In this document: positions 1 to 64,000 of the stretch, in pieces | Position numbering within the stretch: position 1 is the first letter of the stretch | Layout of the letters: each line of letters begins with the position of its first letter | Program-made: the position numbers and the translations under genes | NCBI GenBank assembly: GCA_026770705.1 | Contig: JANJGN010000056.1 | Span: 496,001 to 560,000 of the forward strand | Origin: Isurus oxyrinchus | Taxonomy: Eukaryota | DNA: 64,000 nt | Direction of reading: 5' to 3' | The notes under the pieces: model-generated | The model's database searches: none | Told to the model about the DNA's origin: nothing | What the model saw: only the letters and a program-made list of their open reading frames with translations

Positions 1-2329
1 TGTGGAACTGTTTAATGTTAAATCTTTCTGCCTCATGCACAGTCATCTTACTTCAGCAGATTAAAACATGATTTTCAATTATCAACATTTAAATGAATAC
101 AAATCAAACTGTACGAAAGCTGGCTGCTGAGTCATCGGTGAAATGTAGAATTATATATCTCTGTGGCTCAGTGGGACATCGCTCCAGCAATGGCACTGGG
201 CTGAATAAGCATTAAAACTACTATCAGCAAGATGAGATTTTTCATTATGTTCAGTGTATTTGCTCAGAGTTAGTATCAGGATGTTGGAGCTGAAGTACCC
301 TTATTCTAATCTCTGAAATTGTGCTGCTTTTATATTCACACACGAACGAGCAGTGACATCAATCACTGAACTTATTGGGACAGAAGGCTTTTCATCACTT
401 CCTGCTGCATCTCATTTACGTGAGTGAAGGCTTCAGGCCAGAGCTCCACTCGCTGGCCGCTTGCTGAACGTAGTGAAGGGGGTCTTGGGGTGTATTTAAG
501 TGGTGCAGTGTAGCTGAAACTGCAGCTGCACCTATTGTCAGGAGGCTGAATCTGAGTTTCCCTGTATGGATTGTCTGTAAAAGGAAAAGGAGCAATGTGG
601 AAGAGTGAAGGATCGGACGGCAGTGTTGCAGTTCTTTAGTCCAGGGCTCTGCAGAGGACTGAGGCCACTTTTCTTTGTGGGCCGTGCAGGAGAACATGAA
701 ACAAAACGATCAGGAGGAAATGGTTGCAGGGGGCGAAGGAGGGAAGTTCCCAGAGTTTCTCCTCGAGGAACTAAAAGCGTGTTACTCGAGGTGAAACACC
801 ATTGTAGAGTCACTAGGACAGAGAAAGAAGACAAACGGCTTTTCCATCAATGCAAGTTCGTGGCAATAAGTGTAGCCGCATCCTCCGCCCTATCCCCATG
901 TCCCTGTATGTTAATTTCCTCCAAACAATTTTTCTTTGATATCATGACTATCCCTGCTTCTACATTTAAAAGCAGCAACTTCCTAATCATTACCATTTGT
1001 AGCATCAAAGGTATTGTTCCCATCACCATTACACCCACCCCATGCCTATGCCTCAGTAGCTCTTCACATAAAGTTAAATTGAGGAGAACATACACAAGGA
1101 TGGAGTGTGGAACGAAAGCTGCTCGTGATATTCGAATCAGCACCTAAATATGTCACAATTATATTAGGAAAAGCACGGTTCACATAAGTACTGTTGGTCA
1201 GTTCAATACTCATAACGATGTTCCTGTCAATGAAACTAATCAGGTAGCGGACACGCTGAATGGTAACCATGTTTCAGTTACTGAAGTTGAGGAATAGATC
1301 AGCTTGTCAGACATCGCATGGAAACTATTCCTGAATCAGGAGCAGGGATTCAACAAACTTAATGTGAACAACAATAATATTAATACACAAATTATACACA
1401 CATGGGAGGGGCAAATCTCCAAGACAAGAATTTTTAATTCCAGGGTTTTAAAGGAAGTTAATGGGAACGTTGTATAATGCCCTAATCATAAATGTAACAT
1501 TTTTTTCTCCACCTTGCTACCACTCTTTTCAATTGAAAAATATTACCTGTCGCTCTGCCACATAAGAAAGGTCTCAGACTGAAACTAAGGAAATATATGG
1601 CATTTCGACAAAGCTGTTTCAAAATCGCGAGAGTTGACTGTGAATTAAGGGGCCTCTGGACGCCTTCATTTTTTTTTGGCTGATAAGAGAAAGCAAACAT
1701 GTAATTTTTAAAATAAGTCATATTTGGCAATACGCAGTGAATTTTCTTGTCGAGGCAACAGAAGCATTTATCAGTGCAATGCTCACGGATGCTATTTATG
1801 TCAACATTCAGAGGGCGCGTGATAACGGCTCATATCAGAAACTGTTAGCTGATATTAGCACTGCTGGAACTAAATCTTATGAATTGTCTAGGGCAGAGAG
1901 GACGTAAAAAAGTGAATAGTAAAAATGAGAGGCATTATCGCGATGTTCCGCAAGGATCTCAGATATTCACTGGGCTCAATAATAAGTAGAATATGGATTT
2001 AAACATTACAAATATAATATTACCAATGATAGATTTAGGACATCATTGTAAGCAATGTAGATGCAAACAGAACACTAGAAAAAGACATTGATGGACAACG
2101 CAAATGGGGAAACTGTGACATAGGTCGCAGTAAGCACTTTGAATTCTAAACATAAGAACATAAGTATTAATAGCAGGCAGTACCATACAAACCTTCTTTT
2201 TCGCTACACCCTTCAGCACAATCACGTGAGACCTCCTGTGACAACTTCAGATTCATAACACCTCCCCACATCCCCTCCCCCAATGTGAATGCCACTCTCC
2301 TATTCAAAATATGACAATCACAGAAAATA

Positions 2330-3630
2330 GAAAACTACAAGCCAGTTAGCTGAACATTTATAACAGGGGAAGTGTTGGAAACTATATTTTAACATGTTAT
2401 AGGAAAGCAGCTAGAACAATTCAAGTTAATTAGAAAAAGACAAGATGATGTTGTGAGTTGGAAGTCATAATTAATCAAACGGCTTCTATTCAAGAAGTAG
2501 AATATGCTGAGGAAAGGGCTACAGGTGGATGTACTGGAAATAGATTTCTGGAAGGCAATTGTTAAGTTACCATCCGAAAGGTTTGTGTAGAATATTAAGG
2601 CTCAATGTATTGTGGGTAACATATTGTTCTATATAGACGATTGGCTAGTTAACAGGGAAGGCATAATGAATAGAATGGCCCAAGGGTCACGGTTGGTGTC
2701 TCAAGGTTATAAATAAGCGATCTAATTTATTTTTGCTAAATTTGCTGATAACACAAACATAGTTATGAAAGGAAGTCGTCGCAAAAGCATCCAGAGACAG
2801 AACAGAATTAAGTAAGGTCTGACAAATACAGTAGAGTGTGAAATTCACCATATTGGCGGGAAGAATATTGTGTAAAGAGTGAGAAATGATATGGCTCTGA
2901 GATGCAAAGATATCTTTGTGACTGAGTGCATGAAATGCGAAAGGTTAGAATGCAGGGACTGCTTTTGTTTAGGAAGGCTAATATAACGTTATTGCGAGCC
3001 TAATTGTTTAAAAATATAAAGGGGATAGGCTTCATTTTTACAGGGATTTGGGGAAACCACATCTGATGCACTGAGTAGAGTACTGGTCTCCTTTTTTAAG
3101 GAAGGATGGAAATGCGTTGTAGGAAGAACAGAGAATATTTACTGGGCTATTACCTGGGATGGGATCGTTGTCCTTTGAGGAAACTTTGGACAAGCTAGGC
3201 TTGTATCCAATGGAGTTTCGATGAGTAATAGCGACTTGACTGAAATATATTAGATCCTGATTGCTATTGACAGGATGGATGTGGAAAGGATGACTTTCTT
3301 GTGGGCGAATCTAGAAATATTGCCCATTATTAAAAATGACGGGGGAATCCCGTAAGATAGAAATAAGGAGGCTTTTTTTTTCACTGAAAGAATCACGCAC
3401 CGTTCGAGTTTTCATCCTTAAAGGCCAGTGGAAACAAAACTTCTAAATAATATTTTAAGGCAGAACAAGATAAATTGCTGGTAGGCAAGACGGTTGAATT
3501 TTTATCAATGGTAGGAGAGAATATAGAGATCGTGATATGGTCAGGTCAGTCTTTATATTATCAATTGTGGAGCAGTCTCGAGGGGCCGATTGGACTATTG
3601 TTCCTAATGAGTATTTTCATATGTTCCCAT
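2330..3630 (+). mobile_element. Decayed CR1/HER1-type LINE, ORF2 RT and 3' end
   Basis: Remnants of NYRPVSLT (about 2333), VDV.Y.DF.KAFD (about 2525) and L.Y.V..WSP..RKD (about 3060-3110), plus a CR1-type 3' tail at about 3570-3610. Confidence 0.8.
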
Positions 3631-4879
3631 GTGTTATGTGATGGGGAGGGAAATCTGCTGCAATGTTTGAAACCATAAATACGGTTTCATCTTGTTTAGA
3701 GACAAACAGGAGCAGGATTAAAAACCACAGAGAGGCTCATGTGACCACGAGGGGTATAAATGCTGAGTTGGAGACATTGACCATATTCAGCATGCTTGTT
3801 GGGATTGTGAGATCGTGTTTGCCTTCCGACGAAATGAGACGACAATAATCTTGTCATAAGACGGTAGAACTTTGTTGAGGCGGGGGGGGAGGGGGGTGGG
3901 GGGGTTGTGGGGTGGGGGAGGTGTTGGTGGTGGAGGGGAGAGACTGAAATGCAGCTAGACAGAGTCTAACTTTGTCATTTGCTGTAAGATTTTTCAAATG
4001 CAACTTTATTTTTCAAATCCTGCATCTGGTTTTACTTTTATTTGTCTGTAGAGCATTTTAACATCATTTTATATATTCGCTCATAACTTAATTGTGCACT
4101 TTATTTTTCCATCCATTTCGACCCCTTCCCAAGCCTGATTATTTCTTTCATTTTATCATTCCTGCTTTTCCTGTCATTGTACTCTCTGTTGAGTTTTGCC
4201 TTAAGCCCTGAATCCTAGGCTATCCAATCTCGTATAGACCCACCTTTTATTTAAGTTCTCGTGAAATAGCTTGTTCCTTTTTTTTAATATTACTTTACAA
4301 TGATTATGGTCAGTTAATCTGCATTTGCTTGAAAAAAATGTTTTCGATTCTGTTCTCTATCGTTTAGCTTTTTAGCACATACTTATTTACTCTCGAAAGC
4401 TTTTGTGCTTGACAGTGTCTTTTGTTTCAAATCTTCTTCTGCACTGATAGTAGTGTGTTGCTGAATCTGTTGTCCATGTATTACATCTCCTCCATTGTAT
4501 CGATCATCTTTTTAATATTTCATACTGCTGTGCTCCCTCTCTGATCATCCACATGTAATAATTGAACGTCATATGTTGCATTTTATGGAGCCCATCATTA
4601 TCCTTTTCATAGAATTGTCGAACATTACAACACAGCGTCTGCACCGGCTGAAAATGAAACGTCCAGCCTCATCCCAATTTCGAATTCTCAGTCTGTAGCC
4701 CTGCTGTTTACAGCACTTGAGGTGTATATCCATATATTAATTGACTTGTGGGTTTTGTTCCTCTGCTGCCTTTCCGGGCAGTAAGTTCAAGGCACCCACA
4801 TACCTCTGCGTAAAAAGAAAACATGCCTTTTTTTAAAGCAATCCTCTTATCTGGGCGTCGCTAGCCAAGTTATCAAGCT

Positions 4880-6370
4880 TTTGCCAAAACATAAATGCCC
4901 TTGACATGGTGCTGGTGAGTTGCCCTCATGAACGGCTACATGCCTTGTGATGTGTGTACACCCATAATGCTATTCTAGGGGAGGTCCAGCTCCTGCCCCA
5001 GCTGCAGCAAATGGAAGGTGACATATTTTCAATTGATGATGATGTGTGGATTGAATGGGAACTCACAGGCGGTGGTTTTCCCGTGCATCTGCTTTTCTTG
5101 TCCGTCTAAATGGTAGCAGTTGTGGATTTAGTTGTGGCTGTCTAAGGGTCTTGGCGCCTTCTTGGATCCATCTTGTCGATAGTACACAGCTCTGTAAATA
5201 TGGGTCAGTTTTGGAGGGAGAGGGTATATGTGAATATTGTGCCAATCAAGCGGACTGTTTTGTCCTGGATGGTTTCAAGCTTCTTGCATGTTGGAGCTGA
5301 CCATCTCCAGGCAAGATCAAAGCATTCCATAAGAAACCTCTCCTGTGCCCTCAAGATAGGGGACAGGAATCTGGGAGCTGTTGGCCGCAGTAGTATTAGC
5401 CTCTGGCCGGTAATTGAAGCCGAGGTATTGATATGGCAGCCAATTCAGTCACTGATGAATGATAAATTCCACGCTGTTGATTGTGGGGACTTCAGAGATG
5501 GCAGTGCCATTCAATGTCAGAGGCACGGTTAGATTCGGGACATTGCCTGTCAATTGTGTGCCTGAATACTACTTGCCACTTGAAAGCCAAATGTTGCATA
5601 TTGTGCAAGCCATGGCATATTTGGATCTGGATTGCTTCAGTGTCTGAGGACTCACGAATGGCACTAAACCTTGTGCAGTGAACATCCTCACTTGTAACCT
5701 TATGATGGAAATAAGGACATTGATGAAGCAGCTGAGATAGCAGGCCGAGGACACAACAATGTGGAACTTATGGAATGTGCACTTGGACTGAGATGATTGA
5801 CCTCCAAAAACCACAAATACCTTGCTTTGTGCTTGGTATGAATTATGCCACCTGGAATTTTTCCTCTTTAGCATTGACTCCAAATATTCTCGGGCGTCAT
5901 GATGTCACACTCTGTCACATGCTGCCTTTTTGCTAGAGGCAGGAACTCTTAATTCGTCTCTGAATATTAATCATCTATGGCTGTACTATGGTCAATGGCT
6001 GAGTGATCCTGGCAGAAAAAAAAACACTGAAGCGAATATGTTATTACTAATTAACCGCTGCTTCATTATATATTCATGACCCCTTCTATCACCACTTCAT
6101 ATGGATAGCAGACTGATGGTACAACAATTGCCTGAGTTGGATTTGCCCGGCTTTATTACTACAGGACGTACCTGGGCAATTGCCCATGTTTCCAGGTATA
6201 TGCCAGTTTTGCCGCTGTACTGGAAAGGCTTAGCAATGAGCGCGGCAAGTACTGTAACACAGGTCCACAGTAATGCTGCTGGAATATTGATAAGACCCAT
6301 TGTCCTTGTGTATCCTCTGCCTTCAGTCATTTCTTGATATCACGTGGAATGAATCGAATTGGCAGAGGAG
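4880..6370 (-). mobile_element. Decayed CR1/L2-group LINE fragment
   Basis: Same family as 12030-12970, 38080-39070 and 15760-17300, by visual similarity. Confidence 0.65.
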
Positions 6371-7420
6371 TGTCCCCCTCTACTCTTTCAACAAACATCG
6401 TAAATATGTGTCCGCTCGTCACTGACCTCTCTGTTCATGCAAAGAGACGCTTGCACATACTTTATCCTGGCTCCCCATAGTTTTGTGCATCTCAATTAAA
6501 TCTCACCAAGTCTCCTCAGTTTCAAGGAGATGAAGCCCTAGCCGATCCAATCTTTCCTCAAAGCTTCAATTTTCCAGTACTAGCAACATCTTTGGAAATA
6601 TCTTCTCTACCCTTTTTAATGCAATTGCATCCTTTCTGTAATATGGCGACATGTCCTGTGCACAGCATTAAGGTTAACTTCTAAGTAATGTTTTAGATAA
6701 GTTCCAGCGAAACCTCCGTACTCTTATATTATGTGTCTCGTTTAAAAAACATAGAAGCATTCCAGATGGCTTCTCAGCCGCCTCACCAACGTTTCCTGCT
6801 GCCTTCAGGCATAAGTGGGCTATCCCTTTAAGATCCAGAATCCTCAAAACATCTTATTATCATTCCATTTATTGCACAATAATTTCCTTTGTTTGGCCTT
6901 ATTAAATGCATCGCCTCACAGTTCTGTGGGTTGAATTCGACTTGAAACATTTCTGTCCACCTGACCAGTCCGTGAATACCTTGCTGCGATCTACAGAATT
7001 CCTTCTCGCTATCAATCGCTCGGTCAATTTTTTTCAGGCCTACAACTTCTTTCTCAGTCCCGCTACATTTGTAACTAAAACCATTAATAAACGTCATACA
7101 AAGCAGAGTCACAACTACTAGGTCCAGATGAAGCTCAGTGGGAACGGCCCTCGAGTCACAAAAGTAGCTGTCATCAATTATTCTTTGTTTTCACTGAATT
7201 ATTTTTATATCCAGCTGTTTATATTGTCCTGGAACACATGGGCTTCCATAGATTTTAACCAATCAGCCATGTGGGATTTCGTCAAAGAAACTTGTTCCAA
7301 CATATTATTAATCCAATCAACCATAGTCACTAATATCAAGTTCTCCAATCTATTCGTAGAACTTGTAATAATTATTTGTATACATTTTAATATTATTATT
7401 ATATTCATATTTCTAAATCT
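6370..7420 (-). mobile_element. Decayed CR1 LINE ORF2 fragment
   Basis: The minus frame gives WTEMFQVEFNPQNCEAMHL (W...WQM.FN..KC.V.H motif) and LEQVSLTKSHMADW (DF.KAFDKVPH region). Confidence 0.75.
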
Positions 7421-9489
7421 GGCTGATATTGCTTGAAATTTCAACTGAACGCTTTCCTAACGCGGGGTATCTAAACATTTCAAGACTTTGGTCACATATT
7501 TTCATCCAATTTTCTCCAAAGTTAGTTGAGCTGTAGAACGCACATAGCGTTACTTAAACGGTCTATGTTCCTCCCTTCGTCGAGCAGCCTGTTTGCCAGA
7601 CGGAGATACCGTTTGCAGCAAGAACCGTTTGCTGCCTATTATTTTAATGCTGAAGAAACATTTAGAAACTGACTAAATCGCCTCAGTTACAGAGACAGGC
7701 TGTGGAAAATAAGGGTGGGTGGAGGTGGAGGGGAAGCAGAGAAGATGACCAGAGCGAAACATATTGAACTCATGTACTCATCAGGGCATGTGCTAATGAT
7801 GCCCGGTTAGGTTATTTTGTTAACAAAGGTTGAGGCCCCATTCAATTTACTTGTATATCGTCATTTTTTGTCAAACGTTGAACTCTCCATGTAATCTTTC
7901 ATCCCACCAGCTTCAACATATTTGATTAAAAGGTTTCTGATTAAATTCAACTACCGAGCAATCTGTTGCTTTCTGTGGAGAAAATTCCACAGATTCCCAA
8001 CGCTTTTCAGTGAAGAAATTTGTTCACATCTTACTGATAAATGGCTTACCCTTGCCGCGATTTTCCTGGGTTTAGATTATCCATTTACGTTCAATAATCA
8101 GCGACAGATGCATATCCCAGTAACAAAACGAGTTCAGGATTGGAAGTGGGTGAGGTGTTGAGGCGGGTCGGTGGCAGAGGTTAAAAGCAAAAGGAAGTTT
8201 TTTTTCCCGACAAAAAGACAAAAGAAGGTCAGATAAAGGAATAGATATTTTTGATTTTCATCATCTTCTCCTTTATTGTCATTTTACTGACGACAGGCAA
8301 TTGGCTTCCAATTTAGTTTCGCGCTGTTTCATGCAAGCATCCTCGTTCCTTATTCCTGTTTGGGTAAACCAAAGCCCCTGTGCATTTCTATATTCAGGCG
8401 TTTCAAAACTTGAACATTCATCTGTTTACTGACTTCACTAATAATATTTAAAAACTCTTACTTTTTAATATCAGACTGCATCTGACTCCTTGTTTCCCTC
8501 TTTATTTAAAATGTGCGTATCTATTTGCAGTCTATTTCTTTTCTCCTTATAGTTGACATTTCTTTCCATCTGTGGACGCTTTCCAGATATAAATACATTA
8601 GTCTCCATCAGCTGATCGTTAATACCGGTTGGGAATGGCAGAGTCTCAAGCAGTAATCCCTCTGGCTCATCCCGAGTTCCAGCCTGACAAGTTGAAAATA
8701 CCCCACCTGTTCCATCTCCCTGCTGCTTCCCTATTCCAATTTCTCCATTAATAATATCCTGACTACTTCAACTCTGCTCTTGTGTGTTACGATTTCCCGT
8801 GTCACAACACAGTCCAGACAGCTTCATGTAGAGAATGACAGGCTTTGATAGAATTAGGTAAAAAGAGAGAGAAGGATAAAGGCCGAATCTCACTGCAGAC
8901 ATGTGGTCATATGAACTTCAATTCTGGAGAAGCGAAGGCTACTTGTTCCTTGCAGCTTACTTTCCCACTCACATTCAACATGCCTGATCATTTAACTTCG
9001 CTCCAATTGTAATAAAAAATCCCAACACCTTTAATCCAGTTTGTATCAAAAACGTCTATCATTTTTATATTGTAAAAACTCAACGTCCGAGCATCAGTAG
9101 CTCTCTGTGGTTGAGAATGTCAAAGATTCGCAACCTTTTAACTGAAGAAATTTCAATATCTGTTGCACCTAATTTGGTGTCAGTTATTCTGCGACTACAA
9201 ATTCTCAATTATCCAGCCAGCAGATGAATTCGTGCAAGATCACATTTTATAAAATGATTTTGGGAGAGATGGTTGATTAGACGTGGAGGCAGATCTGAGG
9301 GGGAGCTTAAGCACAATCAGTCAAAATCCTCCTGATTAATGCAAAATCATTTCGGAACAAATATCACTGTCGCATCTGGCACATCCAGAGAAGCTGATTT
9401 TAAAAAGTGGTTTGAAAGCTGATTTTTTAATGTTAAATATGGTTTGTGTGCGTGCTCCACTACTAAAAAGTGTTTAACCAAGGGCTTAA

Positions 9490-10590
9490 CTAAGAGGAGA
9501 GAAGCGCGGTAGTATTCGGGAGTTGAGAAGAAGCACGAGAGGAGCTGGGAGTTGAAGAGAAGCCCGAGAGGAGTCGTGGGTTGTAAAAGAGTTGGGAGAG
9601 CAGTAGCGACTAATGGATTTCAGCGACGAGGGAACGGGATCTTCCTGTGAGTATGGTAAGGGCAACGATTTGCTACTTTTAAAGCATATACTTATTGAAG
9701 TTTTATTTTGTGGCTCATCGATTGTCAAGGTTTTACTCTATAACAAAGAGGAGCCTTAAATTAATTGATTTTATGTGATATTAAATATATTCCTAAAGGT
9801 TTAATTTAAATTAAATGGGTAAGCCTGGAAGGAGGGCTCAAAGCCATGGTGTCTTCCTCCTGCTCTCTGTTGGAAGCCTGGAACACTTCCAAAGCCCGGG
9901 TCCAGCATGTGTGCACAAAGTGTCGCCAGCTACATATACTAGAAGCCCGGGTTTCGGAGCTGGAGTGGCGTGTAGGGACACTGTGGTGCATCTGCAAGGC
10001 GCAGAATATCTTGGATGGCACGTGGTCACACCACAGGATAAGAGTCCTCAGACAGGAAGGGAAGGGGTAACCACCAGTCAGAGCAAGAAGACTAGACAGA
10101 GATTGCAGGAATCTCCTGTGGCTATTCCACTGAAAAACAGATATGCTGCTATGGAAACATTTGGAGGTAGTGGCCTCTCAGGGGAATGCAACAGCAGTCA
10201 AAGCCGTTGCCCCACGGTTGGTTTTGTTGCACAGGGGATGAGTGAACATTATAGGGATGAACTTGTAAAAGGTGATTCAATTGTAAGGGGAATAGATAGA
10301 CGTTTATGTGGTTGCAAACGAGGCTTTAGGATGTTATGTAGCCTCCCTGATGCTGGGGTGAAGGATGTCTCAGAGCGGCTAAAAGACATCCTGAAGGGAG
10401 AGAGTGAACATACAATGGCCGTGGTACTCGTTCTTACAAACGACATAGGTCAATGCCGGGATTAGCTTCTAATAGCAGGATGCAAGGAGTTAGGAAGCAT
10501 GTTGAAAAGTAGGACCTCAAATGATTGATCTCAGGATTACTACTTTTGTCACGTGCTAGCCAGAGCAGAAATCACAGAACATGTCAGATA
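9490..10590 (+). mobile_element. CR1 LINE 5' part: 5' UTR and frameshifted ORF1 (Zn-finger/coiled coil + SGNH esterase-like domain)
   Basis: One frame reads VCTKCRQLHILEARVSELE. Another reads GDSIVRGIDRRLCG..MLCSLPDAGVKDVSERL..TNDIG, typical of the CR1 ORF1 esterase. Confidence 0.85.
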
Positions 10591-10619
10591 TTTTCCAGAG
10601 AACATTTCAAGGTCTTATC

Positions 10620-11510
10620 ATTCTCTCGTTATTTTCTCTGACTTTTCTTTGCTTCCAAGCAATATTGTCCCCATTTCCTTTGTCTCTGCTTTTGTTAGCC
10701 ATTGAATCCTAAATACGAATAGGCAGGCACATTTGTGTCACTTAAACAGTCACCTTCAAACTTACCCAGGTAGGAATTGTCGCCCGCATTCACAGGTCAC
10801 CGCAGCGCAGTCCACATCCGCCCTCAATGTGCGGTGCCAGGCCCGGTCGCCACAATTTTCCATACCTGAGGCACGGCTCTGTCTGCCATACTCTAAAATC
10901 GAAGCACATGCACCTTGGTCCCTCCATTCTATCACATTCTTTAGGACAGTGACAGTCCATCTCTATTTCCCTTCATTACCCCTTCTGCCAAATTGTATTA
11001 TTTTACATAGCAATACAATAAATTGCATCTGCTAATCCCTTGCATATTCTGCTCGTCTCTAGATTTCCGATTCGTATCATCCTCACTGGTAAACTCCCAC
11101 CATGTCTCCATCACTAACACTTTTTGAGACGCTGTGCTGTAATCCAAGATTCAACTGGTCTATGTCGACCAAAAATAAAACAAACCCGGATTCCTGGGGA
11201 ATGCCACCGGCTACCATCATCCAGACTAAATGAAAACGATAATAAATAGTTTCTGTTTTCTGTGCATTACCACAATTGATGCAATTGGAAAGCGACTCCT
11301 CCCCCTCCCACAATCCGCGCCTCTGTCCTTTTTAATGAGCGTAAATGTTCTTAAGCAGCCTTATCTGCGATTAGTTGTCAATTAATATCTCAAAATCCAC
11401 TTTGCCATGAATTAATTCATTAATTTTCTCTGTTGTGATATCAAAATGCTAGTAGGTTATACAAGCATATTCTTATTTTAAGTCATGGTGTTACAAACCA
11501 ATGACCATTC
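10620..11510 (-). mobile_element. Decayed CR1 LINE ORF2 fragment
   Basis: The minus ORF reads MVAGGIPQESGFVLFLVDIDQL..VSKSVSD, a degenerate GVPQGS..LF.IYINDL..SKFADD. Confidence 0.7.
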
Positions 11511-12029
11511 TTAATTAAACTCAACCGTCTCCAATTGCTGGCTAGACTCTTGGCAGTCAGGGCAGGTTAAATTATTCGTTTAATGCGGCAGTTGAACAGG
11601 CAGAGCAGTGATTTAGAGAGAGTGGGGAGCTGATCACGAACAGGTGACATTTTTTTAAAAGAGAAGTAGATGAGTTGCCAGGGCAGAAAGGTAAAAGAGC
11701 GGTAGCTGAGCTGCCAGAGGAGAGTTTTAAAAAGAGCGACAGCGAGGTATTCAAAGCAAGGATTAGAAAGTGACTGCCCCACCCCCCCAAAACAGATTTA
11801 AAAATAATTGGAGCTAGATAATCAAAACACAGATACGAAAGTAAAAGACACTCTTCTCCCAAAGCAGAAGTTAATAAAAGTAAGGAAGCTAAAAAGGTAG
11901 AGCATAGTTTTATAAGAAGCAGGATGCATTCTCTAGGACATTGATTTTACTATAGTAGAAGAGAGCTGTCAGACTGGAGAAACAGGAAGCGCAGTAGCTG
12001 TGCAGCCACGGAGACAATGATAATTTATT

Positions 12030-15000
12030 ATTATTGATTAAGGGGGTTTTGGCGTCAATCACTCGCACAGCATTTATTGCCCAGACGTAGGTACCCTTGA
12101 GAATATGGTGGTGAGCTCCCTTCTTGAATCGCAGCCATAGTGCTCTTAGGGAGGGAGTTCCTGGAATTTGACACAATTACAATGATGGAACAGGGATATC
12201 TTCTCAAACAGACTGGTGAGTAGCTTGGAGGGGAACATCCAAATCGTTGAGCACCCATGAATCTACTGCCCATTATTCTTCTAGATGCTCCGGTCGTGGG
12301 TTTGGACTGTAATGTCAAAGGTGACTTCGGAAATTCAGGCAGTGGCACCTTTCAGATAGTACACACTGCTGCTATTTTTCGTCGGTTGTGGAGGGAGTCA
12401 TCGTTTATTGATGTGGTGTCAATCTACGACTGATTTGTCCCAGATGCTGTCGTGCTTCTTGGCTGTTTTGGAGTTGCACACACCCAAGCAAGTGGGGAGT
12501 ATATCATCACAGTACTATCGTCTGGCTTGTAGATGGTGGAATGGAATTGGGGAGTCGCCGCAGGATTCCATGCCTCTGAACTGCAATTGTGGACGTTCTG
12601 TTTATATGGCCAATCCAGTTCTGTTTCTGGTCAATGATAAGCATTACAATGCTGATAGTGCGACTTTCAGCGATGGTAATGCCATTGAATGTTGGCTGTC
12701 GATGGTTTGATTTTCTCTTTGGAGATATTCATTGCCTGGTACTTGTATGGTGTCAATGTCCTTTGCCACTCCTCAGCCAAAGTCTGAACATGCTGCATTT
12801 GGCCATGGACAACCTCATGATTTCAGGAGTCACGAATTGTGTTGAGCATTGTGTAATCATCAGCGAACATCCACAATTCCGACCTTAAGATGGAGAGAAG
12901 GTCATTGATGATGGAGCTAAACATCGTTGAGCCTTGGACATTACCCTGAGGAACTGATGTTCTCTCAGGAACTAAAAGGACTAGGAGCTGAGCAATCGAG
13001 ATGTACATTTAGAAAGTGTACATGGCGAAAAGCCAGAGCTAACATTTAGAAAAGAGTGGTAGCTGAGCCGGCGGTGTGGGCATTTAGTAATTCGGGCCCT
13101 AAGCAGCCAGTGTGAAGATATCAGAAACACTGTAGCTGCTGGAAAAGACGGATCACGTATGCTTTTCTGTAAGAACAGTTAAAGATTGACAATAATTGTT
13201 TTTCTTGCCAACTATGCCCCTCATGCCATGACCGAACTTGTCGTGTTTTTAATGTTCATTTGTTCAAGGAAAGCGGTTCTAGTTTTCTATTTAATGCAAC
13301 GTTAATTGGCAGTTGTTCTGGACAATCATTTTCCCGGGTGATTAGGGTGGTTAATTAGGAATCGTCAAGACAATTTTGGATTAATATCTGAGAAAAGCGA
13401 ATCACCCACATAACAGGGAGAAGCCGGCGGAGTGACTGCCGGCTGCATCTTCCTTAAGTGAGACAATAAGGAAAGGAGGGGCCAAATGCTCTGCTTCTGT
13501 GCTGTAGACCTTCTATGGTTGCATTCTACGAACGGCTTTTAAGTTAAGTAAATGATAAGAATATGCGACGAGAAGAATTACATTACAATTTTTTGCATTC
13601 AATATGCGTAGGTATACAGGAAAGGAAATTAATGGTAGGGCCATGTGTGATCAGACGTTTCTTGGCTGGGAATTTGTGCAGATACCTGGCTGAAGCATCA
13701 CTCGCTACATTGATGAGTGGATTTCAAGTCATACATATGAAAATTTTCGAGAATTATGATAACAGCCATTTGGTGGCTGTGCGTATGTGAAAGGACCGGA
13801 TAACATGAAACAGAGAGTGTCGTGAATGAGCATGTGGAGAGGAAGTAGCCTCATTAATCGTGAAAAAACAAGTATGAGCCATTTGCGTATTCAAATGAAT
13901 CGGAGGGAAATCGGATTTAAATGTACAGAATCCAATATATGGAGTCGACTCGCAGTCCGATAAATCATGGTAATGACTGATCAGATGCGCCACTGCCCGT
14001 CCTTTCACAAAACACGTGATGACCAGGCCTTCCTTGTTTTAATCATGTGCGGAAAATGGAAATCTGAGAAGCAGCTCATTGCGCAACTGTTCGATATTTG
14101 AAAGGTGCCAGACTTCGTGAAACATGTTCTGAAAAATCCCCCTATGTACTAATTGCCCCAGAATAGACGTCGTAGGAAATTTGCCAAGTTTGTCTATGTT
14201 ACATTTGTCGAGTTGTCATGATCCAGCTGGTGATGTTTGGGTCTTCTCTTGCTGATCAGAACAACTGTTCCAATGAACACAAGGCTGTCAAAACCTGGCA
14301 TCACAATTCATTTTTTCAAACTCTGCAACGCTAACAGGAGCTGTTCAGTATTATTATTATTCTTATTTATTATTATTATCACAACTTACAATTCACCACT
14401 GATTACTGTATACTGTGAATAATAGTTCACTATATTATAACAGAGCATGTTAAGTAGGAAACCTTTTTTAGTAGGATATTAAACGTTGTTACAAGCGTTA
14501 TTCTAACATGAGTTATGAGGGCATAATGTTTATGTCCGCCTGTACAGGTCAATGGGTTATCCACTGTAATTTGCATAGTTTTGCGCTCAGTTTCACAAGG
14601 TACTGCATTCCACTCTTCAGCTCCTCCCTAAACCTAGCCTGCGTCAGCGCATAAATGAATGCATTTGTGCAGCAACTGAGGTCCCCTAGCATGAATCCAA
14701 CTGACCTAAGCTCATTTGCCTCAGAATTTGACGTGATTGTTACATGCAGAGAGATAATATATATAACAGGTGTTGTCCAGAGCAATATATAGCTGCCGGT
14801 AATACTGAACAGTAAAATAATGGACTTTCTTCGGCTTTTTATTTCAGAGTCCTTGTGATGTTCTCCATTACTGCAACTATGGAGACCCCTGCGAACTTTA
14901 CTGGCTGCCAAAATACGCCTAGCTGTCAAAACATTTAGCAACAAGATTAGAATGAATGGAACACATGGGGTCAAGGTAAGGGTAATAAATTCAAGTGCGG

Positions 15001-15046
15001 CCCACTCAGCAGAAATGAAAAATGTATGTTTTAGGACACAATCGCT
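12030..15046 (-). repeat. Inverted partial duplicate (unit C): GPCR 3' half, 3' flank and downstream LINE
   Basis: The reverse complement aligns with about 35990-39070, including non-coding flank and the same LINE junction (about 12970 vs 38080). Confidence 0.8.
14549..15046 (-). pseudogene. 5'-truncated inverted GPCR copy C (ECL2 to C-terminus only)
   Basis: The minus strand reads SDCVLKHTFFISAEWAALEFITLTLTPCVPF...CCTNAFIYALTQARFREEL...WITH*. Homology stops at about 15045, with an in-frame TGA at 15053-15055. No TM1-4 or exon 1 was found upstream. Confidence 0.88.
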
Positions 15047-15759
15047 TGTGTCTCAATAACAACATCTGTGATTTGAAGGTGAAGCTTAAAATTGATTTTT
15101 TTTCTGGGTACCAAGTGCATAAAATTGCGAGAAAAGGTTGTCCATGTTGGGCAAAAAGATTTGAGTCTGTAGACTAATCTGTGTTCAGAAAAGTAAAATT
15201 ACGAATTGCCAATTACCTGACGATAAAGATCTAACTCCTAATACACCGATGTTTAAATTAATATCCTCTACAGCTTAATTCACTACAAATTGGCCAGACT
15301 CGTAAAACCCATGACTCTTAGCATTATTTGCTGGGAGCGATTGATTTCCAGGTTTTTGATCCAGTGACAGTAAATGAACGTTGATGTATCTGCAAGTCAG
15401 CTTGATGCGTGACTCAGAAAGGATTTTGTAATTAAGAGTGTTCCCATCACTCTTCTGCTGTTTCCCTTCCACGATTTTGAGGTCAAATGCACAAACGAAG
15501 GAACGTTGCTGACACCTGCCCCATGTCCAATACAGCAGCAATTAAAGCTAACAACACGGCTTAACCTGGTGAATTTCAAGCCCGGGGCTACTTGCAAGCA
15601 AAAAAGCGTATTCAGCATGAGAAAGACAGGGCTCATTGGTCCCCCTACCAAATAACGATAGCTCAGCTCTGAAGTCCTGTCACAATCACCTTTAATGGTG
15701 GTGTAAAATTCTGCACCTCACTTGCTCTCCAGCAATATCCCCATCAGCAATGACTGTGG

Positions 15760-17300
15760 AGCGCAGCACACCAGTGCATATACATGGCAGAAGAATTTGC
15801 ATCCACATTCACCCTGAAGTGACGGGTGCATGAACCATCCGGCCTCCACCTATGGATGACAAGCATCACAGATGCCAGTCTTCATACAATGTGATTCTCA
15901 GCACTCGGATTTCAGGAATGACTGAAGGAACTGGATGATGAAGAGGTTATGGGTCCATTTAGATAATGCAATAGTACGGGAGATCACTGCTCCTGAATCA
16001 GCCTTCCTATCGATGCTGGTATGGTGCATCTAAACCTTTGGCAACTATGCGAAACTTTGAGAATTTTCACAGGTATGCCTATCCACAAATAATCACGACA
16101 AATCCAACCAATCTAAGTACAGCCCCATCAGCCTACATTTAATCAAGATCAATGTGATGAAAAGTATCATAGAAAATGCTTTCAATCGCCAAATACTCGG
16201 CAGCAAACTGTTCACTGACCCTCACTTTTTGCTTCGTGCGAGCTGAACTCCTGGTTCGGACTGCCTCCAAACATGGACACAGGTGCCGTACTTATAAGAT
16301 GAGGGGAGAGTGGATGTGAACTATATCAATGCATCAGTTATCACAATGTGGTATCAAGGAGGTGTATAAGAATTGTGGTCAATAAGAATAAGGGGAAACT
16401 TCCCTACTGAGTGAACTCATACAAAGCAAAAATAATTTATTTTTTCATTTTTATTTTCTTTTGCAGGTGCATCATCTCAGCACCATGACATAACTGGACG
16501 ACAGACTGAGGGCAGTGTCCTGAGCCCACCCATATTTAGCTTCTGAATCAATTATGCTCTCTCCATTTGAAACACAGTAGGACGCTGGTGTGGTGGAGGG
16601 GGTGGGGTGTGGGAAAGTGGGGGGAGGTTATATCCGCTGAGAATTGTTAAAAGTTCCACACCATTCACGACTCAACAGATGCTGATGAAATCTGTGCCCA
16701 TGTGCATCAAGTCCTGGGCAACAGCCAGACCTGTGCTGAAGAATGATCAGTAATATTCGCCCCGCAAAATTGACAAGAAATGTCCATCTGTACCAAATGA
16801 ACATCCAACAAATTAGCCTTGACATTTACTGGCATTACCATCGCTTAAGCCCCCGTTTTCAACATCCTTGGACAAACCATTGACTGGAATCTGTGACTCG
16901 AAGGGCAGGTCAGAATCTGAAAATGTTGTGGTGAGCAACACATCCCCTGACTCTCCAAAAACTTACCTCCATCTAAAATGCACAAATCAGGAATGTGATG
17001 AGATACGCTACAACTGTCTAGATGATGTATGCTCCAGTAGAATTCAAGGATATTGACTTTACCCAGGACAAAGCTGATTGCTTGATTTGCAATCATTCCA
17101 TAAATTTAATGATTCAAGCTGTTTACCCTTAACTGAATAATTCATCTTCCTGCTTTGAAAGTTCATACGAATCATGAGCAAACATCTGAGTGAAATTATC
17201 TTATCCAAAACGAATATATCCACCGAATTAGTCGGTATGCTCAATTCTATTACTGCTTTCCTAAATACCATTTTGCAACACTTCCAGCGTGCACCATTTT
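15760..17300 (+). mobile_element. Decayed CR1/L2-group LINE RT fragment upstream of truncated GPCR copy C
   Basis: Remnants of Y.PISL (about 16115) and QGSVLSP..F (about 16505-16540). Homologous to the 38080-39070 family. Confidence 0.65.
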
Positions 17301-17946
17301 TCATATCCTTCAGTACACGTGGCACTTAAGTGACATCTCATGACATCACGCAACACATGGGCAATGAATGTCCCCTTCTGCTGACCAGCTCCCGTTCACC
17401 TCAGCAGATGAATCAATGATCATCAATGGCCGAAGTTTTAGGGAGAGAGAAGAAAAAAATGCTTTCCATCGGAGACCTTGAAGTCTGTGAGCAAGAGCGG
17501 ATCAATAGCATCAATAATGTCCGAGCTGGCAGAGTCATAAAGATAAATGCTAGATTAGGTCTTTGGGAGGTGGTCAGGGAACCAATCAGGTGCAAACATC
17601 TAAGTGAATTCGCTCCACAAACCTAACCACCACAGGTGCAGCTGTCCATTTAAGAATTGATAGGATAGACCACTGCACGTCCTTGTACAGATGAATTCCG
17701 CCTTCACATTGGGGCTTCTCTCCATCGTATTGTGTGAGACAACCATTGTCCTAAATGGGGTAGGTTTCACCTTGATTAACAAATCAAAAGTGGGCATTCA
17801 CGAGGCATTGTGGACCATTAGCTGCAGCTGATTGGTGCAGAACCATAATTTGTAACCCCAAGACCAGTCTATCCCCAAATCTGCAATTTTCATCTGGACT
17901 GTTTATGGTGATGTTTCTGATGCCAGTCAAGCATTCTACTTCAATA

Positions 17947-20140
17947 TAAAAACAGAAAAACTGCGGATGCTGGGAATCCAAAACAAAAACAAAAACAGAA
18001 TTACCTGGAAAAACTCAGCAGGTCTGGCAGCATCGGCGGAGAAGAAAAGAGTTGACTTTTAGAGTCCTTATGACCCTTTGACAGAACTTGAGTTCGAGTC
18101 CAAGAAAGAGTTGAAATATAAGCTGGTTTAAGGTGTGTGTGTGGGGGGCGGAGAGAGAGAGAGAGAGAGAGGTGGAGTGGGAGTGTGGTTGTATGGACAA
18201 ACAAGCAGTGATAGAAGCAGATCATCAAAAGATGTCAACAACAATAGTACAAAAGAACACATAGGTGTTAAAGTTAAAGATGGTGATATTATCTAAACGA
18301 ATGTGCTAATTAAGAATGGATGGTAGGGCACTCAAGGTATAGCTCTAGTTGGGGTGGGGAGAGCATAAAAGATGTAAAAAAATATATATTCTTTTCATAA
18401 TGGAAACAGCTGGGAAAAGGAAAATCTATATAATTTATTGGAAAAAAAAAGAAAAGGAAGGGGGAAACAGAAAGGGGGTGGGGATGGGGGAGGGAGCTCA
18501 CGACCTAAAGTTGTTGAATTCAATATTCAGTCCGGATGGTAGTAAAGTGCCTAGTCAGAAGATGAGGTGTTTTTCCTCCAGTTTGTGTTGGGCTTCACTG
18601 GAACAATGCAGCAAGCCAAGGAGAGACATGTGGGCAAGAGAGCAGGGTGGAGTGTTAAAATGGCAAGCGACAGGGATGTTTGGGTCATTCTTGTGGAAAG
18701 ACCGCAAGTGTTCTGCAAAGCGGTCGCCCAGTTTACGTTTGGTCTCTCCAATGTAGAGGAGACCACATTGGGAGCAACGGATGCAGTAGACTAAGTTGGG
18801 GGAAATGCAAGTGAAATGCTGCTTCACTTGAAAGGAGGGTTTGGGACCTTGGACAGTGAGAAGAGAGGAAGTGAAGGGGCAGGTGTTGCATCTTCTGCGT
18901 GGGCAAGTGGTGGTGCCATAGGAGGGGGTTGAGGAGTAGGGGGTGATGGAGGAGTGGAACATGGTGTCCCGGAGGAAGCGATCCCTACGGAATGCCGAAA
19001 GGGGGGTGAAGGGAAGATGTGTTTGGCGGTGTCATCATGCTGGAGTTGGCGGAAATGGTGGAGGATGATCCTTTGAATGCGGAGGCTGGTGGGTTGATAA
19101 GTGAGGACAAGGGGGATCCTATCATGTTTCTGGGAGGGAGGAGAAGGCGTGAGTGCAGATGTGCGGGAGATGGGCTGGACATGGTTGAGGGCCCTGTCAA
19201 CGACCGTGGGTGGAAAACCTCGGTTAAGGAAGAAGGAGGACATGTCAGATGAACTGTTTTTGAAGGTAGCATCATCGGAACAGATGCGATGGAGGCGAAG
19301 GAACTGGGAGAATGGGATGGAGTCCTTACAGGAAGCTGGGTGTGAGGAGCTGTAGTCGAGATAGCTGTGGGGTCGGTGGGTTTGTAATGGATATTGGTGG
19401 ACAGCCTATCACCAGAGATTGAGACAGAGAGCTCAAGGAAGGGAAGGGAAGTGAAAGAGATGGACGACGTGAAAATGATGGAGGGGTGGAGATTGGAAGC
19501 AAAATTAATAAATTTTTCCAAGTCCCGACGAGAACATGAAGCGGCACCGAAGTAATCATCGATGTACCAGAAAAAGAGTTGTGGAAGGGGGCCGGAGTAG
19601 GACTGGAACAAGGAATATTCCACATACCCCATAAAGAGACAGGCATAGCTGGGGCCCATGCGGGTACCCATAGCCACACCTTTTATTTGCAGGAAGTGGG
19701 AGGAGTTGAAGGAGAAATTGTTCAGCATGAGAACAAGTTCAGCCAGACGGAGGAGAGTAATGGTGGATGGGGATTGTTCGGGCCTCTGTTCAAGGAAGAA
19801 GCTAAGAGCCCTCAGACCATCCTGGTGGGGGATGGAGGTGTAGAGGGATTGGATGTCCATGGTGAAGAGGAAGCGGTTGGAGCCAGGGAACTGGAAATTG
19901 TTGATGTCACGTAAGGTGTCAGAGGAATCACGGATATAGGTGGGAAGGGACTGGACAAGGTGAGAGAGAAGGGAGTCATGATAACGAGATATGAGTTCTG
20001 TGGGGCAGGAGCAAGCTGAGACGATCGGTCTACCTGGGCAGTTCTGTTTGTGGATTTAGGGTAGGAGATTGAAGCGGGCCATCCGAGGTTGGGCGACTAT
20101 CAGGTTGGAAGCTGTGGGAGGGAGATCCCCAGAGGAGATT
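17947..20140 (-). mobile_element. Penelope-like retroelement, 5'-truncated and disabled (RT + GIY-YIG endonuclease + 3' terminal repeat region)
   Basis: RT motifs LP*IHK..GRPIVS, MDIQSLYTSIP, GVAMGTRMGPSYA and YIDD. Thumb region FLNRGFP..IPLVLTY. GIY-YIG region NLVYCIRCSQCGLLYIGETKRKLGDRFAEH, ending LIF*LGTL.PSGLN at about 18498. It has two frameshifts (about 19370 and 19000) and two stops. Confidence 0.93.
18049..18089 (-). ncRNA. Degenerate minimal type I hammerhead-ribozyme-like motif in the Penelope 3' end
   Basis: The minus strand reads AAGTT-CTGTCAA-A-GGGTC-ATAAG-GACTC-TAAAA-GTC-AACTC. This gives stem I, a CUGANGA-like box, a 5-bp stem II, a GAAA-like box and GUC, but the core is mutated. 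Confidence 0.5.
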
Positions 20141-20899
20141 CATCTGGCACCCAAACCACCAGCAATAAAAACGACCCTCTGCAAAATCGGGGCACATAGC
20201 TGCTCGTCTCTACGATCAACAGGATGCAATACACTGGTGGCTAAAAGCTTGATAGAACATTCCAAACGAGCAATCTTCACGACGGATAAGAACCAGTACG
20301 GCATGTACATTGGGAGAACATATGAAATATGAGCTGGAGAAAGGCATTGGCCTTTCGAGTCTCCTCCACCAATCAAGTGATCTTCTATCTCAAATCGATC
20401 TTCCCGTACTGTGACCATATTCCTAAATTCACTAAATACTCGAAAACACATCCATCTGCGAACGTATTAAATAAATTCAACGTGTTTGTATAATACATGT
20501 CTCGCCGTTCTATCAACTACAAATGAAATTCTGCCTCTCGCTTCCGAAATTTCCAGGGACGGCACCATCACCAGTGAAAAAGAAGACACCGTGAAATATT
20601 GAGATTTGAAGACATGGTGCGGATCTTCCAGGTCAGATGAGTTTCGTCATTCCCGATATGTGTTTATCACTTTCGAATTCGAAACCTGCTGTAATGGATG
20701 CTCATTTGCCATTATTTTTTAGAACGGATTAAATAGAAACAATATTCAATGATGGTGTCTCACTATTAGCACAATGGCTTAGCAATATGTGCCTGCAAAA
20801 TTCAATGAAGGACAATGTGTTTTTCAGTCATCTTCATTAATCGATATGTTGTCAAAATACTATGTATATATTTATAGGAAACTACTTATTCAGAAGTTT

Positions 20900-21700
20900 T
20901 TCCCTCTCTCTGGACAAGAGCCACACAGGCTCACAGTTCAAAGTCACATCAGTTGTTTTATTGCAATTCATAGATTTCTCATGACACACGATGTTAATAT
21001 GCAGGTACAGCAAGGCAAATAGAATTCTGCACTTTGTTAATTGCAAAGAAAATTGATTATTGAAGTAGTGATGTCTTACTGCAGTTGTGTAGAACGTTGC
21101 CGATATCACATCTAATGTACTGTGCACAGTTTTGGTCTCCAAATTTAAGAAAGGATATCAACTAATTAGAATCAGTTGATATAACATTCAGTCTGCAGAT
21201 GCTTGTGATGCTGGGTTGGTGGAGGGTTTTGGTGGTTTGGGTGTTAACTTACTCAGAAACTTTGTCAACATTTGTTGATTGGAGTCTGGAAAATGAGAGG
21301 TGCTTTGAAATAGGTTAGATCCTGAGGCATCGTCCGTATTTGATGCAAAGAGAAAGTTTCCCTTGTCGTGGAGTTTGGAGCAAAGGGAGAACAGTTTTCA
21401 AGTTGTGGGTCTCCCGCTGAAAGGGAGGTGGAAGCGATTTTTTTAAGTCATTGTGTTCAAGGGCTTTGGAACTCTCTTCCCGCAAGTGCTGTGTAGGGAG
21501 GCTGATTGGATATCTATTCCGGCAGAGACAGATATTCTCTTGCGTCCCAAGGGTATCAAATGTTATTGGAGGTGGAGGGAATGTGGAATTGCGTCCACAA
21601 TCATATGAACCATAATGTTATTGAATGGCGGGGCTGGCTCGAAGAGCCGGTTTCTCTACTTCGACTCTAAATTCGTATTTATATGTTTCCATTACCCTGT
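20900..21700 (+). mobile_element. CR1 LINE 3' fragment at the start of duplication unit A (paralog 47833-48480)
   Basis: Remnants of Y.AQFWSP.LRKD and a 3' tail TTGAATGGCGGGGCTGGCTCGAAGAGCC. Confidence 0.75.
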
Positions 21701-22694
21701 GCAGCTTAATCTCCTTTTGAAAGAGGAAATCACTTGCTCTTTCAATCCACCATTACTTCAGTTTCCCCTCGTCCCTAAACCATGTCCTCCTGTTCCAACA
21801 GTGCATCTGCCTCAATGTCTTGAAAGCAGTGTTCATTGCCTTCCCCCAGTTTCGATCTCTCACAGGCTCGACCTCCAGCTTCCACATCGAACTCCTTCCG
21901 GAAACTGAAGCTCCCAGCCGTGGCTCTCAGGCTGTTCCCGTTTTCTAAAGCCCACTGTTGATCCTTGTGACGCATAGGAACAAACGACCTGCACCTCCGA
22001 CTGCCTTGTTGCAAACAAATACTGAGTGTACAACTAAGTCTCATTTTCATCCATATATTCGCTTTCACTTGAATGCGTTTATTGAACACAGCTCCCTCAC
22101 TTAGAACTTTCTGTGGATTGTGCGCAAAGATTGTTCACTTTATGTTTGTGATTGTCCGAGCAGTTTTTGATAATGGGATTTAGATACATTTTTGTGACTG
22201 AATGTGTTGCCCAGGCCAATTATCAGTTTATATGTTAAATGCCGCAAAGAACGGAGGGTTTTAGGACATTTCAAGGCAAACTGTTCCCTTGGCTCCACGT
22301 CTGGTGAAACACTTCTGTTTCTTCCTCTTTATTCTCTCTTCCAGGTAACTTGGTGACGTTTTTGTTCCTGTCGCGAGGAAACTATTGCATCTCTAATGTA
22401 TCATTTGCTACCTGGAGCGAATGTCAGGGTCCGAATTCTAGGCCGTTATCTCTGATCCCATATTAAAGAGGATTTGTCAGGAGAGATTTCCAGTTCTATG
22501 CGAGCACAATACTCGCATGTGGAAATTCATTTCGTTACTGTTCTTTTTTTCAAATTATCACAAAAAACTCTTTCTGCCTCACAGTTGAAATTACCCACTA
22601 TCCTTCTGTGGCTATTTGTTGCATGAAGCAAATGTCTTACACCCCATCATGTTCATAGCTACAGAAGTATATTCTTATCTAATAATATTGCTTT

Positions 22695-22890
22695 TTATCT
22701 ATCTATATATCTATCAATGTACGTATCTATCTTGCTCTTTCACACACTCACTCTCTTTCTAGCACACACTGTCTTGTTCTCTCTCTCTCGCATGTTATCT
22801 CTCTCTTCCTATCACTCTTTCCACATGTCAATCTCTGTCCACTTATCTCTCTGTCTATCTGGCTATCAGTTTGTCTATTGAACTATCTTG
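22695..22890. repeat. Degenerate (TCTA)n/(CT)n/(CA)n microsatellite patch
   Basis: Visible low-complexity runs. Confidence 0.7.
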
Positions 22891-23259
22891 ATGATTGATT
22901 CCCCCGGCGCTTCGACAGGTGTGCACTCAAAAAAAATCAAGGTGATATCATTTGTGAAGTTATACCAAGTCTAAACTGGACAATCGATTACCATGTTTTG
23001 TTTACAACGTCCGTTCAGGCGGGATAAATTAACTTTGCCCGCCTTTCCTTGTCTTTAACACACTTGAACCTGTTCTCCACAAATGTAGAAATCACTGAAT
23101 GAATTTTCAATTTGGGGTTGCCAAAGGTTTTTTTTATGTTCACAATTATATTTTAAAATACATATTTTCATGAGGTGGGGTTGTGTATAAATGGGCCAGA
23201 AGATACTGCTCTTTCCAAGTTGCCTTTGAGAAGGTTGTCAGTGGCCGTTCCTTGTAATC

Positions 23260-24640
23260 CAGCTCCTTCAGGCTCATGGAGAATTCAGATGACTGAGAAG
23301 CCCAATTCTGGACCTATATGTTCATCCGCCGTAGGGCTCGCTTTTGGCCCATTTTGGGTTTCTTCTGCTCCTGTGCCTCTGCCCTTCCAATTCTCTGTCG
23401 AGTCGCTGAGCTGCAAACTGGTTTTAGCCTTGCTGGACCAGATGGTGCCAGGCCGAGAGATCGGCAGCATTCTCAACCTGCTCACTGGTGTTAATGCCTC
23501 CGTGCTTTACGGCGACATTGAGCGTGCACTGCTAACTTTATATTTGTTCGCCCTTTGGTCAAGGAATGCTCAGTGGCAGATGCAGCTGCCAGTAGGTACC
23601 CCTTTCCTGAAACATGTGTCCGGCGACCGCCATACATCTGCCGCATTTATACAGAATTTTAGCTGGTATCAAAGGTATCCAGATATCACAGCCTTGCACC
23701 TGTCGACAATCCTCCATCCGCACAGTGTCTGTCGCCTGAAGGAGGCCTGTGCACCGTGTAGTTTAGCATCAGGATTCCAGTGTGCCGGGCGGACTGTTCA
23801 TATGGTGCAGGTGAGCCACAGGGCTGTTAGCAAGGGAGTATTATGACCCCATTCACTGTGACGCAGCTTCCAATCTCTGGGTTTGGCTTTTAGATTTGAG
23901 ACAACCTGTCGTGCAGCTTCCCGTGTTAACCTATTGAGGCCTGTGGAATGTTGGCATTCTCCACATGAGTCCAATGGTGTTGCAAATAAAAAAACACAAT
24001 AAAAAAAAACACCGTTTGATAGGCTTTGATCTTCCATCTGAGGGAAGCTCCATGTTTTTCTTCCAGAAGTCAGTGAGTGCAGCCTGACCAATGCCGAACT
24101 CATTTATGTCAGGTGATTTTTTATTTGCTCATTGTTAGTTCTCTTGGAGAGCATGCTGCCGAGTTAGCAAACTTCCTCACAGAACAGAGGGGTGTTTTGT
24201 TCAGAGCAGCTGTGGCTTCTTGGATCAAGTGACCAGCGGTGATTTGATACAGTTTCTCTATCTGCAGATATACTGTTAATCGAAAGTGTTCTGAGTCAGC
24301 ACGCAGCTGGATGTCTCCGTATTCTGCCCTATGAAAGCACAGTGGTCCACGAATAAGACTTCACTCAGTCGCTGTTCAGTCACCTATGTACAAGGTTTTG
24401 CTCTTGGCTCTTTGCAAACGTTGGCGTTTGTCCTGAAATGAAAATGCAAACCCATGTCAAGCTCTTCGAGTGGAGAATGGCTTCCAAGTATATGACAAAC
24501 AGAGCTGAAGCCATGAACAGCGTCTTACTTAGCGCCGCAGGTCACTTGAAAGGGGTCCACACTGACGAACCACTTTGCATCACTCTGTTTATCAGGTCAT
24601 CATCAAAAGCACAAATGACACAGATCCTCTTTTTCATCTT
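23260..24640 (-). mobile_element. Decayed RTE-clade LINE (paralog about 48490-49560)
   Basis: Minus-strand remnants of DPFQVT.G.K.G..MA..LF (about 24500-24600) and C-terminal YRSRIGLLSHL (about 23285-23320). The paralog reads SIDNMVI...SHVVHMENVDIPKAAL. Confidence 0.65.
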
Positions 24641-25754
24641 TTCAGGGGGCCTCATATTCAAGAGTGATTTGGATAGCTTATTGACGAATAATGGTTATTG
24701 GGGTCATGAGGATGTATGTGTGTGTTTTCAGGGGGCAGTGGAGGGGGCGGGTGTGTGACGCTGGTTGGAGGAGTGCAGGCAGGAAAATGGAGCTGAGGCC
24801 ACGATCAGGTAAAACCATTTTCTTTCAGAGCTGCAGCACAGACTCAAGAGCGCGAATGCCCTACTCCTGCCCTTAATTCTTGTGATGTTGGCCATGTATG
24901 AAATGCAGCCCAAATCAACAGCTGGAGGCGACGACAATTCGGGTTCATTATAATGAGTGACTCAATAGGACAATGACAATCGGCAGAAGACATTTGAGGG
25001 CCAAGGGTTCAATGTTCAACGTGGAATATTCTCCCAGCATTGTACTCTAGTTATCATACAATTTTATAGAAAAAATCGTTTTTCAATCAGCCCAAACATC
25101 TCTCTGAATGGAGTATGTGAGTGGGTGCTGTAGGATGATTGGCTGCTGCAGGAATGGATATTGAGCGTTTATGGGATCGGAATCATCTTGAACACTTTAT
25201 TTTGAAGTATTCTGGTTGAGAAAAGAAACTGCTTCTCCATACAGCTTGTGTTACACATCACGTAATTAACCAAGACAAACCCTCCACGTCCTCCGCGTGT
25301 ATTTATAACTTCCAGGTGGAAGGGCGCAAATTTCAATGCAACGCCATGGTTTGTAGGCCTAGTAACCGATGGAGTTGTCAGTGCCAGCGTAATTCATGGA
25401 ACGATCAGTGCAGCGTATGTCTTCCATCTGGGAGCTTGAAAGTCAATGACAAGGATCACACAGTGCCTTGTTGGAACATAGAATGAGACCAGAAACTCAA
25501 AACAATGGGGAACATCTGAAATTTCCCCATTAGGTCTGGAGGATCAGGAACATTGAGTTGCTAAGCTTCATTTTGATGTAAATTAGTGATGATTTTCCCC
25601 GCAACAGCGACTTGTGGTTTAATCTTTTCCTGCCCTGACCACCTCCGATAATATTTACCCGTTGATCAAAACATGCAGCCCCTTCTACTGGTTTGACCAC
25701 AGACATCAGTCCAATATTGGACGTTTCACTTTGAAGTGGTTGCTTTCACAAGGA

Positions 25755-25880
25755 GAGAGACTGACGTAACCTGTTTGTTCAATGACTGAAATTGATTTAT
25801 TTCTTCAGGGAACATGAATGAGCTAATGGGGATTTAACTGTTGTATAAATAAGAGTTTCTCTGAACGGATCATTTCATGT
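25755..25880 (+). promoter_or_regulatory. Putative core promoter of GPCR copy A
   Basis: TATAAATA at 25844-25851, CRE/bZIP-like TGACGTAA at 25762-25769 and forkhead-like TGTTTGTT at 25772-25779. The block is nearly identical to the paralog at about 50657-50782 and lies about 750 bp upstream of the ATG. Confidence 0.55.
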
Positions 25881-26590
25881 TCTCCGAAAGACTCAGTGAT
25901 TCTGCTTCAATTAGCGCTTCTCACAGCAAATAGCCTTTATTGCAATTTGTCAGATACGGGACACTTACAAACCAATTGTCGAAGTTCTGGTTGTCTAATG
26001 TACGTTTATTTTCACAAACTCAGGCTAACAATAGGAATTTCTCTTATTCTATCCATTCATTGAATGTGGGCGAAACTGGCGAGGCCAGCATTTATTGTCC
26101 ATCCCTATTTGTCCTTGAAAAGATGGTAGTGAGATGCGTTTTTGAGCTGCTGTAGTCTGTGTTATAAGGGGGAGGTCCAGTACTTTGACACAGAGGCAGT
26201 GAAGGAACGGCGATATATTTCCAAATCCGGACGGTGAGGGGTTTGGAGAGGAGCTACTGGTGGTGGCTTTCTCATGTCTATGTTACCTTTGTCTTTCTAG
26301 GTGGAAGCGGACGTGGGTTTGGATGTTTATGTACAGGGCTTCATGTCTGTAAAATGTAGCAGGTTTTCTCTCTTCCCTGTTACGAATGCTTTGGTGAGAG
26401 TTTTCCCCTTATATTCTGGGGTTAATTAATGTGGTATCTCCTTCCGAGTCTCGACAGTGATTTTACATTGTTTATTTTAAGTTTCTGATATTAATTCAAA
26501 GGAGAAGGGTATGTTTGTAAGTTCCAGCTCACATCGTTCCATTCCATCCTTTTTTACCCATCTCAGGAGGAAAGACAGCTTCTCATAAAA

Positions 26591-26660
26591 ATGGCAGAAC
26601 CTGTACTTCTCAAGATAGAAGCCATTTACTACCCGATTCTCGCAGCTGTTGGTGTACCTG
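26591..26660 (+). CDS. Coding exon 1 of GPCR copy A (GPR139/GPR142-like orphan class A receptor)
   Basis: ATG at 26591 reads MAEPVLLKIEAIYYPILAAVGVP plus one G, then a donor G|GTAAGA at 26661. The phase-1 junction with exon 2 rebuilds the TM1 motif GVPGN. A paralogous exon is at 51490. Confidence 0.9.
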
Positions 26661-27174
26661 GTAAGAGCCTAAACACAATCAGTGGACGTATAAATGAATA
26701 TTGACTTTCTTCTCAAATGGTGTTGCTGGTAACGTGAAACCGTTCCTTTTCTGTTGGAGAGTTATCAAAGTTTAGGTGTCATGTTAACTGATTTCTTACT
26801 ATTGCTTCATCTTTCATGCATCATTCTAGAGTGTTGACACCGTATTTATTCTTTGGGGAATTTCTTGAATTTGAGTGCACTCTGCAATAATTTTCATGAC
26901 CAAGTGCAGACCATCTTTAAAATTGGAGATAAAACGTATCTATGAAAATCAATGCAAGGGCAAATTCGCATTCTCCAGAATTCAGCTTGAACTATTTGAA
27001 AGTGTTTGCTCACGGTTTTCCCCTGTTTTCCAATATCGCAAGCAACAGGATCCCTGTCAGATCACGTACTTTTTAACAGCGATATTTTTACAAATCAGTG
27101 TGAAGTTACGAAATCTGGAAACTTGGCTGAATCACAATGCTGTGTGTGATTAAGACATTCCGAAGTCTTACTCA

Positions 27175-27585
27175 CTTGTATATTGATACAAATGATTTTC
27201 AACAGCCTTTGTTCACGACCACGTTGATGGAATTACTTAAAGTAAGCGTGATTTGTGCTCTTTAAGCTTCCATAGACATAATGTTAACAATGACTGGACT
27301 GTTTTATTTTGTGGATTTTAGCTGAGGTATAAATTTCGTTCAGGACACAGGGGGCTACAACAATGTTGCTCCTCGAAAAAGTGGTATTGAATCTTTTTAC
27401 GTTTTCCTCGTGAATCAATTTGACATCTTTTCTTAAAGGTTCTGCTTGTGGAAGTGCAGAATTAATTTACTGAGACATTGGAACATTAGCCGAGAACTTT
27501 GTTCTGAAGTCCTGGCGCCGGAAGCAAATCGTTAAACATCTATCTCAGCACGGAGATTTCAACTGACTGAGCCATAGGTGGCCTG
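27175..27585 (-). mobile_element. Decayed Deu-domain SINE (SacSINE1/AmnSINE1-like) in the GPCR intron (paralog about 52070-52480)
   Basis: The minus strand starts with a tRNA-like GGCTCAGT head and contains Deu-like GTGTCCTG..AATTTAT.CCTCA followed by GTCATTGT..CATT. Recognised from recalled consensus. Confidence 0.55.
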
Positions 27586-29299
27586 ATTTTGAAACAACTA
27601 CACACCCCAAGTAGTTATTTGGTTCTGAATATTCTGCTCCATTCAATTTCTCGCCCTGCACTACCTGCTGATGTAAATCAAACTTGCAAGTATATTTGAT
27701 TTGTATTGAGGATTGAAATTAGTTGGATTAAAGCATTTTCGGACTCCCCTGTCTCTTTTTGAATCTCGCATTGCTAAGTGACATGCAGGTTCTGACAAAA
27801 GAGCATAGAGGCAGAGGCAGTGGGAGCAGAAATTAACAATTTGGCCGCTTGCGCTTGTTCAACTACTCAATTATATCATGGCTGTAAAGATGCATTCAAT
27901 TCATTTCCTTGCACTATCGCATATCTCTGGACGCATTTAACATTTAGAAAATGGTTCATCGCGCTGCCTTCAACATTCCCAATGACTGAGCCTCTGCCGC
28001 TGTTGGGAGAGATAATTTCAAACATTCGCTGCTCTCTGAGTGAAGAAATTCCCCCTCATGTCTGCACCTGTTATTCTGATACTGTCTCTCATGATATTAG
28101 ACACATCAGCCAGGGGCACATCCCTCCAACATCTGTAACATCGAACCCTGTAAGAATAGTGTATGATTCAGTGAGATCATTTCTCATTTGGCAAAGCTCC
28201 AGAAAGCATAGGGTCAGTCTCGTCAATGTCACCACATTGGAATATCCCAGCTAATTCCCAGTAATTCAAGGAATTATCTTGTTAACAATCATTGTAGCAC
28301 AGCTATAACAACAGCGCAAAAACTCACGCTAAAAGGAGAATTTGGAATGCTTGTCCTGCACCACAACCATCACCATAATAATGCCACATGAAAATTGAGG
28401 AGTTGGAGATAGATTGGGTTTGGAATTGCAAACTATGGTTGTGCACATCCCTGGTCTAGCATATGGCACAAATTGCCTGATGAATGCCCACTTTTATGTT
28501 GCTGATCAGATTGAAAACTACCCCATATCGCACAAAGGTAGCGTCACACTATACGATGGAGGAACTTTCCAATGTTAAGGCCAACTACGTCTGCACAAGG
28601 AGCATGCGGTGGCCTATCCTATCATTCCTGTAATGGGCAGGTGCATATGTTGCTTGACGTTTGGTGAGGCGTGTTCATTTCGGTCTTTGCACCTTGTTGT
28701 TTCCCTGATCACCTTCCAAAGACCCAATCCAGCGGTTATATGTCTGACTCGGCCTGATCGGCCACTTGTGGTGCTACCGAACCTGTCTTGGTCATAGACG
28801 ATGACAGCACCTGCATACAATAGTTTTTGTTTCTTGCCACTCACCAAAACTTCGTTTTATGCCCCACAAGAGTGCATAAGTTAAGCGTGAGGTGCAGGTA
28901 ATTTAGGAGGGATCGGAGGAAAAACTTTTTTCCCCTGAGTTTGTTGAATGTCTCTAATGCGCTGCCTGGCAGGGTGGTAGAGACAGATTGCCTCACATCC
29001 TTTAAAAAGTAACTGGATGAGCACTTGGCACATCAATACCTTCAAGGCTATGTGTCAATTTCTGGTAAATGTAATTAAGTAGTCAGGACAGGTGTTTTGC
29101 ACATGCCAGTACAGACTCGAAGGGCTGAAGTGCCTCTTGTGCACTGTGACTCTGTGATTCTATGATTCGTCCATGGACGCTCATTCATTCATCATCTGAG
29201 GGGAACGGGAGGTGGTCAACATAAGGGAATATTCAGTGCCTGTGTTTTACATAATGCCATGAGGTTGAATATAAGTTTCCCGTGCTCTTAGTGCTCTGA

Positions 29300-31310
29300 A
29301 AAATGGTGCTCACTGAACGGAGAGGCGTGGCCAAATGGTATTTCGGAAAGCAACAATGGAATTGGGAGAAGCCTAAATTCCCGTTTTCGATAAAGTTATT
29401 TTCCTCAGGTGTTGGTTGATAGTTTAGATGAACTTTAAAATCAGTAAGAATAACTATTCGTTAGAGATAAACAGCTTGAATCATTAAAGCTAAGCATTGG
29501 TTGTCAAACAAGCAGCCTGATTTGCCGTGGATTAGTTCAATATTGTTGAATGTTATTGAAGCAGAACTCATCCAGAAAACTGTTGTTTATTCCAGTAGAT
29601 TCCTGAATTGTGCATTAAAGATGGAGTGAAGGTTTTGCAGAGTCAGGCGGGTATGTCCTCGCCACAGAATTCCCAGTCCTGACTTGCGCTTCTAGTCACA
29701 GTTTATAGTCAATGGTTTTTCCGTGGATCTTCAAAATGGAGAATTAAACGATGGTGATACCATTAAATATCTATGAGAAATTGTTGAACACTTTTGTTTC
29801 GTAGGTGGTCATTTCCTGTCGGTTGTCTGTCTAATATGACTTGTCAGTTTTCAGCAGAATCCTCGATATTGCCCAGGTCTCGGTGGACACGGGCAAGATT
29901 TCTTCAGCATCTGTTGAATCGCGAATGGTTTTGAAATTTAAACAATCATCAGCGGACACTCCTGCCACTCACTCCCCTACCATAAGACTTCCTCTGGGCA
30001 TATGTTGCAAAGAAGTTAATTGATGAAGCAGATTAAGGTGGTTTGACTCAGGACACTGCTCATAGGATCTCGTGCAGTGCTTTCATCGGGATGAGATGAT
30101 TCACCTGAGAAACAAAACAAAAAAATCTTCTTTGTGATAGGTATGACAGCAATCAATGGAGATGCTTCCCCATTAAGTTTATTGACCTGAATCCTGATAT
30201 ATCTCCTTCTTACCACAGAATGTCAAATGTTGTCTTGATGTAAATAACATCCGCTCTCCACTCCCCGCGTGAATTCAGCACTTTTGACCATGTTTGGTTT
30301 AAGGCCGAACCGAGAGTTGGAGCTCATACGAAGCAGAAAATGGTCGTCAGTGAGCAAGTTGCTCACTAGTACGTGGCGATTGAAAGCAATTACCATGACC
30401 GATTCCATCAATATGTTCATGATGAAGAATAGGGGATAAGGGGGTAATTATTGGTCCGATTTGACGAGTTTTGTTTTTGTGGATAGACCCAGCTGTGCGA
30501 CAGCTCACATTTTCGCTTAGATGCCACTGTTTTAGCTGTCCTATACCAGATTGTCTAGGAAGATTTATTCGGGAGCACTGATCACCCGGATGATTGCCGG
30601 TATCTGACAGGACCCATAGTCTCTGCATCATCCCGTTCCTTCAGTCATTCCTTTAGATGAAGTGCAGTGAATCACATTAGCTCAAAATTGGCATCTGTGA
30701 CGCTCTCATCCTCAGAAGGGGGACAGGATGATTCACCCACCCTTCATGTCAGTCTGAATATGGCGGAAAGTTCTTGAGCCATGTGTATGCACTGATGTGC
30801 TGCGCCCCACAATCATTACCGATGTGGATATTGGTGGGGTCTCCACCACCCTTGATTCGTTGCTCTGTCCAACATCATTCAAGATGGCATGAGCAGAACT
30901 TCAGAGCTAAGTTAGCGTTATTTGCTGGTTGGATCAATCAGCCCTGTCTGCATTCTGCATCCACTGCTTTGCATGCAAGTCGTCCTGTCTCGCAATTCAC
31001 CAGGTCAAAGCCCCGTTTTAAGGTATGATTGCAGCAACTCCTGATATATGACAGGTGTCGGCAAAAGTAATCCTTTCGAGCAATTCACTTCGAAAGCCTG
31101 GAAGGATACGAGCAGAAGTGGCATGGGAACACTCTTATTGCAAAATCGTTTCCAAGTCACACCCCATACTGACTCCGAGACATATCAGCGTTCCCTGAAT
31201 GCCACTGGATCAAACACCTGTAAATCCATCACTCGTAACACTGTGTGTGTAACTGCAGCACATGGACAGCAAGAAGAATAATATCTGCTCTCGGAAAAAT
31301 GCTGATCCTA
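29300..31310. mobile_element. Composite of decayed LINE fragments in the GPCR intron (paralog about 54160-56300)
   Basis: Similar to the 4880-6370 and 15760-17300 family, mostly minus strand, with a plus-strand 3' piece at about 31050-31310. Confidence 0.55.
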
Positions 31311-34300
31311 CCAATGATTCCCCAAAAAGAAAGTGCTGCATAATGCCGAATCTATGAATGTGTTTGTCACTTGATATGAAAGGACGTTCCTGTATGTTTA
31401 CTTTGTAGCACTAAACTAAGACAGACTGCAACATGCATGTTTTAGTTCAAATCCTTTCGCAGTAGTCTGGTTCCCAACTGAGGATGTATATCTTCAATTC
31501 GTTCCTGAATACCTAAATCTGTAGCCGAAACGATGGGCTGGACATTTCTCCCCAAATTGCAGCTCAAACCTACACACTCACACTCCCCATCACCACTCGC
31601 ACCCACCCCGCTTACCACCCCCACTCCCCAGCATCACCCACCCCCATCGAAAACGTTGAATCTGCACAAATATCAGATACCTGCATCGAGTATAATGGTG
31701 TCGTGTACTTAATTTCCCCAATTGCAGATGGAGAATGGGCGGGTCAACCATTCTCAAGTTACTTATTAACAGGTTATTGAGCTTGTCAGCGAACCAATCG
31801 TATGTTGTCCTGTTTGGTGTATTGCATTTGCTGTGGCTCGAATGAGAAAAATAAGTGTTATTGTGCAGCTATTGTGAGACGGGCAAAGAGCGGTAGGGAA
31901 CTCCTGCCTCCAGGAGCATGATCGAATGCAGCAGCAGATTGTGCTGGAGAAGATGCATCATCGTCATGCTTTTTTTCTCACTTTTTCGTTTCTTGCCTGA
32001 GCATTGAATGAAAAGTATTTTTCAAAAAAATGTCTGAGTATAGGCTGTTTTGAGCTTGTAGCCATAGCGACTGTCTGTTCACAGCATTACACTCTGCTGC
32101 ATGAGGTCCAGGCGTTCACTGTCGATTGGATGAGGACACCATTTTGCATCTTTCATTGCCTCTTCCCCGGAATTGGATGGAGTGACGAGTTGGAGGCCGC
32201 CTAAGGGAGGATGAGTGGGACAAGAGGGAGTAGGCCACTCATTTTGCATTTACCCAATATCACAATGCCGAAAAACGTGAAATCCAGTCTGATGCCTACT
32301 TGATGTAACGTTGCTTTATGAACGTAAATCACTTTCAGCGTTTTTAACCTGCACCGGGTGTCTTGGCCTGTCTTTCTAATGTCAGTGTTGCTACCGAGTC
32401 TGCAGAAATGTGTCATAACCAAAAACACTGTTCAGTGGATCTCACTCAGTGTTGCTTTAGCCAGAGCATTCGCAACGTCCCTAAAATGAATTTGAACTTT
32501 AGGATCTGCATTGCATACAAATGATGCCACAGATAAATGTTAATTTGTGCTTACATTACGAAGCAAACAACGCTCTTGAAGTGACAGAGTTAGGAAAGTG
32601 GCAGAAACTAAATCGCTCTGTAGTTCATCAGACGGGGGTATTTACGGAAACCACTCCAAGAGGCATATAGGTCAATGTGCATTGAACCTGCTCTATGTTT
32701 CTTTTCACAAACAGCAAATCAATAAGAGAAGCAGATTGCATTTTCAGATAGCAATTGTGCAGCCTATATAAATGTTCAATTCTCGAGTTATTTGATCAGG
32801 GGCTTATGTGGATAATATACTTGATATCTGTACACTTAATTTCACAGATAAAATGATCTATAATGGTTTGGATAATACACCGTTGAATTCGTTAGAAAAT
32901 TCTGTGGTTCATTCCTGGGGCATTTCAATGTTTAATGTAGAAGAAACTTCTAGAAACATGTGGATAATTTATTGGATATTAGTTTTGATAATTAATTTGT
33001 TCCAACATTTGCTGCTTCAGTATATAATTGTTAAAATTACTGTCTTTTTCCTATTTTTAACTGTTTCCTCAATTACAGTTCTGTCAAGTACAGGTTCAAG
33101 TGCTAATAATCTGGTTAACCATCTCTGTTTAATTCAAAAAAGCGAATTGATATTTATGACTCTGAGTGAAAATTCATGCCATTGTAAGGATATCAATACT
33201 AGATTTGTTCAGGGAATAATTTGTTTATGATAAATGAACATAAATCTAACTTACAAGCTGATACAGAAATGTAAAATTCTATTTATCTTTATCTGACTAA
33301 TACCACTTTCTTATTCCAAAGCTCATGTAAAAAATTAATGAACATCCTCAGGAATTAATATGATCCAAAATGTTAATTCAACACCCCGTTTATAGACATT
33401 GCTCCATTGCATTGATGTTTTCCCAAATACAAGTTTGCGGAAGCTACACTTTCTGTCTGCTCCAGGTTGCAAAGCCTTCAAAGCACTTAGTACTTCATTG
33501 AACTCATCCCTTCCTTGTGAGAATGTGCATTTTATATTCCTGAATTTGGGCATCCTGAGTCTAACCAGAGATTTCATAAGAAAATCTATTCTGTGCCCTT
33601 GCAAGAGCCATGAAATCCTATCCTACACCATAGGCATCAGAACCACAAACACAATTTAGGAAGCGAACAATTACTTACTTTGGATATTAATTATTAGAGT
33701 TATTTAACTTGCTTTGAAATGCAGATAATAAATAAATGAACATGTGCATGAACTTAGTAAATGTATGGCAGCAACAAATAGGTTCATTGAGATTCACTGA
33801 GAAACTCCATTCTTCAAAAATTCAACGGAGTTTTATTATTTAAACAACAGAAACGTTGATGCAGGCACTATTATCTGAGGCTCACGTCAATTTCGCTTGA
33901 TTTATAAAGCTTATTGGATTTAATCAGTAATTAGTAGAAATATTTCAGTTTAGTCTTCTGTATAGTAACAGATCATTGAATTAGATAGCTAATTCACAAA
34001 AATGTTCTTGCATTTTGAAAAATAAATATGCATTTTACCAAATATTGCTAAAATTGAAGGATGGTATGATCCGAAACAATCTAAAATGAAAATAGCTGCA
34101 ACGTATGATAATTTAACCATGCATATGTTAGAAGTTAGATCATTATCATCAAGTAATCGACACTTCATTGTTTTGCTCTTCTAATCATATATTAGACCTA
34201 AAATAATCCACCTACTCAAATCGATGGGCCCGTCATGGTCCATGTCGACTTGGAACATTTGCCCTTGGTGTCCTGCAAGTGTCAGTGTTCAGCTTCACAT

Positions 34301-35577
34301 TTCAAATCATTTCTCACAGATATTGTGAATGACATGCAAGTGACTCCCTTATGCCCTTTCGGAAAAAAAAGTGCTTTGATATACAGCTCATCAATCAATG
34401 GGAACGTACCCCTGTCTCCCCAGAATAGATAGTTGATTTTAAACACACTGGAATCCCATCTTCGAATTGCTTACTACACTTTAACAATGTGTCTTGTATC
34501 GCTGCGAATCATATTGTCCCTGTTTTTTGCGATATCCATTCACTGCACTTTAAACTATTCCGTCCAGAAAGAAGCGTGGTCCTGCAAAATTCCCACTCTG
34601 CCTTCCCGTTGGCCAATAAATATTTCACACTTAATCTGATACCTATGTCACTGTTCCCATTCGGCCATTAAACTACCCGCCTGATCAGCACCAAATATAC
34701 ACAGTCGGCAAAGAAATGTTGCTTCACTTTTTTTCTGCAATGAATTTGCGATGCATTCACCTGACCTAAACCTTCACAATGCCCAGCCTGCATATTAATC
34801 TTCCATTACTGAGTTTGCCTTAAAAAAAACCTGACTCATCTGCCCTCATCTCCTGCCACAACGTTTCAATGAGAATCTGCATAAAAATGTCACCATGTTT
34901 TGATTCTCTTTGGACCGGATCTGTGAAGTCTCCTGGGTAAACCCTTGATCAGCCTCGTCTATGCTAGTGTTTCTTTGTAGCCCAGTGACCATTCTAACAT
35001 ATCCTGTGCAGTTAATATTCCATCTTTACACTCCCAAGCGTTTAGAGTATGCCAATGCTGCTGGGCAACAATTTACGTACGAGCTGTGAGTCCTGTGTCA
35101 CAGCAACCATTTCAAATACTTACCGCATCCATAAACCACGCAGTGCACATTGCACGACTACCTCTTCCAGAGTCTAACTCTGCTTTCCCAAGATTCCATT
35201 TTGCGTCTTTATTTCCCAAATGATATTGCACCTTCACACATTAGTTGTCTCTTTACACCTCCTACTTACTATCTAAAGTTCAACATGCCGAGCCGTTTTT
35301 GTACCTTCAAATTGTCCACATCACAGTCTCGCTCAAGAAGCTCAATCGTTATTGCACACTAGTTGCCCAGTTTAAACTGATGATGTTCCTATCAAAAGAG
35401 GAATGATCATTTCCCTGTCCACATTTACTAAGTCCAATCCACATTTAGTATATGCTCATCTCGGGAAGCAGGTCCTGCATGTTTGGGTGAAATGCATGAG
35501 CCTTTGCTGCAACTGCAAGAGAAGTTGCCTTGTTCATCTGTGACTTCTATCTCCTTCTCTCTCTTCCTCACTTACAG

Positions 35578-36482
35578 GTAATGTTGTTGCGATTGTCATC
35601 CTTTCCAGAAGAAAGTGTGGTCTCTCCAAATGCATTACATGTTATATGATTGCAATGGCAGCGGCTGATCTCCTGTTTATTTGTACTGAAGTCATACTGA
35701 AGGAAATGCTGAATATTTATTTTCCGGATTCATTCTTGACCATGAGCACGGTATGCCATCTAACGGAGACATTGATTTATGTAGTCACTTCAGCCTCTGT
35801 CTGGTTGACATTGGTGTTCACCTTCGATCGTTTTGTGGCGATATGTTGTCTGGAACTGAGAAAAAAATATTGCACAGAGAAAACAGGTGTAGCTGTCATA
35901 TCAGTAGTGAGTGTTTTGAGTTGTTTGACAAACATTCCCTGGTATTTTGCTTATGAACCTGCATATATAATTGGCAATGTACCTCGCGGTTGCAAACTAA
36001 AACAGACATTTTTCAGTTCTGCTGAATGGGCTGCATTTGATTTCTTTGTGCTAACTTTGACCCCACTTGTTCCATTCATTTTAATTTTGTTGCTAAATGT
36101 TTTGACGGTGAGACGTATTTTAGCTGCCAGTAGAGTTCGCAGGGGTCTCCGCGGTTGCTGCAATGGAGAGCATCACAATGATCCAGAGATAGAAAGACGA
36201 AGAAAGTCCATAATTTTACTCTTCAGTATAACCGGCAGCTTTATATTGCTCTGGACTACTCCAGTCGCATATGTTTTCTCTCTGCATACAACAATCATTT
36301 CATATTCTGGCACTAATGAACTTGGGTCAGTTGCAATCATGCTTGCGGTCCTCAGCTGCTGCACAAATGCATTCATTTATGTGCTGACACAGTCTAGGTT
36401 TAGGGAGGAGCTGAGGAACGGAATGCAATACTCTTTGAAACGGTGCGTAAAATTAGTCAAATTACAGCTGAAAACCAATTGA
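35578..36482 (+). CDS. Coding exon 2 of GPCR copy A; spliced protein 324 aa, 7TM class A, GPR139/GPR142-like
   Basis: A pyrimidine tract and CTTACAG acceptor end at 35577, in frame with ORF 35646..36482. Motifs: TM2 MAAADLL, TM3 Cys and FTFDRFVAIC (DRY variant), TM4 NIPWY, ECL2 Cys, TM5 PLVPF, TM6 SFILLWTTP, TM7 CCTNAFIY (NPxxY variant), helix 8 QSRFREEL. Family assignment is from recalled motif similarity, not a search. Confidence 0.92.
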
Positions 36483-36669
36483 CATATGCAAGAGGACTTA
36501 AAAACTGTGCCTGAAGGGAGTCACATTAGCAAAATACTTGAAGTGATGTATGCTGACTCTGGATAAAATTACATCCCAGGTGAAAATACTCTTTCATGGT
36601 GTAGTCTCAAATTGAACTCCTTTTCACTTTATTCTATAATAAATGGTGGACTTGAGGCATGATGATAAT

Positions 36670-36675
36670 AATAAA
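36670..36675 (+). terminator. Candidate polyadenylation signal of copy A
   Basis: AATAAA about 190 nt after the stop. AATAAA is at the homologous position in copy B (61955-61960) and copy C (minus strand, about 14366-14371). A second AATAAA at 36638 is specific to A. Confidence 0.4.
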
Positions 36676-38079
36676 AAGAAAATTACTGAACAACCCTGGT
36701 TATAGTTGCAGGGTTTGAGAGTTTGAATTGTGATGCCAGTCTCTGATCGCATAGAGCTCATTGGAGCAGATGCTCTGATCAACAGCCCATACATCACAGG
36801 CTGGATCAAAATAACTCGAACAAGCGTAACATAGAAAAACAGCACAGATAACCTTCAATGTCTCTTCTGGGCCGAATAAGATATGGGGCAGTTTTCAGAA
36901 CAGGTTTCATGAAACCTGGCTCCCCCCAAATATCCGACTGTTGCACAATGAGCTGCTACTCAGAGTTCCATATAAATCACATGATTAAAACAAAGACTGC
37001 CTGGTGATCACGTGCTTTGTGAAAGACTGGGCATTGGCGCAATTGATCATATGGTAAATTTAAGACTCATTCCAACGATCTATCGGACTTAGAGACGGTT
37101 CCATATCTTGATTTCAAATTTCCCTACAATTCCTTTGCAAGCTTGCAAAACTCAAACTTAATTATTCACGAAGACAGGGACGGCCTCCTCCCCACATGCT
37201 CATACACAACAGTCTATGTTTCATGTTTTCTGGTCTTTTCACACACACGGCCACCAAATGCTTGTTATCACAATTCACAGATGCTGTGGCGTCTGAAAAT
37301 TATTAATTTGAAGTCCACTCATCAAAACAACGAGTGAAGCTTCCACCAGATATCCGCACCAATTCCCAGCTATGAAACGTCCACTCGCTCATGGCCCAAC
37401 CATAAACATCTTCCTTTGTATTCCTTTGTACTTTGCGCATGAACAAACATAATGTAATTCTTCTCTTCACATATTCTCATCATTTATTCCCATTCACTTA
37501 AACACAGATCGTAGATGCAACCATATACAGGTTACAGCACGGAAAACAGAATTTGACATGCCCTTTCCTTATTGACTCCCTGAAGAGGATATGCATCGAT
37601 CATCCACTCCTACTCCTTGACCATGCTGTCTGGGTCATTCAGTTTTCTCAGATACTAACACAAAATCGCCTTAACCTTTCCTAGTTGACCAGTCTAATCA
37701 TCCAGGGAAATGTTTGGCCACAAGAACGGCCAATTAAAATAGCAAATGGAACGTGCCGTTAGATAGAAACATACACCTGCTGTCAAGGAATAAATGAACA
37801 TTTAAAAAAAAAGATTCGGTCATGGCATGAGGGTTACAGCTGGCAAGAAAAGCATTTATTGCCAAACGCCCATTGTTCTTACAGCAAAGTGAACGTGATC
37901 CACCATTTCGAACAGCTACAGTGATTGTGATATTTCGCAGACGATGCCTTTGGCCTGAATTACTAAATAACCACAAGTCGGCCACGCAGCAATCTTTTCT
38001 AAATAGTTCCTCTGACCTTCTGGCACCTGCACTTTCCAAATATACACCCCGGCTGCTGAGCTCCCAGTCATTTTAGTTC

Positions 38080-39070
38080 CTGAGGGAACCTGATTTTCTC
38101 AGGGTAGTGACCGACGCTCAACAGTGTTTAGTTCTCTCTTCAAAGATCTTTCCTCCATTGCAAAGTCAATAATGGAGATGTTCGCTGATGATGCACAATG
38201 CTCAACAGCATTCCCAACTCCTGATATAGTGAGGCAGCCTAGGCCAAACTCAGCATGTCCTGGACAATATACAGGCTTTGGCTGACAATTGGCAAACATA
38301 ATTCAGACCACACATGTGCCAGGCAATCACTGTCTACAAAACAGATAATTTAACCAACGCCTGTTGACGTTCAATGGCATTAACGAATTTCCCACGAGCA
38401 GTGATTATCATTGACTGGAAACTGAATTGGATTAGGCATATAAACACAATGTCTACAAATCCACTTCAGAGGCTAGGAATCCTGCGGAGAATAACACACC
38501 TTCTGGTTCCCCAAATCCTATCCACCATCTTCAAGGCAAAATATAGGATTGTGATGCTCTACTCTCCACAGGCCAAGATGCTTGCAGCTCCAACAAAACT
38601 CAAGAAGCTTGACAGCATTAAGCAGAAAGCAACTGGTTGTTTGACACCACATTGACACACATTGAGTCCCTCCACCGCTGACGATCAATGGCAGCAGTGT
38701 GTGCCATCTACAAGAAGCACTTCAGCAATTCCCCAACACTCCTTAGGCAACACTTTCCAAACACACGACCGCTACCATCTAGTAGGATAAGGGGCAGCAG
38801 GCGCCAGAGAGCACAAAAACCTCGAAGATTCCCACCGCACACCCACCACCCCCCCAAACTACTTGCAACCCTGATTTCGAAATGTATTGCTGTTCCTTCT
38901 CTGTCGCTGGGTCTAAATCCTGGAAATCCATCCCGAAGAGCACTGTGGGTGTACAAGTACACGAGGGACTACTGCTGTACAAGAAGGCAGCTCCCCACCA
39001 TCTTCACAAGGGTAAGTACTGATTTCCAAGAAATGCTGTGCCAGCGATTGAAGCCAAAATCCCGTAACTG
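38080..39070 (+). mobile_element. CR1/L2-group LINE 3' fragment downstream of GPCR copy A (paralogs 63620-64000 and 12030-12970 minus)
   Basis: MFADD.T (38178), QRLGILRR..HLL.PQ.LSTI.KA..R...YSP and AAVC.IYK.H motifs. Confidence 0.8.
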
Positions 39071-42000
39071 AATAACAGAATCGTGGGGGAGTTCTGATTC
39101 TTCAATAACCAGAGAACGTTTCAGTGTTTTCTCATTTTCTCGCTTTTTCCTGCCTTTTCTCCTCACCCGCGCAATATTTCATCCACTTGTTTCTCTCACT
39201 GCACGTGCTACTGATTGCATTCTAAATATGAATTTGGCCGCAGATTTATGTCAACTAATCAGACGCCCCCAATCTTACACAGAAAGGAAAGTCAGCACAG
39301 CGCACCCCACATCCTGCCCCCAAAGTGCGGTGCCAAGCGTGTTTGCCAAAATTATCCATAGCCTCGGCATGGCTGTGACAACCACATTCAAATATCGAAG
39401 AATCTGCAGCCTGGTCACTCTTTTCAGCCACATTCTTTACAACATTGACATTCTGCTTCCTTTGACCCTCTCTACCCCTTCTGCCAAAGTGTATCATTTT
39501 GCCCTGCAATGCATTAAATTGCATCTGCTAATTCCTTGCCAATTCTGCTCTTTTTTCCATGTCCGATTGCAATGGATTCGTATCATCCTGACTGATTATC
39601 ATCCAACCCACCAAAGTGGTATCCAATGAAAGCAGCGACGGGGGGAATATATCGCGGCCACAGTGGGGGAGTATGAGATTTTCGCTGGATGAACGGGAAT
39701 TAAATTTTATCTCACTGGAGGGAGCGGTATGAAAGGGGGAGGGCAAGACCATGGCGGGTGATGGGCATAGTAAATTCTCTTCTCTCCCTCTCTCATTTTC
39801 TCTTAAATATACGTTCAACCTCTTAAATAGTAAGTCTAATGCCTATAATAATGGTTATTGTTTCTGCATTTCAGCATTTGGCTAACTCAACTGACAAATT
39901 ATTTATAAGCCTCCTTGATGATTATTTAATCACTATGTGGTCAGGACTCTGAAACAACTGTTTCACTGTTCATGGAACTCGGACAAAAACATCTCACTGA
40001 GCACCGTACATGGAGCAGTCAGATTTCAGGACCCGTCATTGTTTTACCTCTGTCAAGATCGCCATAGGACCTCCTGTCACATTGTCGGATGGAGCAGGGG
40101 ATTACGGGATTCATACAGTGATCCTGACAACTACAGATGTAACATGAGACAGAGTCCGAAATGCAGCAATGGAAGCCCTCGCATATTAGTATTGAATATA
40201 AACATAGTAAAACAACCAATGATGCTGCACCGAGCATTATATGGCAAAGTGACAACAACAAATCATATTGATATGACATATTTAACACAATCACGTGGCT
40301 CAAGTTGCTTCAGATCAGCTCCACATAACAGAACATGACAACTGATCAAAGGGATAGTCAAACGGGTCGGTCTTAAGAATTATCTTGAAGCAGAAAAGGG
40401 AGGCAGAGATTTGGAGCCGCGCTGGGGGTGGGGGGTGAGGGGGTTGGCGGGGGGGGGGGCGGGTGGTTGGGGCTGTGCGTGGCGGGGATTCCAGAGCATG
40501 AACTCTAGGCAACTGAAGGCAAGTTCAGTAATGTTGGAAACATTATATTCGCAGAGGATAATGCAGCCAGAAATAGACTACCACAGTTATCATGGTGTCT
40601 TAGGGGGGGAGGAGGAAATTACAGAGATAAGGAAGGGAAAACGAAGAGACATCACAGACGTCAAAGTGACATTTATTCGCAAATGACTAACCAACCACAG
40701 ATGAGTTGCCTTCCCTCGCCTCCTGTTTTTAAGCTCAAATATTCACTTTTAATGCAAAAAGAATTGGGGGTGTCACAGGTTATTAGATCGAGGTGAGTGC
40801 GCAAAGTACAGAAAGTCCGAATAAGAACACCATGTTTTTTTTCTAAAAAGAATGCTCGCCTTTCAGAGAAAGAAAGAGATGGGAGGGATCACTAAACACG
40901 TAGAATAAAAAGCTTTCCCAACATAATTTGCTTGTTTTTGCTTCAAAAGTAAAAAAATGCGTTATTCCACCATCTTGTTTGATGTGAACATCATTGTGGG
41001 TGGAATCTTTATTTAGCTTTTAGTGGTAACAGTGATTATTTCACCCTTTCCTCTCCCCCAGTGAAACTGACAGGAGGCGCTGTATATCAACAGATGCTTA
41101 TTACCCTCTGCTTATTTTTGTTTAATCCTAGTTATTATTTCAATCTTGCTGCTCTGATCAAAGAGAGAAGGAGCGCACATGGGGACATTAATCTGTGTCA
41201 GAACCCGAGGAAGGGACTGATCTAGGCAGATACCATTGGTCCCATCATTATTTTTGCTCTCACCAACACATATCTTCATTGAGGCAGGGTGAAATGGAAA
41301 GGGCAGGAGAGGGGTTTGAGCTTCTGGTTACAATGCTGAGCAATAACTCTTCAGATGTTTGCCTAGCAGAGACTTAATCAGGTTAATTGCATTCTGGTAA
41401 AAAATCAGCAGCTTCTGTCTCACTCGGCCTCCCTTTCTTTCTCTCGCTCTCACACACGCACATCTCTCATTTCTCTCTCTTTCTCTCAATTCTCTCCATC
41501 GTCTTATCTCGTTTGTTTACGCTGTGATAACATCGCCTTCACGATTTTCCATGTTCCCGAATCCAACTCATCGACCTTTCCTGCGCAGTATTCTCGGGAC
41601 TGGAGCTTTCATAAAGGGAAAGTGGCCTGGACCAGGTAGTCAGTTCAAAAATACGGGATAAAACAAACTGTAATCCAGGGAACTGAACTGTTTATAAATA
41701 CACTGAAGGGATATACCATGCGTGGATTTATGGCTCTGATTAGAGTGTGCAGCACAGAAAGGTATGCAGACACAGGGATCTGATGCATGGTGTGTGGCCT
41801 TACCGTTCTCCAAGCAGTGAAATGCACGTAACTATTCATAAATAAAGCGGTGGAGTTGATTCGGAGAGAACTCGCACAGTTGGACACTCTCAGAAACATT
41901 AATGTTTACATAACTCCAGCAAACTTCCAATTAAACGAAATCCGGAACGGAAATCCTGGCATAATATTCCCACTAATTGTGTTAATGGAACAATTGGATT

Positions 42001-43079
42001 GTCTCTAAAAATCTGGATTTGTAATGCCATATGGTGGAGGAAATATTTCGGCCTCACATTGCCCGACCTACAAGTTATTCCAGTCCCACGGTAACATGCT
42101 TGACTCTTAACTGCCCTTAGAAATGGGCGAGAAAATAATCAGTTTTATAAAGACGCTGCAGAAAAGAAGAATAAGGATGAAATCGTACTGCCTATCCAGC
42201 TTGAACCGAGGGACTGCTCGGCACCAGCTTCTCTAGTGCAATCATAGATCAGCAGCAAAAGCAGGTCTTGGCTGTGATGGTCACCGCCGATGAACGAAGA
42301 GGGAAAAGTGCAGTTAAACCAACCCTGCAGTCGAGCCTCAGTCACATCTGGGGTCCAGCACGAAAACAAAAGTGCTGACCGTTGTTTTATTCCAGCTTGC
42401 GGAAGCTCACAGTCTTAATAAATAATTACCAACGTGGTAGAGTGAAACATTCAATCTGCCTAAATTGTAACACTGACCATAAACAATGCAAGGAACGTTA
42501 AGGAGTTCTGTCCTTCACAGGCCTGGATGGTCCAACGTTGCATTACAGAGGAAACGAATACAAAAAGTCAACCTGCCTTTACCTTTCAGGTTACATATCT
42601 GGAATAAGTAGAAAGTTGTTTATTTACTTTGAAATAATCATGAACTATATAAATGCATCCAGTTCTCTGACGATTATTAAGGAAGAATTTAACAGGCCTA
42701 GCTGGTATGTAACACAGCGACGACAACAATTCCATTAACATTTCACTGTCCGCTGGTAAAGTGGCCTCGATGTCTGCTCGGCCGAAAACACATATTCGAA
42801 AGAATTGCTGAACTCTTGACTTTTGAGAGCGACGAAATTCTAAATGTCTTAAGGGTTCATGTGCTTTTAAAATAAAATGTTATTTGTTATATTTACAATT
42901 AATTTATTATTAATCTTGACTTTTTTCGTTTGACCTCTTCCCCTCAGTGCAAGGTGCCTTCTCATTCTCCCAACAGAAATCCTTGTGCGACCGGATGGAA
43001 CAGGTTTCCAAGGCTGATGCGTTCTTTTTCTGTTTATTCGCTTTCTCTAAACTCCAGCAGGAAGGTATTTTTTAAGGAA

Positions 43080-44490
43080 CTGAAAGCAGAAAATGTAGGA
43101 ATTCATGTTCCAATCAGGCAGTGCACATGATTTTCTGAAATGACAATCGTGTATCAAGTTATTAGTTATTTGAGGATGTAACAAGGACGATGAGGAAATA
43201 AGGACGAGAAAATGCAGTTTTATTTTAAATTACCTAAATATATCAGATACGTTTCCACTTAAAAAAAATGAATACACATGTTACATCGTCATGGGTTTAG
43301 GGTAACATAACATCATGACTATCGGGCGGCTTAACAGGAAACAGAGTCGACATAACTGTCTCGTTTTTAGGTTGACGAACTATATCTCGACGGGTGAGGG
43401 TACCATAGGGTTCAGTACTGTGGCCTCAAGTTTACCCAAACCGTTTTATAATGTTGACTTGGAAAAAGAAATGGAGTGCACTGCGGTCAACTTTACTGGC
43501 GATATTAATGTGCATTGAAAAATAATTGTGATACCATTGCAAAGACTCTGCAAAGATAAATGTTAAGTGTTTGTTCAAAAATAATAAAAAAAAAACGTTG
43601 CAGGAACCTATAGGAAATTGTCTGATCGTCATTTTGGTAGGTATAATAGAGGCTGAAGGTTTGAAGGTAGAGATAGAATTCTGCTTTTGCAGCAGAAGTT
43701 CTCCAGATTTTCTCGAACATGAATCATGAAGAGTTAGCATACCGGTACAGGAAGTGAAAAGTAAGGCATATAAAATATTAGCCTTCACTGGATGGTGGGT
43801 GATGTATGCAAGTAGGGATTCCTTGCTGCTGCAAAACGTTGGTGGTGTCTTGTGCGGTTAAGCTCTCCTTATTTAAGTGGCATTGCAAATGCGTTAGGCA
43901 CAGTTTGTAGATGGATCACACGACTGCTTCCTGGTATGAAAAGCTTGTCTTATGAGGAAAGGTCTGTTCATTGGGCCACTGCTCATGAGAATTTGGAAAG
44001 GTGGGAAGAGATATTCTTGAAACCTATATGGTTCTGGGGTGACTTTATCAGTTTAGATGTTGAGAGGATGCTTATCTAGTGGGGGAGTCTATAACTAGGG
44101 GAAATGTTTCATGTTAAAAAGGCTCCCTTCCAAACCAGAGAATATGGGGGTACTTCATTTGTCAGGGGGCCAGCGCTATTTGGAATTCAGTGTTACAAAG
44201 AACAAACAACAGTAGACTTAGGTCCTTAAATAATTTCTCGAAATACTGGGGATAGTCTGCAGTAATATCAAACCAAGAATTCATTGTCACAGAAGGGTGT
44301 GGAGGCCAGCTCATTGGGTGGATTTCAGATCGAGGTAGATAAGTTCTTGATTGTTCAGGGGATCAAAGGTTACCGGGAGAAGGCGGGAGAATGGGGTTGA
44401 GAAACCAATCAGCCATGTTTGAATGGCGGACAAGACTCGATGGGCTGAATGACCTAATTTCTGCTCCTTTGTCTTATGGTCTTATGCTCT
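43080..44490 (+). mobile_element. Decayed CR1/HER1-type LINE 3' part, with a younger 3' tail at about 44275-44485
   Basis: RT remnants (GSV.WP.., F..D at about 43410-43500, LPGMKSLSYEER) and a well-preserved tail TTGAATGGCGGACAAGACTCGATGGGCTGAATGACCTAATTTCTGCTCC. Confidence 0.8.
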
Positions 44491-47400
44491 CCCTGTTCCC
44501 CGAGCTGCAACAAATTTTAAAAGAGTTTCAACAGCAAACACAATGCCCAATTCTGCCAAACCTTTTAGTTTAGATAAGCGGAATAAGAACATCAGGCTTG
44601 GAAACTTAACATGTGTTATGACACAACATTATTAAAGGCTGAGCTGGTTAAAGACACAGAGGGCAAATTTTAACAAATGTCATAACCTGTCTTTTCAAAT
44701 CGTATGCTTTGAGATCTTGCTCTAAATTCAGGGGTAAAACCATTGGTTCTCGACCGGTCCTCTAACAGACTAAATGAGACATTTATTAGTTTGCAATAAA
44801 TTAAGCATGTACACGTGGCTAGAATTTACTATCAGCGTAACATTTTTGAAAAAAAATGCCAAGTAATTCTCCACCAAGGCAACAATATTTAATAGACTTA
44901 GCCAGATACCAGGCAAAGCATTTACCCCTTACAAATTCAAAACAAGGTTCCTTTCAATCTCTTTGCTTTGCACACTGTTGGAGGCTTACAGCTGTTTGAT
45001 GTTAGATGCTTCAGCCTTTCACACCCAAGCTCCCTTCTAAGCTTTCTTTGAATGTAAATTCTCAGTGAATTACCACGCCCTTTGGGCATGACCTCTTCCA
45101 ACAATAAAACCCATATCATTGCACCAACTCTTTCAGTAATATAAATATTGTCTGGTGTCTCCTGGCTAGGTGAAAGATTTCACTCCCCTCTTGAATGCTC
45201 CATTCAAGAACATGCAAATGCAACTTTACCTCTGTTTACTTCTCAACAATAGTATACACCAAAGAACCGAGAGTTCATGGTCTTAATCCAACTGAACAAC
45301 AGACCGGCTCACCCACAGGCTAAGCCTCTATTTGGAAATAAAATTTGGTGCTTTGTTGCAAAACCTGCATTTTATGTTTGTAAAGAATACTTTAACTCCT
45401 AAGTGAAAGTAAGAAAGAATTTTGGAAGGAAGAACAATTGAAGTCAACATTATGATGTTATTAGAGCTCTGAGATGTGAAGCTCAAGTTCAAGTTGCAAT
45501 GTGGTGGAACATAAAACAGCAAATTAAACGAATTATTATTTTAATTGCATCCCGTGTGCTGCTGCAGGAAGAAGGATACAGTCCCAGAACGCAAACAGGT
45601 ATCTCAGCATGAAACCGTGGGTATAATTATGTGACAACACTACAGGGACTTTGAAACGGTGGATTAAAATAATTCAAGGTGAGAATTCATAACAGAATCA
45701 GATAGGGAGAACAAGTCAGGTGGATTCTGCGTAGGACAGTGACAATTGAGAAGAGGATTGCGCATTTGGATTGCTGCTGCAAATCGGATGCAGTGTGTCT
45801 GTTTTCTGAAGGGACCTCGGGCCGAACTGTTCTGAGTAAAGCTAATTGGTCTACACCTCAGAAATAGGGATTGATGTGAAACACTTTATCTTACACCCTG
45901 AGAGCAGAGAGTGTACTTGTTGCAACGGGAATTGGAGTAGAGGAATGAAGAAACTTTGAAAGGTCTGCACAGTGTTTTGTTGACGCAACACCTCGATTTT
46001 TGTGCGCAGTTTTTGTCTTGACATTGAAGAGAAGAAACGCAATCTTCGGAGGTGGTAGAGAGAAGGTTCACAAAACGGGTGCCTGGAAATTGCAGGGAAT
46101 GGAATTCAACCCCAAGATATGCCACGCTAGTAAGCAACGGCGGCGCAGGCTCGAAGGAGCATTTGATCCACCACATTCTCCAATTTCTTGTGTTTTTGTG
46201 ACTATCCAACATTGAAATTTACATCTCACCTGAAGTATCAGTGACCTATTAATGTTTGAATTATGTTGAGTTTGGGTCCATCGCAGCAATGCAACTATTT
46301 TCTTTTAAGATGTTCGGATTATTTATTTTGCTATCATGAATATCCAAATATTCTGTACAGTCATCGTAACACCGGAGCTCCCTTCATGTCGCTCACTGAC
46401 AAATGCTGCCTTGACATCAAGACACGTCATTATCATCGCAGCTCCTGAGTTCAGCCATTTATTATGTGATACACGCAAAGCTGTAATGAAGCCATTAGCC
46501 GAATGGCCCTGGCAGACCTCCATCCGTGTATCAATGAGCTAGTGGTGTTATGTAACTGCCGCTTAATACCAAAATGACAACTTGCATTTTATTGCTTATG
46601 ACCAAGGCCAGATTGATGGACGGGTATTTGCCAGGGTTATATTTCTCATGCTACTTGCGTAGGGCACACACTGGGGCACTTTTTCCACATGTTCGGTAGC
46701 ATGTGCTTTTGGTATGTCTGCGCTGATGTTTTTGGCCTCCGGTTTCGTCTGGCTATAGAGACCGAATGTTCAGTAAAATTGCCGGGATTGTGTCACCCCT
46801 ACAGCTTACGCTGTTTCCAGACCTTTCAGCCATTTCCTGCGATTTTATCAAGTAAATCAAATATTCTACAACCTGATGGAAACAGAATTAACATGTTGAG
46901 TGCGGATTCTCTCCGCAGAATCTGCCAAAACGTTTGAGGTTTCCCAGCCTAACCTGTGTTTATTTCAGAATTCCATTATGAACAATATTTTGTTTTTTAT
47001 ATTCAGTCTGACGTCTGTGATGTCGGGGACATTAGGAGGATGAAGCATTAACAATCCTGACACACACGAGCTGCAAATGTTTCAGCCTTGTCGATTGTAC
47101 TGAGGTCGTTTGGCTCCCAACATAGCCAGTGGGAATACTTTTGAAGGCTCCTCCTCCTGAAAGTTGTCTTTCTGGCACTATCAAAAGCTGCTGGATGCGA
47201 CGGGAACTCAAGGTTTGATTCTGTGCACTGTCTGTGGGAGGTGTTAGCATTGTTGCACTTTTCTTCCGTTGTCTAAAATGCAGGTAATGGTGTGTTGAAG
47301 ATGCACCACCTTCCGCTGTGTAGTATATTTGGTGCTGCTCTTTTACTGCTACCTGCACTCGTCATTTTATCTGTGTTAATCCCGCGGCGGACATTTCAGT

Positions 47401-50400
47401 GGAATGAGGAATATGCCGCGGCATGAGTTTAAGGATTGCAATTGAATATAATTCTGCTGCAACCTGAGATCTGCAGCTTCTCCCAGATTTCCTGATTTAA
47501 TTACAAGGTCTGTTCAGCATCTCTGTCAATAAGCTCATGGCAATGCTACAGAACCAGATGGAGGGCATTGTTAATGTGAAGTTGTAAGAAAGTAATGCAA
47601 AGGGGTTAGGAGATTCACTTGTATTCTTAAAAAAGTTGAATATGGTTATGCTTAATTGTTAAATTGCACATGACGATCAAAACCAACAAAGAAGGAGTTA
47701 CAATTAAGCTTTAATTATCAATTACAGTTCAACTACTAGCAGTAATTCTGACAAAGTGTGCATGCCAATTTTTAAAAGCTCTTCATGTTTATTTGCTATT
47801 ACACTAATTTAGCAGGATGTCTAAAGTTATGCAAGTAGTGATGTTTTATTAAAGTTGAGCAGAACGTTGCCGATATCACATATAAAGAACGGTGCACAGT
47901 TTTGGCCTCCAACTTTAAGAAAGGATATCAATTACGTAGAATCAGTTGAGGTAGCGTTCATTCTGCAGACACCTAGGAGGCTGAGTTGGTGGAGGGTGGT
48001 GGTTGTCTGGGTTTTATCAAATTCGGAAAGATTGGATAACCGTTTTCAATTGGAGTCTGGAAAAAGAGGGGTGCTTTGATTGAAATAGGTTGGATCCTGA
48101 GGGAATCAGCATATTATTTGCAATGAGAATGTTTCCCTTGTCGTGGAGTTTGGGGCAAAGGGAGAAAAGTTTTCAAGTTGTGGGTCTCCCGTTTGAAGGG
48201 GAGGTGGAAGCGATTTATTTCAGTCACAGGGTTGAAGGGCTTTGTAACTCTCTTCCCACAAGTGCTGCGTAGGGAAGCTGACTGGATATTTTTCAGGCAG
48301 AGACAGATATATCCTTGAGTACCAAGGGTGTCAAATGTTATTGGAGTTGGGCGGAATGCTGAATTGCGTCCACAATCAAATTAGCCATAATGTTATTGAA
48401 TGGTGGGGCTGGCTGGAGGAGCCGGATTCTCTAATTCTGCTCTGGATTTATATTTATATTTTTTTCCATTACCCTGTGCAGCTTTATCCGCGCCTGGCGT
48501 TGGCCTCATATGGTTCTGGTACGCTACAGGGGTGTTGGCAAGGGGGAATCAGGAGCCCATGCATTCGGACCCAGTTTCCAATCTCTGGGTTTTTCTTTGA
48601 GATTTGAAGCATCCTGTCATGCAGCTTCCTGTGTTCACCTAATGCGGCCTTTGGTATGTCGACATTCTCCATATGAACCACATGACTGACCTAGGGAAGC
48701 GGGGCTCTAATGACCATGTTATCGATGCTCAGTACGCTGCACTTTGCAAGAATATTTGTGTGTGGGAATCAGTCCTGCCACTTACCGTTGGAAATGGATT
48801 ACAGACAGTGAAATTGGAATGTTTTCACAAGGTTTCAATTAGGCTGATCAATGTTGCAAATCTCGCACTGACAAGAATTGAGATAAAAAAAACACGGCCT
48901 GACAGGCTTTAATCTTCCATCTGAGAGGAGCTCCATGTTTTTCTTTCAGAAGACAGTGAGTGCAGCCTGCTAAATGCCGAACTTGCTTTTGTCAGGCAAT
49001 GTTTAATTTGCTCATTCAGTTAGTTCTCTCGGAGAACATGCTGCCAAATTAGCAAACGTCTGCACTGAACAGTTGGGTTTTTCGTTCAGAGTAGCTGTGG
49101 CATCTTGGATCAGGTGACCAGCAGCGATTTGATACAGCTTCTCTATCTGTGGATATATTGTTAATTGAAAGTGTTCTGAGTCCACAGCAAAGCGCTCAGC
49201 ATGCAGCTGGATATGTCCGGATTCTGCCCAATGCGAGCGCAGTAGTGCGTGAATAAGGCTTCACTCAGTCGCTGTTCAGTGACCTATGTGCAAGGTTTTA
49301 TTCCTGGCCGTTTGCCAACGTTGCCGTTTGTCCTGACATGATTATGTAAGCCTGTGCCAAACTCTTTGAGTGTAAACGGGATAATGGCCGGCAAGTATAT
49401 GACAAATAGAGCTGAAGCCATGACAGAGACTTACTTGGCACCGCAAGTCACATGAAAGGGGTCCACACTGTCGAACCGCCTTGCGTCACTCTGATTATCA
49501 GGTCATCGTCAAAAGAGCAAATGACATTGATCATTTTTTTCATCTTTTTGAGGGCAGCATCATATTCCAGACTGGTTTGGATAGTTCATTGACCAATAAA
49601 GGATATTGAGGTCATGAGGACGGATGTGTGTGTTTTGTGGAGGGTGTGGAGGGCCGGGTGTGTGACGCAGGTTGGAGAAGTGCAGGCAGGAAAATGGAGC
49701 TGAGGCCACGATCAGGTAAAACCATTTTCTTTTCGAGTTGCAGAAGAGACTCAAGAGGGCGAATGAGCTACCCCTGCCCTTAATTCTTGTGAGTTTGGTG
49801 TTGTATGAAATGCAGCGCAAACCAACAGCCGGAGGTTCTGCTTCATTATAATGAATGATTCCATCGGCCAATGATCGTCGGCAGAAGACATCTGAGGGTC
49901 AGGAGTTAAATGGTTAGCTTGGAATATTCGCCCAGCTTTGTAATCGAATTAACCTATTATTTTATTCAAAACATTGTTTTTCAATCAGCCCAAACATCTT
50001 TCTGGATGTACTATGTGAGTGGGTGGAATAGATTGATTTGCTGTCGGGGGGGAGGATGGTTATTGACCATTTATAGGTTTGGAAACGTCTGGAACGCATT
50101 ATATTGAAATTTTCTGGTTGAGAAAACAAATGCCTTCTCCATACAGGTCGTGTTACACCTCACGGAATCACCAGCACGAACCCTCCATGTCCTCTGGTCG
50201 CATTTTTAATTTGCAGGCGGAATGGTGCAAATTTCTGGGCAACGCCATAGAATGTAGGCCCAGTCACCGACAGAGGAATCAGTGCCAGCGTAATCCAGGA
50301 ACGATCTGGGCAGCGTATGTCTTCCCTCTGGGAGCTTGAATGTCTAAGACAAGGATCACACACGTGCCTTGTTGGAACATAGAATGGATCCAGAAACACA

Positions 50401-50656
50401 AAACAGTGGGGAACATCAGAAATGTGCCCCCTACTTAGGGAGGATCAGAACCATTGTGTTGTTAAGATTCATTTTGATATAAATTAGTGACGATTTATCC
50501 CGCAACAACCCCTGGTGGTTTAATCATTTTCCGCTCTGACCATCCCCGATAATATTTATCCATTGATCGCTATCATGCAGCCCCTTCAATTGGTTTGACC
50601 ACAGACATCAGTCCAAAATTTGATGTTTCACTTTGTAGCGGTTGCTTTCACAAGGA

Positions 50657-50782
50657 GAGTGACTGACGTAACCTGTTTGTTCAATGACTGAAACTGATTT
50701 ATTTCTTCAGGGAACATGAATGAGCTAATGGGGATCTATCTGTTGTATAAATAAGAGTTTCTCTGAACGGATCATTTCATAT
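50657..50782 (+). promoter_or_regulatory. Putative core promoter of GPCR copy B
   Basis: TATAAATA at 50746-50753 and TGACGTAA at 50664-50671, with the same spacing as copy A. Confidence 0.5.
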
Positions 50783-51489
50783 TCTCCAAAAGACTCAGTG
50801 TTTCTGCTTCAGTTAGCGCTTCTCGCAGCGAATAGCGTTTGTTTCACTTTGTCAGATACGGGACATTTACAAACCCATTCTCGAAGTTATCGTTGTCTAA
50901 TGTATGTTTATTTACATACTCTCAGGCTAAAAATAATAATCTCTCTTATTCTATGCATTCATTGAATGTGGGCGACGCTGGCGAGGCCAGCATTTATTGC
51001 CTTCCCTAAATGCCCTCGAAAAGATGGTAGTGAGATGCATTTTTGAGCTGCTGTAGTCTGTGTTATAACGGGGAGGTCCAGTACATTGACGCAGAAGCAG
51101 TGAAGAAACGGCGATATCTTTCCAAATAAGGGCGGTGAGTGGTTTGGAGAGCAGCTACTAGATGGTGGCGTTCCCAAGTCTATGTTACACTTGTCTTTCT
51201 AGGGAGTAGCGGAAGTGGGTTTGGAAGTTTATGTACAGGACTTCATGTCTGTAAAATGTAGCAGCTTATCTCTCTTCCATGTTACGAATGCTTTGCTGCC
51301 AGTTTTACCCTGATATTCTGGGTTTAATTAATGTGGTATCTCCTTCCGAGTATCGACAGTGATTTTACTTTATTTATTTTATGTTTCTGAAATTAATTCA
51401 CAGGTGACGGGGGTTTGTAGTTTCCAGCTCACATCGTTCCATTCCATCCTGTTTACCCATCTCAGGAGGAAAGACAGATTCTCATAAAG

Positions 51490-51559
51490 ATGGGAGACCT
51501 GATAATTCACAAGATAAAGGCCATTTACTACCCTATTCTCGCAGCTGTTGGTGTACCAG
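51490..51559 (+). pseudogene. Coding exon 1 of GPCR copy B
   Basis: Reads MGDLIIHKIKAIYYPILAAVGVP plus one G, with donor GTAAGA at 51560. Colinear with copy A exon 1. Confidence 0.88.
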
Positions 51560-54500
51560 GTAAGAGCCTAAATACAATCAGTGGACGTATAACTGGATAT
51601 TGACTTTGTACTCAAAAGGCGTTTCTGGTAACGTGAAATAGTTCGTTTTCTGTTGGAGAGTCATCAAAGGTTAGGTGTCACGTTACATGACTTCTTAAGG
51701 TTGCTTTATGTGTCACGCAGCTTTCTACAGTGTTGACCATCTTCATTCTTTGGGGAATTTCTTGAATTTGGGTGGGGTTCTGCAATAATTGTCATAACCA
51801 AGTTCAGACCGTGTTTAAAATTGGAGGTAATTGGAGGTATGGAAATCATTGCAGGGGCAAATTCGCATTCTGCAGAATTCGGTTGCACTTATTGAAAGTG
51901 TTTGCTCACGGTTTTCACCTGTTTTCCAATATCGCAAGCAACAAATTCCCTTTCAAATCATCTAATTTTTCATAGCGATAGTTTTGCAAATCAGTGTGAA
52001 ATGATGATATCTGTAAGCTTGGCTGAAACACAGTGTTGTCTGCGCTTAAGACATTCCGATGTCTGACTCACTTGTATATTGATAGACATGAATTTGAACA
52101 GCCTTTGTCCATGACCACATTGATGGAATTACTTAATTTAAGCGTGATCGTCGATTTATGCTCGGGAAGCTTCCATTGACAACATGTTGACAATGACCGG
52201 ATTTTTTATTTGGTGATTTTAGCAGATTGTAGAAATATCGGTCAGGACATAACTGGCTATGACAATGTTGCTCCTCGAATAATTGGAATTGAATCTTCTA
52301 CATTTTCCTCGTCAATCGTGAATCTGTTCTTAAAGGTTCTACTTGCGATAGTGCAGAATTACTTCACTAAGAGATTGGACCATGAGCTAAGAACTTTGTT
52401 CTGAATTTCTGGTGCCGGAAGTAAATCGTTAAACATCTATCTCAGCACGGAGATTTCAACTGACTGGGCCATAAGTGGTCTGATTTTGAAACACCTACGC
52501 ACCCCGAATAGTTATCTGGTTCTTATTATTCTGCCCCATTTAGTTTCTCGCCCTCTACTACCTGCTGGTCTAGATGAAACTTCCAAATCTAACTGATTTA
52601 CAGGGAGAATTGAATTGAGTTGGTTTAAACGATTTTCGGACTCCCCTGTCTCTTTGTGAATCTCGCATTGCTAAGTGACAAAAGGACATAGATTCAGAGG
52701 CAATGGGAGCAGAAGTTAGAAAGGTGGCCGCTCGCGCTTGCTCCACTATTGAACTATATTATGGCTGTAATCATGCCTTCATGTCATTCCCTTGTACTAT
52801 CTCATATCTCTGGGCGAAGTTAATATTTAGAAATTGGTTCATTGCACTGCCTTCAACATACCCGATGACTGAGCCTCTGCCGCTGTTGCGGGAGATAATT
52901 TCAAACATTTGCTGCTCTCTGAGTGAAGGAATGTCTGCAGTAAATGTTATTTTGAAATTGTTTTTCATGATATTAGACAGACCCGCCAGCGAAACATCCC
53001 TCCATCATAGATAACATGGAACACTGTAAGAATGGTGTATGTTTCAGTGAGATCAATTCTCATTTGGCAAAGCTCCAGAGAGCAGAGAGTCAGCCTCGTC
53101 AATGTCTCCACATTGGAAAATCGCAGCTAATTCCCAGTAATCCAAGGAATTCTCTGGTTAATTCTCTGTCGCACAGTGACAACAGCGAACACCAAAAGGA
53201 GAAATTGGAATTCTTGTCCAGCACCACAACCATCACCATAATAATTCCACATGGAAATTGAGGAGTTGGAGATAGGTTGGGCTTGGAATTCCAAATTATG
53301 GTTGTGCACATCCCTGCTCCAGCTGATGGCCCAAAGTGTCTGGTGAATGCCCACATTGGTGTTGCTGATCTGCTTGAAATCTACCCGTATCGCACAACGG
53401 TAGTGTCACACTATACCATGGAAGAACATTCCAACGTGAAGGCCGACTAAGTCTGCACAAGGAACGTGAGGTGTTCTATCCTATCAATCCTGTAATGGGC
53501 AGGTGCATATGCTGCTTGAAGGTTGGTGAGGCTAGTTCATTTCGGGCTTTGCACCTTGTTGGTTCACTGATCACCTGCAAAAGAGCCAGTCTAGCAGTTA
53601 TCAGTCGGAGTCGGCCTGATCAGCCATTAATGGTGCTACCGATCCTGTCTTGGTCATAGACATTGACGTCCTCTGTGTACAATAGTTTTTCTTTCTGGCC
53701 ACTCCCTAAAACTGTGTTTTATGCCCCACAAGAGTGCATAAGTTAAAGGTGAGGGGCAACCGGTTTAGGAGGAATTTGAGAAAAAGCATTTTTACCCAGG
53801 GAGAGGTGACTGTCTGGAATGTGCTGCCTGGGAGGATGTTGGAGGCGGGTTGCCTCACATTCTTTAAAAAGTGCCTGTATAAGCACTTGGCTTGTCGTAA
53901 CATTCATGGCTATGGTCCAAGTGCTTGTCAATGTTATTACGTATGTATTTCAGGTGTTTCTCGCTTGTCGGTGAAGACTCATTGGGCCAAAGAGACTCTT
54001 CCGCACTATGATTCTGTGATTCTATGTTTTGTCCATGGATGCTCATTCAGTCATAATCTTAGGGGAAGGGGAGGTGTTCAACATAAACGAATATTTATTG
54101 CCCGTGTTTTACATAATGCCAGGAGGTTTCACATAAGTACCATGTGCTCTTAATGCTCTGGAAAGTGGTGCACAGTGAACGGAGGGGCGTGGCAAAATGG
54201 TATTTAGGAAAGCAAGATTGCAATTGTGCGAAGCCTAAAAAGCCATTTTTGATGAAGTTATTTTGCTAAGTTGTTGGTTGATGATTGATACGAATTTAAA
54301 ATCAGTAAGAATAACTATTCGGTAAAGATAAACAGCTTGAATCATTAAAGCTAAGGACTGGTTCCCAATCAAGCAGCCGGCTTTGCCCTGGATTAGGTCA
54401 ATATTGTTGAATGTTATTGAAGCGGAACTCATGCAGAAAACTGCTGTGTTTTCCACTACATTCCTGAATTGTGCATTGCAGATGGAGGGAAGGTTTTGGA

Positions 54501-54992
54501 TATTTAGGGGGTGATGTCCTCGTGACAGAATTGTGAGCTTCCGACCTGCCCTTCCTTTCACAGTTTCTAGACGATGGTTTTTCCATCGATGTAAAAATCG
54601 GGAATTAAACGATGGAAATACCATTAAATGTCTAGGAGAATTGGTTGGATACTCTGTTTTTGTAGGTGGTATATGCCTGTCAGTTGTGTGGTGCTAACAT
54701 GACTTGTCAGTTTTCATCAGAAGCCTGGATATTGCCCAGGACGTGATGCACACGGGCAAGATTCCTTCCGTATCTTTTAACTTGCGAATGTTGTTGAACT
54801 TTGAACAATCGTCAGCGGACACTACCCCAACGCCCGTCCCCCACTGCAAACCTTCCTCTGGGAATATGATGCAGAGAAGTCAATTAATGAAGCAGCTCAG
54901 GTTGGTTTGGCTCAGGATATTGCCCATAGGATCTCGTGCAGTGATGTCATTGGAATAAGTTGATTCACCTTCAAAACAAAACAAAATATAAA

Positions 54993-55104
54993 TCTCGAAA
55001 CGTCAACTCTTCTCTTCTCCGCCGATGCTGACAGATGCGCTGAGTTTTTCCAGCTAATTATGTTTTTGTTATTTATTTCCAACATCCGCAGTTTTTTTGT
55101 TTTT
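54993..55104 (+). mobile_element. 112-bp Penelope 3'-end insertion with 10-bp target-site duplication
   Basis: Reads CTCGAAACGTCAACTC...CATCCGCAGTTTTT. AAAATATAAA is duplicated at 54983-54992 and 55105-55114. The insertion is absent at the paralogous site at about 30110-30130. Confidence 0.85.
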
Positions 55105-58100
55105 AAAATATAAACCTTCTTTTGTGATACGTATGACTGCAATCAATGTGCAGGTCCCCCATTATTTTTATTGACCCCAATCCTGATATATCTCCTTGAC
55201 AAAACATTATGTGAAATGTTGTCTTCATGTAAACAGGAGCCGCTCTCCAATCACCACTTTTGGCCATGTTTGGTTTAAGGCCGAACCGAGAGCTGGAGCT
55301 CGTATGAAGCAAAAAATGGTCACCAGTGAGCAGGTTACTTCCGAGTACGTGGCGATTGAAAGCAATGCCCATGACGCATTCCATCACTTTGTTCATGATG
55401 ATCATTAGTCACATTTGGTGGTAATTTGATTGTTTGGATTTGACGTGTTTTGTTTTTGTGGATAGGCCCAGCTATGCAACTGCTCACCTTTTCGCGTGCA
55501 TGCCAGTGTTTTAGCTGTACTATACCAGGTTCTCTAGGAAGGTTTATTCAGGAGCACTGATCTCCCAGAAAATTGCTGGTATCCGACAGCACCCATAGTC
55601 TCTTCATCATGCAGTTCCTTCAGTCATTCCTTCACCTCAAGTGTTGTGAACCACATTGGCTCAAAACTGGCTTCTGTGTTGCTCTCATCCACAGAAGGGG
55701 GCCGGGATGATGCATCCACCAGTCACGTCAGTCTGAATATGGTGGCAAGTTCTTCAACCATGTATATGCACTAGTATGCTGTGCTCCACAGTCATTGCTG
55801 ATGTGTTTATTGGTGGTGTCCGCCACCACTGAGTCATGCAATTTTCCAACAACATTGAAGATGTCATGAGCAGAACTTCAGAGCTAAGATAACGTTATTT
55901 TCTGCTGGGATTAATTAGACCTGTCAATTGCATGCTGCATCCGCTGCTTTGCATGCAAGTTGTCCTGTCTTGCAATTCACCAGGTCAAAGCCGTGTTGTT
56001 AGGTATGATTGCTGCTCCTCCTGATATATGACTGATGTGAACAAAAGGCATCCGTTCGAGCACTTCACATTGGAGGCCTGGAACGGCAAGAGCAGAAGTG
56101 GCCTGGGAATACTATTATTGCAAAATCATTTCCAAGTCACACCATATCCTTACTTGGAGATACATCAGCATTCCCTGACTGCCAGTGAATCAAATTCCTG
56201 TAAACACATCGCTCGAAACACTGTTTGCGCACCCGCATCACATGGACAGCAAGAAGAAGAATATGTGATATCGGAAAAAAATACTAATCTTGCCAATGAT
56301 TCCCACGAAAAGAAAGTGCTGCATAATGCCGAATCTATGAATGTTTCTTTGTCATTTGATAATGAAAGGACGTCCCTGTGTTTTTACTTTGTGATGGTAA
56401 ACTAAGGTGAACTATAACGTGCATGTTTTAATTCAAATCCTTTGCAATAATCCGCTTATCAACTGAGGACATGTGTCATCATTTCACGTCTGAATGCCTA
56501 CATCTGCAGCCAAAACGATTGGCTGTAATTTTCATCACCAAATCGCACGCCAAACCCTCACCCTCACACTTCCTATCACCACTCGCACCCACCCGGCCAC
56601 CACAACCCCCTCCACCGCATCACCCACCCGCCTCAAAATAGTCAAAGTTCCAACGTAGATAAATTACATGCAGCGGGTAAAATGATTTTGCGTTCTTAAT
56701 TCTCGCCATTTACAGATGGAGAACGGGCGGGCCCACCTATCTCAGGTTACTAATTAACAGGGTATTGAGCTTGTGAGTGAACCAATCGTATGTTCTCCTG
56801 TTTGGTGCATTGCATTTGCTGTGGCTCAGGCGAGAAAAATAATTTGTTTAGTGCAGCTACTGTGAGACGGCAAATTGTCGGAAAGGAACTCCTGCCTCCA
56901 GCAGCATCATCGAATAAAACAGCAGATTGTGCTGGGGAAGATGGCAGCATCTTCATGGTTTTTATCTCACTTTTTTGTTTCTTGCCTGGGCTTTCAATGA
57001 AACATATTTTTCGAAAAAAATTCTGAGAGTAGGTTGTCTTGAGCTTGTAGCCAGACCGACTCTCTGGTCATAGCATTACACTCTGCCGCATGAGGTCCAG
57101 GCATTCACTGCCGACTGGATTTGGACACCATTTTGCATCACTCATTGCCTCTTCCGCGGAATTGGATGAGTTGAGGAGGTAGAGGTCGTCTAAGGGAGGG
57201 TGAGTGGGACAAGATGGAGCAGACCACTCATTTTGCATTTCGCCAATCTCACGTTTCCGCAAAATGTAAAATCCAGTCTGATGCCTACTTAATGTAATGT
57301 TACTTTAGGGACCTAAGTCACTTTTCGCGTTTTTAACCTGCAGCGGGGGAACTTCTGCATTTCTACAGTAACTGTTGCTACCTAGTCTGCAGAAATGTGT
57401 CATAACCAAAAAACACAGTTCAGTGGATCTGACTCTGTGTTACATGAGCCAGAGCATTCACAACGTCCCTGAAATGAATTGGAGCTTCAGAATCTGCTTT
57501 ACATACAAACGATGCTGCAGAAAATTGTTATTTTGTGCTTACATTATGAATCAAACATGACTCTTGAACTGATACGGAGTTAGGAAAGTGGCAGAATCTC
57601 CATCGCTCTGTCGTTCATCAGACTGGGGTACTTACGGGAACGACACCAAGAGGCAAATTAATCAAAGTCCACTGAACCTGTTCTATGTTTCTTTTCACAA
57701 ACAGCAAATCAGTAACAGGTAAGAAGCAGATTGCTTTTGCAGAGAGCAATTCCTCAGCATATATACATGTTCACTTCTCCACTTAATTTATCAGGGGCTT
57801 ATATGGATAATATACTTGATATTTGTATATTTAATTTGAAAGATAAAATACTGAATAATGGTTTCTATAGTTCACTATTAAATTCGGTAGAGGATTGCGT
57901 GGTTCATTCGTGGGGAATTTCAATGGTTAATTTGGAGGAAATTTCTGGAAACTTGATAATGTATTGGATAGTAGTTTTGAAAATTAATTTGCTCAAACAT
58001 TGGCGGCTTCATTATATAATTACGTACATTACTCTCTTTTTCCTGTTTTAATAGTTTCCTTATTTACAGATCTGGCCAGTACAGCTTCAGGTGCTGATAA

Positions 58101-60859
58101 TTTCGTTAAATATCTTTGTTTAGCTCAATAAAGCGAATTGATAATTAGGACTCTCAGTGAAAATTAATGACATTGTAATGAAATAAATACTAGATTTGCT
58201 CAGGGAATAATAGGTATAGTGTTAATGAAGGGAAACTTTATTTTTGACGTTTCTTTTGGGCTGTAAATAAGTCAAAACGGCTTTGACTTTCTAACGTTTC
58301 CCTCGCTTTCTAGTGCAGCCTATCTGATCAAAAGAAAATCCACCTTCAACTTATATACATTACCTAGCGTTTTCAAGGCTGTTTGTGATTATCTCCGACA
58401 GTTCCAATCAAGTCAATCAAAGTTTGACGCTTACATTCGAATTAGAACGTTGTGAATGGGAGGCAGCAGCTGCCAAATGGCCTGTGTTTGTCACCTTATA
58501 AAGATTATTTTTGTGTGGTCAGAGCTTGGCAACTTACAAGCTGAAGGAATGGGAAATTCTGTTTGACTTTATCCGACTAATACAAATTACTTTTTTCAAA
58601 GTTCATGCAAATAATTACTCAACATCTTCAGGAATTATGATCCAAAATGATATTTCACCACCCCTTTTATAGACATTGCTCCATTGCATTGATGTTTTCC
58701 GAAATACAAGTTTGCAAAAACTACACATTCAGTCTGCTTCAGGTTGCAAATCCTTGAAAGCACTTGGTACTTCAGTGAACTCTCTATTCACTCATACCTC
58801 GATTGTGAGAATGTGCATTTCCATTCCTTAATCTGGGCATCCTGAGTCTGAACGGAAATTTCAGCCGAAAAGCTATTCTGCACCATTGCAAGAGCCAGCA
58901 AATCCCATCCGACACGATAAGTACCAGAAGTACAAACAAAATTTCAGAAGCCAACCAATTACGTTTCATATTAATTAAGACTAGAGTTATTTAAATTGCT
59001 TTGAAATGCAGATTAAAAATAAATAACCGTGTTAATTAAGTTATTAAATGTATGGCAGGAACAAATTGGTTCATTGCAATTCACTGAGAAACTCTTCAAA
59101 ATTCAACGGAGTTTTAGTAGTTTAGTTGAACAAAAGAGACCTTGTTGCAGCCATGATTATCCGAGGCTCACGTCAATTTCGTATGATTTATAAAGATTAT
59201 TGGATTTAATCACTAGTAAGTAGAAATGCTTCATTTAATCTTCAATATGATAACACAACTGTGAATTCCATGGCTAATTAACAAAAATGTTCTTGCATTT
59301 TGAAAAAGAAATATATATTTTACCAAATAATGCTAAAATTCAAGGATGTTATGATGCAAACCAATCTGAAATAAAAATAGCTGCAAGATATGTTAATTTA
59401 ACCATGCATATGTTAGGATTTAGCTCTTTATCATCGGGTAATACACACTTTGTTGTTTTCCTCTTCTAATCATATAATAGACCTAAAATAATCTATCTAC
59501 TCAAATCGATGTGCCTATCACAGTCCATGTCGACCTGGAACGTTTACACTTGGTGTCCTACGAGGGTCGGTGTTCAGCTTCACATTTCAAATCATTTCTC
59601 ATGGTTACTGTGAATGAAACGCAAGTGACTCCCTTATACCCTCTCGGAAACTAAGTGCCTCCATCAACATCCGATCAATCAATGGGAACGTTCATCTGTC
59701 TCCTCAGAATAGATAGTTGATTTTAACTATTGGAATCACATCTTCGAATTGCTAGCTCACCACACATTACCAACAATGTGTCGTGCATCGCTGTGATTCC
59801 AATTGTACCTGCATTTTGCGATATCCATTCATTACACTTTAAAACTAATTATACCAGAAAGAAGCGTTGCACTGCGCAATAACTACTCTGCATTCCCGAT
59901 GGCCAATAAATATTGAATACTTAACCTGATAGCAATGTCACTGTTCCCATTCGGCTATTCAACTGCCGCCTTGATCAGCATCAACTATACCCAGTCGGCA
60001 AAGCAATTTTGCTTCACTTTGTCTGCAATGAATTAGCGCTGCATTCACCTGATTATACCTTCACAGTGCCCAGCCTGCATATTAATCTTTCATTACTGAG
60101 TCTGCCTTAAAACATCTGCCTCATCAGCCCTCATCCGTTACCACAACGTTTCACTACGAATCTGCATAAATATGTCACCTTGTTTTGATGGTCATTAGAC
60201 GGCATCTGTGTGGACTCCTGGGTAAACTTTTATACGGTCTTGTCTATGCTAGTGTTTCTTTGTTGCTCAGTGACCATTCTAACAGGCCCTGTGCAACTAC
60301 TATTCCATCTTTACACTCCAATCGTTTCAGAGTATATCCATGCTGCCGGCCAGGATTTTAACTTCGAGCTGTCAGGCCTGTTGCACAGTAACCCTTCCAA
60401 AAACTTATCACATCTATAAACCACGCATCACACATTGCAGTACTACCTCTTGCAGAGTATAACTCTACTTAGCCCATTTTGCAGCTTCATTTCCCAATTT
60501 ATATTTCATCCTCACACATGAATTATCTCTTTACAACCCCAATTTAATATTTAAAATTCAACATTCCCAGCCGTTCTTATACCATAAAATTGTCCAGAAC
60601 AGATTCTCCCTCCAAATGCTCGATCGTTGTTGCAAAGTAGTTGCCCCCAGTTTAAATTGACGATGTTCCTATCAAAAGAGGAATGAACAATTCCCTGTCC
60701 ACATGTACTAAGTCCAATCCACATTTAGTACATGCTCGTCTCGGGAAGCAGGCCCTGCATGTTTGGGTAAAATGCATGAGCCTTTTCTGTAACTGCAAGA
60801 GAAGTTGCCTTGCTCATCTGTGACGTCTATCTCCTTCTCTCTCTATCCCTCACTTACAG

Positions 60860-61766
60860 CTAATGTTGTTGCGATTGTGATCCTTTCCAGAAGAAAGTGT
60901 GGACTTTCCCAGTGCATTACACTCTATATGATGGCCATGGCAGTGGCTGATTTCCTGTTTATTTGTACTGAAGTCATACTGAAGGAGATGCTGGGTGTTT
61001 ATTTTCCGGATTCATTCTTGACAATGAGCACGGTGTGCCATCTAACTGAGACGTTGATTTATATATTCACATCAGCCGCTGTATGGTTAACAGTGGCGTT
61101 CACCTTCGATCGTTTTGTGGTGATATCTTGTCAGGACCTGAAAAAAAATATTGTACAGAGACAACAGGCGCAGCTGTCATATCAGTAGTGAGTGTTTTGA
61201 GTTCTTTGACAAACATTCCCTGGTATTTTGCGTATGAACCTGCATATATAATTGGCAATGTATCTCGCGGTTGCTTCCTAAAACCGACATTTTTCATTTA
61301 TGCTGAATGGGCTGCATTTGATTGGTTTACCCTTACTTTGACCCCATTTGTTCCCTTCATTTTAATTTTGTTGATAAATGTTTTGACGGTGAGACGTATT
61401 TTAGCCGCCAGTAGAGTTCGCAGGGGTCTCCGCGGTTGCTGCAATGGAGAGCATCACAACGATCCAGAGATTGAAAGCCGATGAAAGTCCATCATTTTAC
61501 TGTTCAGTATAACCGGCAGCTTTATGTTGTTCTGGGCAGCTCCGCTTTTATTTTATTTTATCACCCTGCGTACAGCAATCATTTCATATTCTGGCACTAA
61601 TGAACTTGAGTCATTGGGATTCATGCTTGGGCTCCTCAGTTGCTGCACAAATACATTCATTTATGTGCTGACACAGTCTAAGTTTAGGGAGGAGCTGAAG
61701 AAAGGAATGCTCTGCCTTATGGAATGGTGCGTAAAATTAGTCAAATTACAGCTGAAAACCAATTGA
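60860..61766 (+). pseudogene. Exon 2 of GPCR copy B, disrupted (probable pseudogene)
   Basis: Acceptor CTTACAG ends at 60859. The sequence is homologous to copy A throughout. There is a 1-nt deletion in the A-run at 61141-61148 and an in-frame TGA at 61482-61484 where copies A and C have AGA. It is split over ORFs 60805..61188, 61083..61484 and 61524..61766. Confidence 0.88.
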
Positions 61767-63247
61767 CATATGCAGGAGGACATAAACATTGTGCCTGAAG
61801 GGACTAACATTAGCAAAATACTTGAAGCAATATATGGCCACTCTGGACAAAATTATATCCCGCCTAAAAATACTCCTTTATAGTATGGAGTCAAATTGAA
61901 CTCCTTTTCACAGTATACTGTAAACAATGGTGAACATGAGGTGTGATGACAATAATAAAAGAAAATTACTGAACAGCCCGTGTTATTATTGCAGACTTTG
62001 AGAGGATGAATTGTGATGCCAGGTTCTGTAACAATTGAGCTCATTGCAACAGTTGCTCTGAACAGCAAGAGAACACCCCAAACATCACCAGAAGTATCAC
62101 AATAACTCGAACAAGCGTAACTTAGAAAAACGTCACAAATACACTTCAATGTCTCTTCTGGGTCGCATAATGTATTGGGCGGTTTTCAGAACAGGTTTCA
62201 GGAAACCTGGCACCCTCGAAATATCGGACTGTTGCACAATAAGCTGCTGCTCAGAGTTCCATATACCTCACACTACTAAAACAAGTAACGCCTGGCCATC
62301 AAGTGCTTTGTAAAAGACCGGGCATTGCCGCAATTGTCACATGGTACATTTTATCACTCATTCGCAAGATCAATAGGACTTAGAGACGGTTCTATATCTT
62401 GGCTTCGGATTTCCTTACGATTTCTTTGAAAGCTTGCATAGCTCAAACTTAATTATTCACGAACATAGGAGCTGCCACCTCTCCACATGCTCATTCACAA
62501 CAGTCTGTGTTTCACGTTTTCTGGTCCTTTCACACACACGGCCACCAGATGGTTGTTACCACAATTCACAGATGCTGTGGCGATTGAAAATTATTAACTT
62601 GAAATCCACTCATCAAAATAACGAGTGAAGCTTCAAACAGATATCCTCTCCAATTCCAGGCTATGAAACATCCACTCGCTCATGGCCCTACCTTAAACAT
62701 CTTCCTTTGTATTCCTATGTATTTTGAATGTGAACAAAAAATTTTATTCTTCTTTTCACATATTCTTCTCGTTTATTCTCATTTACTTAAACATAGTTCG
62801 TAGAATGCAACCATATACTTTTTAGAACATAGAGCAGATAATTTGACCTACTCTTTCTTTATTGGGTCTCTGAAGCGAAGATGCAGCCTCCTCCTTGTGC
62901 ATGCTGTCTGGATCATTCGGTTTTCTCAGATACTAACACAAAATCGCCTTGACCTTTCCTAGTTGACCAGCCTAATCATCCCGGAAAATGGTTGGCCAGA
63001 AGAACGGCCAATTAAAATGGCAAATGTACACTGGCGTTAGATACAAACTTGCACCCGCCATCACGGAATAAATTATCATTAAAAAAAATGATTTGCTCAT
63101 TGCATGAGGGGCACAGCAAGAAAACCATTTATTGACAACCTCTCATTGCTCTTACAGCAAAGTGAACGTGAACCGCCTTTTTGAGCAGCTACAGTGAATG
63201 TGATATATTCCAGCAGGATACTTAGGACCTGAATTAATAAATACCCA

Positions 63248-63502
63248 TGAAAACAAAGAAAACTGCGGATGCTGGAAATCCAAAACAATAACAGAATTAC
63301 CTGGAAAAACTCAGCAGGTCTGGCAGCATCGGCGGAGAAGAAAAGAGTTGATGTTTCGAGTCCTCATGACCCTTTGACAGAACTTGATTTCGAGTCCAAG
63401 AAAGAGTTGAAATATAAGCTGGTTTGACTCGAAACGTCAACTCTTTTCTTCTCCGCCGATGCTGCCAGACCTGCTGAGTTTTTCCAGGTAATTCTGTTTT
63501 TG
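63248..63502. mobile_element. Short Penelope-end insertion with internal inversion and 14-bp target-site duplication
   Basis: Matches 17947-18130. Inverted arms at 63290-63362 and 63426-63498. TTAATAAATACCCA is duplicated at 63234-63247 and 63503-63516. The paralogous site at about 37957-37980 is empty. Confidence 0.9.
63345..63385 (-). ncRNA. Hammerhead-like motif in the short Penelope insertion
   Basis: The minus strand reads AAGTT-CTGTCAA-A-GGGTC-ATGAG-GACTC-GAAAC-ATC-AACTC. The inverted arm keeps GACTCGAAACGTCAACTC. Confidence 0.55.
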
Positions 63503-64000
63503 TTAATAAATACCCACACCGACAGCTAGGCTAGCACTCTTTTCCAAATAGTTGCTCTGACTGTTTTGCACCTCCACTTTCTAATTATCAACCCTAGCTG
63601 CTGAGCTCCCAGTCCTTTTAGTTCCTTGGGGAACCTGAGTTCCTCAGGATTGTGACCGAGGCCCAACCATGTTTAGCTCCATCATCAAGGATCAGCACTC
63701 CATTGCAAAGTCAGGAATGGGGATGTCCGCTGATGATGCACAATGCTCAACACATTTCCAGATTCCTGAGATAATGAGGCAGCCCATAGGCAAATGAAAC
63801 ATATTCTGGACAATGTACTGTCTTTGGCTTACAATTGGCAAACAACGTTCACACCAGACAAGTGCCAGGCAATGACCGTCTCCAAAAGAGTTAATCTAAA
63901 CAATTCCTGTTTTCGCTCAATGGCATTGACAAATGTCCCACGATCAGCATTGTAACTGTTATCACTGACCGGAAAGTGAACTGGATTAGGCATATAAACA

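Follow-up and report, generated by a model that had tools for sequence, protein, structure and literature searches.

Receptor copies in the window

Four copies of a GPCR gene, designated A to D, lie in the window, the whole 64,000-nt stretch of Isurus oxyrinchus DNA analysed here, and three of the four are dead (Table 1). The original prediction had described a birth-and-death cluster of three paralogs of a two-coding-exon 7TM gene, one intact, one disabled, and one truncated, with a short N-terminus free of sequons, DRF, and NAFIY or NTFIY. These copies and traits were all recovered in the sequence, with matches well outside the range of chance (tblastn E-values of 0, 3e-133, and 2e-73 for copies A, B, and C, respectively), and the birth-and-death description is supported, a fourth, decayed copy D also being present.

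Table 1. Coordinates of the receptor copies and associated features within the window
Feature	Position	Strand	Remarks
Older inverted duplicate with copy C	10595..17936	-	about 70% identical to 39594-28345; internal deletions
Copy C, reduced to the 3' half of exon 2 (ECL2 through C-terminus)	15045 to 14549	-	open frame, 164 codons
Degraded Penelope-like retroelement	18558..20055	-	fragments of reverse transcriptase and of GIY-YIG
Copy D, decayed remnant of exon 2, its 5' third (TM1 end to TM3 end)	22345..22630	+	phase-1 acceptor 22343-22344
Tandem duplication unit with copy A	24002..38446	+	80-83% identical to its twin 48885-64000, which carries copy B
Putative copy A promoter	25748..25897	+	most conserved 150-nt interval between A and B units
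CRE-like 8-mer, copy A promoter	25762-25769	+	motif position
TTCN3GAA / O/E-like word, copy A promoter	25801-25812	+	motif position
TATA box, copy A	25844-25851	+	motif position
Dead duplicate of coding exon 1, copy A unit	25930..25999	+	70 nt, equal to live exon
Copy A first coding exon, with predicted acceptor	26567..26660	+	acceptor AG 26565-26566; ATG 26591
Copy A intron, phase-1, GT-AG	26661..35577	+	8917 nt; acceptor AG 35576-35577
Copy A intact second coding exon (TM1 end through C-terminus)	35578..36482	+	terminates in TGA
Two AATAAA signals 3' of copy A	36638..36675	+	one AATAAA at similar distance 3' of B and C
Copy B promoter and dead exon-1 duplicate	50650..50901	+	TATA 50746-50753; duplicate 50832-50901
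Copy B first coding exon	51490..51559	+	
Copy B second coding exon, disabled	60860..61766	+	frameshift 61141-61148; stop 61482-61484

Copy A is an intact class A (rhodopsin-like) GPCR gene. Its first exon contributes 70 nt of coding sequence (23 codons plus 1 nt) ahead of a GT donor at 26661 and encodes the short N-terminus and the first half of TM1, and the spliced product is an uninterrupted frame of 324 codons carrying DRF and NAFIY and containing no N-x-S/T sequon. The second exon matches PF00001 with 80.6 bits (curated cut-off, 30.5), which places the gene in class A, and no other Pfam family is matched by copy A at E≤0.01. In the predicted model of exon 2 (mean pLDDT, 89.4), the helices occur where expected, forming a seven-helix bundle plus helix 8; the model aligns with NTSR1 over 267 residues (Z, 26.4; rmsd, 2.9), and its top 50 fold matches are class A receptors throughout, the best ones being peptide receptors. 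Additionally, copy A carries N1.50, D2.50, R3.50, P5.50, W6.48, and Y7.53 along with the TM3-ECL2 cysteine pair, and P6.50 and P7.50 are substituted both here and family-wide.

The remaining copies are broken in different ways. Copy B, which has one additional codon in TM6, NTFIY as its TM7 motif, and 79.6% amino-acid identity to copy A when read through its lesions, carries a frameshift in an A run short by one base and an in-frame TGA. The frameshift, falling in a homopolymer, could be an assembly error, but the copy is disabled regardless, since the stop codon lies outside the homopolymer. Copy C is 73% identical to copy A and 80% to the Carcharodon protein P0002, and neither its exon 1 nor the 5' half of its exon 2 was found by word-size-7 blastn or profile search. 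Copy D contains two frameshifts and one stop; its profile domain score is 13.6, whereas 10 shuffled windows reach at most 4.9, and it is matched in tblastn by 57 of 120 relatives at E<0.01, with E as low as 8e-6. At least 11 of its 12 best matches fall outside the subfamily of copies A, B, and C, as judged by absence from a 12-member subfamily list, so that copy D appears closest to another subfamily. Searches of the window found no exon 1 for copy D. A further candidate near 31700-31870 was rejected as a chance match, resting on a single hit at E 0.007 from one of 120 queries.

The gene unit, consisting of a promoter, a short exon 1, an intron of about 9 kb, and a long exon 2, has been copied by both tandem and inverted segmental duplication, and the receptor copies die via point lesions, deletion, and decay. 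The introns of copies A and B are 81-82% identical. A retroelement sits where the homology of the copy C unit stops; its domain matches (RVT_1, E 4e-6; GIY-YIG, E 2e-4) are both slightly below curated cut-offs, and this domain pair is what suggests the name Penelope. Among 29 further long frames in the window, none has a Pfam match above the cut-off, an Rfam search of the window gave no match, and no other gene was found there.

Upstream of copy A, a putative promoter is suggested by conservation and motifs: the A and B units agree here at 96%, compared with 83% for non-coding sequence on average and with 94.7% for the 99th percentile of shuffled maxima, and the interval is conserved more strongly than the coding exons. 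Two TTCN3GAA words, at 25804 and 25857, are retained in the promoters of both twins. This word, the STAT-site consensus, occurs 30 times in the window, where 27 occurrences are expected by chance, and its first instance also matches the olfactory O/E consensus with two mismatches. O/E-like matches number 26 vs 17 expected, a count reached by 2 of 100 shuffles. The STAT-like, O/E-like, and CRE-like words were chosen post hoc, are not convincingly above chance in the window, and were set aside as evidence. The neighbouring dead duplicate of coding exon 1 has lost its start codon and meets a stop at codon 23, with a GT donor (26000-26001) still in register; it is the best non-self match of the exon within the window (local score 69; maximum of 53 in 300 shuffles) and probably now serves as a 5' untranslated exon.

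Kinship with GPR139 and expansion in cartilaginous fishes

Searched against solved structures, the family profile ranks GPR139 best (E 2e-30; next, 3e-21), and a coelacanth relative does likewise (E 2e-18; next, 2e-10), whereas copy A alone places the prolactin-releasing peptide receptor slightly above GPR139. Fold search was set aside as an identifier of GPR139, which stands at Foldseek rank 26 and outside the top 50 by Z, and confirms the class only. Copy A is about 27% identical to human GPR139 (by eye count, 69 identical residues in about 253; E 1.7e-9). The corresponding figure for human vs zebrafish GPR139 is 70% according to the available part of PMC7318219. Furthermore, the Trp/Phe site of GPR139, given as F3x33, H5x43, W6x48, and N7x38 in the available part of PMC5430874, reads Y, V, W, and I in copy A; among 120 relatives, one of these residues is kept in 34, two in 58, three in 27, and all four in 1. 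The low identity and the single residue kept argue against copy A as a GPR139 orthologue, and since the site is not kept, the aromatic-amino-acid sensing that had been proposed from GPR139 kinship cannot be transferred to it. The original label of GPR139/142-like therefore holds for kinship with GPR139 but not for duplicates of GPR139 or GPR142: sequence comparison suggests that the genes of this locus belong to a separate GPR139-like orphan lineage, and their orphan status is upheld.

A search with the copy A protein returned 2188 proteins at E≤1e-10, bearing out the proposed lineage-expanded repertoire. The best 120 of these, which are those nearest to copy A rather than a random sample and form the paralogue set used here, are all elasmobranch; they represent 15 species of sharks and batoids, Heptranchias contributing 48 and Heterodontus 41. 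Grouping them at 90% identity leaves at least 40 groups in Heptranchias and at least 39 in Heterodontus, so copies are not few. A protein of the chimaera Callorhinchus also falls within the family, and the expansion thus covers sharks, batoids, and a chimaera, well beyond a single species. The trees contain species-specific blooms as well as subfamilies common to sharks and skates, including a short-ECL3 group with support of 96 in one tree and 99/96 in the other (LG+G4); such shared subfamilies imply that receptor diversity has been retained for very long. No description of this chondrichthyan expansion was found in the literature searched.

Outside sharks, the closest kin is a conserved gene that occurs once per species in the amphibian clusters and also in sturgeon: with the salamander protein as query, 25 matches were obtained, comprising 20 amphibian clusters, each from a different species, 1 sturgeon, and 4 elasmobranch proteins. 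The clade joining chondrichthyan with amphibian and sturgeon proteins has support of 100/96 in the LG+G4 tree, and monophyly of the chondrichthyan set has 65/20, the latter being low because P0193 is a long branch. This tree holds no true GPR139 or GPR142 protein, as the salamander and amphioxus searches returned their own clades only (25 and 9 matches). Our best reading of these relationships is that the receptor family grew from a single GPR139-like orphan GPCR in cartilaginous fishes.

The motifs first noticed at the locus prove to be family-wide traits rather than peculiarities of this cluster. DRF is present in 116 of 124 relatives and NTCIY or NTFIY in 111, and among 65 relatives with a length of 318-328 aa, 2 carry an N-terminal sequon. 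The two extracellular disulfide cysteines are kept in 122 and 124 of the 124, and W5.35, W6.48, and P4.60 are near-invariant.

Pocket variability and candidate functions

At 30 pocket positions, assigned by helix numbering from class A lists rather than from a liganded structure, mean pairwise identity is 0.425 among the 124 elasmobranch proteins vs 0.974 among the 20 amphibian ones, whereas the inner TM values are 0.76 and 0.79; pocket and inner TM differ in opposite directions in the two sets (p 5e-7 and 6e-6, respectively). Within single species, pocket identity is 0.47 and 0.42, for pairs of 72-90% overall identity it is 0.58 vs 0.98, and across the 18 most variable pocket sites, 116 of 120 proteins carry a distinct string. 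The paralogue sequences thus keep a constant cytoplasmic half and vary at pocket-lining positions, the reverse of the single amphibian orthologue, and this is the pattern that a ligand-diversified repertoire feeding one signalling pathway would produce.

The same variability would arise from a relaxation of constraint on the outer half. Extracellular loops (0.46) and non-pocket outer helices (0.49) vary nearly as much as the pocket (p 0.49 and 0.09), as they would if a duplication-prone segment were being amplified neutrally, with the signalling face constrained and the outer half drifting because ligand is irrelevant to constitutive or redundant receptors. Among the window copies, dN/dS is 0.13-0.46 (inner TM) and 0.30-0.37 (intracellular loops), with intervals below 1, and about 0.8 for the pocket, which is in keeping with the repertoire reading. 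The pocket intervals (0.26-1.68), from three DNA copies only, span 1 in all three pairs, and the whole-gene value for A vs B is 0.64 (0.44-1.0), both compatible with neutral amplification. In the C-terminal half since the A/B split, copy A has accumulated 3.8 synonymous and 11.2 non-synonymous changes and copy B 3.5 and 12.5, which is near neutral on both branches, so copy A may also be relaxed. The three dead copies also fit it. However, the long-retained subfamilies shared by sharks and skates, the near-invariant disulfide cysteines, W5.35, W6.48, and P4.60, and a promoter conserved beyond the coding exons all argue against drift, and we regard neutral amplification as quite improbable.

That the family has the architecture of a ligand-diversified repertoire is very probable; it combines traits of chemosensory repertoires, namely a large clustered family with pseudogenes and turnover and a hypervariable pocket on a conserved signalling face. 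The best explanation, to which we give roughly even chances, is that the repertoire of cartilaginous fishes is an independently evolved chemosensory-type array of which this locus is one cluster. All members would couple to the same G protein, for which analogy to GPR139 suggests Gq/11, with Gi/o as the alternative, and each would bind a different ligand, so that the family would read diverse chemical space as an array. Least certain are the suggestions that the ligands may be external small peptides or amino-acid derivatives and that detection may take place in a sensory epithelium, in chemosensory cells of nose, gill, mouth, or skin; an external chemosensory role, taken by itself, falls a little short of even.

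Published data on shark olfaction bear on this role. According to the available part of PMC10116579, shark OR, TAAR, and ORA genes are very few, which speaks for it, but Go and TRPC2 label all olfactory neurons in the catshark and robust expression is seen there with V2R probes, so no additional olfactory family is required in that species. Also on the opposing side, the top-50 brain-and-nose list in the part of PMC11979771 at hand contains no GPCR, and GPR139 and GPR142 act within the body as described in the available text of PMC7318219. GPR139 is not mentioned in the readable supplements of PMC10115646, PMC12361510, PMC13188829, and PMC4362833, nor in supplement files 1-12 and 19 of PMC8455134. 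A bolder version of the chemosensory reading, which we consider rather unlikely, would have chondrichthyans build their own large chemoreceptor family from a GPR139-like peptide-receptor gene, with sparse olfactory or extra-nasal expression and a size rivalling or exceeding that of the V2R set. If true, it would have been overlooked because the copies are annotated as 'probable GPR139' and the surveys covered the four known olfactory families, and the view of sharks smelling with a small receptor repertoire would be overturned.

Mammalian formyl-peptide receptors and MRGPRs detect microbial or damage peptides, and the main rival to the chemosensory reading, itself unlikely, is a comparable immune or barrier array, with paralogues on leukocytes, mast-like cells, or epithelial cells detecting such peptides. 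It would fit the expansion and the pocket pattern equally, and a MAS1-type role would be vacant because cartilaginous fishes are without MAS1 and its relatives (available part of PMC8455134). The TTCN3GAA words retained in both promoters would suit it as well, but the motif is indecisive owing to its near-chance frequency and the O/E fit of the first word. Additionally, the family profile ranks GPR139 and the neurotensin receptor over chemokine receptors, which speaks against immune sensing.

Alternatively, receptors diversified by sub-functionalisation might serve internal or reproductive signalling; they would read endogenous peptides, metabolites, or pheromones, with the testis, sperm, endocrine cells of the gut, or the brain as their site. 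GPR139 belongs to the brain and GPR142 to the pancreas and gut (PMC7318219, available part), expression of certain catshark v2r genes occurs in the testis and rectal gland (PMC11979771, available part), and the near-invariant amphibian pocket suggests that the ancestor had a single, fixed endogenous ligand. Nevertheless, 116 distinct pocket strings and a locus with three dead copies fit poorly with a few fixed ligands, making this account improbable.

Published surveys portray cartilaginous fishes as having few olfactory receptors (PMC10116579) and few GPCRs overall (PMC8455134), as far as the available parts of these papers go. A family that extends from chimaera to rays and numbers at least 39-40 divergent members in the genomes of each of two sharks sits badly with this receptor-poor picture, whatever the tissue of expression. 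Chemical discrimination in sharks becomes a question directly testable with RNA-seq and in situ methods already at hand, and the amphibian orthologue, a single gene whose pocket is near-invariant, offers a clean target for the ancestral ligand of the clade. There is also a systematic annotation problem, many distinct genes being named GPR139.

Comparison with known receptor systems

Chemoreceptor arrays such as OR, TAAR, V1R/ORA, V2R, and MRGPR/FPR share with the shark family their clusters, pseudogenes, lineage-specific blooms, variable pocket on a constant signalling face, and short N-terminus. Membership in OR, TAAR, V1R/ORA, V2R, or T2R was rejected, since only PF00001 was matched and the nearest kin are GPR139-like; unlike the OR, TAAR, V1R, and V2R arrays, the shark family would trace its ancestry to the GPR139/MIP/FMRFamide clade. 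The nematode Srw family, chemoreceptors derived from FMRFamide-type peptide receptors, is likewise expanded and appears as an Atlas feature look-alike (score 0.96, a lead without alignment), but represents an independent expansion in invertebrates. GPR139 and GPR142 group with MIP, FMRFamide, and proctolin receptors in the available parts of PMC8514136 and PMC12208981; together with the peptide receptors among the best fold matches and the Srw look-alikes, this speaks for descent from a peptide-type receptor.

Closer to the family are the 'Orphan 139-like' receptors (PMC5207463, Table 1) and GPR210A/B (PMC6504862), orphans from outside mammals that are classed next to GPR139/142; our distant matches include such proteins from coelacanth and teleosts. 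In the available parts of these sources, they occupy a table line or a sentence and comprise few bony-vertebrate genes, the word 'shark' being absent from PMC6504862, and in the LG+G4 tree the shark family stands apart from the coelacanth and teleost proteins included there. GPR142, the closest human relative of GPR139 with the same activating amino acids (PMC7318219, available part), belongs to the same wider clade; the database names of the relatives, however, are GPR139 rather than GPR142. GPR139, the mammalian L-Trp/L-Phe receptor (PDB 7vug and 9m42), resembles the shark genes in having two coding exons (PMC7318219, available part), and in the printed alignment human GPR139 likewise lacks the proline of the TM7 motif and agrees at W6.48 and at E3.29 of copy A. 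It differs in being one copy, whereas the shark family has many.

Receptor copies and construction of the cluster

The original prediction of a birth-and-death cluster of receptor copies, with one intact (A), one disabled (B), and one truncated (C), is confirmed and has since been extended by further parts: all three copies lie where they were first placed, and exons, splicing, motifs, and profile score agree. Spliced copy A comprises 324 codons with DRF and NAFIY but without a glycosylation sequon, and scores 80.6 bits against PF00001 in a Pfam profile search. Structure prediction gives a confident model of its exon 2 (pLDDT 89.4), and in a fold search the predicted bundle resembles class A peptide receptors (NTSR1: Z 26.4, rmsd 2.9, 267 residues). 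Copy B is 79.6% identical to copy A on read-through, and copy C is down to 164 open codons spanning ECL2 through the C-terminus, with the remainder lost.

Features of the receptor cluster and its surroundings
Feature	Position	Strand	Remarks
Copy A coding exon 1	26591-26660	+	70 nt
Copy A intron		+	8917 nt; GT-AG
Copy A exon 2	35578-36482	+	
Copy B frameshift	61141-61148	+	1 base short in A run
Copy B stop codon	61482-61484	+	
Copy D	22345-22630	+	phase-1 acceptor, then three collinear frameshifted pieces, end of TM1 to end of TM3
Conserved block with TATA box	25748-25897	+	150 nt; putative promoter
Coding exon 1 relic	25930-25999 (A unit), 50832-50901 (B unit)	+	70 nt; directly behind conserved TATA block
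Tandem twin units (A and B)	24002-38446 and 48885-64000	+	80-83% identity
Older inverted unit (C)	10595-17936	-	~70% identity
Degraded retroelement	18558-20055	-	reverse transcriptase and GIY-YIG pieces; flanked by shared repeat 17946-18129
Repeat-like frames	9815-10462 and 53710-54150	+	long-frame scan

Self-comparison revealed that the entire gene unit has been duplicated within the window. In an IQ-TREE tree, A and B are sisters (support 100/98) while C clusters with the basking shark protein P0001 and the white shark protein P0002 (98/94), so the duplication that produced C is the older one; the nearest database proteins are 74-80% identical, which makes a lamniform-type shark the probable source of the window. 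Deletions in the C unit took out the 5′ half of exon 2, and its homology stops beside the degraded retroelement, which is presumably Penelope-like. The repeat flanking this element recurs at 54994-55105, plus an inverted pair at 63247-63518. The two repeat-like frames, without a Pfam match, resemble what we take to be CR1-type LINE proteins; the N-terminal extension of database protein P0061 is matched by the first of them, so the gene model of P0061 probably takes in repeat sequence.

The decayed copy D has a profile score of 13.6, against a maximum of 4.9 in 10 shuffled windows, and is matched at E<0.01 by 57 of the 120 relatives (the best matches to copy A exon 2). Its strongest matches fall outside the A/B/C subfamily, and the cluster therefore mixes subfamilies. 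The segment containing it (21711-23798) found no counterpart in the B unit on self-comparison. The A and B units share 96% identity across the putative promoter, compared with a non-coding mean of 83% and a 99th percentile of shuffled maxima of 94.7%. Behind it, the A-unit relic has lost its start codon, is stopped at codon 23, and keeps an in-register donor, with a local score of 69 (top of 300 shuffles, 53). Because a separate acceptor serves the live exon, the relic is probably a 5′ untranslated exon; alternatively, it could be the remnant of a fifth gene whose promoter was taken over by A. The word TATAAATA occurs 11 times in the window against 2.3 expected (0/100 shuffles as high), two sites being the A and B promoters and two lying in a duplicated piece (21057-21711 / 47827-48488).

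Family size and kin

Searching with exon 2 retrieved 2188 proteins at E<=1e-10, the best 120 of which come from 15 shark and batoid species, including 48 from Heptranchias and 41 from Heterodontus. At 90% identity, these best 120 form at least 40 and at least 39 groups in the two genera, which are lower bounds, and the remaining 2068 matches need not all be chondrichthyan. Of ten deep-branching representatives, eight carry the names of sharks, skates, a stingray, or Callorhinchus, and two are listed with no species. A 193-row FastTree (120 relatives, 3 copies, 21 others, and 49 of 80 representatives, 295-420 aa) displays species-specific blooms, along with a 15-row subfamily containing A, B, and C that is common to sharks and a skate; ECL3 is about 5 residues shorter than usual in ten measured members. 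Automatic names across the family are unrelated (GPR15-like, cephalotocin receptor, SIFamide receptor, tachykinin-like receptor 86C, vasopressin V2 receptor-like), and family size is thus hidden in name-based counts.

The closest non-chondrichthyan protein is from a salamander (33% identity). A word-based search with it gave 25 matches, namely 20 amphibian clusters, each named for a different species, one sturgeon, and four elasmobranch, and no amniote or teleost match. The 52-row IQ-TREE tree (33 selected chondrichthyan proteins, the 3 window copies, and 16 others, without true GPR139/GPR142) unites the chondrichthyan and amphibian/sturgeon genes in a single clade (100/96), to which the coelacanth, teleost, and amphioxus relatives do not belong; for the shark set by itself, monophyly receives only 65/20. 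The amphibian/sturgeon proteins (P0219, P0284-P0303) are copies of one conserved orphan receptor, found once in each amphibian species and also in sturgeon. Its pocket is near-invariant (K6.51, K6.55, E6.58, R7.35, N7.39), and it makes a good ligand-discovery target in its own right. The amphioxus proteins P0249, P0264, and P0308-P0313 are a small set of related genes; in two pairs the contigs have equal lengths, suggestive of neighbouring genes.

Five near-invariant cysteines mark the cytoplasmic face of copy A (residues 37, 42, 113, 114, and 122; window ~35615-35875), conserved in 120/120, 119/120, 119/124, 115/124, and 124/124 relatives, respectively; they could serve lipid attachment or a metal site. 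The first-loop pair is absent from the five amphibian and sturgeon proteins compared.

Pocket variability and proposed function

Pocket variability was assessed at 30 positions, which we assume to be class A pocket-lining, with numbering anchored on conserved residues. The 124 elasmobranch proteins have a mean pairwise pocket identity of 0.425 and the 20 amphibian ones of 0.974, with corresponding values of 0.76 and 0.79 for the inner helices and 0.71 and 0.69 for the intracellular loops; the pocket contrast also holds within one species. For pairs of 72-90% overall identity, the pocket values are 0.58 (1130 elasmobranch pairs, mean overall identity 0.77) versus 0.98 (155 amphibian pairs, mean 0.83). 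On the plainest reading, an ancestral receptor with a single fixed ligand gave rise to a cartilaginous-fish array with many inputs and one output, whose G protein, ligand class, and tissue we infer.

This pattern should not be over-read, since variation in the extracellular loops and outer helices is almost as great as in the pocket, the C-terminal half of copy A has changed near-neutrally since the A/B split, and among the window copies pocket dN/dS is ~0.8 with intervals spanning 1, against clearly below 1 for the cytoplasmic half. We favour external chemosensing, at or just below even odds, over immune sensing, which is rather unlikely, and over internal or reproductive signalling and drift, both of which are improbable. 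Promoter words match both the STAT and the olfactory O/E consensus and decide nothing between these readings. Because invertebrate members of the clade are peptide receptors, according to parts of PMC8514136 and PMC12208981 (section 8), our best guess is that the ligands would be peptides or amino-acid derivatives.

Relation to GPR139 and to known receptor arrays

A profile built from 36 proteins of the family and its relatives has human GPR139 as its top solved-structure match (E 2e-30; next 3e-21). By a count made by eye, copy A nonetheless shares only ~27% identity with this receptor, whereas zebrafish and human orthologues share 70% (a passage of PMC7318219). Trp/Phe activation depends on four residues (PMC5430874, abstract), one of which copy A keeps, all four being present in 1/120 relatives. 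Copy A is accordingly a GPR139-like orphan: the initial interpretation stands as to a lineage-expanded orphan repertoire, while identity with GPR139 is rejected. For bony vertebrates, 'Orphan 139-like' (PMC5207463, Table 1) and GPR210A/B orphans (a portion of PMC6504862) have been noted.

No description of the expansion was found in the literature searched, most subscription papers lying outside that search, and the genes already stand in public annotations as 'probable GPR139'. Sections of shark chemoreceptor surveys (PMC10116579; PMC11979771) report four known families with small repertoires, and part of PMC8455134 notes a paucity of GPCRs, with families of >100 copies excluded from its size analysis. 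On the boldest reading, which is rather unlikely, sharks carry an independent large chemoreceptor family of GPR139-like origin. An array from this lineage appears undescribed, while expanded GPCR arrays are themselves a known kind of system.
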